In this document: one piece after another, positions 1 through 64,000 of the stretch | How the letters are laid out: every line of letters begins with the position of its first letter | Numbering within the stretch: position 1 is the first letter of the stretch | Assembly (NCBI GenBank): GCA_010909165.1 | Contig: MU008168.1 | Span: 806,001-870,000, forward strand | Direction of reading: 5' to 3' | Length of the DNA stretch: 64,000 bases | Origin: Anthoceros angustus | Lineage: Eukaryota > Plantae > Anthocerotophyta | Notes under the pieces: generated by a model | Databases searched by the model: none | Seen by the model: the letters and a program-made list of their open reading frames with translations, nothing else | What the model was told of the DNA's origin: nothing | Translations under genes and position numbers: made by a program

Positions 1-580
1 TGCGTACAAACAGAACTTCACCTGCTTACTCGCCACGTCCAGTAAATGTGCTAACAGTTTGTCTCCCCGCAGCTGGGTCACCTGCAACGATCACCCACAG
101 TGGAATTTACTTCACGATCCACATACAAGTCCCACATGAAAGAGGCACAACACGACGGGAAGGATGTTGCTTCAGAAACTTACAGACAAGGGAGACGGAG
201 CGAAGCCCCTGAAGCTGATAGCAATACCTGTTCTGCTATCCCCAAAATCAACACCAACGCTGTGCTGCATTACGGTCGCCCCTTGCTCTCTGACAATCCT
301 GGCGTTGGGTAGGAGCTTCTCTGCTGTGAGTTTCAAGTTGGCCCTCAACTCTGCCGTGTCCACTGGACTGCCCTTGGGTTCATCGCTGGAGTCTGAATTC
401 AACTTCTGACCGACACAGCACCACGTCCTGCCACAAGAAAAAAAGGTTACAGACAGACTCCAAACATCCCCAGCAAATGATGGTTCTCGAGCCCGACGCT
501 GACCTCTGAGACGGTGAGGCTGCTGGATAGCTCCTCGGGCGGAAATTGAAGCCAGGCCTTAAGTGCAGCGTAGCTGCCAT
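1..580 (-). CDS. YqgF: Plastid-targeted YqgF/RNase H-like putative Holliday junction resolvase (pre-16S rRNA nuclease family); 3' part runs off the window start
   Basis: Spliced exons 580-504, 427-184 and 81-22 with GT-AG introns give a transit-peptide-like N-terminus, then SVGVDFGDSRTGIAISFRGFAPSPLSVTQLRGDKLLAHLLDVA. This matches the YqgF strand-1 motif (GxDxGxxRxGxAxS) and plant homologues. Confidence 0.85.
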
Positions 581-786
581 TGCTGCCCACAACCTCCTAA
601 GATTGGATGATCATGGATCCTGCCTGATGCTCCGGCCAGTGCATGATGTTCATCTGTTACTGCTAGGACAGAACAGTCCTCAAGCGTCGTAAGTGTCCAA
701 GCGTGTCCTGGTTAAGTGTGGTCTGCTGTCGATTAAGGTTATGATGCAACTTGTCTGTCGGAGTGTTGCCGCCCTGCGAAAAGGGC
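581..786. promoter_or_regulatory. Short intergenic region / probable bidirectional promoter between divergent YqgF-like and kinase genes
   Basis: Only about 200 bp separate the two head-to-head ATGs (580 on -, 787 on +). Confidence 0.5.
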
Positions 787-2924
787 ATGGCATCGGTACC
801 TCGTCATCCTGCTTCGCAATTCTCGACAGTGGGAAGGAAAAGTAGAAGCAGCAGCAGCAACAAGCTGGTTGTGGGTTGCTATGCACCATGTCGGAGGAGC
901 TGTGACAAATTTTGTGGCTCGGCTGCGATTACTTGGGTTCGAGCTGTGAGCTGGCGATTCCGACATGCTCCGACGACGCTGGCAACGTTGAGGAACAGTG
1001 TGAGTGTGTAGTGTAACTACCGGTGTAGCAACTGGGTTCAGCTCTTCCAGCCATTGTGCCAACTTCGACGTGCTCCGTGTTCAGGTGGCACAGGAAGATC
1101 GGGGTCTTAAGAGTCCACCAGTTCTCCTGCAGCTCAGGTTTAACTCAACTCTTCTCTCTGGGTTGGCTCTCCTAAACCAGCTGTAGTTTGTCTGATTGCA
1201 ACACCTGAAGTCAAGATCTATGCCTGATGTTGTAGCACGATGGAGGAAGCCTATGATCAGCTTGCAGAGCGATTACTCTCAGCAGCAGAAAGGACACCTT
1301 CCAATTCCAAGTGAGATATTGCCATGAAGGCATGACTGTGGGTGCATCCAACCGGACATCCCCTTCATGAACAGCCCCAAGTTTTTTTCTGTTGGAAAGT
1401 AGGTGAGACAGAGCTTCCGGGTCAGAGGTCTGGACCATGTTGTTGACCGATCCTCTACAGATATGTGGTCGGGCTTGCAGGGCCACCAGGGGCTGGAAAA
1501 TCTACTGTGGCAAATGAGGTAGTCACCCGTTTAAATGCAATGTGGCGCCAAAGGAAACTCAACCAGGATGGGGCTATTGACGACCTTGCCGTTGCTCTTC
1601 CTATGGATGGGTTTCACCTGTACAGGCGGCAGCTGGACGCAATGAAGGTATGTGGAACTGCTTTTCTCTTGAGCACCATAACAATCCGCTGGCCACCTGG
1701 CTGCATACTCACTTTCCTTTTGCAGTTTTGGGTACGCAGTTTTTCTTAATTCCTCGATCTGTGCAGGATCCTGCTGCAGCACATGCTCGAAGAGGAGGTG
1801 AGTTTCGTGGATCTCCTCTTTCTTTCCTGCATCCTTAAGCTTTGTTTGGTTGTGCAGCTAACTGACTCATTCGACTACTTTCCAGCTCCTTGGACTTTCG
1901 ACCCAGCAAACCTATTGCAGGGCCTCGTCGATCTTCGCATTCAGGTTTGTAAACTAGTTTCGGATACGATATGCAAGTGCTACCTCCATTTAACCTATTC
2001 CACATATATGGCTCGGCCAACATTCACCGGGTGGATGGGCTGTTCCATTGCCAGGGGTGGGCCTCTTTTCCATCTTTTGATCATGGTGTTGGAGACCCTG
2101 TAGAGGATGACATTGTCATCACCTATCGGTAAGCACATCAGTCACTGGGTCTGGTGGATTTCGATTGCACATAGGAGACCACTAAATAGGATGCCGTGGT
2201 AAAATCTTCACGAGATCCATGGAGTGCTGGCTTAGCTTAGCGATAAGCCAGGTTTTGGGGTGCTTCCATCTACAGGCAAAAAGTTGTGCTTGTGGAGGGT
2301 AATTACCTGCTCTTGGCTAATGGCTACTGGAAGGAGCTGGCGGACATGTTTGACGAAACCTGGTGCGTCAAACCAAGACCCGTAGTTTGTCACTGGGTTA
2401 AGCTTTTTCTTGAACAACTTTTGATAGAGCGTTGAAGGCTAAATTGCTTATGGATACAGCCTGGGGCCTTAGCAATGGACGGCAAACAGGATTGAGTGTT
2501 AAACTGACAGTGAACTGCGGCCCTTTTCCTTGCAGGTTCATTCAGGTGGACATGGATGAGGCCATGAGGAGAGTAGAAAAAAGGCATATTGCAACCGGTG
2601 AGTTTTTGCTCGATTGTTCACAAGTGTTCTGCCAACGTCACTAGCGGATTTGTATTGATAAGATGTAAACCAATTCCTGCAGGATCAACACCAGACCGCG
2701 CTTCATGGCGGGTAAGCAATGTGCTCCTCTTCAAACATGTTGAATGATACGAGCATCACAGAATCCCCCTCAAAGCAATGTTGTTAACAGAAAGCTGCTG
2801 AATTGCATCTCTTCTTCTTGCGCAGGTTGTGAACAATGACAGGCCAAATGCCGAGCTGATTGCGTGTTCTGGACAACACGCCAACGTTGTTATTCCCTCG
2901 ACTCCATTAGCCAAACCTCTCTGA
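787..2924 (+). CDS. Uridine kinase / phosphoribulokinase-like P-loop kinase (multi-exon)
   Basis: Exons encode MEEAYDQLAERLL (from 1236), P-loop VGLAGPPGAGKST, LPMDGFHL, RRGAPWTFD, PSFDHGVGDPVEDDI, VLVEGNYLLL and NNDRPNAELI. Stop TGA at 2922-2924. The first exon(s) and start are less certain. Confidence 0.85.
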
Positions 2925-3073
2925 TTGCTCTCAACAATGTTGTACCAGAACTCCAGTGTAAATATATGTTAATTAATAGACTCTGTACAGCAAACGATTG
3001 TGTAGCTCCAAATCAGTGGAATGTAACTGGCTGAATTTGATAAACTGGAATTCCTTCTGGAGGACGGATGAAC

Positions 3074-3197
3074 GCCACGTGTGACGTCGCGGTGAAGCTG
3101 TCAGTGCTGCCAATCAAACCCTGGTTAGCAGCATCCAAGAACAATGAACCAACACAGGGTCACCACGTGCCACGTAGTCGGTTGATCGACGCGTGTC
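3074..3197 (+). promoter_or_regulatory. ABA-responsive cluster (G-box/ABRE x3 plus CE3-like coupling element) upstream of OEP16
   Basis: GCCACGTGT 3074-3082, TGACGTC 3082-3088, CCACGTG 3163-3169, GCCACGT 3169-3175, ACGCGTGTC (CE3 core) 3189-3197. Confidence 0.6.
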
Positions 3198-3597
3198 TTA
3201 TCATGAGTTTCGTCGGACCGCTCCGGCTGCGCCAAGCCAGCAGCTCTGCCAGTTTGTCCCTGACCAAGCAGGTGAGCTAACCGCAGGTCCGTCCATGCAT
3301 AAATTTCCTGCTTGGCTTGCGGAGTGAACGGAGCTTTGATAAGGACATGCACTCGGACTGGAAGGATTCGCCCGTCACAGCAACCTAACCTCGGAGCTGG
3401 CGCACTCAAGGGTCGGGTAACGCTGTAAGAATTGGTTTCCGGTGTCTTGCTGTCTTCAATGCAATTGAAGCCTGCCTCCATGCGAAATCTGAGAGTCTGT
3501 TCTTGTTCGTGCAAGTGTTCCTGAAGGCAGATTTTGTGAAACGGCTCCATCTTCCTCCACAAATTCTGCTTGAGGAACGAACAGCAACCTTCACAAA

Positions 3598-4169
3598 ATG
3601 CCGCGCACCAGGGTGTCCGGGAGTGTTCACTCTCCCACCGTGGATGTCATTGTCGACATGGGACACCCCTTCCTCAACCGGACGGTTGACGGATTCCTCA
3701 AGATTGGAAGCGTCGGTGCGTCGCACGCTGCTGCGGAAGGAGCATTCGACATGCTGAAGAAGGAGAGCGTCACCAAAGCCGACTTGGAGCGGACACTGAA
3801 GAAAATGGGACAGGAAGGCTTACAGTGGGGCGTTGTGGCGGGAATCTACACCGGCATGGAGTACGGCATGGAGCAGGTGAGAGCTCACTGACAGCCATTG
3901 GAACACGTACCTTCGTGCTCTTCCTTCCTTCCGCCGTGCTTGCCGCGGATCTGAGCTCCAACATGCTTCCGAATCCACGTCTGAATCACTCCACCGCGTG
4001 GCAGGTCCGGGGAAGACAAGACTGGAAGAACGCGTGCCTTGGCGGAGCTTTGACGGGAGCGCTTCTTTCATTTGGTGACAGCAGATACTCTAGGGAGAAG
4101 ATGTTCAAGTCGGCCATCACCGGGGCTGCCATCGCCACTGCGTCCGAGTTCATCAGATATCTCACCTGA
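3598..4169 (+). CDS. OEP16: Chloroplast outer envelope pore protein OEP16 (Tim17/22/23 PRAT family)
   Basis: Exons 3598-3876 and 4005-4169 (intron GTGAGA..CAG). Encodes DMGHPFLNRTVDGFLKIG...QWGVVAGIYTGMEYGMEQVRGRQDWKNACLGGALTGA, the OEP16 signature. A probable 5'UTR intron lies at about 3272-3529. Confidence 0.92.
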
Positions 4170-5437
4170 TCTGGCTATGGCTGTCAGTCTTTCCTCGTTG
4201 GACAAGCTCGTTTCGCGCCTACGGCTACGTCAATCTCACCTTGTTGGACATGCTAGGATCCTTAGCTCTCGTATTGAACTTCAGCTTTTCCTCGCAGGTT
4301 GTCGCTGCGAGTACTGTACCATGTGTTCTGTGAATTCTTTGCCGAGAAAGAGTACCTCTGTACCTCCAGGCTCCTTCCATCTCACTGGAAATGTATGCAA
4401 CCCGCACCAGCAATGGCATGTGGCTTCGTCTCACCTATCCTGTCTTCCCGTGGAGATGAAATTTGTTGTTTCAGCTTTATTTGTGTCCTTGCTGCCTCCG
4501 TCCTCTGGACGACGGGACATTTGATTTGTTGTTTCAGTTTCAGTCATTCGCTTGCTGCCTGGCACCCGCATGAAACGACAAGGGCTAGCTACCAACCGCG
4601 CAACAGCTCTGGGACGGGGTACGCCCACCCTGATGCATTGACCCGACTGAAGCTGTGTGGAAGTGCACTATGTCATGACTCCGTCTGTGTGTTTTGGGTT
4701 AATAAAATTGTGCGCAGTTTTTGGTGGCATGAAAAGACTCGCTTGTGAACAAAACTAGGCGCCTTGTGTCCTTTGTGACGTCGAAATTTGTAGAGCACCT
4801 AAATACATATCTACCTACACACAGACGCAAGAAGGACATAGACAGAGACAGAGACAGGCAAGTGTGGCGCTACGGTTTCCCGTGCGGAGTGCGATCTGAA
4901 GCGGACCGACCGTTACTTATATGACATCCCGAATTTCGCATCGCGTCGCGCTGCCAGCGGACTGGCCGGTGCCTTGTCGTGGAAGGGATTGCGGGATCGG
5001 CCCTTCGCACACCGGGCTGGCGGCGTGGATTCATGCCGGCCTCTGTTTCCATTGGCTGGATCCGAGGTTGCCTGGTGGAGGCTCACACTCGTGCGCTGGT
5101 GCTCGATCGGGGAACGCGTAATTTGGGAGAACAGTCCTAGGTTGCGGTGAGTGTCGGCAATTGCGTGTGCTGTTGCAATCTGCTATGCTTCATGGAAGGG
5201 AGCTGGAGGAATGAGCATATCAGTACACGGCTTGGACTGAAATAGGTGGTTTTGTGGTAAGGAGAGGAGAGGAGAGGGGAAGAGCGGATTCCGGTTGTGT
5301 GTTTGCCACTTATGGAGCTTAAGAATTGGATGGGGAGGGAGTGTGGAGTTGTGTTGCGGCACCCGCTGACAGGGGCTTGATGCTGGTGCAGAGGGGTTTG
5401 AGCTGAGGGATCGCGGAGGACGTCGGGCAGGGGTAGT

Positions 5438-8400
5438 ATGGGGGACGACGACCAGGACGGGGATGGCCCCGTGTATAAGACGAAGTTGGTCCAATTTCTT
5501 GGTCGGTCTGTGCCCATCATCCTGCAGAGCGACAACGGGCCATGCCCCCTCCTTTCCATATGTAAAACCCTCGCCATCCCGCCTGTCCGATTTAGGGTTA
5601 GGAGGCTTGTTGTGATTCTCTGACGTTGCGTGCGATTGGTGCCTATCTGGCGGATGAACTGAGATGAGTTCGGCTCTGTAGGGAAGAGAATGGAATGCAT
5701 GTGGAAAAATTTTGTCCATGCGCCTCATGTTCCAGGGGTAAAGGAGCCTGAGCCTGTGCATTCACTAGACTGGGGATGCGAGGGCATGTTTCTATGAGGT
5801 CTTCTTGTGTGCAGGAGGTGGTGAGTCTGCATTGCTGATTGGCCACACTTGTGTGAGTGTGGCGCATGTTTAACTTATACTTGTAGTTAAAGAACCTAAT
5901 CTGCTGGCATAGCAAAAGTGCAAGGGCCTTAGCAGGGTGAATGCATGGGCTCTAATTCTGCAACGTAGTTTTTTGTTGTGTGTATTCATGTGGTGTGGTG
6001 TCATGCAGGCAATGTCCTACTACTCCGAAACAATGTCTGTATCAATACAGAAATGAATGAGATCTCAACGCGGGACTTACTCTCGCTAGTTGGAGAAAGA
6101 TTGCTGGATGCCAACTATAATCTTGAGGTTTTTTTTCAAATACTCTTCTGTTCAACATCTTTCCTGGGGTAGCAGGTAGCTATCATAATCGCATCACTCA
6201 GGTTCCTTTCTGCACACGGAAATGCAGGGCAAGGATGAAGAATATGTCCGCAATCAACAGCAAAACATTTCAGATTCAATTAATCTGCTTCCTCGTCTTG
6301 CAACAGGAATTGATGTCAATGTCCGGTTCAGAACGTGAGTGTTTTGTACAATCCTCAATTTGGACCATATTTATGTAGGCTTATTATCACTGTAACTGGT
6401 GCAGTATGTTCGTTGCATGGCTTTGCTTACAGAGATGATGTTTAGCCTTGTCGACATCTCCTTTATTTGATCTGCCTTTCCATGATCCACTGAGCTTGAA
6501 TACTGCTACTTAAACTTGTGCTGTGGCTCACTTCATATCTGATTTGCAGTACTCAAGACTTTGAATTCACACCAGAGTGTGCCATCTTTGATCTCCTGGA
6601 CATTGGACTTTATCATGGTTGGATTTGTGAGGTGTGTATTTTGGGTCCCTGTAATACTCCAAATTCATTGCAATGACTTGTAGCTCACTTCTCTGCTGGC
6701 AACTCAATGATTTGTAGCTTACCCAACGCCAATATTTGTGACCAACTCCTCCCACCTGTGGTTATGTGCAGGATGATAACACAAAGGGAGTCATTGGTGC
6801 AGACTCCTATAATACTCTTGCTGATAGACTGGCTGCTCTCCAGGCAAGTAGGCCAGAGACCAGGACACTTGAAAGGGAATCGAGTGTTGATTTCAATGCT
6901 GCGATTACCGCCACTTTCACAGTTCCTTCTCCGTCCTTGTCTAGCGTGGTGCGATCTCTCAGTGGTTCACTTAACGAGAATTTGCTAGAGGAAGCATCAG
7001 ACTCCAGTAGCAGTGCTGGGAGGCGGAGAAAAGGGGATGAGCTGGAAGCGGCTCAGTTACTGGAAGCATTGGAGCTCTCCAAGTCAGGGGGAGGGGCCCT
7101 GTCCGCTGCAATTTTTAATACTGGAGGGTCTGGGGACTATTCTACAGAGGAGTTGTTGTCCGAGGGCAGTCCACAGAGAGAAGAAACTGTCCCATCTGCT
7201 GAGGTGCCAGAGAGGTCTACCCTTCATCAAGTCGAGGAAGGTCAGTCTGATGTGATGTCTCTGAATTCAGGCAGTGGCATATGTGCTGGTCCTGTTGGGC
7301 TGTCACACCATAGTCTTACACCAAGTGACGGTACGCAAACAATGGTTGACGTAGAGACTTTCGCTGGTGTCAATCTAGAGGGGCGGACAGTAGGAACACA
7401 CGTTAACGATAATTGTGATGGAAGAGCAACGACGTGTGCTCAAAGCAGTGCTGAGCTTGTTCATGAAGACTTCAAGCTTCTTTCTGTGGAAGACAGACGG
7501 AAGGACATAGTTGATATGAAGGACTGGATTGTTTTGCCAAAAGCATTTGGTGATTCTAATGCAGCTGTACATCCTTCAGGGGTGGATGGTGGAGCAGTCG
7601 CGGGAGTGGATGGACTACAGGGTCCCACAAATGATGTACCTGGAGAAGGGGTGGAGGATGTTACTGCAGTGGGTGAGGCACCAGCACTTGAACAGGAAGA
7701 AGCTATTGTGGGTGAGGCTGACTCCAGCGAGACGTCGAGCAAGGATACCAAGCATAGGCCTGAGGACGCTGCAATTATCCTTTCTCACCTGAAGGAAAAT
7801 GAAAGGTTGGTAAGCCAGGGGGGTTGCGAACCCAACGATCCAAGCAGTTATGCTGCACAGTTTAATGAGCAGGAAGCTCTGTATGAGGGGGAGGTTGTCC
7901 AAGCTGGAATTGGTTGCTCTCAAGATGACACTAAAGAACCCTTATATGAAGGAGAAGCTGCTCTTGCTGAGCAGGCAAGTCTGAGCTCGGTGCAAGAAAG
8001 TAAACCTACTCCTAGTGAAGCTGTCGTGAACTCAGAGGATGCTGACTCGGCTGCTGCCAGAACTGAAGGTAAGATGCCTGGAAGCTTACATCATGCATCT
8101 ACTGCGTGTCTTCGAGCAGGAACACGATTGTGGATGTGGTGTGCTTGCAATTGATCAGGTCCCATCCATCTCTTACAAGCTCATCATGAAAGTATGCATG
8201 GCATGGTGGCTGGATCATGACCCTTCTGTTTCCTGGTACAGAGCAATTGATTGAGGGCTTCCTAATCAACAGTAATCAACTCACCTGGACTGGGTACTCT
8301 ATCTTCAAATTTATTCTGGTACTCTGGTATTCTGCATCAAACTACAGATGCTGGAGTTGCAATCCATTGGTCTTATGCCATGTCGTGCTTGCTCAGGCTC

Positions 8401-9477
8401 TTCAACCTTCAGGAGGAAGTCAAGGAGCGGGAGCTGTGCGTGTTCTTTCGAAATAATCACTTCAGTACCATGTTCAAGGTACGTTTGTGGTTGTTACCTT
8501 TGAACACTGACCACCTGTTGGTAATTTTGTTGGTGTTGAGAATGTCCCTGATACGGGAGCTTTATCTTGTGCAGTACAACAATGACCTGTATTTGTTGGC
8601 CACCGACCAAGGCTACCTTAACCAAACTGATCTTGTTTGGGAGAAGCTAGATCGGGTATTATTGGACTTCAGCTCAACCTGCATGAAGTGTCCGTTTCTG
8701 CAATTTTTGTGTTGAGCTGTTGAGTTTTGTGTTGTAAAGGCCTTGATCTGAAAATGTTTGTTGTGGCTTGTAGGTGGATGGGAACCACTCGTTTTTCACT
8801 GGAAACTTCACTCCCTTCCAAGCTGAAAGCAACGTGGGTACATGGAATGAGCAAGATGCACTGGCTCGCACAGAGGTAGTGTCTCAGTATGACACATGAT
8901 TTTAGACTTTATCTGATGTCTTGATGATGCCACGTTCATTCCTGAGATGAGCTTTGTCCTGCTTTACAGAATTTCATCTCAACGCAGCGTGAAGCTGTTG
9001 CATCCGGTGCTGATTACAAGTAAGCCCGCTCCTGCTTGTTACTCGGAAGCACCTTGTAAGTGGAGTTGGCCAGCGTAGACTAACCCAGCTCTTATGTATC
9101 AGCACGGATCTGCAGCTAGCTCTAGCCCTTCAACAACAGGAATTTGACGAGCAGCAGCAGCAGGAGCTGCCAGCAGCTCAGGAAGCTGCACAGCAACAAG
9201 TGCGACAAAGGATATCTGAGCCTCTACCTGCACCGCAACCAACGAGGGCTTCTGCTATGAGTGCGGTGAATCGGCTCATCACAGTAAGTTCACTTTTTGG
9301 AATTGCACCTGCCCAAAAGCTTCAGCTTGCGATGATAAGCTTTAGCGAATTGTAGACACGCTATAGGCTGGCAGGCTAAATGTTAAACGGGTTGTCGTGT
9401 GCTGTTTACAGGGTCCAAGAACCAGCACGGCCTCCCCCAAACCCGATGCTAAAAAGGAAAAGTGTGTAATAATGTAA
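5438..9477 (+). CDS. MINDY: MINDY-1/2 (FAM63/DUF544) K48 deubiquitinase with MIU and C-terminal CaaX
   Basis: 12 exons (5438-5561, 6009-6127, 6228-6334, 6550-6631, 6772-8068, 8242-8293, 8397-8478, 8575-8655, 8774-8875, 8970-9019, 9103-9283, 9412-9477). Catalytic QSDNGPCPLL and FFRNNHFST, LATGIDVN, LYHGW, LATDQGY, MIU-like DLQLALALQQQEF; ends KCVIM*. Confidence 0.93.
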
Positions 9478-10369
9478 CCCTTTCTTCTGAATCGCATCCT
9501 CCTAGCCTATTCTTTACACATTCAATAAGGACATCGAAGGACTTTATCGACACGCGTCTTGGGGCATCCTGAATTGCATGGTTGATTAGATTGTGTACAA
9601 ACAGATGCTCATTAGAGCTTAGCTATATGAACTTGTAAATAGCCTGCATGACTGCTCAGCTCAGTGATTAGGTACATCTGTAGTGTGCGATTCGTGAAAG
9701 TGGACTCTGGCCACCTATTCACTACCGTAGAGGTGGGTTCTACATACAACTTTTGGAGCCTGCTCTGAGATCTGTTGATGGTTCCGTTGTGTAGAAGCAT
9801 CCCATTTCTTGTTTCTGACTGCTCGTGCTTATTGTGATTAACAGAAAGGGCAATGGGCGACGAAAATCTCCCTGACCACCTGTAGCAGGATGTCTGAGCA
9901 GGAACATCGTTACTCACCTCGGATCCGGATGTGGGCTTATTTCCTGTAGGTAGAGGAGTCCTGGCCAGGGCTCGCCTGGGCACTTGACACGCCAAGGGCG
10001 CTGTTTGGACACTCATCATGAGGCTCGGGCAGTGGCAAGTTGGTGATGGGCGGTACGGAGTACACATATGTACTATACGCAAACGTGCTCTGTCAGGAAT
10101 AATGTAAAATTTTGTAGGCAACCAACCTGATGGAAGGAAACAGCAGCTCCAACAAATGAGGCTTCACAGGGCAGCGGAGATAAACATTCCGGCCATGTTC
10201 AATTTCCTTCAACAGCTCTCCCTATGCACGTACAACGTTCCCGTGCGGAGGCAAACAGTCTCGATTACATACCTAGTCCATAGAGACAGATTGCCATGCC
10301 CTCATCGCAGAGCAGGCCGATATGTTTCATCTACACAACGTTTGCAATACATAGTGGCTTGAGAAGTGG

Positions 10370-10780
10370 GATTGTCGTGAGGGGGAAGAATAATGTAGCT
10401 GTCGGGACGATGCCCCATCACCTGGTGCACCAGAGACTCGTCCAAACTGAACGATTCCGCCACAGTTTCCTTGGGAATGCCTTTGTACTGGGAAAGCTGC
10501 CTGCCACGAAGTGCCGTCGGCTTGCAAAATTCACAGGCTTCCAGGTCAGAACAAGTCTCGCAAAACAAGACGCGAATCGAAATTGAGGAGGCAGGTGGTT
10601 ACGCGTCGTTGTCAGCCACGGCGAAGTATTCGGAGCTCCTCTCTCTCAGCCCGGCCACCATGACGAATCCGAACTGCTTGCGCATGAGAATCACTTGGCC
10701 TGCGTACACCTGCGTGTTCAGGCAGACCCGGCGGTCGACGGGGCGTACCAGCTGCCAGTCGGTCAGCCACAGGCTGGCTG
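10370..10780 (-). pseudogene. 11S globulin/legumin-like C-terminal cupin fragment (degenerate)
   Basis: QLVRPVDRRVCLNTQVYAGQVILMRKQFGFVMVAG..SEYFAVADND / TALRGRQLSQYKGIPKETVAESFSLDESLVHQVMGHRPDSYIILPP resembles the second cupin of 11S proteins. A decayed intron lies at about 10521-10602 and there is no N-terminal half. Confidence 0.5.
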
Positions 10781-10802
10781 GCCGCAATCAGAGCCGAATT
10801 GA

Positions 10803-11040
10803 AGCCTTGGTCCGTGGCCAACAAACACAGGTCTGTGCTCATTTGTTGTACTGCTTGACAAGACAAACCACCAACTGGTGCACGGTGTTCGGACTGTGAA
10901 GACCAATATTGCTTTATAAATCTGAAGATGAGTCCCCAGTCTGGGTGCCGTGATTTTTGTTGATCAGAAGGTCCTCAATCAATTGCGCTGCACCGGGAAA
11001 CAGTTGAAGGTCATGACCTATAGCCAGGCTGGCATGCCAT
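10803..11040 (-). pseudogene. Inverted, diverged duplicate of MINDY exon 6 / exon 8 region
   Basis: The reverse complement reads ...gcaattgattgaggaccttctgatcaac...gactgggg (cf. 8243-8294) and gcagtacaac...tgtttgttggccacggaccaaggct (cf. 8571-8614). Confidence 0.75.
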
Positions 11041-11044
11041 GCTC

Positions 11045-12190
11045 AGTTTGAAGATGAGCTTGCAAGACAAAAGGACAAGCCTCCACCTGCAGCACAACCA
11101 ACGACCTGACCTTCTGCACTGGGTGCGGCGAATCGGCTTATCACAGTAAGTATGCATCGTGGAAATTGGAACTGCACCTGCTCTAAGGTCTCAGCTTGAC
11201 ACGATGAGCTTTAGCGAATCGTATCGTGGACACGCTAGGTATGTGCATAGGTTGGCAAGATAATCAGATTGATCTCGTTTGGGAGAAATTTTCAGCTTGC
11301 AAGCAATGATTTTTAGCTGTAGCGATTTGTGGACATGCTATAGGCTGCAGGTTAAATCTAGAAAAGAGTACACGTTGTTATTAACGAGATGGGAAATCCC
11401 ATCTACCCTTGAAGTCCAAGCAGGAACAACCCAAAAAGGGTTAATGGTAAAAGGGGAAGTCCTAATCCCCTCGAATGCCTTTCCTACTGTACCAATGATA
11501 TCGTGATCAGGGATGATGAAGGGCCTAGCTACCACCGGTGCTGAAGAAGCCGCTAGTCTTGCGCACGTAGCCATCCTATAAACAGCATTAGCCAGCGCTT
11601 TCTGCAGAGCTACGGAAACCCGCTGGTGAAAGAAAGCCACCACAGAGGAAAGGGGGAAGCCCCTCCAATTCCTGTGGCTGTGATAGGCTTTTGCACACTC
11701 CTTAATTAACTTAGGGAAGTCCTTGCCCATAGCCCCATGAGTCTCGAGGGCGAGGGGGATGAAAACATGGTTGTCTTGTATGGGAGATCACTTGTCAGTC
11801 TTGTGTATAAATCTTAGACGAGTTATCTTCTTCTCCTTTCGGGGTTCTGAGGTTGCCTTGTCGGCAGTCTATTGGTCTCGGTTTTCTTCTGCCTTATGCC
11901 CGGCATGTACAACCTCATGACCTAGCAGTCTGGTCAGTCTTCGGGCATCCCTTAGATTTCTATCTTGTGCCGTTAGTTTGGTTAGATACCTAGCCAGGGA
12001 GGTCCGATATTCCTCTTCCCTTACTTCAGGGTTTATGTCTATCACAAGACTCGGGTAAATACAATTCTTTTTAGATATAAAGCCTCAAAAAGTTGTCTTG
12101 TGTTGTTCACAGGGTCCAAAGCACCAGCAAACCAAATCCCAAACCCGATGTGAAAATGGAAAAGTATGTAATAATGTAACCGTTTTCTGA
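11045..12190 (+). pseudogene. Direct, diverged duplicate of MINDY last two exons and intron, interrupted by a LINE remnant
   Basis: 11085-11240 matches 9225-9365 including the acagtaagt donor. 12090-12190 matches 9390-9490 and ends KYVIM* instead of KCVIM*. Confidence 0.8.
11358..12088 (-). mobile_element. CRE/R2-group (restriction-like endonuclease) non-LTR retrotransposon, internally deleted remnant
   Basis: HVFIPLALETHGAMGK...FHQRVSVALQKALA is the C-terminal RLE region typical of early-branching LINEs. It is inserted into the duplicated MINDY intron. Confidence 0.65.
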
Positions 12191-12539
12191 AGTAATGTTC
12201 ACATTGGATTCGCACTCCGTCCGTCGGCAAGCTTGTGTATAGCCGACGATGGACCGAGGGTGTTCGGGCTTTCGTCAAGATTTTTGAATTAAGAGCATTT
12301 AGGCCTGATAAATAAAGATTGAGAAGAGGTTTACAACGCAGTGACACATACACAAGTAAACCTTCTCTCAAGGACATGTACAAATTATTACGAAAATGGG
12401 TAATGTTCAAAATTCACCCTTTCATTGTTTCGTGATCAGTTAGTAGATGTGCTCATTGCTCCCAATGGCTAGCTGTAGTAGCACAGCTGAGGAGAGCTCA
12501 ACGGAGCATTCAAGCAATCTGCAAGGAATGCACTAAACA

Positions 12540-13300
12540 CCATAATATTTGAACCGGCGGAATATACATCAAGCGGCTTTATGCATGTATATACGCTGAA
12601 CCGGGTTCTGGATGGTCACTAAATCGCCGTTCCTGCATGTAGTCATGGAGAATGTGTTCAAAATTATGGTCGAATCCACATTCCGGTTTAAAATTGCCTG
12701 GAGCACACACGCCAACAAGGGTATGGTGGGGACATGCCAATGGGGTTTGCACTGGTCTAGCACCGATTTCAAACTCCCTTTGTGCCGGGATAATGAAACC
12801 CGACGAGAGTCTTTACATTATTCTGCCTTATAGTGAAGGGGAACGGAAGCCAGGATTTGCAACTGGTTCCCATTTATGGTAAGAAGGTATAGAAAATGAG
12901 CTGTTTATATAAGTGTACAAGGGTGTGCAAACTACATCACAAGACCACCGTGCGGCCCATCGCATGTACACCGACGAAACTTTATCCATTCCCTTTGCAA
13001 ATATGCCCAACATGGCCTTTTAATATCCTTGAGGAGAGTCTGTCTGTCTGCTCCATGTTCCTCTTCACCCCAAAGAAACCAAAGACATGGTATAGGGCTG
13101 GAAAAAGAGCTGCCAAGTTTCACGAACACTGGGTGGGCGCACCGCTAAACGAATCCAACGAATCGAAGTCATGGCAGGTAAGAAATGAAGGGTGTCAATA
13201 GGAACTGAGAAAATGTTGTCGTGATGGGCTTAAGCATGCCACCACAAAGGGTGTGGAAAAAGAGTTGCGTAATTTGGAAGGAGCGGACCATGAGTGGGAT
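12540..13300 (-). repeat. Decayed unknown coding repeat downstream of Sola-like copy 1; inverted homologue at 18065-18860
   Basis: Both copies share peptide blocks IKRPCW, EC(G/D)FDHNFEHI..DY..E.RFSDHP and IKPLDVYS(A)GSNI. Confidence 0.55.
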
Positions 13301-13369
13301 ATATGTCGAGCCGTTCGGTCCTTCACTCCTCCCCGACCTGCACCGCTTTCTCCATGTGGAATAAATGCG

Positions 13370-16300
13370 TCATCACCATCATCCTCGCCGGCCCACCGCC
13401 GAGGGAGTGGTTGAAGATGGGGACGGAGGGCACTTAACTTCTCCTTGATAGCTTTTTATCCGCCACAGATGATGTTTCCTAGAAGTGAGATTGAACCCAT
13501 AGTACACAATGACCGCCTTATGTACAAACAACTCAACGCGGTGGCTTCCATGCTTTTGCACCTTTGTTGGTAAGATGAAATTGTCTACCCTCCTGGCCCC
13601 AAGTATTCTCCGACATACTTGCCCCTCGAGGCATCGGTGCTCGGTTCGCCACCGCACCGCAAGTATGGGTCATCGGGTCGGTGCACACTCAACACCAACC
13701 CGTAATGCCTTGTGTGTGTCCCCTCACAAGGTGACAATAAACATACCTTTTTAATCTCCGTTATGTCACCATTCATGCGCTCGACCTCTTGCTCCCTGCC
13801 TCCACACTGGTAAGCACCCAAGTACATGTCCGTTGAGGCACATCTCGCAATAAGGCTTCGCCCAAGATAGCCTCGAACTCGCAGTGTACAAGTGCAAGTC
13901 CGCTGCAGATCTATCATACCACTTCCACGGACTTTTCAACACAAGGCCAATGCTATTGTCCACTATAGTTGCAATCTCCTCTTGATCCTTCCAAGTCATT
14001 CCACCACCTCCTCCGCCGGGTTAACATATGTGGAAAGTTTTGCAAACCCTTCCTTAAGTGCTCTACTCCTTCCCGCAGTGAGCTTTCCATCGCTTTCTTG
14101 TCCTTGGCCTCAGAGCTAGGTGGTTGTGGGTCCTATCTCAAAGATTTGGAATAAAAGACAAGAACTCAGCCCATCTTCCTGCTTTCCCATAACGGTGAGG
14201 TCGAATCGCTTACTCGGAACGGTAACTTTACCCCCGCTTTTTTTCCTCCGCGTGATTTTGAATTGGTGTTGGAATGATAGATTGTTACTGCGACACTTTA
14301 AACTTCCGAGCACCGCCTGCTTTCAACGGCCGAAAGAACGGAAGTCCGGAACCTCGGTCGACCTTCACTGGGTTTGGCGTGAACGCCTTGGTCAATATAT
14401 ATCCCGCATAACGGAAGAGTTTTGGCCTCTTTGTGCTTCAAATGCTTGGAGAAACACGAGAACATTTGGTCAATCGGTCATGTGTGTGACCGACAAGAAG
14501 AACCCCACCTTCACTTTCTCAAATGTCCCCATCTCCACGAGCATATTCGGATAAGCAAACAGCTTGATTCTTGTTCTCCGACATGTGTTGTCCAAATTGC
14601 AAATATAGAACCTTGGGAAGTAAGATATGTATGTATCACATCTTGTATAATGCATATGGTTAAATTAGCATCGTTCAAATTTGCGTAGTGCAGACACGCC
14701 TTGAACGTGTGATTGTGAATCATACACCCCACCACATGGAAACACGGCTATCTTCCTTTAGCTCCTTAGGCCATCTAAGTATATGCGGTAAAGATGTTTT
14801 TTCTCGATCCATACCATCGATACATAATAACATGTACTTGTGAGGCTCGGTATCCTTTCGCTCGATGTTTTGTCAACTTCTTCCGCTCCTCCATAAGCTT
14901 TATGCGATGTTTTGTTCAATGCCTCCGATATATATCGCCATACAACCAAATGTCATGGGTGTCCATCAAGGACATATACCATCATTCACGACCGACCCTC
15001 CCACTAACGCCTCATTTCAAATGCAATAGGCGAAGGGTCGACCATTATAAGTCAGGTCTAGGCGATTGTCCGTAGGGGCAAAGGGCACCTAACCGCCTCG
15101 AGAGGTCAACCTAAGCGAACCTAGGGTTCCGGTGTTGTGGTCGCATTGAGGCCCTCAATGGTCCTCAACGCTAGGGCGAAACCAGGCGCTCTGAAAATCT
15201 TGGCGAAAGTGTCCAGCCCGCTCATTTTCAACCCCAATATGGGCCGGGCCCGTTCCTCCTCCCCTTTCCCATCCCCTTCCACCTTTCCACCGGCGGCAGC
15301 ATCCGCCCCTCTCCTCCCTGCAGGCCCGGCATGCCGTCCCGTGCCCTTTCCACCAAGGCGCGGCATGCTGCCCTCATCCTCCCTGCGGGCCCGGCATGGC
15401 GCGCCCTCGCCTCCGAGGGGCGCATGCCGACGCCTCCATCTCCCCTCCCCGGCCGGAGGCGCGCGGCATCTGCGCCTCCTCCTCTCTCCAAACTCGGGCG
15501 CATTCTAGAGAACATGCCTTCCGCAAGGGCCGACCGATCGTACCTCGACCAAGGGTCAACATCCACCATCACAACCACCGGGCGTATCGGATGGCCCACT
15601 CGTGTGACGCCCAACCCCCCCTTTATACCATGCGGAAAACGGTGTGCGGCGATGAGCATGATCTGCGCGATCCGATTGCTCGGATGTTGAACTTTAGACG
15701 CAGAGAACATGTTGAAAATCGATTGGATTTGGGTATCTTCACGCTTGAAGTTCTCCCATAGTCTCGTAAAATACGTCACGAAATATCAGCCCGTTTTGCT
15801 CCATGCCACATTTGTATTGTGTCCACACTTCTAGCTTGGTGAAAGTGTCGAAGATTGTAGACTTCAACATTAGGCGGCCGCCTGCTTCGAAATGTTGCAT
15901 CCATCCATGCTATAGCGCCCAATGCATGAGATGATTTCACCGGGGTTTGGCTTGCTACCATCCCATGGTGAATTCAACAAGATTACCCTTCACCTCCTCA
16001 TACCTTTCCGACCCTATGCAATACACCCTTCCAAGGATTTCGTGCAACACTTGATTGGAACGGTCTGTGAAAGCATGCACTCTTTCCTTTCGATCCTTGG
16101 TCAGCCTTACAAGGGTCTCTAAGTATGTCTCCGACCTTCCCAACATAAGAAACCTTTGCCTCTCTTCTTGGAAACCCTCGAAAGTCGTTGGATACATAGT
16201 TTGTTGCAACACGGTTTCCGAAATCTTGCGTAACCGTGTCCGCCTTCTTCTTCAAGGAGACACCACCGCCTTTGCAAACGAAACCTGTCGCTCGCCTGCA

Positions 16301-16400
16301 ATGTCTCCGACATTGGCTTCGATGATACGACGCCGAGAGGGAGGGAACGGGAGGGGAACGCTATCGCCAGAATATCGCTCCCCAATGCACCAAACACTCC
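13370..16400 (-). mobile_element. Sola-like DDD transposase pseudogene, copy 1
   Basis: Frameshifted VLYLQLDNT..ENKNQ..FAY.NMLVEMGTFEKVKVGF.LVGHTHD.IDQMF (14460-14612); N-terminal HG..AIAWMD..F block near 15900; C-terminal IGLVLKSPWKWY. Confidence 0.65.
15290..15485. repeat. GC-rich GGCATG(C)-containing imperfect tandem repeat inside Sola-like copy 1
   Basis: Recurrent cggcatg(c) units with ccctc/ctccc spacers; the same style of array occurs at 36610-37080. Confidence 0.5.
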
Positions 16401-17501
16401 ACACGGCGGGGCGAAAGACCTCATGGCACGCTCATTTCGACCGGGCGGGCGATCTCGCCTCCGGCTAAGTTCCATAGCCGCATACAAGTTCAGTTCCGGG
16501 CCGTGGCACATAGGGGGCACGAATGGTTATGAGTCCTTCGCCATCCCGAGCTCGCATACGATTTTCACGAACAAGGTGAAGCACATCGTCATCCACAACG
16601 ACACCACTCATCGCCATCCGCTTGCCTCCCGAATTTCCAGCTTGTCTACATAAGCTTGTGTTCATACACACAGTTGTCCACAAAGAGCATTCGGAAAACT
16701 CGGTCCTCATCGGCAAAGTTCGCGCTTAAAATGATCGCTGAATGCCCCTTCGATCGCATGGTCTCTTTGTGAGGGCAGGCATTCCCGTGATGCCAACAAG
16801 TTCCCGCCATCCGCAGAGTCAAGCCGCATGACACCCACTTATGAACCCACGAGACAAGGGACTCGAATGGAGGCGAACGCGATATGAAAATTACCTCGTG
16901 TCTTCATCGGTATGGGTGGAGTGGAGCATGCGAAGAGACGCGTCGGAACGCGATCCCAAAGACCGTGAACAAGGAGGAATACAAGCCTCGCACAATCATA
17001 TTAGACATAGCAACTATCGCGGATGCCTCGGAGTGGCATCTTTCCAAAGACTTGGGAGAAGATTTATCTACGTGATCCGACGCTTATTCACAAGCTCATT
17101 AAAGTTGCGGCTTTTGCCGTTAGGGATCGGAAGGCTTTAATGTATGCGCAACACGGTTGGAAAACATGGGCCACCGCAATAAAATCGTGGCAAAGATAGC
17201 TGCCACACCAAATAAGGGTAAGTGGAAAAACCGACAACGCCGACACGCTCACCGCCCTATTTAACCCTTGCCCCGATTTTTGTAAGCTTTTCCTTTCCGT
17301 AATGGAGCGCTCACCGGCTCACACCGTGTTCATCCGCACAGTTGCGCCCACCGCAAACCAAGGAAGGCCTTCGCCTCCAAGCCGCCGCAGGAGGAGGCCA
17401 TTGCGCGCCGTGATTTTGACCAGGAGGTGCGCGCCACGCCTAACGTGTGCGCCTTGAAGGAGACGGTGTCTCACCGTATGCATCCGTTGCTTGTGATGGC
17501 A

Positions 17502-18065
17502 ATGGCAAGTGGGCGGAAAGAAGAAGGACTTAAGGTGAGTGGGAGAAGAAGGCCCGCCGCATGTGGAGAAACCTAAGCGCCAAGAAATCGAAAGGAAGAA
17601 GGCGATCACACCCGCAAAGAGGAGATGATGGACACCAGTTCGGCCGACTGGTCTTCCAACTAAGGCGCACCTTGAAGGCGAACGCAGGCACGCGTTGGAG
17701 CGCGGCGAACTCGGATCCCGGGATCGCCAAGGTGAGCACAACGAAGGAGGGAGGGAAATCAGGGATGGCAAACTCACAGAAGACAGCTGCCGCAAATTCT
17801 AATCCTTCGCCTTTTACGTTTGAGGAGACTGTTCAATTGCGCAGACACACTAACCAGATTGATGACGATTGTCCGAGAGAAGGACTGGCTTTTGACACAG
17901 AGTGCAGAACCAGATGAAGACAATGTGGTGTGGACACCAATGTTGAAATTATGGATTTATGGCTACAACGGTGCTTTCGAATCGTAGAGCCGTAATGGAT
18001 TTGTGGTGGCGGGCAACGTTAATAGAAGGAGATCCGGATATTCGTGTCTTGGTGACTGGCCTTAT
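17502..18065 (+). pseudogene. 5' part of divergent companion ORF of Sola-like copy 1 (homologous to 35545-36050)
   Basis: MASGR...VEKPKR...EDNVVWTP..MDLWLQRCF..LIEGDPDIRV aligns with MASGR...VDKPKR...EDTMVWTP..MDFWVQWCF..VVDGE.GVRV. Confidence 0.55.
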
Positions 18066-18860
18066 GGCATGGTCAGTCCTAAGAACTTATGGCGCAACCT
18101 TTTGTAACACCCTTTGCATGATGGCCGCCGACCTCCTTAGGACCACATTTTGTGCGTCTATTCTTAGTGGCCCCTTCCATTGTCACGGGGCACTGCCATG
18201 GCTCGCTTCGATTAGTGGAATTCGCTTAATGGTGGTGCCAACCCAATGTTTCCGAGTGAAACTGGCAGCCCCTTTCCGTGCCAAGATGCCAAATTGTGGT
18301 TTTGTTGAGGGTTCACGTGAACATGGTACACTACAAGAGATTTCTCCGCCACAGATATATCAAAAGGCCATGTTGGACCCGTTTGGTGCGCAGTGAATGG
18401 CTAAGGGCCTCACGCATAGTAGGTGTATGATGGGCGCTGCATCCGGCGCCTATCGCTGGCTGTGTAGTTTCCTCACCTTTCTACCATAGAGGAACCGCGA
18501 CATTTTCCATACCTTGCCACCGTAAATGTGAACCGGATGCAAAGTGGCTTTCATTCCTTCAAAGATAAGACAATATATTGTAAACATCACGGCGGGTTTC
18601 CGCATCCCAGCACAAAGGGAGTGTGAAGTCGGTGCTAAATCATTGCAAACCGGGAATGTCCCCACTGACCTTTTTGCGTACTGGTGCTCCCGGTAAATTT
18701 GAAGTAGAATGTGATTTTGACCATAATTTTGAACACATTATCCGCGATTACATACATGAACAGCGATTTAGTGACCATCCACAACCCGTTCAGCGTGATA
18801 TTCATGCATAAAGCCGCTTGATGTATATTCCGGCTCAAATATTATCGTGTTTGATGTTCT
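18065..18860 (+). repeat. Inverted homologue of 12540-13300 unknown coding repeat
   Basis: For example ccataattttgaacacatt and tttagtgaccatcc here are the reverse complements of aatgtgttcaaaattatgg and ggatggtcactaaa at 12610-12670. Confidence 0.55.
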
Positions 18861-19377
18861 TCTCCACGCTAGGGTTCCTGCACCGCCGCCTTCTTGGGTC
18901 CCATAATCGCCGGCCCGTCCGGCCGTTGTGGCTTGATGGCCGACAATTCTCTTACTGCGGCTCCGCGCCGAGCGCCCGCCACGAAAGAGGGTCGCTCGGC
19001 GCTTTTGGCCTAAGAGATAGTGCGAGAGGTGGTGCTGAAAAGCAGTGATCGCGAAATCGCCTGACGGTCGGAGAATGGCCTTATCTCGGCCGAACGCCTG
19101 GGAGAATCAAGCGCGGAGGGCGCCCGCCGCCGGGTGAATCGCCGAGTCCTGCATTGCTTACTCTAGCCTTACGCTGCCGTCGCCGCTGCTCGCATACTCT
19201 AGCCTTACTCTAGCGCATGTACCCAGGGCGTGGTTACTTGCCCATAACGGCCACTGACAACCCTATGGTCCTGGTCCATTGCATGCTTGTCCCCCTCCCA
19301 GCACCGTCCATGTGGCCCCCTTGCCAAAACACGCTCCCCGTTCCAAAGTTACCTTTCCCGGCGTACTTATCGTGACT

Positions 19378-19469
19378 TACTCCGGAGTGCAGTCCGAACT
19401 CACCCCGGTCTACTCCGAAGTGCGGCCCGGAGTCACCCAGGCCACTCCAGAGTGCCGTCCGGAGTCACC
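19378..19469 (+). repeat. Short ~31-bp tandem repeat x3
   Basis: actccggagtgcagtccgaactcacc / actccgaagtgcggcccggagtcacc / actccagagtgccgtccggagtcacc. Confidence 0.6.
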
Positions 19470-20619
19470 TTATCCTTATGCGCTTCGGTCGTTCATCCCT
19501 TTTTTACTCGTCCTGACCTTATATCTCCCTTCTCGCCTTATTTCCCACTCCCCACTAACAAAAAAACAAAAACTAGCTCATTACCTTCCTAAGGGGGAGA
19601 GCCCACGGTCCACACCGGTGTATAGTCACGCCGGTGTATATTCAGCCATACGCTTGGGCTCGACTCCAGACCAGTACATTTTTAGGTTCCATTCATTTTA
19701 ATTGCCAACAGGTTTTGGCCTTTCGCTAGTTGACTTGCGTGCAACTTCAAGGATGTATTAGTAACATGCTATTTAGTGAAGGGGGTGATTATTCAGCATG
19801 AGGGTTTTCTGCTCTTTATTTGCCGAAGGGGGTTTTGGATGGGTGTTGAATCCTTTGTTCACCGCTTGTGCTGGAAAAGATGATCAGAAAGAAGGGTGAA
19901 CACCAACACTGCATAGCTTGCCGATGACATGTGGAGCAATGGTTGTAGTTTACACCTATGCCGACTTTAGAGCCCATTTACAGACCCAAAATGGAGCACC
20001 ATGATCGCTGTGAAGATGAGTACATTTGACGATGCCCCACAAACAATCGGGAAAACATGGTCCAACCAATGTCGAACTCTATTTCCCCAGAACGCTTCCA
20101 CGGGGTGGTGGTATGGGTCATAGGAATCCTTCTGCACGACATGGAATTCATGGAATGGTGGGTGGCGCCGCCAGCCGGCGCCCGCACCGCCTCCCACAAT
20201 CCCGAAAGTGATATGTCATCTCCTATCCCTTGGTAGGTTGGAGGAATCGATTTTGAGACAAGAGGGTCAGTATGTGTGTCACCAACCATCCGACAGATGC
20301 TATGTATAGTCATGTGACTAGCCGTGATCAAAATGAAAGTGCTGGGTATGGATGCATTATTAGTGATGCATCGAAGCCCTAAATGTGCACATGCTCTAAA
20401 TGTGCAAATTTAAAAAGGGTGTCCCGAATCTGGCTTTTTAGGACTAAACCGCCCAAGACTTGGAGTGGAGTTTCCATCTACCATCTTGTAGAATATACAG
20501 TCGTTTCAAACTTTCCCCAATGACTACTACAATGAACGATTGTAATGTGTTTCCCTTCTCAAAGAAAATGAGGCTACCGCACTTTTAACATTCAAGTGCA
20601 ATCTACTCTCCTTCTAAAT

Positions 20620-22930
20620 TGACGCCGTCATCTTCGTAGGTTCGGCATCATCACCGTCATCTTCACATCCTCTGTGCCACTTTGACTTGCTGGTTGTATG
20701 AAGCCCGCAATTCATTCACTTGTCCTTGATTGCCTTCTTGTCACCGTGACAGATGTTTAGAATTCAAGGTGAAACCATAATACAAGATGACGGTTTTGTG
20801 TACATAAACTTCTGAATATTTTTAGGTTCAACCCTTCGACCCCTTTTCCCCGGTTTGTTGCTTGGCTCGGCATCCCCCAATTATGTATTCTTCAACGTAC
20901 CTACCCTCAAACGCATCTGTGCTCGCCTGTACTGGAACAAGTAAGTGAGGTGGGTCATCAAACAAAACCGTCAATCACCTTCCCAATCCAAAATGGTCTT
21001 GTAGCGTGTCCTCGCTGGAACGCAATGAACATGCCCTTATTTATTTCAACACATCACCATTCAAACGTGTCATTCCTCCCATTGTCTTTCCAAGTTTTGG
21101 TATCGTCCCAAATACATATCTCGTTGTGGAAGGTCCTCAACAACGCCTCGTAATAAAGCTTCATCATCAAGTCGCAGAGGTTGGCATTTACTGGACCTCG
21201 AATACCACTTCCAAGGATGGAGGACGAGCCCAATGTTGTTTTGAATAACAGAATCTCTTGTTGGTCCACCCAAAAGCTTCCCACCATTTGTATTCCTCCG
21301 ATGTCACATAAGGCCTAAGGGCCGAAAGACCTTCCTTCAAATGAGCCACACCATCCGTAGGTGATAAGTCACCAACTTTCCTTTTCTATCCCTTGACCGG
21401 AGGCGGTTAAAGGCTTTATTGTGTCCAACGCACGAATGTCAAAAACTCAACCCGGCCTCTCTGTCTCCCAATAGGCTGATGTGGAATCGCTTGCTCGATG
21501 TGATTACAAACCCACGGTCACCTTTGGCTTCTCTCGTAATTTTGAATTGGTCTTTGGAAAGAGGTTGTTTAATTTTTTAGCCTTGTATGCGTGTCCACCT
21601 TCCCCTTATGGGCCAAACATATGACCGAAGTCCGAACTTGATCAATATCTTCACCTCCTGTGGAGTGTACGCACTAATCAAAATCTCGGCGGCGGGAAGA
21701 GTGTGAGCTTCCTTGTGTTTTAAGCTTTTGAAAAGCATGAAAACATTTGGTCGATTTGATCATGCGATGCCCCACCAACAAAACCCCACTTTCACCTTTT
21801 CAAACGTCCCCATGTCCACGAGCATGTTGAGATATGCAAAGCAATGATTGATTCTTGTTCTCTGCAGTGTTGTCCAATTGCAAATATAACACTTTCGGCA
21901 ATACTCCTTCGTAGTTATGAATAACATCACGGATGATGGTAATCGTAAGATTGGCATCATTCCAAGTTCGCATAATGCAAGTAAGCTCTTGCCTTAAAGC
22001 GTGTAATTGTGGATCATGCACCCAACCACATGAACTGAATCGGCACTCCTCATCCAAGTTCTTTGGCCATCAAGTAGATGGGAATCTCCGTCTTCTTTTG
22101 GTCCATTCCATCGATTGAAAGTAGAAGGTACATATGTGGTTCTACATAACTCTTGCTCCTGCCATCTTGACCGCTCACGATGCTAAGCGATGGGCATCTA
22201 AAGCCGCTTGATATTTTTGTTTTGACATACACACTCGTCGGTACATTTGAAGAGACATCCGATTAGATATGAAGGACCCTCCTATCTTTGAGACGCGCGA
22301 CGTCCCAAATCAACGGAGGAAGAACCTTCATGTTCCGTCCTAAGCGCATTTGCGAACAATTGGGTGGCGTACTCGAGCAACCACAATCCATGCCTTCGGC
22401 TTTTGGTTATGGAGCGGCGGCCGGCCACATGTATAAATTGTAGGGTGACCCTATGGTCCTTCGCCATGTGGGCGTTGGCGATTGGTATCCCTCGGTAGGA
22501 ACCTATGGTGCCGTTAAAGAGCACTGGAGGTGGGCGTGGCCATCTCCGGTGCTCTTCAACGCACCATAGGGTTCTTGGCCTCCAGGGCCGGCGGCGTCCA
22601 CATGTCTGGTGGCCTCGGGGTTTCATCCCAAGGGTTTTGCATATGTGGGGACGGTCTGGCGTCACCCATCCCATCATACAAAGATCGTAAGACCGGTTAT
22701 AGGGATCTTGCCCATAAAGCCTCGAGTTCAAAACAACCATTCCCCACTCAAGAAAACCATTCCATAAGTTCCCATGCATGTCAAGCCCGAAAGTGGTAAC
22801 AATTACCTTGATCGGATTTGTGGGGTTCCTAATTGTGCTCTTGAGACTGCGAGTGAGCACGTGGAAAACCTGTTGGATTTTGGTATTTTCACTCTTGGGA
22901 AGTTGCTTTTCCATAACTTCAAGAACCATG
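20620..22930 (-). mobile_element. Sola-like DDD transposase pseudogene, copy 2
   Basis: LLSIDGMDQKKT, DANLTITII, LPKVLYLQLDNT.ENKNQ, FAYLNMLVDMGTFEKVKVGF, IGLVLHPWKWY. Confidence 0.7.
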
Positions 22931-22949
22931 GATATTTCACATTATAATA

Positions 22950-25020
22950 AACTAAGTAGTGAAAAGAAATCAAAATCTATATAATAATATTTTTTTAGAG
23001 AATTCAAAGACTTTATAGATATTTGAAAGTATACATCCAAGTTCTCACCGAGAGTTTGAACTGCAGGAACCCTTGTAGGTACTAACTACTGGCAACTCCG
23101 CACACGACAGAGTCAAGGCAAGGTAGGATGTTTAGAACTGATAGCTCCGTAGATCTATGAAGCTGGGGATTAGTAACACCCCATCTGGGCATTGATCTGT
23201 CCAATTGCGAAGGGCGCTTAATTAGGGAGTTCAATGAACCCATGTTCAATGACCCCTATGCTTGGATGTCACTCCTTTGAACCGTCCGATCACGAAGGGC
23301 GCTTAACTGGGGAGTTCAATGAACCCATGTTCAATGAACCCTATATAGGTCTCGATGTTACCTCTTTGAACCATCTGATCATGAAGGGTGCTTAACTAGG
23401 AAGTTCAATGAACCTATGTTTAATGAAAACAAACAATGGAGACTTTATTAAGAAGAAGAGATGGGAAAACCCATCTACCGAACCGAGGGGACAACCCACT
23501 AAAGGGCCAAGAGCTAGGGCTAGCCTAGCCCCACGAATGCCAAAGCTCCCTACCAGTCCGATTGTCGTCGTCCGAGATGAGGAAAGGCCTACCTACTGGT
23601 GTCACGATGTCAGCGTCTCTTATACTCGTTGCCATCTTGTAAATAGCATTGGCCAATGCCCTGCAAGCGATGGATACACGCTATCGATAGAAATAGACCA
23701 CCGAGGAAAGAGGGAGACCCACCCGTTCCGAGCGGCTGTGGTAGGCTTTAGCACAATCGTTAATGAGCCGGAAAANACTAAGTAGTGAAAAGAAATCAAA
23801 ATCTATATAATAATATTTTTAGAGAATTCAAAGACTTTATAGATATTTGAAAGTATACATCCAAGTTCTCACAGAGTTTGAGCTGCGGGAACCCTTGTAG
23901 GTACTAACTCACGGCAACTCCCGCACAGCGAGTCAAGGCAAGGTAGGATGTTTAGAACCGATAGCTCCGTGATCTATGAAGGCGGGATTAGTAACACCCT
24001 ATCGGCATTGATTCCAATTGCGAAGGCGCTTAATTAGGGAGTTCAATGAACCCATGTTCAATGACCCCTATGCTTGGATGTCACTCCTTTGAACCGTCCG
24101 ATCGAAGGCGCTTAAGCTGGGAGTTCAATGAACCCATGTTCAATGAACCCTATAGGTCTCGATGTTACCTCTTTGAACCATCGATCATGAAGGGTGCTTA
24201 ACTAGGAAGTTCAATGAACCTATGTTTAATGAAAACAAACAATGGAGACTTTATTAAGAAGAAGAGATGGGAAAACCCATCTACCCCGAACCGAGGGGGG
24301 ACAACCCACTAAAGGGCCAAGAGCTAGGGGGGCTAGCCTAGCCCCACGAATGCCAACCCGAAGCTCCCTACCGTCCCGATTATGTCGTCGTCCGAGATGA
24401 GGAAAGGCCTACCTACAACTGGTGCCGCTGATGCCGCGTCTCTTATACTCGTTGCCATCTTGTAAATAGCATTGGCCAATGCCCTCTGCAAGGCGATGGA
24501 TACACGCTATCGATAGAAATAGACCACCGAGGAAAGAGGGAGACCCACCCCGTTCCGACGACTGTGGTAGGCTTTAGCACAATCGTTAATGAGCCGGGAA
24601 AACTCCTTGTCCATAGCCCCTTGACTCTCAATGGCGAGGGAGATGAAGGCATGGCTGTCCTGCAAAGGTGTGTACTTGTGTACCTTAGCTAAGTCGCGCC
24701 CTCAAAAGCCATGAAGGGTATGCCGGCTCCATGGACAATCCCAGTGGGCTGCTTGAGTCAGGGGTTGCATCCCCTCCTACAACGCTCCTGACGGTGGCTT
24801 CCCCACCTCGGGTCCTTCTTCACGGTGGGCTGGCTCCACCACCGTGGTGGCTTCCTAGCGGTGGTTGTTTTACCACCCTTGATGGGCCCTCTGCCTTCTT
24901 GACTGCCCGTCTCTCTTGACCACAGCCTAGAACAGTCCATGGGAGGGTTAGTGTACATGTGGTCTTCCACAGCTTCATAGGCCAATATACGCTGAACAGG
25001 GTTCGTGATGGGTATCAAAT
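22950..25020 (-). mobile_element. CRE-like (RLE) non-LTR retrotransposon remnant with 3' tandem repeats; its 3' part appears twice across an N
   Basis: KVHKYTPLQDSHAFISLAIESQGAMDKEFSRLINDCAKAYH...RVSIALQRALANAIY, homologous to 11560-11780. Segment 22951-23775 is repeated at 23777-24602. Confidence 0.65.
23211..23425 (+). repeat. ~85-bp tandem repeat (about 2.5 units) in LINE 3' region; duplicated at 24022-24232
   Basis: Unit gaagggcgcttaa..ggagttcaatgaacccatgttcaatga.ccctat...tttgaacc.tc.gatc starts at 23211, 23294 and 23383. Confidence 0.75.
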
Positions 25021-25800
25021 TGGTTCTATGCTACATAGTTAGCGGAAAACACTAAAAAATTATGCTGTTCAACATGTGGATCATAGGATCCATGGATGAC
25101 GATTGGAACAAGAAGAATAGTGCATGCATACATACATGATTCCAAGGGAATGGAGACCCATGCCGTAACAAAGTGCATAGACGCAGAACGTATGAATCTG
25201 TGCGCTGTAGTAATTGCGGCTTATTTATGTATGTCCTCACGGCCTCGCCAACCCAAAAACTATAATGCATGGACTTTCGGAAAAGGGAATACATCGGCTG
25301 AACACCTCGCAATATGCAGGATACCGTGGTCTAATTCGGGTGAGAGGGTTAGGGCGCCGGCATGCCGGCGCCCATTTTCATGTCGGCGCTCTAACGCCAT
25401 GGTCACTTGCTCATTCGAATGTGCAAGGAGAGCAGGGGTCGGGGGTATATGCGCCGGCATTCAGGCGCATTTAGCCATGACCCCTGCTCTCCTTGCAACA
25501 TCTAAATGAGATAGTGCGGTCGATCAACCGATGCCATACTGGTAATTCTCTGTTTTTGGTCACATGAGGCGGAGGAGCGTAGTTTTATCCCCGTGTCCTG
25601 TTCTTTGAGCAACACCCCTCAAACTAGGGTTGGGGAAACAAAGTGTGATGAACAATAGGGATTTGGGATCTCTACTTCACTGCGAAAATGTTCAATGAAG
25701 AAATCGATCATTTTCATGTAAGGGGGGCCCCGCATGCCCGTAGTAATAACATTTTCTTTGTGATACGGGAGATAATAAAATTCACTCACAACCTGATACT

Positions 25801-26034
25801 TGACGAAAAGCAAATATAACGCAGATTAATTAAGCAACAAGCAATAATTACATCATATTAATCATAAAGAAGTAAGTAATGTATAAGTGCTAAACACCTA
25901 TATTGGTTTTACGAAACGATATGACTTTTCGCCTAAGGGACGTAACCCTAATGAAAGGGTAAGCTGACTCAACTTAATTTAACCCTAACTTATTAACATG
26001 CTAACAACACCTAAACGACTTAGGTTTTTCTTCA
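25801..26034 (-). repeat. 3' LTR of Copia family A
   Basis: Direct repeat of 32666-32899, preceded on the - strand by the PPT. Confidence 0.95.
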
Positions 26035-26173
26035 CTCCCACTTGTTGTAGCAGGTTAAGTATAGGACTATCCTCCAGAGCATCGCCTCATGACAGTCTCT
26101 TGAGCTTCTCCAGTGTCTTCACGATTGTGTACCTTGTGCAAACCATTACGCTCCAGCTTGCGCCTAGAAAACC

Positions 26174-27128
26174 ATGGATCCAGACAATATGGAGCCATTT
26201 CCACTGAGGTGCGCTTCTTTTATAAGCGTGGCCTACGCCCTCACCTCAATTGTCCAGCTCTTGTTCGAGAAACACAAGCTCACCATGTCGTCTTGCGGAT
26301 CTGAAGCTCGGGGCGCACCTATGAGCGTGGCGCTTTGCGGAAGGGAGCTCGGACACCGTCGGCAATGTGATGAAATTGTAGGCGGGTACATGGAACAAGC
26401 AGTGCAGGCGCAGCTCGAGGCTCCATACTTGCAAGGCGACCAAGAGGGCGCCCACCAGGCAGAGCTTCAACTAGGGGGCGAGGGGCTCAAACTGTTGGCA
26501 CCTCAAGCATGCCAGGCCCATCACGCCCCGCTGCAGCTGCCCCAAGACCTGTTCACCCTAGGAACCGGGAGGTGGAGTGCGAGTATAATGACCACGAGAC
26601 ACAACCCAAGAAGCCTTTTATGTTCCCTGAGACAAACGACTACCTAGAGGAGACCAAGATAGTGAGCGTTGGCAGCGTCACTAATCCCGGCACCCCTGTC
26701 TGGTACCAGTGCAGGTTTAGCCAGCTGATGATGAAGCGCGTGAGGATCCAAGTCTGTAGAGAGTACCCCGGTCATGTTGTCAGCTCATACCGTAAGTTCT
26801 GTCACGCCCTTGCTTACTTTCCTGTTTAATGCTACCTTTGGCAGCAATTCTGAGCCATAGCTCCCACTGTTTGCTAAAAGTGGCAAATTGTCTTCTTTAT
26901 AGGTTCTGAGATGAGACTCAGGGAGGAGGAGTGCCTAGTCTCCCCTGAGAGAATCTCGTACGAGGAGAGGCGCAGGCGCAACACCCCTAGGTCTGATGAG
27001 AGTACCAAGACCCAGAGTCTGTAGAAGACTCTGATAGTGAAGATTCTGATGGAGATCCTCCCAAGTCTCCAGGATTTCTCAGTGATGAAGACAATGATTG
27101 CTCAAGTTCTCACTTCAGCTGGGGCTAG
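26174..27128 (+). CDS. Antisense, spliced accessory ORF of Copia family A (AT-hook, acidic tail; frameshifted in assembly)
   Basis: ATG at 26174. A second frame, open from 26374, encodes RRPRGRPP and PVHPRNREVECEY...VSSYR. Intron 26792-26902 (GTAAGT..TAG) rejoins in frame to SEMRLREEECL.. and then a D/E/S-rich tail ending about 20 bp before the pol stop. Confidence 0.6.
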
Positions 27129-27147
27129 GCCTTTTGAATTTGTCTTT

Positions 27148-30100
27148 TCAGACCTTGTGATGCTGGAGGAAGTCTTTTGACCTCCCCAAGCCAAGACTCT
27201 TTACATGTCGCATGTGCAAGTCTCTGCCCAACGCCTTGGTAAGTATGTCGGCAGGATTTTCAGCTGTAGGTACGTAGTCAAGAACTATTTTCCCTGCTTG
27301 CACAAGCTCTCGTATGAAATGGTACTCTACTTCCACATGTTTTGTACGCGAGTGAAACACAGGGTTCTTAGCAAGTGCCATTGAACCCTGATTATCAGTG
27401 TTGATAATCGTACAGGTAGGTAGGCTGATCCCCATTTCCTTGAACAGCAATTTCAGCCACAGAATTTCTTTATTCTTGCCGTTAGCACCGATACTCAACC
27501 CGATCTTGGATGTTGCTACGATTAAGTTTCTTCTTTGCTCCAACATATGGGTCCTCCAGCAAAACAAACCACGTAGCCAGAGACCGATCTTCTAGAATCC
27601 ACATCCCAGCATGATGCGAATGCATGAATACCTCTAAGTCTAAAGTCTAGGTAGGCGTCTTTTGATAGGCGGTCTTGTTCCTTTAAATACCTGAAGACTC
27701 GCTTCAAGCATTGCCAGTGTTCTTGTCCAGGGTTCTCTAAGAACTGCGACAGGGCACTTGTGGCAAAGGAAATGTCTGGCCTTGTGGTATTGGAGGCGTA
27801 GATTAGCTTTCCTACTCCTTTCCTGTAAGGTATGTTAGCCATTGCTTCCTGTTCATCTTGAGTTTCTGGACTCATTTCTCGACTGAGTTTAAGGCCAGTA
27901 GGAAGAGGGGTCGAGGCTGGTTTTGCGTCCTTAAGGCCCATCTGTTCAGCACAGTCCAGCAGGTACCTAGGTTGGGTTAAGGTAATGATCCTCCTGTCCC
28001 TGTTTCTTTGAACATGAACGCCCAAGCAACTCTGAAGTGGTCCCAAGTTGGTCATCTCAAACTTGTTTGCTAACAGCCCATTCAGGTCTGTGATAAATTT
28101 GGGGCTGTTGCAAGCTAGTATTAGGTCGTCCACATAGACAGCGAGATAACAAACAGTATCCCCTTTCCTATATACATAGAGGCTTCCATCTGCCTTGCAT
28201 TTGACAAAGCCTAGAGCAAGAAGCTCCTCATCAAGAGCCTCGTTCCACTTTAGTGCCGATTGTTTGAGACCATACAGAGTTTTAATCAGACGTAATACAT
28301 AGTCTTCCTTTCCCTTTACCTCATATCCAGGTGGCTGCTGCATGTAAATTTCTATGTCAAGCTTCCCATGTAGGAAAGCTGTCTTAACGTCGAACATCTG
28401 CAGCTCGTAGTCCTTGTGTGCTGCAACAGCACATAGAGTACGAAAAGTGGCCATCTTAACAACAGGTGCATATGTCTCGAAGTAGTCAAGGCCTGGCATT
28501 TGAGTAAAGCCTCTAGCAACGAGTCGAGCTTTATATCTATCAAAGGTGCCATCTGCTTTAACCTTGAGCTTAAAGACCCATTTACAGGACACCATCTTGC
28601 GACCTGGAGGTAACTGTGCAAGTTCCCATGTGCCATTTTTTATTAGAGAATTATATTCTGATTGAATGGCCTTTTTCCATTCTGCTGAATCAGGTCTACA
28701 AAGAGCTTCTTCATATGACTGAGGCTCAACAGGATCAAGGGAAGTTGCATGAGCCTGTGCCCTAAAATCAATTGATTGATAGTAATCGGGAGCACGTCTC
28801 TGTCTTGCAGGATAACGACGCTGAGGCTCAGGTTTAGGTTCAACAAGAACTTCATCTTCTGCAGCATCAGCCATATCATCTTCCGCAGCTGGTTCGTTTT
28901 CATCTTCAGGGTCTGGTTCCTGTTCATTGTTGACAGGCTGTGGTTGATTTTCATTCACTGGTTCGCCTTCCAGATCAACTAACACTGCCTGGTCATCCTG
29001 GTCAACTTTCAACCGCTGGTTGTTCGTCCCCACCAACAGGACCAGCATCCTCAAAGGGAAAATCGACCAAATGTGAGGCAATTTCGTCTTCATCTGCCTC
29101 AGCAGAAGGGTCCCCACCTGGTTGGGAAACTACCATTGCCCAAGGAACCTTTTCATTAAAGGTAACACTCCTGGAGTAAATGACCTTGTCCTTTGAAACA
29201 TCATAGAGTTTGTAGGCCTTGATGCCCTCAGTGTACCCAAGCATAAGAAGTTTCTGTGCTTTATCTAACACCTTCTTACGTTTTTCCTTAGGAATGAAAG
29301 CATAAGCTACACAGCCAAAGGTTCGAAGGTGAAGGACAGAGGGCTTCCGACCACAAAAGGCTTCATAGGGTGTCATACCCACAACTGAATTTGTAGGCAA
29401 CCTATTCCTGAGGTACACCGCTGTGGTTAGGGCCTCTGCCCAATATGGCAAAGGGAGATGAGCATAATGAAGGAGTGACGCTGTCATCTCCTGAAGTGTG
29501 AGATTCATATGCTCAAGAACTCCATGTGGAGTACACATCGTGAGTAAGCCCAATGCCCTCCTGCGCAGTGGTGCGGAATTCCTTGGAAGTGAACTCCCCA
29601 CCATTATGCGAACGGTGTCTTCACTGCTTCATTCAGTCACCAAGAAACTTAAGGTAAGTTTTGAAGTGTGAAAAGCATTCACTTTTGGCCTGGAGTATAT
29701 AAGCAGTGACAAAACGTGTCTTGTCATCGGTGAAGGTGAGGAAATATTTTCCACCACCTAGGGAAGGCTGCGACAAGGGGCCACGCTGGTTGCCAATTTC
29801 TGCAACTTAGCACTATGGGGATGGCCTAACCTAGCATGCCACAGCTGACTCTTAGCTATTTGCTGTGCAGTGGCTAGGGATGTGTCCTGTGTGAGATGTG
29901 AAACTGGCATTCCACTCTGAATATGGAGACGAAAGAGATCGTGATCTGATGACCCATAGGCAAGTATTTTTCTATGGTCAAAAGCATCTATCACCTGGCA
30001 TTCTGTAGTTGTAAACAGAACATGACTATTATTATCTGAGTTGAGTTGCCTAACTGAGATCAAATTCCTAGTCATGTCAGGTACATAATAAACATTGTTC

Positions 30101-31295
30101 AGAATGAGGGTCACTCCAGAAGGAACTGGCAAGTAAACCGTGCCTATGCCGGGTGAGACAAGTGAACGATCATCCCCTAGGTAAACATCGATCCGATGGC
30201 GGCACAGCATGTTTTATACCTCTGTCAAAAGCAGATGTGCTTGTAGCACACTAGGTACCATTCTATCAATGGTCTAACCTCTACTTTGCTGGACAAACAC
30301 GTGGGAAGGAGAAGTGGGTTAGAAAATTCCCTGGTGCCAACTGTAAGAGCAGAAGGGGTATTATTTTTCTTTACCACAACATTCGTTTCAGCTAAATTGC
30401 CTTCCTTTCGAGGCTGTCCAGCTTGTTTCTTTCTGCATTCACGCTCCCAGTGACCTGGCATTTTGCACCAATTGCAGCTGCCAGTCCTCTTGGGTTTCTT
30501 CGTGTTGCTAGAAGAGAAGCCAGCAGAGTGAGAGCCACTGCTACCCCTTTGAGAATTTCCTCCTCCTCCTCGAGGGTTATTTCTAGTATTTCCTCCTTTA
30601 CCCTTGTTTGAAGTGTAAAGGGCTTGCTGTTTTCCTGAACGTGTACTTGTGGTTCCCCTAGTGGCTTCCTCCTGCAGAAATGCTCCCACTACCTCAGAGA
30701 ATGTAGGTGCTGGGAGTGTCACATTAGCTGCCTTGGCTAATTTTTGTGTCTGCGCATATGAGGTATTGTACGATGTCACAAAGTGTGACCAGGAAGCTGG
30801 TAAGGACAGCATCAGGTACATGATGTATAGCTCGTCCCCCATGGGGTCCTTAGACAACGCCTCAAGCCTGGAGACCAGAGTCCTGAAATGCCCAATATGC
30901 TTTTCAATGGACTCTCCATCTTTCATCTTCAGGTTAGTAAGGTACTTGAGGGCTGTCATTTGGGTTGATGGATTGGAGCCTGAATACAGATCATGGAGAC
31001 GAACCCACAGCTCATTAGCAGTCTTGGCTCCCACTGTCTGCCTCAGCATATCAGCTGTAAGGCCACTTCGGAGCAGATACATGGCTGCGTCATCTTTGAC
31101 TGTCCATGCATCCTTGTCATCCTGCGATTGTGAGGCTGGTTTCGCCTTTCCATCTGTAATCTCCCAAAGCCTTTTTGCTTGGAGTGCTCCCTTCATCCTC
31201 ATGACCCAAATGTCATAGTCATGTCCCCCAAACCTATCCTTTTCCTTGAAGCTTTCTAACGAGACTCCACTAGAGGTGGAGGCTGCGTCACCCAT
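27148..31295 (-). CDS. Copia gag-pol polyprotein, family A (several frameshifts)
   Basis: Gag FKEKDRFGGHDYDIW, zinc knuckle CNWCKMPGHWEREC, GAG-pre-integrase LWHARLGH, integrase YWAEAL, RT YKARLVARGF and VYVDD, RNase H TDNQG..HSRTKHV..ADILTK. Confidence 0.92.
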
Positions 31296-31639
31296 TGTTA
31301 CTTTTCTAACTGTTGGACTTGTAATCCAATCCAGCCAGGAGAAGTCTAAATCAGAATCACTAGTATTACCAACGGGCATAACAAGGATGTCTAAACTCTG
31401 ATTTTAGGAGGAGACTATCGGCTCTTCAAGCCAAACGTTAGACAGGTGAGTTTGTTTTTTTTTTTTAAAATCTGCACCTATCTATTTATGCTGCTGATGA
31501 GGGATTCCTGAGTAATTTTTGCTGCTCATTACGGGGCAGCCTAAAGGAAGACCTAATCCACCAACCACAAAGCTTCAGCAGGCCCAACAGGATCATGTAG
31601 GGTTAACAACTGCTGATTTTCTCTTTGTGCAATCTGATT

Positions 31640-32275
31640 TCACCTATTTTCCCATCGATTGTGTGCATATGTTGAACATGAAGGGCAAGCATTTGGCTCA
31701 TAAAACCTATACTTACTGTTTACTTTCTTGACAGATTTCATAGCTGCTGATCTAAACACGGGGTTACACAGCAACTCTGCCTTCAGCAAGGTATGTAATT
31801 TGAAATCTATGTGCCTTATTTGCTCTTGTACGTCCTTCAGATCTACACCAAGGGTTGCAATAGACCTATTTGTGTGAATGTGATGCCTATCAACATAGGC
31901 TGCGTGGGTCTCTAATCTTTGAGCCAACTGATTCACAGAAATGTGTTGTGCAGATTGCGGAGTGAGAAAATTGTTAGGGTTACCAAACTGGCCAGGAGCG
32001 GCCTCTGGAGCACGCTGTTGAAGTTGCCTAGGATCTGTAGTAAAAGTTAGGTGCTGGTAATCTGGGTAGAGGGTCTCAACCAATGTATTGAAGGCCCTTT
32101 CAAGTTCAAAGGTCTGGAATGGTCTGTCTTGATTTCTCACAGTCCATTCGTAGGTCCTTTGATGCAATCTTTCAGCAAGATTCCTATCAGCAGCCCTAGT
32201 CCTCAGGCGATTCTGGCGTTGTTGAATTTGTTCAGCGCGAGGCTGCCACTGCTGGCCCCCGCCGTTGTTTGCCAT
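31640..32275 (-). CDS. Extra 211-aa ORF between PBS and gag of Copia family A (coiled-coil-like, C-terminal CxxC)
   Basis: Intact ORF MANNGGGQQW...ISVNQLAQRLETH...LKDVQEQIRHIDFKL...ACPSC on the element sense strand, with its own stop and separate from gag. Confidence 0.7.
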   Translation of the reverse strand: MANNGGGQQWQPRAEQIQQRQNRLRTRAADRNLAERLHQRTYEWTVRNQDRPFQTFELERAFNTLVETLYPDYQHLTFTTDPRQLQQRAPEAAPGQFGNPNNFLTPQSAQHISVNQLAQRLETHAAYVDRHHIHTNRSIATLGVDLKDVQEQIRHIDFKLHTLLKAELLCNPVFRSAAMKSVKKVNSKYRFYEPNACPSCSTYAHNRWENR

Positions 32276-32665
32276 GTAAAATGGCCAGATTTTTTATTGT
32301 ACAAATGCATTTAGAATACATTCTTGAACTCTTTTAAATTTTATAAATTGCCTTTGAAAATGCTTGTTGTGGGATCTGACGGGTGTCCTAGCGTGCCTAT
32401 TTTAGAATTGCTCAAATAGCAATCTAGAATAGGTGCGTTAGGATGCTATTCAGATCTTCATAAAGCAGATTCCAAGAAAAGGCAAATTAAAAATACAAAG
32501 AAAACAATCAAAATCCTGTTTCTTGATTATTTGCTCTATCCTTTAAAGAAACCATTTTCTATAGAAGATAAGAACAAAATATATATGTTTGTGCACACCC
32601 TAAGATGCACAATTTGATGTGCATTCTCTAGAATGCAATCCACGCTAATATATGCTCTGATACCA

Positions 32666-32899
32666 TGACGAAAAGCAAATATAACGCAGATTAATTAAGC
32701 AACAAGCAATAATTACATCATATTAATCATAAAGAAGTAAGTAATGTATAAGTGCTAAACACCTATATTGGTTTTACGAAACGATATGACTTTTCGCCTA
32801 AGGGACGTAACCCTAATGAAAGGGTAAGCTGACTCAACTTAATTTAACCCTAACTTATTAACATGCTAACAACACCTAAAAGACTTAGGTTTTTCTTCA
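32666..32899 (-). repeat. 5' LTR of Copia family A
   Basis: Adjacent to the PBS; direct repeat of 25801-26034. Confidence 0.95.
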
Positions 32900-32959
32900 A
32901 TACTACGCTCCCGTCTTCCCATTGGCCATGACAACACCATCCAATAGATCTCACTTATC

Positions 32960-35150
32960 TTCTACCAACCATCAGAATCACATCCTCACTCTTCGCCTGA
33001 CTGTAAACCTTCTTCCTCGGACAGGACTACTTCATCACCATCATCTTCACTATCGATAGCTGCATCTAGGGTGGAGGGCACGATGTGAGGACGAAGAGCA
33101 TTCAATTTCTCCGATCGCTTGTCTTGCTGTAAGAGATGTTTCTCGGATGTCACTGAACCCATAATATACAATAATGGTTTTACTGACGAAGAGCTCGGAT
33201 GTCTGGAGGCCTCGAAACCTTTTCCCGCCTTGCCTTTCAAAGGTGCTGCTATGTCGCTATCAGACCTGAGAAAGTATTCCCCTACATACTTCCCTTCAAA
33301 AGCATCTGTGTGTTTCGGTCCGCCACCAGTGCACAAAGAAATAGGGGTCAGGGACGGTGAGGTGGACACCAACAACCTTGGCCACCCAGAACGCCCTATT
33401 GTGAGTATCGCCCTCACAAGGCGTTACAATGAACATACCTTTTCTAATCTCCATGATGTCACCATTCATCCTCTCCACTTCCTCTTCACGCTGCTCAACG
33501 CTCGACATGCTCCTCGGTACATGTCCTGTTGTGGTACATCCCGCAATAATGCTTTGTCTAGGAGAGCTTCATCCGGAACCAGCAAGGGAGGCACATTTGC
33601 TTCTGCCTCTGCCCTATCGTACCACTTCCACGGGTTTTTCAAAACAAGTCCGATGTTATGGTCCACAATCGTTGCGATCTCCTCTTGATCCTTCCGATCA
33701 TCCCACCACTCCCCTCAACAAAGATTCACATAAGTTGGTAACTTCAGCATCCCTTTCTTCAAGTGATCGCCATCATGCGCTCAAGCCTCCTCCAATCCCT
33801 TTCTTGTCTTTCGCTGCAATGCCATTAAGGGAGTTGGGCCGATGATCTTTGTAGGCACAAACGACAAGAACTCAGGCCATCTTCGCTTCCCACAATGGAG
33901 AAGTCAGTATTGTTTACTCCGGAATGACTGCTACCTTTTCCGTCCCACTTTGTCTTCTTGGGTAATTTTGAACTGTTGGAGCGAAGGTTGTTCAACTTCC
34001 GCTACTGACTTTGTACTTCGACCTCCTTCCTCCTAATCGCACGGCCACACAAATGAACGGAAATGCAACCGTCACCACCTTCACTCTGGTTCGTTGTCTC
34101 TCAAAATGTCCATATAGTTGGTAGGGTTCTAGCCTCTTTGTGTTTATGTTTCGAGAAACAAGAAAACATTTGGTCGACTTGATCGTGTGTATGCCCAACA
34201 AGAAGAAAACCAACTTCACCTTCTCAAACGCTCCTGTGTCGACGAGCATGTTGAGGTAAGCAAAGAGCGGTGATTCTTGTTCTCCTACATGTGTCCAATT
34301 TGCAAATATAAAACTTTAGGAAGCAACCCTTCATAAGTGAGGATCATCACCTGTATAATAGAAATCGTCAAATTTGCATCATTCCTCAAATTTCATAGTG
34401 GAGATCGCCTTGAATGTGTAATTATGAATCATGCAACCCACTACATGCACTGTAATCTTGTTGTCCTCTTTTAAGTCCTTCGGCCACCTTAAGATATGTC
34501 CACACACAGAGAATTCCACTTCACGCTTTAACACATGTCACCAATGCTCTACTGTAATTGCTTACTTTGCTGAGAAGATTGAGGCATGCACGCCGCAAAA
34601 GGGCGAGTCATATCTGGCGTGCAAAATTCGCTTTGGTTCTTCTTTAAATCGAGCTCTATGAATTGGGAGGCATCTTCGCCTCCAAAATCAACATCGCCAT
34701 CACGTTCCTTGTGAATCGGCAACCACGTGACCCACATTGCCGTAAAGTTTCACTACAAAGGGCAATAGAAGCGAGCGGCACAGTGGTATCACCTCGGCGT
34801 CATGAAGAATGTGCGTAGCTTGCAGCATGATGTGGGACTAGAACCTTGACGACCTCGCCGGTGACACCAATAGTCGCCAACCTCAAACTATAGCCCTTTG
34901 CTTTCTTGCTCTCGTGTTGTACCTCTCTCACATTCGACCATGTATGGAACATTGAATGGGTGGAAAACGGGTTTCACGTTTCTTGAAAGCCAAAGCAACA
35001 ACAGGGCCAATCCCTTCTACAAGAAGTAAGTGGGCAAAATATTTTTCCACAAGGCATGCATCATTCTGACATCTAGCGGATCGAATCGGCTCAATTTATG
35101 GTTTTAACCACGGTAAAGCGGCGTTTCCATCTTCGCCATAACTAATTTAG
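32960..35150 (-). mobile_element. Sola-like DDD transposase pseudogene, copy 3
   Basis: LLPKVLYLQ..ENKN..FAYLNMLVDTGAFEKVK..LVGHTHDQVDQMFS; IGLVLKNPWKWY; KGMFIVTPCEGDTHNRAFWVAKVVGVH; acidic C-terminus. Confidence 0.7.
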
Positions 35151-35544
35151 GGTTTCCTCCCATACATACACATGTCGGCACCGTATTATAAGCCGCAGGG
35201 TGTCTGTTGTCGGACCTACGAAGTGGCGTAATGGCGCCATCTTCTTCCTTTGTTGGTTCGGAAGGCAACAAGTGCTTGTGAGGAGAACTTATGTTGTGCT
35301 CCAGCAATTCCGGCACACATCTGGGCACAAGCCAATTCCACTTGCTCCGGCAAGGCAGTGGAATTGGTGCGGCGCGAAACTGCGTCGGTCTAGCGACCAA
35401 GTCGGCCGTCTCGGCGGTGGCATCAAATTCGGCCCACAAGCGCCGTGCAGCGCGGCGGGAGGTTGGTATTTCTTCAACCCACACAACCATTGTTTTGGAT
35501 GGGCAATTACGCCCGACCCGTCTTGTGTGATTTCGTGAGCGGAT

Positions 35545-38500
35545 ATGGCAAGTGGGCGCGGAAGGGGCTGGCGGCGGATCTGTAGAGCTTGTGGACAAGC
35601 CAAAGCGGCATAAGCGACACTCGAAGAAGGAAGAGGAGGCAGCGCGGCTGCCCATGAGCATAGCGGTGGAGGGCAAAGGGTCCCTTGATCTGGTTCCACG
35701 TTTCGAGAAACCAAGCTCTGCAAAGGGGCGCAAGGGCACAGGAAAAGGTTGGCCTTCCCAAGTCTCGAAGGCTCCTCCCGGATCCCATCCCATCTCCTTA
35801 TCGTGAGGAGGCGGTGCGACAGCGAGCACACAAGCCGAGTTGATGAAGTTGTTTTGTTGGAGAAAGGCGGTTGTTCACGCGATCGGAGGAACTGAAGAGG
35901 ACACAATGGTGTGGACTCCTTATTAAAAATGGATTTTTGGGTTCAATGGTGCTTTGCACTGTCGGAGGAGCTAGGCGGGATGGGTTCTGGGCTACAATGG
36001 ATGTGGTGGATGGTGAACGGAGTTCGGGTTTGTGCACATCAAGCCTTACAGTGGAAGGGTTGCCCGACAGATGACTACAATGTGTATGTGCTAAGGCAGC
36101 TTTCACCAAGTATATCATCAAGGAAATTCTTGGATGCTGGCGAATTGAAAATGTAAGTGCAAATGTTTCCCTCAACTCTCTCTAACATGATCGGTGTGTA
36201 TTTGAGAGGCGATAAAAGTAACACATGTCTTGTGTTAAAACCATGTCGAGGTGGAAGATCATTTTATAGGTTTCTTTGTCGGTGATTGAGACTCCATGAA
36301 AATGCACCGCTTGAGATGTCTTTGCGGAGGACAAAGGCCCTTCCGGTTTGCCTTTACTAATGCGAGGAAGAAGAGAGCGAGTTTGGACCCTCGGATGAGG
36401 AGGATGGTCCCATTAGGCAGCAGCTAGGGCAGTCGGATGAGGAAGCCTCACGAAGACCAAGAGGAGGAAAAGGGACAAGGGCTTCTTTGCTTGTGCCAAA
36501 GTTAGCATACGTTCACATGAAGATGGGGCGGGAGGAACCCTCCTCTTAGCGACAACCGAGTGGGAAGCCCGCAAATCAATTGGTTTGTATCGGGCTTTGA
36601 TGCGAGGCGAGGGGAGGAGGCGCCGGCATGCCGGCGTGCCTTCCCAAGCGAGAAGGCACCCTAGCACGTTGGGTGGTGTGCAATCGGAGGCACCACCGGC
36701 CGCTAGTGGTAGTGGGGAGCCGGCCACAGGCGAAAAGCAACATCTGGAGCCATGGAGCTCTCTATGCAGGGTGGGCGTCGGAGGAGGAAGGCGCCGGCAT
36801 GCGGCGCCCTCCTTCCCTCCGATGATGTGGGTGCGGCGGCGCCGCGCCCCATGTCACTGAGGCGGTGGAGGCGTCGGAGGAAGGGGCGCGGCATGCCCCT
36901 TCCCTCCGATGGTGTGGGTCGGGCGCGCATGCGGCGCCATCCGGCGGTGGAAGGGGAGGCGGTGGAGGAGGCGGGGGCAGCATGCGGCACCCCTCCCTCG
37001 CTGTCGGATGTGGGCGCGGCATGCGGCCGCCAGTGGAAGGTGGGGATGCGGGGCCGGCATGCCCACGATGGCGGAGATGGAGAACCCGGGGCTGGGGAAG
37101 ACTTCCTCCCGGCCCTGGGCAACAGTCGGACTCACGGTGTGGATGCCAGCGGTCTGGCGGAAGAAAGGAAAGCGCGTCGCGCCTTGGAAGTAATGACATT
37201 CAATGTACATGTGCCACGGATGGGGGCATTGCGAGGCATCTATGTTGGATGAAGATTATTTGAGCAAACTGCGAGAATCGGCGTATGCAAAAAGGTGGTT
37301 CGAGCTGTTCTTGTGAAGCTCGAGAACTTGAGGCTGCATCATTCGACTCCGATGCGGATCCGGAATGTGGATGAGGCTGGGCTAACTATTTGGCGATGTG
37401 ATCAAACCTTGACAAAGATCCTCCCCTTCATGTCCTCTATTAGCCCAAGCACCTTATGATTAAACTTAGGTTCATATCATGGTCACACCATCTCGCTTTG
37501 CAATTTGGAGCTCATCTAGGGGTAACAATGGATAAAATTCATGTTTTTCCTCTTATGAGACGATGTTGTGAGCATTGCCAATATCCTGTCTGAGTAAGGA
37601 AAACATGGGCCTCCATCCATTGGTTTGCCTTCCACACGATGTCGACAAAGATGAATTTCATGGCGAGATATGATTACCACCTAGGACTCCATCACGTACT
37701 TCTTAGCTCAAAACTTGATAAGGTGCTTTTAATAGATAACGATGAAGGTCAATCAATATAAGAACAAGGTGGACAACATATTCTATTCTATGCATTGCGA
37801 TTGGAGGAAAGGTTTGGAAGAATGTTGATAGTATTTTCACAAAGTGGGAGGCCATGGAGCTAGGAGGCGAGGCAAAGCATGTGGCGGGACCCAAGAAGAG
37901 CAAAGGAAGCATAAAGTTGGTGATGAAACAAAAGTCTGAAGGTGTATTTACGAAGCCCAAAGAAATGCGAGGGCAAGCCATGGCGCGATTTCAAGGTATT
38001 CCTCCGAGGCGGGGCGAAGATGCTAATTAGTGTGGCCCGAGAAGGTGTTGGGTCTTCTAGACACAGATGGAATGTCAAGGAGGTGACCTGCGGAAGAAAT
38101 TTCATGTCATACAAGTGGCTATGGCAAAGCATCGGGGTGTAGTTCATTCGACATGGTGAGAGCGAATACCCACTACACTCATCGGATCACGATGTCGCGA
38201 GTTCAAAGCGCTTTTGAGGAAAGGTATGTCCTTCTATGTCTATGATTAGATTGGTTGAAGGCGGCTTGCATCTGTCGTTTTCCCCCTCTTCTCTCGGCGT
38301 GTGATTGTGAGCTTTAGCATTTGTTGTCTTCGTGCAGAAGTAAAAGATGTTGAAGACACGAAATTGCAGAGGATTTTCAAGCTTTCATACTAGAGGTGCA
38401 CACATGGAAAGGCTTGGAGGACGAGCAAAGGGCACTTGCAAACATGGACATGGAGGAAGGGCTCCAATCTTTCACAGTGCCAAAAACGGAGAATATTGTG

Positions 38501-38770
38501 AACTACCAGGTGGTATCCAGAGATGCCTTGGACATGCGGGGGTTTTTACGGGTTCGAAGGTACACACTATTGTTGATGGATGTGCCTAGGGGATTCAATA
38601 AGGGACAACATGATGTGAAGATGGATCAGGCTCAGGTGAACACCATTTTCCATTCTTTCCATGACATCCCAGGCTCAGGTGGTTCCTTTGGGGTTGAACA
38701 GGATGAAGGAGATCACGGGAGATATTCTGGACGATGGCCAACAAACCTTGCCCACCTTATGGCAGCCTGA
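35545..38770 (+). pseudogene. Divergent companion gene of Sola-like copy 3 with ParB-like and N6/N4-DNA-methyltransferase-like motifs (decayed)
   Basis: MASGR start; VKLENLRLHHSTPMRIRNVDEAG (37313-37381); GGKVWKNVDSIFTKWEAMELG; NYQVVSRDALDMRGFLRVRRYTLLLMDVPRGFNKGQHD (38501-38614); splice-like sites at 36153, 38224 and 38337. Confidence 0.4.
36610..37080. repeat. GC-rich ~90-bp imperfect tandem repeats with hairpins centred on GCATGC
   Basis: ggaggaaggcgccggcatgcggcgccctccttcc (36784), ggaggaaggggcgcggcatgccccttcc (36877), third unit near 36964. Confidence 0.6.
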
Positions 38771-39677
38771 GTACAATGGGAAACCCTACTAGAAATGGCA
38801 GCCCATGTTACACTTTATGTTAAGATTTGGACCCCTGGATGTAACACTTATGTTGCAATTAAGGGTCATGTAACACTTTTGGGCCTCTTATTTACACTTT
38901 GGCTTGGAAACCAAAGCTGGGCGTTTGTTGCAACCATGTTGCAATGGTGTTACAATTTGTTGAGATGAAGTGAGAGGTGCTTTTGTCCTCTCAAGATTGC
39001 AACAAGATTGCAACATATAAATGTTACAAGAAAAGTCTTGTAACACTTTTGGAGGCTTGATAGAACCTCCTCCCCATCTACCTTCCTCCTTTTACTACTA
39101 TTACCCTATGGAATACCTAGTTTTACTTAGTAGTTCCCACTGATACTCGTATGAATACACATATACATAAATACATGTACGAATATATTCTTCGTAAAAT
39201 ACATGTATTGTTCATGGCCACATATACTATATGGTAATTTCACATGATATGGTCATATTCTATTTTGTATAAAATAAGCATATCGTCACGGATAACGTAC
39301 ATACTTTGTACCGTCCACGATATGTTTACGGTTTGTCCTTGAGCACTCGGTGCCTTTTGTGCCTGAGTTTGTGCTCGGACCCATGTTTGCTATCTTGTGG
39401 GGTTGTTTGGCTCAAGTCCTCCCTCCTTCTCTCTCCCCTAGACAAGCTGCCTCATGTATCGCCTTTTTGCCCTTGCCTCGACCATGCTGCTGTTGGTTGC
39501 TCACTCTATCCTCCCCTCGCCACCCACCTCTTCCCTTGCGTTGTTTTCCACACTCAACACATATACATTGCTTGCTGTGGCTCGCCTTCTTTGTGCTCTG
39601 ACACCGGATCAGCCCTCAAACACGTCCCTCCTACTACGGCCTCGTCACTCCCTATTCACCCAAGACCACCCTACTAG

Positions 39678-40135
39678 CATCGCCTTCTCTAATGTCACAT
39701 CACGTCAGTTACGCATCAAATAAAATTTTGAGGTAGGAAATCACAGCATGGAATGGGTCTTGGCCTCACCTTGCTGTATACATACATGAGACCCGCCATT
39801 CTTCCATCGCCTTCCTAACTTCACATCATAGTCAGTTCGCATCGGTGAAAATTTGAGATAGGAAATGACATGGAATGGGTCTTGGCACTTACTTTGCAAT
39901 TGTACATGTACGAGACACCCGCCATGCTACTATCGCCTTCTAACATCAAATCACACTAGCTAGTTACGCAGTGAAAATTTGAGAGAAAATCACGTATTGG
40001 AGCGGTCTTGGCTTGACCTTGCAATGCTCGCAAGTACAAGAGGCTTGCGGTATGACACCACCATCCCTTCACCAGCGTCACGTCACCTGGTTACGCGCCT
40101 GAAAAATTGAGAAGAAAATCACGGCATGGAGCGGG
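39678..40135 (+). repeat. ~125-bp diverged tandem repeat (about 4 units)
   Basis: Recurrent catcgccttc..tcacatca..cagttacgca..aaaattt.gag..aggaaatcac..catggaatgggtcttggc. Confidence 0.7.
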
Positions 40136-40139
40136 AGGA

Positions 40140-40460
40140 AGGGCCTCCTTCCTTTCCCTCTCCCCTCCTCCTCCTTCCCATCTCCCCTCCTCTTCCTTCC
40201 CCTCTCCCTCCTCTTGCTCCTCTTCTTTTCCATCTTCCTCCTCCTTATAATCTCCCCTCCTCCTTTCCCCTCCTCCTCCCCTCCCTCCTCCTCCTCCTCC
40301 TCCTCCTCCTCCTCCTCCCCTCCTCCTCCTCTCTCCTCCTCTCCTCCTCTCCTCGTCCTCTCCCTCCTCCTCCTCCACCTCGGATCCCTCTCCCCTTTTC
40401 CTCCTTGCCTCTCCCCTTCCTCCTCTCCTCCTCTTCCTCTCTCCTCCTCCTCCTCCTTGC
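40140..40460 (+). repeat. Polypyrimidine (CCT)n-rich tract
   Basis: About 320 bp almost entirely C/T, including a perfect (CCT)n run near 40285-40318. Confidence 0.9.
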
Positions 40461-40537
40461 CTCCGAGGCAGTGAGCCTCGCACCACGAACTTAGACATAG
40501 GTAAATAATATTATGTTTAGGTTACAAGTATATACAA

Positions 40538-40538
<1 letters not shown>

Positions 40539-40568
<30 letters not shown>
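40539..40568. repeat. (TA)n microsatellite
   Basis: Perfect tatata run. Confidence 0.9.
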
Positions 40569-40572
<4 letters not shown>

Positions 40573-40995
40573 AATACGTATTTCAATCATATATATATAG
40601 GAATATACACAACAAGTGGGCACAAACCATATATATAGATAGACATATAAATAATCTAGAATCCTACTATACATAATCGGTAAAACAAGAGTTTTCAATT
40701 GTGTATGTGGAGCTTAAAAACAAAACCGGATGTGGACACAAGGGTGCATTGAAGAGGAAGGTAGATTATAAAATGCATAGCTATGCAAAGGAGGCAAAAT
40801 GGAAAGAGAATGACAACCACGGAGAGAGATAGAGTTCAGTTCTTGTCATGTAGGAAAAGCAAGAGGGAAGAATAAAATAGTAGCGTGAGAGGAGCTCAAT
40901 CACATCATGTTGCAACACAAGAGGAAAAATTATAAAATGGGTGTCATCTTGAGCATTAACTAGGAGTGTGAGGTGAAAGGAGAGACCAGAGGCAG

Positions 40996-41180
40996 GTTGT
41001 TAAGATGGTGAGAGAAGGTGGAGAAGAAAATCACAAACTTAACACCAAGCCAACAAACTTAATGCTAGGCTCTTAATGGTGAGGTGTAAGGTCAACAGAC
41101 CACTTGCATGTTGTTAAGATGGTGAGAAAAGGTGGAGAAGAAAATTACAAACTTAACACCAAGCCAACTAACTTAATGAG
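40996..41180 (+). repeat. ~70-bp direct repeat x2 (third degenerate copy near 41331)
   Basis: gttgttaagatggtgaga.aaggtggagaagaaaat.acaaacttaacaccaagccaac.aacttaatg at 40996 and 41110. Confidence 0.75.
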
Positions 41181-42016
41181 TGTTTCAAATGGAAAGTGTT
41201 ACATGAAATTGTAACAAAGGACTCTAACATAAGCGAGTTTGCATAGTATATGTTTGAAATCATAAACAATGCTTGTGAGAGAGAGGTGTACTTAGGAGGG
41301 TGAGGTGATGAGGAGAGAGTCGGGGTTCGTGTTAAGATGGTGACAAAATGAGAAGGAATAGTGTCAAACTTAATACCAAGCCTACATAGCTTGTTGCAAT
41401 TTGGAAGTGTAACATAAAATTGCAACAACGACTGTAACATGGCCTGCCATTTCTAGTAGGGAAAGGAAATGATGGTGGCCTTTTGGATGCAGAGAATGCC
41501 ATGAGGGAGAATGACAACTTCGAAGACGCGGAGGAGGCAAGGCTTAAGAGTACGGAAGTAGTCTTAGATAGCGTGTCTGGGCAGTGCCCATTGGAGTCCC
41601 AAACCTGTGCGGATTAATTGGGCAATTAGGTCAAAGCTGAAAGGTACGTCCGTGGATTCGAAATCGTTATAGTGCAAAAGCGCCGGCATGCGTACCGTTG
41701 ACTATATATACATGTTCGTGGATTTGGACGAATACTTTTGTGCATTTGTTCTGTGCCATTGCCGTGTTCATAGTTCACATACATTCGTTGCATGCGCCGA
41801 CGCAGACTTCCTCATGACCGTATCCAGCATTAGTATATACGATGAAATCGGACAAAACCATACTGTATACCATTCAGGAACCTGCGGCCAAAAAACCTGA
41901 TGAATGAAAAAAGCCGCTTTTGTGACCGTGGAGCACATAGAAAAGTGGTCCGAGGTTTCTGGAAGCGGCTTCGTATATTCAGCCCCTTCAAACATTACCA
42001 TGTTAAGGGATGCTTC

Positions 42017-42771
42017 TCATCTCTTGCATTTTCCTGAGTCTTGAGGCGGGTCCTCTACCTCTTCTCTCCACGAGGCAATTGGTGATCTCTTGGCTTGGCC
42101 CTTCGAGTTGAATCTTTCCGAATGGTGGGCGGCGTAATGCTCTTGATGGATGAAAAAGGTGTACTCTTCCTTCTTGAATTCGAACTGTACTCCTAGAGCA
42201 TAGCGCAGAGGTCCCATGTCGACGACGTCGTACTCCTTTGATATCAGATCTTTGACAAACTGTATGACTTCAAGGTTATCACCAAAAATGAAGTTATCAT
42301 CTACATACAGGGTGACGATTGCAAGTCTGTCCTTTGTCTTCAAGATGTAGACGCTGGTGTCGGAGACGAGAGGGGTGAAACCACACTTTTTTAGGTATGT
42401 ATCAACAGTCTCATTCCACACTTGTGCTGACTGCTTCAGTCCGTAAATGGATTTAAGCAGCTTGCATACCTTGCTGTTGTCCTTCACAAACCCTGGTGGT
42501 TGAAGCATGTAAATGTCTTCATGTAGAGTCCCATATAAAAATGCAGTCTTGACGTTTACCTGGTGTATGTGCAGGTGATGATGAGCAGCAAAAACTAAGA
42601 GAATTCATATGGATGTTGCCTTGACGACTGGGCTGAATAGTCTGTTTTCCTCGTAGTCGAAGCCTTGTACCTGGGTGAAACCACGGGCCACCAGTCTGGA
42701 CTTGTACCTCGAAACAGTCCCATCAGGGTTAAGTTTTCTTCTAAAGGTCCATTTACAGGAAATTGGTTTGC
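42017..42771 (-). mobile_element. Copia family D reverse transcriptase fragment (host of the family C insertion)
   Basis: [38 protein letters not shown]; cut by the LTR at 42772. Confidence 0.88.
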
Positions 42772-43011
42772 TGTTAAACTCCATAGTTTATTATAGTAAC
42801 CACGGTCACTGGGTTACTTAAACTAGGGTTAAATATATTACTTAGGGTTTAGTATTTAAGACCAACTCTTTGTAATCATTAATATCATTATTCATTATTC
42901 AAGTTTGTTGTTCTCTCTAAGCAATATTGTCATGGTATCAGAGCACGGTATCATCTATCTTCATTGCCTTTGCTAAGAGAGACATCTGCAGACATTTCCT
43001 ACGATTGGAAA

Positions 43012-43590
43012 ATGCCTCGCCTTAATAGGAACCGTGTGCTGCAAACAAGAGTTTCTTTAATTTCATCAACGATAGATATATCGAGAGAGAGGGATAAATC
43101 TAGGGCGCCAACTATCACGATCATCTTCATTCATGAACTCTGCTCAGCCACCGAGGTTCCGGCTGTCATTCTACATCTCCACATTACCGCCATCTTGAGC
43201 AGGTTTAGGGTATCACAGGATAGAAGGAATTCACAAATAACATAGGGCTATGAGCAACCTTGCAGCCAAGGCAATCAAACCGCGGAAGCCTGGCGATTTT
43301 GCTTAGTGAGGTTTATGATGAACCCGTTGTTACCTTAGGAGACTTGCAAGTGATCTTTGTTTCGACACAACTGCAGCACTTACGGGACAAATTTTTACGA
43401 AAATCAGCGGCATTATTCAAGGCAACTTGATGCCTGGCAAAACAATTCGAGGCGAATACGAATTGGATGGCCCCATAGTTGATGGGCATCGCCACGATCT
43501 TAGAATTTAGCGGGCATTGCCCGGCCTCCCTACCTAGCAAATTTGACAAATTTGCAAAAAGGGACGGGAGATTCGAAGAGTCGTGAGCTA
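43012..43590 (+). CDS. Extra ORF between PBS and gag of Copia family C (frameshifted; second copy 57035-57630)
   Basis: Consensus of the two copies: MPRRNRNRVPANKSFFNFITDRYIRERDRLG...RAVSNLAAKAIK...EVYDEPVVTLGDLQV.LFRH. Confidence 0.5.
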
Positions 43591-44029
43591 GAAACCGAAA
43601 GGACGGCAATTAAGTTGAAGCGGCACGGCAACATCGTGCAGATCAGGTCAGCACGAGGGTTTAATTAATTAATTAATTAATTGATTGATTTTAACCCATG
43701 AGCAAATAAAGCTCAACGGCTTTATGCCGTCTCGCTTCTCAACCGTCAACCATTGGCCACCCTTTCACCTTCCGTGACCGTCGGTGACGGGATTACGCTA
43801 ACTTACTTGGCGGATTCGATCTGTGCACCAGGAATATAGAATTTGATTGAAAGATCGGACGGTGAGTGATTTGTGCACCGAGCCGAGCTTTGATCTTTGC
43901 ACTAGGGTTATTTATGCACACGCAAGGCAGGATTGCATGCGAGATTAAGCGGGGATCGCCAATTTGCAAAAGGACCGGGCTTATTTTTCATTACATTCCG
44001 TACACACACGGTGAGCATCTGATGGGATC

Positions 44030-44305
44030 AGCGCCGCCCTCACGGCCTCACGGCACGATCAGCCCAGGCGCCGCCCTCGCGGCCTCACGGTAGGATCGGC
44101 CCGCGGCGCCCTCGGCCTCACGGCCTCACAGCGAGATCGGCCCGCGGCGCCGCCCTCACGGCCTCAGCCGAGATCGGCGCGGCGCACGCCCTCACGGCCT
44201 CACAGCGAGATCACCGCGGCGCCGCCCTCACGGCCTCACGGCGAGGATCGGCCCGCGCGCCACGCCCTCCACGGCCTCAGCGGCGGACGACCTCGGGGTT
44301 TCACG
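44030..44305 (+). repeat. GC-rich CACGGCCTCAC tandem repeat in family C leader (again at 59800-60025)
   Basis: ~36-bp units gcgccgccctcacggcctcacagcgagatc. Confidence 0.75.
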
Positions 44306-44856
44306 GCAGCGGGGATCAGTGCAGAAAGGCGCCGAGGATCGTATTCCTCGGCCGCCTCATTGCACGGCCCGGGATCTGCCCGCAGCCCGGGATCGTCGCA
44401 TGGAGTGGAGGATCAACCCCTTGGATATGCCGTGCCCATATCCGCCATCTCGTGCAACCCGGTAGACACATCATGGCTGGAAATTCGAGAGCCAAGGTTG
44501 ATAGCGAGGACATTAGCGCTGCTCCCGAATTCAGGCGAGGAGGCCACTACGGATCACGGGTCTGTAGAAAACCTAGCTAGCGAATCATACTTCTACACTA
44601 GGTTAGAGTTAGTTCTACATTTTAAGTTACAACTTCGTTATAGCGGTTTAATAACGTATTCCTTGGACATATAGCCAAGGCTATTTTCCCTTTCAATACA
44701 CTCTTCATTTCATGCTTCCTTGCTCTTGCCTCTTTGCATAAATCTAAGCACATGATGCACCTTCACACTTCTGTTGTTTGATCCGGTCATCTCTTTATAT
44801 TAGAGCCTACTTGGTAGGTGTGCTAGCGGTGGATCACCACACACCTAATCTTCAAG

Positions 44857-45336
44857 ATGCCTAAGATTTGCGGCTGCAATTTCGGGCCGATCAGCGGAAG
44901 CAGGGGACTCATCTCCCTTGCCTGTCACGATTGCAGATCTGGCGCGCCCCCACCGACCGGGGACATCCTGCCGCGAAGGGCGCCGCCAGGAGGAGCACCT
45001 ACCGATCTGCTACACCCCTTGCACTCGGTTGCCGCGATCTGTATTCACACGAAATCAACTCGACTGCGACAGTTGCCAAGGGCGTCTTCAATGCGCCAGG
45101 ACACACATTAGTCGCATGAGAACAGCGAAACCGCCATCTTCCGTGAACTCAGCAATCTGAGGGGGCGTGTGAAGTCAAGAGATCTTCTTATTAGGAGAAT
45201 CTGCGGGTATTGTTAGTCTTGCACTCATCGATAATTTCCTGCATGACCTTCCTCGTTAGTTGCTCATGTCAACTGCCCCATGCCATGCTTTAGCTTGCCT
45301 TTTTCCTATGCAAGCTCAGAACCAGGAAGGAAATGA
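44857..45336 (+). CDS. Extra ORF between PBS and gag of Copia family B (frameshifted; second copy 60577-61063)
   Basis: Consensus of two copies: MP..QFRADQRKQG...EEHLPICYTL..RLRDHIFTRNQLDCEVAKGVFN...ETAIFRELSNL...DLLIRRIC. Confidence 0.45.
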
Positions 45337-45457
45337 TGAGCCTCTTGACATTGCCTTCTTGTTTGCTGCCTTCCCCTCTTGGGATTTCTCTCCTTCAATT
45401 TGCTAGAGAGCTAGGCAAATACAATTTCAAGCTTTTCATCCATCCTCAACCCACATC

Positions 45458-48400
45458 ATGGCCATTTCGGCACTCTTCTGCAGACCTAGTTCCTCGAAAA
45501 TAGAGTTAGAGACAAGGATAGATTTAATAGCACGAGACTACGGTTGGGGACTTACCCAAATTTTTTAGGAGAATGAGCTTTTTTCCATCGTGGATGGGAC
45601 AGAAGTTAAGGTAACATTACGTGCTAGAACGGCTGATGATATCCTAGCCTGGGAGCGGAAGGATAGAAGAGCTCGTTCAATTCTCATTGCTTCTCTAGAC
45701 AAGACCATGTTACCCCACACTATAGGAGCCAAAACTGCCAATGACGTGTGGAAGGTATTTCAGTCTATCTATCAGGATAAGAGCTCAGCATCCCTTGTTC
45801 ATGCGTACAAGGATTTCTTCAATTTGAGGATGAAGGAAAATGAGCCTGTTGAGGCTTACATTAACAAGTATAGAGCCCATAGGGCGAACCTTGCTTGTTG
45901 TGGGACCACTCTCACTGAGGTTCAAGCAGCCGTCAGTCTCCTTGCCTCATTACCTGACAGCTACAGCAGTTTTGTTAGTAGCCAGAACTCCACAATACAT
46001 GCCGCAGTTAAGGCGACAGCAGCAGGCCAGGTTCCTGCAGTCACTCTCGAAGAGATTATTGGAGCACTTCTTGCTGAGGAAAGATCTCGTGCATGTCACA
46101 AACCACGAGCTTCAAGCTCTAGTGGAGGAGCAAGGGTCCTTTACTCTTCAAGAGGACGAGGTGGCTTCAGAGGCCGTGGCCGGGGGCGAGGGTTCTCCAC
46201 ACAACCACAGCGTTTCAACAACATCAGTAATACCAAGAAGACTTTTGTGTGTAATTGGTGTAAGATTCCCGGCCATTATGAACGCGACTGTCGCAAGAAG
46301 AAACAAGGAGAGCCACGACGAGACACTGCACCAGCTGAGAGCAACCTCACAGTGAGCAAGGCCAAGCAGCCAACAATCTTGGCAGTTTGTTTAAGTACCG
46401 TCCAGACCCAGTCAACCTCTTGGTTTTTAGACTCTGGTGCAACCAGTCATATTTGCTTTGATAAGTCTGCTTTTTCCAGCTTTGTACCCGCTGACGATGC
46501 TAAGCAGTTTGTACTTCTGGGTGATGATAGTGGACTCTCTATCAAAATGGATTGCAGCTGGATGCTTCGCCAAGTTCTACTCACCTCATTTTGAGTGATG
46601 TCCTTTACGTACCTTCAATGACGAAGAATCTCATGTCAGTCATGAAGCTTGCACAGGACCACAACCTCCGAGTGTCTTTTGATCATCAGGGGTGTACCAT
46701 AACAAAGTCAGGTCAGAACCTATTTAGTGGAACCTGCTTTCATGATCTCTATTTGTTAGACGTCTCTACTGCAGCATCTGATAGTACCTATGCTCATGTT
46801 GCAAGCACACCATCTACTCAGCTATGGCATTGTTGCTTAGGCCATGTGAATTTTCAGCGTCTTGCCACCCTTGTCAAAGGAGAGACGTATAGGGAACCCC
46901 TCGATTTTACTTTTGACTCTGATGTCTTTTGTGAGGCCTGCCAGCTTAGTAAAGCTCATAGTCTGCCCTACAAGGACACAGATCTTAGTCGAGCTGATGG
47001 TCTACTTCACACAGTACACAACGACATTTGTGGCCCTATGTCAACTAGTTCATTTGGAGGCGGTAATTATTTCATCACTTTCATTGATGAGTGGAGCAGA
47101 TATTGTATTATCTACATTCTACGCCACAAGAGTGAGGCACTGAACTGCTTCAAGTCATATGTAAGATTTGCTCAGAGGCAGACATCTTGCAAGGTACGAA
47201 TTTTGAGGACTGATAATGGTGGTGAGTACACCAGTAACGCATTCAACTCCTTTTGCACAGAAGAAGGAATTCTGCATCAACTCACAGTCCCATATACACC
47301 TCAGCAGAATGCATTTTCTGAAAGAAAGAATAGAACCTTGCAAGAGGCTTCTTTAGCATCACTTACCTTTGCTGGACTCACACGTGGTTATTGGGCTGAG
47401 GCCTTGATGGCAGCTAATTATGTCCAGAATCGTCTTCCAACGAAGAATCTTGGGAAGACGACCCCGTTTGAGCGCTGGACAGGCAAGAAACCCCGGGTAC
47501 AACATCTACGAATTTTTGGCTCACCTGCCTATGCTTTGGTACCTCCCTCACAACGTACCAAGTTGGACCCGCGAGCATCTCGACATGTTTTTGTTGGCTA
47601 CTTTGATGAGGTGAAAGGGTATAAGCTTTTTGATCCTACTTCTCGCCAACTCACTCTTGCTCGAAGTGTTATCTTCAATGAAGCTGCTCTTCTTCGCCGA
47701 CATCTGGCCACTCTTCAGCCTCAAGCAGACCCACAACCACCTTCCATTCACGGCATTGAAGATTCTGATTCTACCTTACCTGATGAGGTCAGTTTCTATG
47801 AAGATAACGACCCTCCTTCTTCGGATTACCAGGGGGCCACCAGTAACACTCTACAACAGCAGTCTCCTGTGACACAGCAATCTCCTTCAACTACCAGCAG
47901 CCATGATGATGATTCAGCTGATTCAGGTATTTCAAATCTTAATGAGCTGACCGGTGATGCACCTATAAGTCGAGACATCTACGACACAGCGATCTGCTGT
48001 CGACACTTCTTGTTGATCACGCATCTAATCCAGAAGAAGTCACCCTTAGGCGTTCCTCCGTGATTAGAAGACCCATGCATGAGTGGAATGAACCTCCTTT
48101 TCAAGCTGGTCTAGTCAATCTGATCCCCATTTAGCCCTTTCTCTTAAGCGTTTCTTCCTCATTAGGAGAACCGCCACATATAAAAGCTATTGAAGGTCCA
48201 GTCTGTTTTGGAAAGCGACCATAGACTTTGAATACCAATCACTCATAAAGAATCACACATGGGAATTAGTTGACCTTCTAAGGGTAGGAAACCGTCGAAT
48301 GTAAGTGGGTCTTTAAGAAAAAACTCAATCTTGATGAATGCTTGTTGGAAGATATAAAGCTCGCCTTGTAGTAGCTATGGCAGTTCACGGACTCAACTAC

Positions 48401-49691
48401 AATGAGACTTTTGCACCCGTTGTCAAGTCCACATCATGAAATTCTCTTAATGTAGCTGCCCACTACAACCTACTTGTGCATCAGTTAGATGTCAAAACAG
48501 CGTTTCTGAATGGCTTGCTTGAAGAAGACATATACATGTGCCATCCCGAAGGTTTTGTTATTGATGCAGACAAGGTTTGCAAACTTTTCAAGACCCTATA
48601 TGGGCTTAGCGGGCTTGAAGAGGCACGGTATGAGGTATTCCATAAGCTGTTTATTGAGCTTGGTTTCATTTGCCTCGATCACGGACACAAGTGTGTATGT
48701 CTTTGTGGAAAGGTGATGAGTTTGTCATACTCACGGTGTATATGGGTACAATTTTCTCTTTAGCAATTCACTGCTATGATGGCCACTTATTAAAAGCATC
48801 TTTTGTCCAAGTTTGAGATAGTGATCTAGGTGATCGACATTCTCATTAGATTATTTCATTTCAATAGGTGATGGGACAATAGACATACACCAAGAGCATT
48901 TTGTTCACAATTAGGCGCTTTAAGATGCTAGATGCAAAGCCAATAGCTACTCCCATAGGCATTGGTGAGAAGCTCTCTTTAAACGATTGCCCATTACTTT
49001 AGAAGATAAGCGAGGCCATGTATGGGACTCCTATACCGCAAGCCGTAGGCTCCCTCATCTATCTTTCTAGGCGGACGAGGCTAGATATTACACAGCGATG
49101 GGAGCGAGTTGATTTTGGAGAACCAGGCACACTGCTGCGGCGATCAAGCGGATTTTCGCTATTTGAAGGGCACTGCAAGGAAAGGCTTGCGCTTTAGAAA
49201 GCTGAAGGAAGGTTTAAATTTGACATATTGTGGCCGGGGCTGGGGACCACGATGCAGGGCAGTGTAGGCGCATATTGCTCGTTCATGGGAACCTCGGTTG
49301 TCTCTGGTCAAACAAGAAAATCCCAACCATTTGCCTCTCCTCGATGGAGGCCGAATACGCAGCCATGCCTCAAGCATCAAAGGAGATTATATGGATCGGG
49401 AGTTTTCTCAGGGCCTTGACTCCGAAAGTGGAGCTACTCCTCTATGGTGTGACAACCGATCGGATTGCTCTCACGAAGAACCCGATTTTTTCATGATTTG
49501 AAGCATATAGAGATCGACCATCATTTCATCGACGAGCAGAAATGGAAGTCACAGTTTCCTATATTCCATCTGAGGACAACATTTCGGACCTGCTTACAAA
49601 GGCCTTATCTAAACCTTCTCATGACAAACATACTTTAGCTGCTGGTGTTTGTCTGATTCCTGCTGTTGCTGCTAAGGGTACTGCCCATTAG
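45458..49691 (+). CDS. Copia gag-pol polyprotein, family B (frameshifts in RT/RH)
   Basis: CNWCKIPGHYERDC knuckle, protease WFLDSGAT, integrase HxHCC/DICGP/RTDNGGEY/GKGY-like VKGY, RT HQLDVKTAFLNG, RNase H SSMEAEY..DLLTKAL; TAG at 49689-49691. Confidence 0.9.
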
Positions 49692-50577
49692 TCAACCCTT
49701 GTGTGGGAGCTTGCCAGTTTTGTCCAGGGATTTGATCAGTTCCTCCCTCGTTCTGTTTGCCCTGGCAAACTCCTCAATAAGGGCTGCATAACAGAAAGTG
49801 GGTTAGTATGAATACATATGAAGCTTAGCAGCATTCAGTTTCTAGGCACTTACATCCATAGGTCACCAGCAGGCCAGTTTCCGTCATGTGAGGTTAAGGC
49901 TTCTTCTTCTCTTTTCCCTTTTTCGCTGCAGTCTTAATAGGCTTTCGTCCCCACTCTTTCTCCATGTAGGCTTCGTCTTCTGAGTCGATTGGAAGTGGAA
50001 CTTTGATGTAGTTCAGCAGCTCCTCTTTGCTTGGATCAACTCCTACGTCCACTACACCAGCCTTCTTGCTCTTCTTCTCTGTCTCCCTCACTGTTGCACC
50101 ATTGAAGTCTGCTGAGGCAGCCGCAAACACTTGTTTTGGGTTGCCTCTGTTGTCAAAGTTCTGTATTCTCCTTGCTGTTTTGCCCTTGGACGTATCCGTA
50201 GGAAGTGGATCACCCACAGGGGAGTTGAAGGACACCATGTTGGAGTCCGGGCAGTTCATGGCGTGGAGACACGACTGCCTCTCGGAGAACTTGCGCCTTT
50301 GGGATCACAGGCGATCACCCAGACACCCGGACCACGGATGGAGTCTTCCATTTTGGCGATTACAGGTGTGGCCTTGTTGCGGGAGGCGGTGGACAACAAG
50401 CGGAGGCGCCCGGTGAACCGTCACCACCAGCAAAGTGAGCTCGACTGCATTGAGTGTGGCCATGGCTGCCTTTATTCGGAGTGATGGAGCGTAACAAGAT
50501 GAGCGTAAGGACTGGAGTGCAACTGGAGTGAAAGGTGTAGGACAGTTCTCACGTTTAGCAGGAGTCAGGAGACTCAT
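49692..50577 (-). CDS. Antisense, spliced accessory ORF of Copia family B (basic NLS-like stretch)
   Basis: ...SKEELLNYIKVPLPIDSEDEAYMEKEWGRKPIKTAAKKGKEKKKP*PHMTETGLLVTYG | intron 49853-49784 (GTAAGT..TACTAAC..CAG) | SLIEEFARANRTREELIKSLDKTGKLPHKG*. One in-frame stop and frameshifts in the assembly. Confidence 0.6.
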
Positions 50578-50986
50578 GATGTTCTTTAGTTGTACTTTTG
50601 TAATTACTCTTGCTTCCCGTTTTTGGCTACTAAAATGCTAAAACTAAGTGGGAGTGTAGAAAACCTAGTTAGCGAATCATACTTCTACACTAGGTTAAGA
50701 GTTAGTTCTACATTTTAGTTACAACTCAGTTATGACGGTTTAATAACCGTATTCCTTGGACATATAGCCAAGGCTATTTTCCCTTTCAATACACTCTTCA
50801 TTTCATGCTTCCTTGCTCTTGCCTTTTTGCATCGTCTCTAAGCACCGCCACATGATGCACCTTCACACTTGCGCTGTTTGATCCAGGGCTGTCATCTCTT
50901 TAGGTGCCGCCTCACGAATTCTTGGATCGTGCTCTTTCTCTCCTACGCAGACCGCTTTTGGTCGAGGCATTTGGCTCTTTTATGCC

Positions 50987-53900
50987 ATGAACCCAACAAC
51001 ATCAACATCAGGATGGATACCACCAGGCAATTTTCCTAATTTTGCACCTGGACCTTTCTCAACAAGGTCAGGAGGAGGCACAGGATCGAACTTTACTTTC
51101 ACTGGGGCTGGAGCAGGATTTTCTTCAGCACAAGCATCAGGTTCAACCTACCCAGGTTTCCCTCAAGCACGGTATTACAACCCACTGCCAAGCTACGGAG
51201 CTGGACTTGGGAATCACGCCTACCACGGCTGGATTCGCCAACCCACCGGCGTTTGGGCTGGATTTGGGAATCCGTGAGTGGATATGGGCTTGGGCAGGCA
51301 AGGCAGGGTCGTGCAAGGATCCTTGCGATCCGCTGACTGGTCTGGAGTGCAGTGCTCACAAATCACATGCGAGCCGCCCAATAGCCTATCATCCTTCTAA
51401 TACACAATTGAGTTCAAGGGCGGGATAGGTTTAATGGGACTAAATATCCGTCTGGAGTGTTCGCGTCTTGCGCACTAGATACCGCGGCATGTGGGGTTGT
51501 TAGTGGGACGGATCCGACCACTGCGACTCTGCTCCACAAATTGATCGGGAGAGATGGGAGAATGCCAACAACGTGGCAGAGCCCTCATCATTAGTGGGCT
51601 TGATGAAGTGTTAGTGCGGGCGTCGCTTTCCTTACCAAGGCCGAGGACATCTGGACCACGGCTTACAAACTGCATCGATGTGAAGAATGTACTCACCATA
51701 TGTCTTTTGTCGAGTGGTCTGTTTACTCTTATGCGTGATGGTGATAAAGTTCTTTGCTTTTGTTGGAAAATTGAGCAACTTAGAGCTACCTTGATTTCCT
51801 TGGTTTTCCCATGCACACGGATCTTTGGCAAATCTGACTTTTGACCGACCTTCCACTGACTACCAGGTCTTTTGTCACTAGTTATGGTGCCACACTTGTG
51901 ATGCTTGGTAGCTGCGGTAGCAGTCGGCCAGTGATGATTAGCTGCGGATGTAGTTGGAGCTCTCTTTGGGGCGGTCTAGCAACCCATCGCACTCTAATTG
52001 GCGGGGACCAAAGCGGCAAGGTTCTCTCACATCCAAGTTCCGCCCAAGGCCGTGGCAAGCATTTTTTTGGCCTTCTAATTCAAGTCGGAATGGGTCAAGA
52101 GGACGGTGCACGCAATTGGTGCGGATCTCTTGGTCATTAGCGAGAATGTAGAAAGAAAAGTGGAGAACCTAAGAAGCCGAAGACTCTCTCAGCTCATTAT
52201 CTCCAAGCCTTCTAAGGCCGGCACATCGCAAGCCTCCCGTTATTGTAATTTTGTCTTTCCACCTTCGGGGTAGATGGCGCTTGGTACTTGGATTAGGCGC
52301 AACACCATCATCTGGCCGGACTTTGATGAGCAATTTTGTCTCGTTACACACCGCTGAACGGGTACTTTTGGGAGATGAGCTTACCAGAACAGGACTCAAG
52401 ATTCTTGGACGCGGCTCTTGCTCTTTTCAGTCATCTGATGGAGAGCTCCTTCGACTTGACAACGTCCTCTATGTGCAGCTGATGGCCAAGCACCTTCAAG
52501 TAAGCCAAATTATGCGACTAGTTTTCATTAACTTTTACCTCGCGGTATGCTCACCACCTGGTCCTTCACCTTCCACAGTTGGTAAGGGCACCTTTCATTT
52601 ATAATTTATATATCTTAGATATATTACGTACTAGAGTGTCAGTGTATTTGAGAGGTCTCGAGGACTCTAGCTCGATTGTGGCATGCCGTTTGGACCATGC
52701 TAACAAGGATAAACTCATAAAATGTCCAACTTAGAATGTTATAGAGAACCACTACCTAAGTGTTTTGGGACCTTCCCATATGTGATTCTTGCATATTATG
52801 GCGGAAAGAACTCCGTTTCCGACCACTTGTAGCTACGGATCAGTCCTAGACCTAGTTCATGCGAGATATCTACGGAAAAATACATGTTCCTTCTTTAGGT
52901 GGTTCCCTCTATTACCTCACCATTACTGATGATTTTAGCTGCTATTCCTGGACCTTTCCCATGAAAAAGAAGTCGGACACCTTTGCCTATTTTCAGGAAT
53001 GGCTTACCATGGTTCAAAGACAGACTGGCTGCTCTCTTCGATGCTTGAGGTCCGACAATGGTACGGAGTTTGTGAATGGACCTTTTGATGAGTACTTATC
53101 TGGACAAGGGATCATTCGGCAACTGAGCATTCCGTACACTCAGCAACAAAACGGTGTTGCTGAGCGCCGAAACCAAACTTTGCTCAGCATGACTCGGAGT
53201 ATGCTAGCTTGGTCTGGCTTGAGTAAGGCGTATTGGGCAGAGGCAGTTGTGACTGCCACCTACATACTCAACAGGTTGCTTACCACAGCTGTTCCTGATT
53301 GTACACCTTTCGAACGGATCTGGAAACGCAAGCCCAGCTTGCTCCATCTTCGTGTGTTCGGCTCCCCTGCCTATGCCTATATCCATGAGGAACTGAGGAA
53401 GAAGCTGGAAGATCGAGCTCGACCCCTTATTTTTGTTGGATATGGTGAGAGGCGAAGGCCTACAAGTTGTATGACCCCTCCACGGATCCTCGGTCTTTGC
53501 TCGGGCGTCACTTTCAAGAGCTCACTCAGCCCTCGACATCTTCTCACCTTACACTGCTCCTCACTTTGATGCTGCAGTTTGATGCCCCTCACGGAGTATC
53601 CTCAATATCTTTGCTTATGAACCGCCACCTCGCCCTCGTTTTTGATCAGCAGCTAGCTTGATTAAGGGGTGGAATTCCATATGTGCGATTTCATGAGCTC
53701 CCCACATCAGACCACGAGGTTCCGTGCAAGCACTTGCACCACCAACTCCTGCACCCAGCCCACAGTTAGTGCGACCACATTGTGGATTTTCACGGCGGCG
53801 GGATCACGAGAACTTGAGCAAGACCCAGGCGACCAAATTTGACACACAACATGTGGACACCCATCCTGATGTTCCTGACCAGCTAGAAGATGAACTGGTG

Positions 53901-56650
53901 GCGGTCCTTCTTTGAGATACAACGGTGAGGAGACACTTCCGAACTGCGATCGAGAGCGGAGGTATCCTACTAGGTCTCGTCACCGCGAGCAATTTGGAAC
54001 ACAAGACCATATGAACCAGAGGATTTTCGTCTTCCTCGATCTGCAAGGCTATGTGAAGCCCTCTCTACAAGCACTGCTCATCCAGAGAACCTACTTTGCT
54101 CTGGGAGAAGCTATCCTTTGGTGGGATAAGGCTCATTGGATTCCATCCATTCGGGATGAGTACTTATCTGGACAAGGATCATTCGGCAGCAGGCATTCCG
54201 TACACTCGGCAACAAAAGCGGTGTTCGGCGCGAAACAAACTTTGCTCGGCATGACTCGGAGTATGCTAGCTTGGTGCGGCTTGAGTAAAATGTTAGGCGG
54301 TTGTGACGCCACCTACATACTCAGCAGTTGCTTACCACGCTGTTCTGATTGTACACCTTTCGAGCGGATCTGGAAGCGCCCCGAGCTTGCTCCATCTTAG
54401 TGTGTTGGCTCCCACCGCCTACCTATATCCATGAGGAACAGAGGAAGAAGCTGGAAGATCGAGCTCGACCCCTTATTTTTGTTGGATATGGTGAGGAGAC
54501 GAAGGCCTACAAGTTGTATGACCCCTCCACCAGATCCTCAGTCTTTGCTCGGAGCGTCACTTTCAAGGAGCTCACTCAACCGGCTACGACATCTTCTCCT
54601 GCTTCTGCCCCTGCTCCTCACTTTGATGCTGCGGATTTTGATGCCCCTCCCACAGAGTATCCTCAATATGCTGCTTATGAACCGCCACCTCGCCCTCGTT
54701 TTTGATCAGCGACTAGCTTGATTAAGGGGTGGAATTCCGCATATGTCTCATGAGCTCACATCACGGACCGAGGTTCCGTGCAAGCACTTGCACCACCAAC
54801 TCCTGCACCCTGACCCACAGTTAGTCTTGCCTGTGGATTTTCACAGGCGGCGGGATCACGAGAACTTGCAAGATAGCGAACCGGTGACACACAACATGTG
54901 GACACCCATCTGATGTTCGACCGGCTAGAAGATGAACTGGTGGCGGTCCTTCGAGCACGAGATACAACCGGTGAGACTTCCACGAACTGCGATCGAGCGG
55001 AGGTATCCTACTAGGTCTTCACGCGCGAGGGAACACAAGACCATATGAACCCGGGAGGATTTTCGTCTTCTCGATGCGCAAGGCTATGTGAAGCCCTCTC
55101 TACAAGCAAACCTTTGCTCATCCGGTGAGAACCTACTTTATCTGGAGAAGCTATCACTTTGGTGGGATAAGGCTCATTGGATTCCATCCATTCAGGATGA
55201 GTACAACTCACTAATGAAGAATGAAACATGGGAGCTTTGCCCTCTACTGCTGGAAGGAGGCCAGTGTGCAAGTGGGTTTTCAAACACAAACTCAACGCCA
55301 AAGGTGAAATATCACGTTATAAATCACGACTTGTTGCTCGTGGGTTTTCTCAAGTAGCAGGTGTTGATTTTAACGTAACTTTTAGCCCGGTTGTGAAGAC
55401 TCAATCTATCCGGATGCTGTTAGCCTTGGCTGCAGCTAGGGATTGGGATCTGGAACAAATGGATGTCTCCATGACTTTCTCTATGGCGAGTTGGAAGACA
55501 TTTATATGGATCGGCCGAGGGCTTCGTGGATCTGAGCACCCAGTTGGGTATGTAAGCTTGAGAAGACCACATGTCTGGGCTCAAGCAGTGCGTGAGTGGT
55601 ACAAATGCATAGACAAGTATCTTCGCTCTATAGGTTTCCTGCAGAACCCAGCAGATGCTAATGTGTACGTCTACGCCAAGGGTGGTTACCTGGTTATTTT
55701 AGCTCTTTACGTAGATGATGCCATCCTGGCGTCAAATAATCGAGAGCTGTTAGATTGGGTTAAGGGCATGCTTCATAAACAGTATGATATGAAAGATATT
55801 GGCCCTCTCACTTTTGTTCTAGGCGTACAGCTTCTTAGGAACAAGGAAACACGTACTTTGGTTCTTCATCAAACCAAGTACATCGAAGAGACAATTCGGC
55901 GTTTTAATCTTCAGGATGCTAAGCCAGTTAGTACTCCTGGGTGTGTTGGTGTTAAGCTTTCTACTCTTCAGTGTCCTCAGGATGATGATGATCGAGAAGC
56001 CATGAGCAGTTCATATCGACATCGTTGCCTCAACTATATCATTCTTGGACACGACGACATCCAAAGATACATGAGTGCAATTTCACAATATCTGGAGAAT
56101 CTTGGCCAAGAACCTTTGGATGGCATTAAGCGGATTTTAAGATATCTAAAGGGACTTCTACTTTTGGACTCGCTTTCAAAGGCAAGACAATGACCTCACC
56201 TTGGCGGGATATGCTGATGCGGATTGGACGGCCGGCCGGATCAAGCGTAAAGCATCTACGCATCACCCCTCCTACTCTGTACAGCAATTGTTAGTGGAGT
56301 TGAAGAAGCGATCCATTTCTCTCTCATCCATCGAGGCCGAATATAAGGCTCTTACAGATTCAGCCAAGGAGGCCGAATGGGAGCGGACTTTCCTTGCTAG
56401 TTTGAACTTTCCACAGGCTATCCCTACAACCATCTTCTGTGACAACATGTCAACTATAGCGTTGGTAGGGAATCCTCGGTTTCACGCGCGCACCAAACAC
56501 ATAGAAATTCACCATCATTTTGTTCGACATTACATGGGAGCAAGGTGATCAAGATCAGTATATATCAACGAGTTGAACACGGTGATATGCTTACAAAGAG
56601 CTTACCGACAAACAAGCATGTTTTCCACATGGAGGCATGGGCACGGTAGA
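50987..56650 (+). pseudogene. Copia gag-pol, family C (many indels, internal tandem duplication)
   Basis: Gly/Phe-rich gag N-terminus, [48 protein letters not shown]. Confidence 0.85.
53087..55204 (+). repeat. ~1.05-kb tandem duplication inside family C pol
   Basis: Units 53087-54154 and 54155-55195; the junctions share GATGAGTAC (53087, 54155, 55196). Confidence 0.85.
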
Positions 56651-56800
56651 GTATTCTTCCTACTTGAGTTGCGGTGGAGGCGGTGCTCGGCCGGATGAAG
56701 CTTCTTGCACACACATAATCGTTCAACACTAAGCTCGTTTCCTCTTGACCATCTTCGTTTTTAAGTCTCGTCCTTGTGTAACAATTTGTCGTGGTTAAGG

Positions 56801-58005
56801 TGTTAAACTCCATAGTTTATTATAGTAACCATGGTCAGGGTTACTTAACTAGGGTTAAATATATTACTTAGGGTTTAGTATTTAAGACCAACTCTTTGTA
56901 ATCATTAATATCATTATTCATTATTCAAGTTTGTTGTTCTCTCTAAGCAATATTGTCATGGTATCAGAGCACGGTATCATCTATCTTCCGCTGCACTGCT
57001 AAGAGAGACATGCAGACATTTCCTACGGTGGAAAATGCCTCGCCGCAATAGGAACCGTGTGCCTGCAAACAAGAGTTTCTTTAATTTCATCACTGATAGA
57101 TATATCAGAGAGAGGGATCGTCTAGGGCGCACAGGCCAACTATCACGATCATCTTCATTAAACAGAACTCCTGCTCAGCCACAGGTTCCGCGGCGCAATC
57201 GGCCTTCTACATCTCCACATTACCCTGCCATACTGAACAGGTTTAGGGTATCACAGGATAGAAGGAATTCACAAATAACATAGGGCTGTGAGCAACCTTG
57301 CAGCCAAGGCAATCAAGCACAGGAAGCCTCGCGGCGATTTTTGCTTAGTGAGGTTTATGATGAACCCGTTGTTACCTTAGGAGACTTGCAAGTGATGCTG
57401 TTTCGACACACAACTCGCAATCAGGCACTTACGGGACAAATTTTTACGAAATCAACGCATTAATCAAGAATCCCTTTCGGCAAGGCAATTCAATGACCGA
57501 ATTGATGGCCCATAGTTGATGGGCATCGCCACACGATCTTGTGAATTTAGCGGGCATTGCCCGGCCTCCCTACCTAGCAAATTTGACAAATTTGCAAAAA
57601 GGGACGGGAGATTCGAAGAGTCGTGAGCTAGAAACCGAAAGGACGGCAATTAAGTTGAAGCGGCACGGCAACATCGTGCAGATCAGGTCAGCACGAGGGT
57701 TTAATTAATTAATTAATTAATTGATTGATTTTTAACCCATGAGCAAAGCCGAAAGCTCAACCGGCACATGCCGTATCGCTTCTCAACCGTCAACCATTGG
57801 CCACCCTTTCACCTTCCTGTGACCGTCAGGCGAACAGGATTCTGCTCCAACTTGCTTGAGGCAGGATTCGATCTGTGCACCCAGGAATATGAGAATTTCA
57901 GACTGGAGAAGATCCGGACAGGGTCTGATTTGTGCACCAGGCCAGGCTTTGATCTTTGCACTATTCATTATTCAAGTTTGTTGTTCTCTGTAAACAATAT
58001 TGTCA
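56801..58005 (+). mobile_element. Second family C LTR + PBS + 5' ORF + leader, ending in a truncated LTR tail
   Basis: 56801-57962 repeats 42772-43903; 57963-58005 is the last ~43 bp of the LTR. Confidence 0.8.
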
Positions 58006-58450
58006 TTTAACTTGACGAGCAGTCGATTGAGCTTCCAGGTCTTATTGGCAATTAGTGAGTCATATTGATTTTAGGAGCGAGATACTTTCCCACTCGACTA
58101 AGGGCTTCTTCTATGCTTGCAGGAACATCCTGCATCTCAATTGCGAAAAGGGCTTGATGCAGGGCGAGCTGGGTTGGATCTGCATTGTCAAGGGCTTGTA
58201 CATGAACTGGTACCTCTTCGGGTGGAATGGCTGCTTGACGAGAAAAAGAGTCTATGGGGACAAAGGGTGGATTCCTCCATTGATGGCTAGCTGGCCTGTG
58301 GCGAGTAGATCGCCTGAGAGGTGGTGGTTCAGGTTCAGGGATATTTACCTCATGGTCCTGCTGGTTTTGAATAGGAGGGTGTTCCACATGGTCGTCTGGT
58401 GTGTGGCGTGACTTTTGCTGATGGCCAGCCGGGCGCGCACAATCCCGTGT
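58006..58450 (-). mobile_element. Copia family D integrase-RT linker (likely continuation of 42017-42771)
   Basis: PPPLRRSTR...DVPASIEEALS...ANKTWKL, which normally directly precedes KPISCKW, seen at 42770. Confidence 0.7.
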
Positions 58451-59679
58451 CGTTGTAGGAAGAAGTCCGTTCCCAAGGGAATGATAGGCGTTTACGCGTT
58501 TGGTGATTCTTACCGTCCTTAGCGCTCGTTCGGTCTCAACACACACATACTCCTAACTTCTCCGCGTTCACTCTGGGCCGGTATGGCCAAGCGTTTGAGA
58601 CCCGTTCGCGTCCGTATCGTTCCGTACATCCCTCACGCATCGATCCTTTCCTCTCTCCTCCCTCACGCTACTCTTGATCTTAGAAAAAAGCGATTCTGAT
58701 CCATCCGGACCTCCTCGTTCGCGGGCCTCTCCGCTCTACCCCTCCAGTTCCTCCGGCTCACGCGTTCGATCCGTTCGGTGTGCCGGACCGCGGCTCCGCG
58801 CGGGTCACCGATCACCCTTCCTGCACACACCCAGCGTTAAGTCCGTCACGGGACCTTGATCAATCTCCCGGTAGGCGTGCACCTGACTCGGGACTCACGT
58901 TAGCAAGAAGACTCACAAGGTGCGCAGAGCGGCATCAACACCAAGAAAGATGCTTTACTAGGCGGCCTCGGCCCTCTTATCTGCGCCCAAGGTGGCGTCT
59001 TTATTACACCCCTATTACGGTGATAGCCACGGTATACCTAATCGGCCTACCCTATTTTCCCCCTATCTCCTTCATTGTGTGGGAAGGTCTGAGGCCCGCC
59101 TCGGAATGGGTGGTCAATCCCCGTCACGGCGGTTGTGGTGCAATCGGATGATCCGTGGCGGGCCTCCTCTCTCCGGAATCACAGCCGGGTTGGGCTCTGG
59201 CGGTCGACCGCGCCACGGCGTCATCCTCCCAGGCCTCCACAGGTCGCCCGGTGTGGGGCCACGGCTATCTGCTCCCCTAAGCGTAAGTCGAAGGGGCTCC
59301 TCCTTCTTGCGGCCGGTCCTCGAGGTCTGTCTCGACTCACGAACTTGAGTCGGCTTCACAGGTCGGCCGGCTAGGTCGACCTTGTCTCGGGTCCGGACCT
59401 CGGGGTCCGGTTATTACAGGTCCGGACTTGGTCGGACTTATTCCAGTCCGGACTTGAGTCCGCCTCCTGAGGTCGGACAAAGTCGGACTCCGCCCACCGG
59501 GTTTCCTCCCTCACGGGACTCCTCAGTGGCTCTCCCTCGAAGTCCTTCCCATTCCCGATCCGGTGACTCCGTTGGCCCCTCCTTCCATGGTGAGGTGCGG
59601 GGCTTACCTCGATCGCATCCGCTCCCTGTTCTGCTCCTCGGTTGCTCCTCTCCGCGCTCCGTCATCTCAAGCAGGGGCC

Positions 59680-62600
59680 ACTAGGGTTATTTTGCACACT
59701 TAGGAGGGATTGTATGTGATTAAGCCAGATCCGCCAATTTGCAAAAGGACCAGCTTTTTCATTACATTCCACACACACCAGTGGCCGGGCATCTAGATCG
59801 ATCAGCCCTCACGGGCCTCACGGCACGAGCCAGGCGCACGCCCTCACGGCCTCACGGTAGGATCACGGCGCGCCCCACGGCCTCACGGGCCTCAGCAGAT
59901 CAGCCCGCACGCGCCCACGGCCTCACCAGATCACCGCAGACGCCTCACGCCTCACCTGCAGCAGATTGCCGCGCCACGCCCCTCACGGCCTCACGGCGCA
60001 ACGACGCCCTCACGGGCCTCACGGTGACTGCACTGGTTTCCGACGGTGAGAAAGGGCGCAGGGATCGTATTCCTCGGCACCACTCGCACGGCCAGGATGC
60101 CCGCATAGCCCGGGATCAGTCGCATGGAGTGGAGGATCAACCCTTGGATCTGCCCGTGCCCATATCCACTTCTGCCTCGTGCAACCTGCAACACATCATG
60201 GCCGGAAATTGGCAGGATGAGGACATTAGCGCTGCCTCCCGAATTTCAGGAGGCCATGCTACGGGATGCGGTGTAGAAAACCTAGCTAGCGAATCATACT
60301 TCTACACTAGGTTAAGAGTTAGTTCTACATTTTAGTTACAACTTCGCTTATGACGGTTTAATAACCTGTATTCCTTGGACATATAGCCAAGGCTATTTTC
60401 CCTTTCACACTCTTCATTTCATGCTTCCTTGCTCTGCCTCTTTGCATCGCCCTGCTAAATCACACATGATGCACCTTCACACTTGCTACTGTTTGATCCG
60501 GTCATCATCTCATGGTATTAGAGCCTACTTCAGCGAGTGTGCTAGCGGTGGATCACCCTGGCACCTAATCTTCAAGATGCCTAGGCAGACTGATCAATTT
60601 CGTGCCGATCAGCGGAAGCAGGGGACTCATCTCCCTTGCTTGTCACGATTGTGATCAAAAGCGACGCCCCACAACCAGATGTCCCGCACCGGCACGAAGG
60701 GACGAGGGCCACCGGAGGAGCACCTACCGATCTGCTACACCCTTGCACTTTCGGTTGCGCGATCATATTCACACGAAATCAACTCGACTGCGAAGTTGCC
60801 AAGGGCGTCTTCAATCGCGCCCAAGGACACACCCGTCATGAGGGAGCAACGAAACCGCCATCTTCCGTGAACTCAGCAATCGGAGGCGTCAAGAGATCTT
60901 CTTATTAGGAGAATCTGCGAGGGTATTCGTCTTCTGCACTCCTTCTGTGATAATTTCCTCGTCAATGACCTTCCTCGTTCTGGTTTATCTGATGTCAACC
61001 TGCCCCATGCCATGCTTTAGCTTGCCTTTTTCCTATGCAAGCTCAGAACCAGGAAGGAAATGATGAGCCTCTTGACATTGCCTTCTTGTTTGCTGATGCC
61101 TTTACCTTCCCCTCTTGGGATTTCTCTCCTTCCAATTTGCTAGAGAGAGCTAGGCAAATACAATTTCAAACTGTTTTTCAGTCCATCCTCAACCCACCTG
61201 TCATGGCAGCTCAGCACTCTGCTGCAGCAGCCCTAGTTCCTCTGAAAATAGAGTTCAGAGACAAGGATAGATTTAATGGCACAGACTACCAGATTTGGGC
61301 TTTAAGACTTACCCAAATTTTTTAGGAGAATGAGCTTTTTTCCATCGTGGATGGGATGGTTAAAAGGTAACATTCGTGCTAGAGCGGTGATGATATCCTA
61401 GCCCGGCGGAAGGATAGAAGAGCTCGTTCAATTCTCATTGCTTCTCTAGACAAGACCATATGTTACCCCACTATAGGAGCCAAAGCGCCAATGACGTGTG
61501 GAAGGTATTTGATCTATCTATCGGATAAGAGCTCGGCATCCCTTGTTCATGCGATAGTTTCTTCAATTTGAGGATGAAGGAAAATGAGCACATTGAGGCT
61601 TACATTAACAAGTATAGAGCCCATAGGGCGAACCTTGCTTGTGGGGACCACTCATCGAGGTTCAAGCGAGCCGTCAGGTCTCCTTGCCTCATTACATGGG
61701 CCTACGGTTTGTTAGTAGCTTAACTCCACAATACATACATGCAGCTATGCTGCAGTGCAGCAGCCAGTTTCTGCGATCACTCTCGAAGAGATTATTGGAG
61801 CACTTCTTGGAAAGATCTGCATGTCACAAACCACGAGCTTCAAGCTCTAGTGGAGGAGCAAGGTCCTTTACTCTTCAAGAGGACATTGGCTTGGGCAGAG
61901 GCCGTGGCGGGCGAGGTTCTCCACACAACCAGCGTTTCAACAACATCAGGAATACCAAGAAGACTTTGTGTGTAATTGGTGTAAGATTCCCGGCCATTAT
62001 GAACGCGATCGTAATAGAAGAAACAAGGAGAGCCACGACGAGACACCGCATCACACGAGAGCAACCTCACAAAGGAGCAAGGCTGACCAACAATCTTGGC
62101 GGTTGTTTAAGTACCACCGTCAACCTCTTGGTTTTAGACTCGTGCAACCAACATATTTGCTTTGATAAGTCACTTTTTCCACTTTGTACCAGCGATAGCG
62201 TGCTTGTACTTCTGGGTGATGATAGTGGACTCTCTATCAAAGGGACTGGTTCTGTGACTGTACTTCTGCCAAGTTCTACTCACCTCATTTTGAGTGATGT
62301 CCTTTACGTACCTTCAATGACGAAGAATCTCATGTCAGTCATGAAGCTTGCACAGGACCACAACCTCAGTGTCTTTTGATCATCGGTGTACCATAACAAA
62401 GTCGTTAATATTTAGTGGAACCTCGCTCTGATCTCTATTTGTTAGACGTCTCTCTGCGATCATCGAGTAGTACCTATGCTCATGTTGCAAGCACACCATC
62501 TACTCACATATGGCATTGTTGCTTAGGCCATGTGAATTTTCGTCTTGCCACCCTTGTCAAAGGAGAGCGTATAGGGAACCCTCGATTTTACTTTTGACTC

Positions 62601-64000
62601 GATGTCTTTGTGAGGCCCCGCCACTAGTAAAGCTCATAGTCTGCCCTACAAGGACACAGATCTTAGTCGAGCTGATGGTCTACTTCACACAGTACACAAC
62701 GACATTTGTGGCCCTATGTCAACTAGTTCATTTGGAGGCGGTAATTATTTCATCACTTTCATTGATGAGTGGAGCAGATATTGTATTATCTACATTCTCA
62801 TACAAGAGTGAGGTAATCGAACGCTTCAAGTCATATGATTTGCTCGGCGGACATCTTGCAGTGCACAATTTTGAGGACGATAATGGTGGTGAGTACACGA
62901 TGCGCATTCAACTCCTTTTGCAGAAAGAGGAATGCATCAACTCACAGTCCCATATACACCTCGCGTAATGCATTTTACGAAAGAAAGAATAGAACCTTGC
63001 AAGAGGCTTCTTTAGCATCACTTACCTTCCGGACTCAATGGTTATAATGAGGCCTTGATGGCAGTTAATTATGTCGAGAATCGCCTTCCAACGAAGAATC
63101 TTGGGAAGGCGACCGCTTTGACTGGACAAGAACCTGGTACAACATCTACGAATTTTTGGCTCACTGCCTATGTTTTGGTACAACGTACCAAGTTGGACCC
63201 GCGAGCATCTCGACATGTTTTTGTTGGCTACTTTGATGAGGTGAAAGGGTATAAGCTTTTTGATCCTACTTCTCGCCAACTCACTCTTGCTCGAAGTGTT
63301 ATCTTCAATGAAGCTGCTCTTCTTCGCCGACATCTGGCCACTCTTCAGCCTCAAGCAGACCCACAACCACCTTCCATTCACGGCATTGAAGATTCTGATT
63401 CTACCTTACCTGATGAGGTCAGTTTCTATGAAGATAACGACCCTCCTTCTTGGATTACGGACCACCGGTAACACTCAACGTCAGCTCTCTCAACACGAAT
63501 CTCCTTCAACTACAGGCCATATGATGATGATTGGTGATTCGGTATTTCAAATCTTAATGAGCCTGACCCAGCTGATGCACCTATAGAGTCAGACATCTAC
63601 GAACTGTGACGATGCGTCATTGCCGACATCACGCTTTGATCGCATCTAATCCTGAAGAAGAAGTCACCCTTAGACGTTCCTCCCGTATTAGAAGACCCAT
63701 GCATGAGTGGAATGAACCTCCTTTTCAAGCTGGTCTAGTCAATACAGATCCCCATTTAGCCACTGCTCTTAGCGTTTCTTCCTCATTAGGAGAACCGGCC
63801 ACATATAAGGAAGCTATTGAAGGTCCAGAGTCTGTTTTTTGGAAAGCAGCCATAGACTTTGAATACCAATCACTCATAAAGAATCACACATGGGAATTAG
63901 TTGACCTTCCTAAGGGTAGGAAACCCGTCGAATGTAAGTGGGTCTTTAAGAAAAAACTCAATACTGATGGTACTGTTGGAAGATATAAAGCTCGCCTTGT
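59680..64000 (+). mobile_element. Duplicate of 43903-48370: family C leader + nested family B 5' LTR (60272-60512), PBS, 5' ORF, gag, INT, start of RT
   Basis: Collinear repeat including the same nested-insertion junction; the differences are mostly small indels. Confidence 0.85.

Follow-up and report, generated by a model that had tools for sequence, protein, structure and literature searches.

The locus raises the question of whether plant Copia retrotransposons can carry accessory genes on both sides of gag-pol. In the partial text of PMC6317226, plant Copia elements are considered uniform apart from SIRE, and the excerpts of PMC7264820 treat the role of antisense extra open reading frames (ORFs) in LTR retrotransposons as an open question. 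A sequence-only reading of the window, i.e., the 64,000 nucleotides of Anthoceros angustus DNA analysed here, had proposed three families (elements A, B, and C) sharing a layout of three genes, with an extra ORF ahead of gag-pol and an antisense gene behind it. Sequence statistics bear this out for A, and B has the antisense intron too, although the layout does not extend to C; that A has two extra genes and B the antisense gene appears quite probable.

Element A shows this arrangement most completely, and its parts are as follows.

25801-32899, minus strand: element A, a Ty1/Copia LTR retrotransposon
32900-32904 and 25796-25800: target duplication of A, 5 bp
32666-32899, minus strand: 5' LTR, 234 bp, with 1 mismatch and 0 gaps against the 3' LTR
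32654-32665, minus strand: primer binding site TGGTATCAGAGC
31640-32275, minus strand: 5' extra ORF, 211 codons, unbroken from ATG to stop
27148-31295, minus strand: gag-pol (gag, protease, integrase, RT, RNase H), with a few frame breaks
26903-27024, plus strand: candidate antisense exon 2, about 40 codons, with a basic stretch
26792-26902, plus strand: candidate antisense intron, 111 nt, phase 1, GTAAGT..TATAG
26641-26793, plus strand: candidate chromo-shadow-like domain in antisense exon 1, a lead only
26174-26791, plus strand: likely coding antisense exon 1, two overlapping open frames with one break between them
26035-26043, minus strand: polypurine tract AAGTGGGAG, directly before the 3' LTR
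25801-26034, minus strand: 3' LTR, with donor-like sites at 25872 and 25959 on its antisense strand

The TG..CA LTRs, primer binding site, polypurine tract, and target duplication of a Ty1/Copia element are all present, and the domain order gag-PR-INT-RT-RH with RVT_2 is complete. The primer binding site is one that we take to be of the initiator tRNA-Met, full-tRNA-Met type. Since 1 of 234 bases distinguishes the two LTRs and a 5-bp target duplication is preserved, the element was copied very recently, with both inserts in it; A is a very young, recently inserted Copia. Its frames break at a rate of about 1-2 per kb, and such breaks would mostly be read errors of a noisy assembly.

A 5' extra ORF had been claimed for all three elements. 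In A it is intact (31640-32275); the longest ATG frame in the 5' region of B is 84 codons long (p 0.27, in noisy assembly) and the C frame 77 codons (p 0.76), so that neither stands above chance. The length of 211 codons was reached in 0 of 2000 shuffles. Codon use in the A ORF resembles that of pol, and the codon score is positive in one of the six frames at this site, namely the ORF's own. Among 300 stop-free frames of the window, 10 reach its score, most of them belonging to gag-pol and a host exon. The product is predicted to be mostly helical. It found no homologue among 59 candidates, no match in an exact look-up, no usable match in the ESM Atlas, and no Pfam match to the domains of the Ogre or Retrosat2/FRetro3 ORFs. 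With its structural model (pLDDT 42), 0 of 289 Foldseek matches attained E 0.001. For six proteins searched together, NCBIfam matched 0 of 6 and PHROGs gave two weak matches (E 0.09 and 0.34).

Between RNase H and the polypurine tract, A carries an insert of 1.1 kb that contains an antisense frame together with a candidate GT-AG intron. On the sense strand, 13-16 stops per frame leave no sense ORF of the SIRE/Sirevirus type. Exon 1 runs through two open frames that overlap (26168-26644 and 26374-26826), and one frame break must therefore be assumed. The longest antisense ATG frame, of 157 codons, was matched in 16 of 2000 shuffles, and the antisense pieces rank 31 and 38 by codon use among 300 stop-free frames. 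An acidic stretch follows the exon 2 candidate in another frame, to about 27130. Taken together, the antisense frame of A is likely a spliced gene.

Element B is nested inside C and lies on the opposite strand to A.

42772-56958, plus strand: element C, LTRs at 42772-42933 and 56801-56958, into which B is inserted
44563-44797, plus strand: 5' LTR of B, noisy
44857-45260, plus strand: 5' region of B after an ATG at 44857, a possible but unsupported coding ORF
45458-49690, plus strand: gag-pol of B
49692-49783, minus strand: candidate antisense exon 2, about 30 codons, ending beside the pol stop
49784-49853, minus strand: candidate antisense intron, 70 nt, phase 1, GTAAGT..TACTAAC..TGCAG, with a consensus branch point
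49854-50463, minus strand: likely antisense exon 1, coding-like at 49897-50259 and not upstream of it, broken
50646-50654 and 50655-50902, plus strand: polypurine tract and 3' LTR of B, element ends noisy

Both A and B proved to be Copia elements, as proposed: Pfam recognized gag_2, pre-integrase, and SH3 domains in each, rve in B and RVT_2 in A, in Copia order. The assignment of B rests on its Pfam domains and on its RT by alignment to A; when the RT-RNase H part is compared with an independent protein, 13 frame breaks and 5 stops appear. The insert of B, 0.95 kb long, again holds an antisense frame with an intron candidate, and its sense strand, with 10-15 stops per frame, has no ORF of the SIRE/Sirevirus type. 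The longest antisense ATG frame (121 codons) was matched in 62 of 2000 shuffles. By codon use, the main piece of exon 1 ranks 27 of 300 and the upstream piece 261 of 300; the exon has several breaks, with an in-frame stop at 49894-49896. From these features, B likely carries an antisense gene of A's layout.

The two introns were recovered at the places first read from the letters (26792-26902 in A, 49784-49853 in B), where they join open frames in phase 1, and position, strand, and phase agree between the elements. The intron signal occurs in 2 of 126 one-kb strand windows, both being the A and B sites, and nowhere on the sense strand. It was equalled in 12 of 2000 shuffles for A and 6 of 2000 for B, p values that are optimistic because the filter was set after both sites had been seen and recovers 0 of 8 listed host-gene introns. 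The argument that an intron survives reverse transcription when it lies antisense is sound and fits the antisense ORFs described in excerpts of PMC7264820.

C was considered as a third member of this layout and rejected. The antisense frame reported for it (56660-56800) falls in a spacer of 140 nt that has no intron signal and no positive codon scores, its 5' ORF is unsupported, and its polypurine tract differs from the AAGTGGGAG of A and B. The second copies of B and C arose in one tandem duplication (42772-48369 resembles 56801-64000) and thus do not count as independent copies.

The proposal of one lineage of three families is likewise not established: C departs from the layout, and RT identities among A, B, and C (41-45%) are comparable to those with unrelated Copia elements. 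Quick RT trees, one of 123 rows with B left out and one of 38 rows with 34 of 120 database matches chosen by hand, gave an open backbone and long noisy branches among unlabelled references. The gag start motif, offered as a mark of the lineage, overlaps in A with the general Copia DUF4219 motif. The LTRs of A and B, described as unrelated, are not wholly so; the polypurine tract stands directly before the 3' LTR in both, as had been noted, and the junction with the LTR is common to the two, with the ends of B noisy. This junction and the 40% identity of the gag proteins of A and B would favour grouping these two only. Beyond gag-pol, the antisense products of A and B align with a score of 34 against a shuffle mean of 32.5, their 5' regions give no alignment above shuffle level, and no homology could be detected among the extra ORFs of the three elements. 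The antisense genes are represented here by one copy each, both broken. Scans for other members of the lineage yielded none, only two distant loci (38-39%). A nested DNA transposon was discarded as the source of the inserts, which have no terminal repeats around them.

For the antisense gene, the sequence-only reading had proposed a possible transactivator or anti-silencing factor. What it might encode in A is suggested by the end part of exon 1, a stretch that this reading had not singled out. A likeness to the chromo shadow domain was noted by eye ahead of the ESM Atlas search, in which the top three matches were chromo shadow clusters (0.89, 0.88, and 0.86) and the ten best named matches all belonged to the chromo clan; eye and model read the same letters. 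A score of 0.89 is at the level of a lead, below 0.9, and corresponds to 159 of 256 shared features against 170 usual for family members; one third of shuffled proteins reach 0.8. The chromo shadow fold consists of a three-stranded sheet and a C-terminal helix, and the domain forms a homodimer that binds PxVxL partners. A single-sequence model of the A domain placed strand, strand, and helix where expected, with poor pLDDT (48). Pfam returned neither PF01393 nor another chromo match for the unspliced frame, a query that leaves out the last residues, in exon 2. Searching solved structures with phmmer gave 6 matches to E 10, 0 of them chromo proteins. Three phmmer matches among 1.84 billion representatives were repeat proteins sharing a few words and were rejected. 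An HMM built from 9 canonical chromodomains left A unscored, and its score for B, -0.1 bits, was exceeded by 132 of 500 shuffles; the exon junction of B, read by eye as the end of a chromodomain, found no support in it. Fold searches with the weak A model returned nothing above Z 3.9 or E 0.001, which speaks neither for nor against a chromo fold. A chromo-shadow identity for the A antisense protein is accordingly put at slightly short of an even prospect.

Several other readings compete with this one. The layout may be real with cargo that differs per element and is not chromo-like, consisting of unrelated fast-evolving accessory genes (e.g., for nuclear import or as a particle chaperone), as with most REXdb extra ORFs. 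The absence of A-B similarity, a chromo fold without sequence or fold support, and the spread of REXdb extra ORFs over many unrelated groups (PMC6317226, partial text) argue for differing cargo, whereas the Atlas matches converge on one family named beforehand; it is a serious possibility, though a minority one. It is unlikely that the antisense inserts are captured fragments of host genes (in A, an HP1/LHP1-like piece) carried as passengers or acting as antisense RNA only, with the protein unselected. Such capture would suit intron-bearing inserts that are both broken and share no homology, and roles of antisense RNA are discussed in the excerpts of PMC7264820; however, a recent capture should have a findable host relative, and none appeared among 1.84 billion representatives, while place, strand, and intron phase are common to two elements and codon scores favour one frame.

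The A 5' ORF could also belong to Gag, either a long one interrupted by read errors or one completed by splicing of a sense intron, given a sense donor-like site at 31716, acceptor-like sites at 31541 and 31398, and an open frame upstream of the gag core in both A and the second B copy. This is quite unlikely: of the sense frames in the 360-nt spacer, two hold 6-11 stops and the third 4, far more than the A break rate, and neither junction reaches the gag frame without more stops. Very unlikely, finally, is an origin by chance, in which GC-rich spacer DNA of a noisy assembly happens to contain such frames and splice signals. Chance holds for C, possibly also for the 5' region of B, and the post hoc intron filter lends it some weight, but the statistics of the A 5' ORF and the matching intron signals in two elements stand against it.

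The anatomy of the elements, the A 5' ORF, the antisense frames, and the intron signals are read directly from the DNA. The explanation that we prefer, and consider moderately probable, is that A has an intact 5' ORF and a likely spliced antisense gene encoding a chromo-shadow-like chromatin factor, and that B likely has an antisense gene. Under this explanation, transcription of the antisense gene would begin in the 3' LTR and run along the opposite strand; the donor-like sites in the A LTR, with an acceptor from the complement of the polypurine tract (in A and B), would allow an intron in the 5' UTR. The coding intron would survive since only sense genomic RNA is reverse-transcribed. The A antisense protein would act in the nucleus as a chromatin factor, enabling the element to cope with host heterochromatin. 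In the weakest step, its module would form dimers and either compete for host HP1/LHP1 partners or recruit them, whereby silencing of the element might be relieved or integration steered. The 5' ORF would provide a second, helical accessory protein, comparable to the 5' ORFs of some Gypsy elements, and gag-pol behind it would depend on either an internal start or RNA splicing. Only tentatively can these elements be described as a three-gene, retrovirus-like Copia lineage of a seed-free plant, whose spliced antisense gene would encode a chromo shadow module of the HP1/LHP1 type that stands alone and serves as a decoy or adaptor towards the heterochromatin machinery of the host, the first chromo-clan domain outside the Gypsy chromoviruses.

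The view of plant Copia elements as uniform is widened by a young Copia that has, besides its 5' ORF, an antisense gene that is likely spliced. Should the product of that gene prove to be a chromo-shadow module, a concrete mechanism would follow, in which the element uses a mimic of the HP1/LHP1 hub domain against its own silencing or to select where it inserts. Neither extra gene of A would be picked up by ORF finders that, like that of REXdb, demand 250 codons without splicing, and such elements may thus be common and overlooked. The literature searched gave no Copia with this layout and no retrotransposon-borne chromo shadow gene; the REXdb per-element table (582 Copia extra ORFs with orientation) may hold precedents. 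Extra ORFs as such are already known, mainly from Gypsy; here they occur in Copia, with possibly striking cargo.

Among known systems, A and B resemble Botrytis Boty brtn and HTLV-1 HBZ in layout. The HBZ transcript is spliced. Both are antisense accessory genes behind pol, the one in a fungal Gypsy element (PMC7264820; bioRxiv 2021.04.13.439636; both in part) and the other in a retrovirus, with an antisense promoter (PMC7264820, in part); the chromo-shadow-like stretch may give a chromatin role more specific than the HBZ analogy. The aORF-3R genes of plant Ty3/Gypsy elements (Grande gene23, RIRE2, Retand, pvRetro13 ORF2) match A and B in position and strand, and a nuclear regulatory role has been proposed for their proteins, with an antisense promoter of its own shown for Grande (excerpts of PMC7264820 and PMC4093653). 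An antisense ORF between pol and the 3' LTR, as in aORF-3R, is found in A and B with frame breaks; those elements are Gypsy, whereas A and B are Copia with an intron candidate. The aORF-3R domains listed in REXdb (file 4) are Transposase_28, plant mobile domain, and SMC-like, with chromo-type domains not among them. SIRE/Sirevirus elements are likewise Copia with an extra ORF behind pol, but their env-like eORF-3'F is sense and the ORF of A and B antisense (PMC6317226, in part); A additionally has a 5' ORF, and the LTRs here are short, about 234 bp. Bryco and Osser Copia elements have a primer binding site for half tRNA-Met, unlike that of A, read as the full-tRNA-Met type. A sense ORF between the 5' LTR and gag, as in A, occurs in Ogre and Retrosat2/FRetro3 (ORF0), and extra ORFs are recorded for Ogre at 5' forward and 3' reverse positions (PMC4093653 and REXdb file 4, in part); these are Gypsy elements, whereas A is Copia. 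If the chromo-shadow lead holds, A would share with the chromoviruses, Ty3/Gypsy elements with an integrase chromodomain, the presence of a chromo-clan domain in a retrotransposon, and the available text of PMC6317226 places chromodomains in no LTR group of REXdb except these. The chromovirus chromodomain is fused to integrase (PMC6317226, same excerpt), whereas that of A would be of the chromo shadow type and, in a Copia element, encoded by an antisense gene of its own.

The sequence-only reading had described three Ty1/Copia elements, A, B and C, as one lineage with an extra 5' open reading frame (ORF), gag-pol and a spliced antisense gene. This three-gene layout is real for A and holds by half for B, whose antisense region stands and whose 5' ORF does not rise above chance; it does not extend to C. 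All tests on A, B and C are based on this one 64-kb window, and the features concerned are as follows.

5700-9480: MINDY deubiquitinase host gene (Pfam)
25801-26034 and 32666-32899: LTRs of A, 234 bp each; element on the minus strand
26792-26902: antisense intron candidate of A, antisense to the element
31640-32275: 5' ORF of A, 211 codons, unbroken, ~980 nt ahead of the gag core
41900-42770, minus strand: D, a fourth Copia reverse transcriptase (RT), cut by the insertion of C
42772-42933 and 56801-56958: LTRs of C
44563-50902, plus strand: B, inserted in C
49784-49853: antisense intron candidate of B, 70 nt, with donor, branch point and pyrimidine tract
49897-50259: coding-like antisense frame of B, codon rank 27/300

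The anatomy and open frames of A and B are a matter of observation. The two LTRs of A differ by one base, and the element has a 5-bp target duplication, a primer binding site and the polypurine tract (PPT) AAGTGGGAG. Pfam places gag, protease, pre-integrase, SH3 and RVT_2 domains in Copia order in A; B has the same set, its RT being recognised through alignment to A. Telomere-like TTAGGG/ACCCTA words, which we take to be telo-box-like, occur in the LTRs of A (25801-26034) and C (56801-56958) and are possible promoter or chromatin-factor sites. The unit of C plus B is duplicated in tandem up to the window end (42772-48369 and 56801-64000, with a C LTR in common), its copies 84-88% alike with many indels, through unequal exchange between LTRs or else an error of the assembly. 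Because the unit is a tandem repeat, the second B and C copies are not independent. Smaller tandem doubles lie at 53087-55204 and 22946-24601.

The window is eukaryotic, probably from a seed-free land plant and perhaps a hornwort, and its GC content is ~48%. The MINDY gene has short introns, and fragments of its 3' end reappear at ~11070-11240 and ~12090-12190; other host gene pieces (1447-1746 and 3574-4166) match AAA and Tim17-family models weakly in Pfam. Copies of an old repeat family, which has a DUF7869 match, lie at 13601-14785, 21695-22115 and 33272-34498, and one of them adjoins A. Repeats are noisy, with many indels between duplicated stretches, and the RT-RNase H region, compared with an independent protein, breaks frame once in A, 13 times in B and 7 times in C.

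The single lineage proposed for the three elements fared unevenly. RT identity between A and B (45%), C (44%) and D (41%) is at the level of unrelated database Copia (38-46% to A). The sole protein near A is the database protein P0001 (76%), and the best named RT match is from Marchantia. Quick trees join A and P0001 at 100 and leave other branches open, with B, C and D on long, noisy branches. All three elements carry the gag start motif, which in A overlaps the general Copia DUF4219 motif. Gag identity (A-B 40%, A-C 29%) and the common PPT-LTR junction favour a relationship between A and B; they do not extend it to C.

The 5' ORF of A is probably an independent gene; less likely, it is part of a long Gag or a chance frame. 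Its length was reached in 0/2000 first-order shuffles, and among six frames it alone scored positive under a codon model whose training set was seven gag-pol and host frames; 10 of the 300 stop-free frames of the window score as high. Searches of Pfam, NCBIfam, a 5.8-billion protein set and the ESM Atlas returned no relative, and its predicted model is weak and helical. The 5' regions of B (720 nt) and C (2150 nt) are also long; their frames were no better than chance in shuffles (p 0.27 and 0.76), codon scores are negative across most of both regions, and alignment to the ORF of A did not rise above shuffles. A real 5' ORF of B could be hidden by read noise. Directly ahead of the gag core, C has a Gly/Pro/Phe-rich frame (50978-51274), possibly extending Gag at its N-terminus, and its long 5' region holds a 37-bp GC-rich tandem array (44031-44284). 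An in-frame ATG and open frame also precede the gag core in A (31379-31295) and the second B copy (61035-61203), with a faint motif in common.

RNase H and PPT are 1104 nt apart in A, 954 nt in B and 140 nt in C, where intron filter and codon scores detected neither an intron signal nor a coding-like frame. On the antisense strand of A, an ATG at 26174 is followed by two overlapping open frames, the codon score shifting from first to second near 26470-26560, in line with a single frame break at the error rate of A; ~40 in-frame codons lie downstream of its intron candidate. In B, an in-frame stop separates the coding-like frame from the intron candidate, after which ~30 in-frame codons end beside the pol stop. 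Chance would have to account for signals matched in 12/2000 (A) and 6/2000 (B) shuffles and found in 2/126 one-kb strand windows, the A and B sites themselves; these figures are optimistic because the filter was picked post hoc and misses 8 listed host introns. No terminal repeats were found around either insert, and the repeated C+B copy contains no second antisense region. Alignment of the A and B antisense products did not rise above shuffles. Less probably, the inserts are passive captured fragments.

By eye, the end of A antisense exon 1 resembles a chromo shadow domain, a likeness noted before the Atlas search. The top three Atlas matches are chromo shadow clusters (0.89, 0.88 and 0.86; 159/256, 164/256 and 143/256 features in common), and the best ten named matches all belong to one clan; on the tool's calibration, scores at this level count as no more than a lead. 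Pfam found no chromo domain in the frame, six matches to solved structures (to E 10) included no chromo protein, and 1.84 billion representatives gave solely spurious repeat matches. An HMM of nine canonical chromodomains, not a chromo shadow model, left the domain unscored. A viral contig ORF with an integrase-like part and C-terminal chromodomain (L003:793-1827) served as a reference. The single-sequence fold (pLDDT 48) has two strands and one helix and found no match in fold searches. We propose the chromo shadow assignment tentatively, with slightly more doubt than belief.

For an antisense gene of this kind, transcription would start in the 3' LTR and the transcript would be spliced; the intron would survive because only sense RNA is copied. 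The complement of the PPT is an acceptor-like site in A and B alike, and antisense donor-like sites are present in the A 3' LTR. Together these sites would be consistent with a transcript that is driven by the LTR and has an intron in its 5' UTR. A basic stretch in exon 2 suggests that the product would be nuclear. Most speculatively, the chromo shadow module would form dimers and interact with partners of host HP1/LHP1, and this contact would relieve silencing or guide integration; alternatively, the extra genes may serve accessory functions unrelated to chromo shadow.

In the accessible sections of PMC11963269, PMC13547354 and bioRxiv 2021.04.13.439636, no Copia element of this layout appears. 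The REXdb account, as far as available, records extra ORFs of at least 250 codons in 582 Copia elements, names the sense ORF of SIRE as the sole typical one, and places chromodomains in chromoviruses only (PMC6317226). Antisense ORFs behind pol, of unknown function, are described for Grande, RIRE2, Retand, pvRetro13 and Boty in the part of PMC7264820 available. A and B are Copia, whereas the antisense-ORF families in the available part of PMC4093653 are all Gypsy (15/15).

What the first reader, a model, noticed from the sequence alone, without database searches (positions are those of the whole stretch)
26174..27128. Antisense Copia-A gene encodes an AT-hook protein with an acidic tail
Seen: the frame open from 26374 reads ...ILARRPRGRPPGRASTRGRG..., a canonical AT-hook core (RPRGRP, 26437-26454). 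It is followed by a globular-looking segment (PFMFPETNDYLEETKIVSVGSVTNPGTPVWYQCRFSQLMMKRVRIQVC), a GT-AG intron that rejoins in frame, a basic RRRR patch and a D/E/S-rich end. The element's own LTR is very AT-rich. Inference: a nuclear DNA-binding protein with an activation-like tail that could bind its own LTR.
Basis: partly seen in the sequence, partly recalled or inferred. Interest (0 to 1): 0.8.

Follow-up and report, generated by a model that had tools for sequence, protein, structure and literature searches.

The report
Antisense orphan ORF inside a Copia element
A young Copia retrotransposon carries, between its polymerase gene and its far repeat, a backwards-facing, intron-containing open reading frame with no known relatives; the "AT-hook" and "acidic tail" that made it look like a DNA-binding regulator lie in other reading frames than the start codon and the best-supported coding core, and are probably not translated.

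Summary
RPRGRP is at 26437-26454, the quoted peptide follows it, a 111-nt GTAAGT...TAG intron (26792-26902) rejoins in frame, and a D/E/S-rich reading ends at 27128.

They do not form one gene model, because three different frames are involved:
- the ATG at 26174 (good context, aaaaccATGg) is in frame B;
- the AT-hook and the core are in frame A, whose first ATG is at 26509;
- the acidic tail is in frame C.

The well-supported part is a core in frame A (about 26562-26791 plus 26903-27024) with GC3 of 0.69-0.74, and the three-base periodicity disappears in the intron.

Across the AT-hook segment, frame A has GC3 of 0.37 and frame B 0.68. A position model trained on the core prefers B by about 21 nats, and the composition changes at about 26560. 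RGRP appears off-frame in about 6% of codon shuffles.

No relatives were found in Pfam, PDB, 5.8 billion or 1.84 billion proteins, or metagenome contigs, and no second copy could be reached.

Best reading: an orphan antisense accessory ORF of the known "aORF-3R" kind, broken in this copy, as pol is. The AT-hook/HMGA-like interpretation is not supported.

The parts
25801..32899 (-). Copia-A, a complete Ty1/copia LTR retrotransposon (7,099 bp) that contains the finding
   Evidence: The two LTRs differ at 1 of 234 positions. The 5-bp target duplication ATACT is perfect on both sides. Pfam finds gag, integrase SH3-like and RVT_2 domains on the minus strand.
25801..26034 (-). 3' LTR in the element's sense (TG...CA, 234 bp, 32% G+C); it lies upstream of the antisense ORF on the + strand
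32666..32899 (-). 5' LTR
32654..32665 (-). Primer binding site TGGTATCAGAGC directly after the 5' LTR. That it is complementary to initiator tRNA-Met is from general knowledge.
   Evidence: Read from the sequence.
27148..31379 (-). gag-pol region, split over at least five ORFs. Frame breaks lie near 29540, within 29050-29150 and near 27540.
26174..26647 (+). Frame-B ORF (157 codons) starting at an ATG in the context aaaaccATGg. It is the only open frame over 26174-26373.
   Evidence: A position model trained on the core picks frame B in 26174-26373.
26437..26454 (+). RPRGRP (AT-hook-like core) in frame A. It lies upstream of frame A's first ATG (26509), and the same bases read QGDQEG in frame B.
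   Evidence: frame tests
26562..26791 (+). Core coding segment in frame A (GC3 0.69). The 5' limit is the compositional change point; frame A itself is open from 26374.
26792..26902 (+). Putative GT-AG intron of 111 nt (GTAAGT ... ttctttatAG) with three frame-A stops, 43% G+C and no codon periodicity
   Evidence: Introns of the host gene in the same window are about 97 and 118 nt.
26903..27024 (+). Second core exon in frame A (GC3 0.74), with the RRRR patch and a TAG stop at 27022-27024
27000..27128 (+). D/E/S-rich 'acidic tail', open only in frame C (42 codons, GC3 0.32). It is not continuous with the core.
   Evidence: A codon model trained on Copia and host ORFs mildly prefers it (in the row mislabelled 'S5 tail frameB').
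31640..32275 (-). Extra sense ORF of 211 codons in the 1.27-kb leader between the primer binding site and gag (context only)
   Evidence: codon model +14.8 nats, no Pfam or PDB match.

Best explanation
Copia-A (25801-32899, minus strand) carries, in the 1.1-kb spacer between the end of pol and its 3' LTR, an antisense accessory gene. This is the kind described for other LTR retrotransposons as antisense extra ORFs between pol and the 3' LTR (aORF-3R).

Inferred mechanism:
- It is transcribed on the + strand from a promoter at the inner edge of, or inside, the 3' LTR.
- Translation starts at the ATG at 26174.
- It contains a 111-nt intron (26792-26902). The intron survives retrotransposition because it is antisense to the genomic RNA and cannot be spliced out of it.
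- The protein ends at the TAG at 27022.

Shown:
- position and orientation;
- strong three-base periodicity in 26380-26559 and in the two core exons, and none in the intron;
- canonical splice signals of the host's intron size class.

The product would be an orphan protein of roughly 200-250 residues. It would have a Q/L/A/E-rich first half (frame B), a small beta-rich core and an arginine patch (EERRRRNTPR). It most plausibly acts in the nucleus, like the accessory protein of maize Grande, but that is analogy only.

In this copy the gene is broken. The reading has to change from frame B to frame A somewhere within 26374-26645, and the composition puts the change near 26560. pol of the same copy also has at least three frame breaks.

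On this reading the RPRGRP 'AT-hook' is the off-frame translation of a Q/G/D/E-coding stretch, and the acidic tail lies beyond the stop.
For: Element and position:
- LTRs, target duplication, primer binding site and domain order establish the element and show the region is internal and antisense.

Open frames:
- Two + strand frames are open for 151 and 159 codons, against 77 or fewer on the minus strand. Two such frames occur in 0.2% of dinucleotide shuffles.

Periodicity (chi-square):
- 31.1 for 26380-26559, above the 99th percentile of the window;
- 14.3 and 7.2 for the core exons;
- 0.5 for the intron.

GC3:
- Core GC3 is 0.69/0.74 in the same frame on both sides of the intron.
- In 26380-26559, GC3 is 41/60 in frame B and 22/60 in frame A.

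Position model trained only on the core:
- It picks frame B in 26174-26373, where B is the only open frame.
- It prefers B over A by 20.8 nats in 26380-26559, with the change point at 26559/60.

Codon permutation:
- If B is translated, frame A stays open over the segment in 55% of permutations and shows RGRP in 5.8%.
- If A is translated, B stays open in 12%, or 2% over the whole overlap.

Other support:
- Host introns in the window are about 97 and 118 nt.
- A second Copia family in the window has the same layout: a 1-kb spacer with a 121-codon antisense ORF and a positive codon score.
- The class is described in PMC7264820 and PMC11963269.
Against: - No relative of the frame-A exon-1 peptide was found in 5.8 billion clustered proteins within the length band 0.55-1.75x, in 1.84 billion representatives read exhaustively or in metagenome contigs.
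- No piece has a Pfam or PDB match.
- Only one copy of the element could be reached, so conservation is untested.
- No transcript data were available.
- The model still needs one frame break.
- The frame argument rests mostly on third-position G+C in about 60 codons. Frame C, which has stops, scores even higher on the same model, so the segment's composition is unusual.
- The codon model trained on Copia and host ORFs gives only weak positive scores: +0.03 to +0.07 nats per codon for three pieces and about zero (-0.02) for the third, against 0.05-0.16 for most known ORFs.
- AlphaFold models without an alignment are poor for both frames.
Confidence: 0.5

Rival explanations
1. One protein starts at 26174, shifts into frame A near 26370-26400, carries a functional AT-hook, continues through the spliced core, and shifts again near 27005 into an acidic tail. 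It acts as a nuclear DNA-binding regulator that binds the element's own AT-rich LTR.
For: - ARRPRGRPPGR matches the AT-hook pattern: an RGRP core with basic and proline flanks.
- [RK]xRGRP appears in only about 1% of frame-B codon shuffles.
- Frame A is open from 26374.
- The LTR is 32% G+C with seven A/T tracts.
- The tail reading is favoured by the Copia/host codon model by about 5 nats.
- This copy demonstrably carries frame breaks elsewhere.
Against: - It needs two unverified frame changes.
- GC3 in the proposed frames is 22/60 for the AT-hook segment and 11/34 for the tail, against 78/110 in the core.
- Frame B is about 21 nats better over the AT-hook segment, and the change point is near 26560, not 26370-26400.
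- There is only one GRP.
- There is no Pfam AT_hook, PPC or HMG match.
- RGRP occurs 5 times by six-frame translation of this window alone.
- AT-hooks bind any A/T tract, so an AT-rich LTR gives no specificity.
Confidence: 0.12
2. There is no protein. The spacer is a non-coding 3' region, possibly giving an antisense regulatory RNA that pairs with the genomic RNA, and the open frames are by-products of its composition.
For: - No homologue was found anywhere.
- A single ORF of this length occurs in 4-7% of shuffles.
- No continuous ATG-to-stop model covers all the periodic segments.
- Antisense non-coding transcripts of retroelements are documented (PMC7264820).
Against: - The three-base periodicity is among the strongest in the 64-kb window, and it vanishes exactly in the GT-AG interval.
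- The same GC3-rich frame lies on both sides of the intron.
- The + strand is depleted of stops but the minus strand is not.
- The ATG is in good context.
Confidence: 0.2
3. It is a fragment of a host gene (exon-intron-exon) captured in reverse orientation by this element lineage and now decaying. It has no role in the element's life cycle.
For: - Core GC3 (0.69-0.74) is unlike gag-pol of the same element (0.40-0.51).
- An intron is retained.
- The reading is broken.
- Gene capture by LTR retrotransposons is documented (PMC7264820).
Against: - No host parent gene or any homologue was found in the very large libraries.
- The ORF begins with its own well-placed ATG 140 nt from the LTR edge.
- Another Copia family nearby has an unrelated antisense ORF in the same position, which suggests a recurring design rather than a one-off capture.
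Confidence: 0.18

Closest known systems
Antisense additional ORFs between pol and the 3' LTR (aORF-3R): maize Grande gene23, rice RIRE2, Silene Retand ORF4, Phaseolus PvRetro13 ORF2, Botrytis Boty (PMC7264820; PMC11963269)
   Same: - The position (pol to 3' LTR spacer) and the antisense orientation are the same.
- Most are orphan-like sequences with no clear database similarity.
- The suspected role is nuclear or regulatory.
- The review itself calls for a search for spliced antisense transcripts.
   Different: - The named examples I can place (Grande, RIRE2, Retand) are Ty3/gypsy elements with spacers of several kb; here the host is a compact Ty1/copia element with a 1.1-kb spacer.
- There is no Transposase_28 or SMC domain.
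- A putative intron is present.
- Conservation across copies and transcription, which define the published cases, could not be tested here.
AT-hook proteins (HMGA; plant AHL family)
   Same: One RPRGRPPG string in frame A, and a D/E/S-rich stretch reminiscent of the HMGA tail.
   Different: - HMGA has three AT-hooks and a contiguous acidic tail; AHL proteins have a PPC/DUF296 domain.
- Here there is one motif and no PPC domain.
- The motif and the tail are in frames different from each other and from the ATG.
- Codon composition argues against translation of either.
Retroviral antisense accessory genes (HTLV-1 HBZ, HTLV-2 APH-2), as cited in PMC11963269
   Same: The gene lies on the strand opposite to gag-pol, is expressed from the 3' LTR side, is spliced, and its product is nuclear.
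   Different: This is an analogy of layout only. There is no sequence relationship, no bZIP or other domain, and no expression data here.
Bidirectionally transcribed Ty1/copia elements (apple Mdoryco1-1, Arabidopsis AtRE1 antisense promoter; cited in PMC7264820)
   Same: Copia elements with antisense promoter activity.
   Different: As cited in the review read here, those reports concern antisense promoters and transcription. I did not read the original papers, so I cannot say whether a spliced antisense coding gene is described in them.

Membership tests
AT-hook motif (Pfam PF02178 / SMART AT_hook) | Core R-G-R-P flanked by basic residues | tested here: met
   ARRPRGRPPGR is present in frame A at 26431-26463, with the core at 26437-26454. 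This is a string match only.
AT-hook motif (Pfam PF02178 / SMART AT_hook) | The motif lies in the translated frame, continuous with a start codon | tested here: not met
   - Frame A has stops at 26368 and 26371, and its first ATG is at 26509.
- The upstream ATG (26174) is in frame B.
- GC3 is 22/60 in frame A against 41/60 in frame B, and the position model favours B by 20.8 nats.
AT-hook motif (Pfam PF02178 / SMART AT_hook) | Profile match | tested here: inconclusive
   No Pfam family was reported for 26374-26559 even at E<=10. The model is very short, and HMMER's filters drop weak hits.
HMGA | Three AT-hooks plus a contiguous acidic C-terminal tail in a small protein | tested here: not met
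   Frame A has one GRP only. The acidic stretch is in frame C, beyond the frame-A stop. There is no PDB match.
Plant AHL (AT-hook motif nuclear-localised) | AT-hook followed by a PPC/DUF296 domain | tested here: not met
   No Pfam domain was found in any piece.
aORF-3R (antisense extra ORF of LTR retrotransposons) | Located between pol and the 3' LTR, antisense to gag-pol | tested here: met
   pol ends at 27148 on the minus strand and the 3' LTR is at 25801-26034. The ORFs lie on the + strand at 26174-27128.
aORF-3R (antisense extra ORF of LTR retrotransposons) | Present and conserved in most copies of the family | not testable with these tools
   There is one copy in the window. Exact look-ups, the metagenome scans and the protein libraries gave nothing.
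aORF-3R (antisense extra ORF of LTR retrotransposons) | Transcribed from its own antisense promoter | not testable with these tools
   No expression data were available. There is only a TATA-like TATAGG at 26060-26065 and an ATG in good context, which is inference.
Retand-type aORF (Transposase_28, PF04195) | TRP28 domain | tested here: not met
   No Pfam hit.
Ty1/copia LTR retrotransposon (the host element) | gag, then integrase before reverse transcriptase, TG..CA LTRs, 5-bp target duplication, tRNA-iMet-type primer binding site | tested here: met
   - Retrotran_gag_2, SH3_retrovirus and RVT_2 are found in that order on the minus strand.
- The LTRs are 234 bp.
- The target duplication is ATACT.
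- TGGTATCAGAGC follows the 5' LTR.

The most novel reading that the evidence does not exclude
A Copia lineage of a poorly sampled, probably plant, genome has evolved its own spliced antisense accessory gene. Copia-A and the unrelated Copia-B ORF would be two instances of this design. In intact copies the Copia-A product really does include the AT-hook, making it an element-encoded nuclear DNA-binding regulator that recognises the A/T tracts of its own LTR.
Probability: 0.1. Interest if true: 0.7.

Novelty: new member of a known kind. Interest (0 to 1): 0.33.

Why it matters
Antisense accessory genes of LTR retrotransposons are known, but their functions are not, and the cases I could find are mostly Ty3/gypsy elements. 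A compact Copia element with a spliced antisense gene, next to a second Copia family with the same layout, would extend this design to Ty1/copia. It would also give a small, tractable case for asking what such genes do.

The practical lesson is that the eye-catching motifs (AT-hook, acidic tail) are not evidence of function here. They sit in alternative frames of strongly periodic, G+C-biased sequence, where such strings arise easily.

Tried and rejected
Searches that found nothing:
- Pfam on every piece, at E<=0.1 and then E<=10.
- Word-indexed protein search with the 139-residue frame-A exon 1.
- Exhaustive HMMER search of 1.84 billion representatives with the same piece.
- Metagenome scan with six back-translated peptides: 422 pattern matches, none confirmed.
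- Metagenome scan with the 33-nt LTR/primer-binding-site junction: 0 matches.
- Exact-protein look-ups of the two antisense ORFs and of gag.
- PDB sequence searches of the core, the frame-B ORF, the AT-hook segment and the leader ORF: only chance-level antibody hits.
- Rfam and tRNA scans of the window.
- tblastn of all pieces against the window for paralogues, or for similarity to the Copia-B antisense ORF.

Attempts to identify the organism, both unsuccessful:
- The RT ORF has best hits of only 36-47% identity, spread over plants, fungi and oomycetes.
- The large host exon has one Logan hit at 33%.

Other analyses that did not help:
- AlphaFold2 without an alignment gave mean pLDDT 44 and 41 for the two frames. 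This is unusable, so no fold search was run.
- The bacterial promoter/terminator scan is irrelevant for a eukaryote.

Ideas considered and set aside:
- A 176-nt intron at 26386-26561 would remove the frame problem without any break. I rejected it as the main model because that interval is about 63% G+C and has the strongest codon periodicity of the region, and because 173 in-frame GT-AG joins exist by chance.
- Translation from ATG 26509 alone leaves the periodic segment unexplained.
- Programmed frameshifting: I saw no canonical slippery site.
- A chromodomain-like reading of the core was my impression only and has no profile support.

Full report
**Where the finding sits.** The window is eukaryotic and not human-like.
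- It holds several Ty1/copia elements.
- It holds one host gene with a MINDY deubiquitinase exon (Pfam E=4e-20) and short GT-AG introns of about 97 and 118 nt.
- The organism could not be identified. The best relatives of the reverse transcriptase are only 36-47% identical and are spread over plants, fungi and oomycetes. The large host exon found one hit at 33%. From memory, the MINDY exon looks plant-like; that is a lead, not a test.

**The element.** Copia-A occupies 25801-32899 on the minus strand.
- The LTRs are 234 bp (25801-26034 and 32666-32899), differ at one position and have TG...CA ends.
- A perfect 5-bp duplication, ATACT, flanks the element, and TGGTATCAGAGC follows the 5' LTR.
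- gag, integrase and reverse transcriptase lie in Copia order.
- pol is split by frame breaks near 29540, within 29050-29150 and near 27540.
- The finding lies in the 1.1-kb spacer between the pol stop (27148) and the 3' LTR, on the opposite strand.

**The observation.** They are in three frames.
- Frame B (codons at 26375+3k) holds the ATG at 26174, in the context aaaaccATGg, and is open to 26647.
- Frame A (26374+3k) holds RPRGRP at 26437-26454 and the 'globular' segment. It is closed by stops at 26368 and 26371, and its first ATG is at 26509.
- After GTAAGT at 26792 and ttctttatAG ending at 26902 (111 nt, three in-frame stops), frame A resumes and ends at TAG 27022.
- The acidic stretch is open only in frame C (27000-27125).
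They are assumptions, not observations.

**Is anything coding here?** Yes, probably.
- The + strand has open runs of 151 and 159 codons, against 77 or fewer on the minus strand. Two such runs occur in 0.2% of dinucleotide shuffles, although one alone occurs in 4-7%.
- Three-base periodicity of G+C is very strong in 26380-26559 (chi-square 31, above the 99th percentile of all windows of that size).
- It is clear in the two core exons (14.3 and 7.2) and absent in the intron (0.5).
- The core has GC3 of 0.69 and 0.74 in the same frame on both sides of the intron.
- The intron has canonical signals and the size of the host's introns.

**Which frame carries the AT-hook segment?** Four lines of evidence favour frame B over frame A.
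- Over 26380-26559, G+C by phase is 0.68/0.85/0.37 read in frame A and 0.85/0.37/0.68 read in frame B.
  - Frame B therefore keeps the GC3-rich codon style of the core and of 26174-26373, and puts the G+C peak at codon position 1, as in the most strongly periodic known coding segments of this window.
  - Frame A would need GC3 to fall to 22/60 and rise again to about 0.7 at about 26560.
- A position-specific model trained only on the core chooses frame B in 26174-26373, where B is the only open frame.
  - The same model prefers B to A by 20.8 nats in 26380-26559 and places the change point at 26559/60.
  - Caveat: it scores frame C (which has stops) even higher there, so the segment is compositionally unusual and the test rests mainly on the third position.
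- Permuting codons gives the same direction.
  - If B is translated, frame A stays open over the segment in 55% of trials, contains RGRP in 5.8% and contains [RK]xRGRP in 1%.
  - If A is translated, B stays open in 12%, or 2% over the whole overlap.
- RGRP occurs five times in the six-frame translation of the window. KPRGRPP occurs next to a G+C-rich tandem array.

I conclude that the AT-hook is more likely the off-frame shadow of a Q/L/A/E/G-rich coding stretch than a translated motif.

**The tail.**
- In frame C its GC3 is 11/34, again unlike the core.
- A codon model trained on the window's Copia and host ORFs mildly prefers frame C, by about 5 nats. This is, where the row labelled 'S5 tail frameB' is in fact frame C.
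- Frame A also stays open beyond the TAG.

The tail is unresolved, but it is not needed: the core ends at a normal stop.

**Gene models compared.**
- A model that follows frame B to about 26560, then frame A through the intron to TAG 27022, needs one break, somewhere within 26374-26645.
- Two models need none: starting at ATG 26509, or an extra intron at 26386-26561. Both leave or remove the most strongly periodic segment. In addition, 173 in-frame GT-AG joins exist by chance.
- One break in 0.85 kb matches the density of breaks in pol of the same copy.
- Whether these breaks are real or assembly errors cannot be told from the window.

**Limits on the spliced model.**
- The script only enumerated joins to test ORF continuity.
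- No mended or frame-corrected sequence was built. I give the break intervals but not any change that would close them.

**Relatives.** None were found.
- Pfam and PDB gave nothing.
- The 5.8-billion-cluster word search within its length band gave nothing.
- The exhaustive search of 1.84 billion representatives gave nothing.
- Metagenome contigs gave nothing, either by peptide or by the LTR junction.
- Exact look-ups gave nothing.
- The absence claim holds for the frame-A exon 1. The frame-B ORF was searched only in Pfam and PDB.
- AlphaFold2 without an alignment was uninformative.

**Comparison with what is known.**
- Antisense extra ORFs between pol and the 3' LTR are an established, functionally unexplained class. 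Examples are Grande gene23 (a nuclear protein with its own promoter), RIRE2, Retand (Transposase_28 domain), PvRetro13 (SMC-like) and Boty (PMC7264820 and PMC11963269).
- The present case shares position and orientation, but none of their domains.
- It sits in a compact Copia element and appears to have an intron.
- The defining properties of the published cases, conservation across copies and transcription, could not be tested.
- Membership in the AT-hook, HMGA or AHL families fails on features that were tested.

**Verdict.**
- There is a plausible antisense, spliced orphan ORF in a young but defective Copia element. It is a new member of a known kind and moderately interesting, especially because Copia-B in the same window has an unrelated antisense ORF in the same position.
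- The AT-hook/acidic-tail/LTR-binding interpretation is not supported.

My probabilities:

| Reading | Probability |
|---|---|
| Accessory gene, broken in this copy | 0.50 |
| Non-coding spacer or antisense RNA | 0.20 |
| One-off captured host fragment | 0.18 |

Noticed in passing
window 49894-50259 (minus strand), inside Copia-B (LTRs 44563-44797 and 50655-50902): A second, older Copia family on the + strand has the same layout. A spacer of about 1 kb follows pol (which ends near 49650) and holds a 121-codon antisense ORF that is K/E-rich, has a positive codon score, no Pfam match and no similarity to the Copia-A ORF.
   Followed up: partly
window 31640-32275 (minus strand): Copia-A has a 1.27-kb leader between the primer binding site and gag. 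It holds a 211-codon sense ORF in a different frame from gag, with a codon-model score of +14.8 nats and no Pfam or PDB match.
   Followed up: partly
window 27148-31379 (minus strand): The LTRs of Copia-A differ at only 1 of 234 bases, yet pol has at least three frame breaks and a degenerate integrase motif. Either a defective copy was mobilised in trans, or the assembly has indel errors.
   Followed up: partly
window 6766-8800 (+): A host gene: a 462-codon D/E/S-rich exon followed by MINDY deubiquitinase exons (Pfam E=4e-20), with introns of about 97 and 118 nt. Its only database relative is one Logan contig at 33% identity.
   Followed up: partly
window 22980-24650: A direct duplication of about 820 bp containing 82-89-nt tandem repeats, with the window's single N at 23776. 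This may be a TE terminal region or an assembly artefact.
   Followed up: no
window 42821-43697 and 56847-57737: Long direct repeats (92-99% identical in the aligned blocks), 14 kb apart, bracket Copia-B and a further set of Copia integrase/RT ORFs (52859-56190). This looks like a nested insertion of one LTR element into another.
   Followed up: no
window 60367-64000 (+): The 5' part of a second Copia-B copy, 90-100% identical in blocks to 44655-48119, is cut by the window end.
   Followed up: no
window 21716-22057 and 33992-34265: Diverged repeats (about 75% identical) lie on both sides of Copia-A, 12.4 kb apart. One of them encodes a DUF7869 domain (Pfam E=2e-10). They are probably remains of another transposon family.
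   Followed up: partly
window 44031-44301 and 59805-59956: G+C-rich tandem arrays of 29-37 nt units. KPRGRPP (just beyond the first array) and WRGRPP (59212, about 0.6 kb before the second) appear by translation near them, which shows how easily RGRP strings arise in G+C-rich DNA.
   Followed up: partly
window 40160-40457: A long imperfect CTC/GAG trinucleotide array, which reads as poly-G/E/R or poly-L/S/P ORFs.
   Followed up: no
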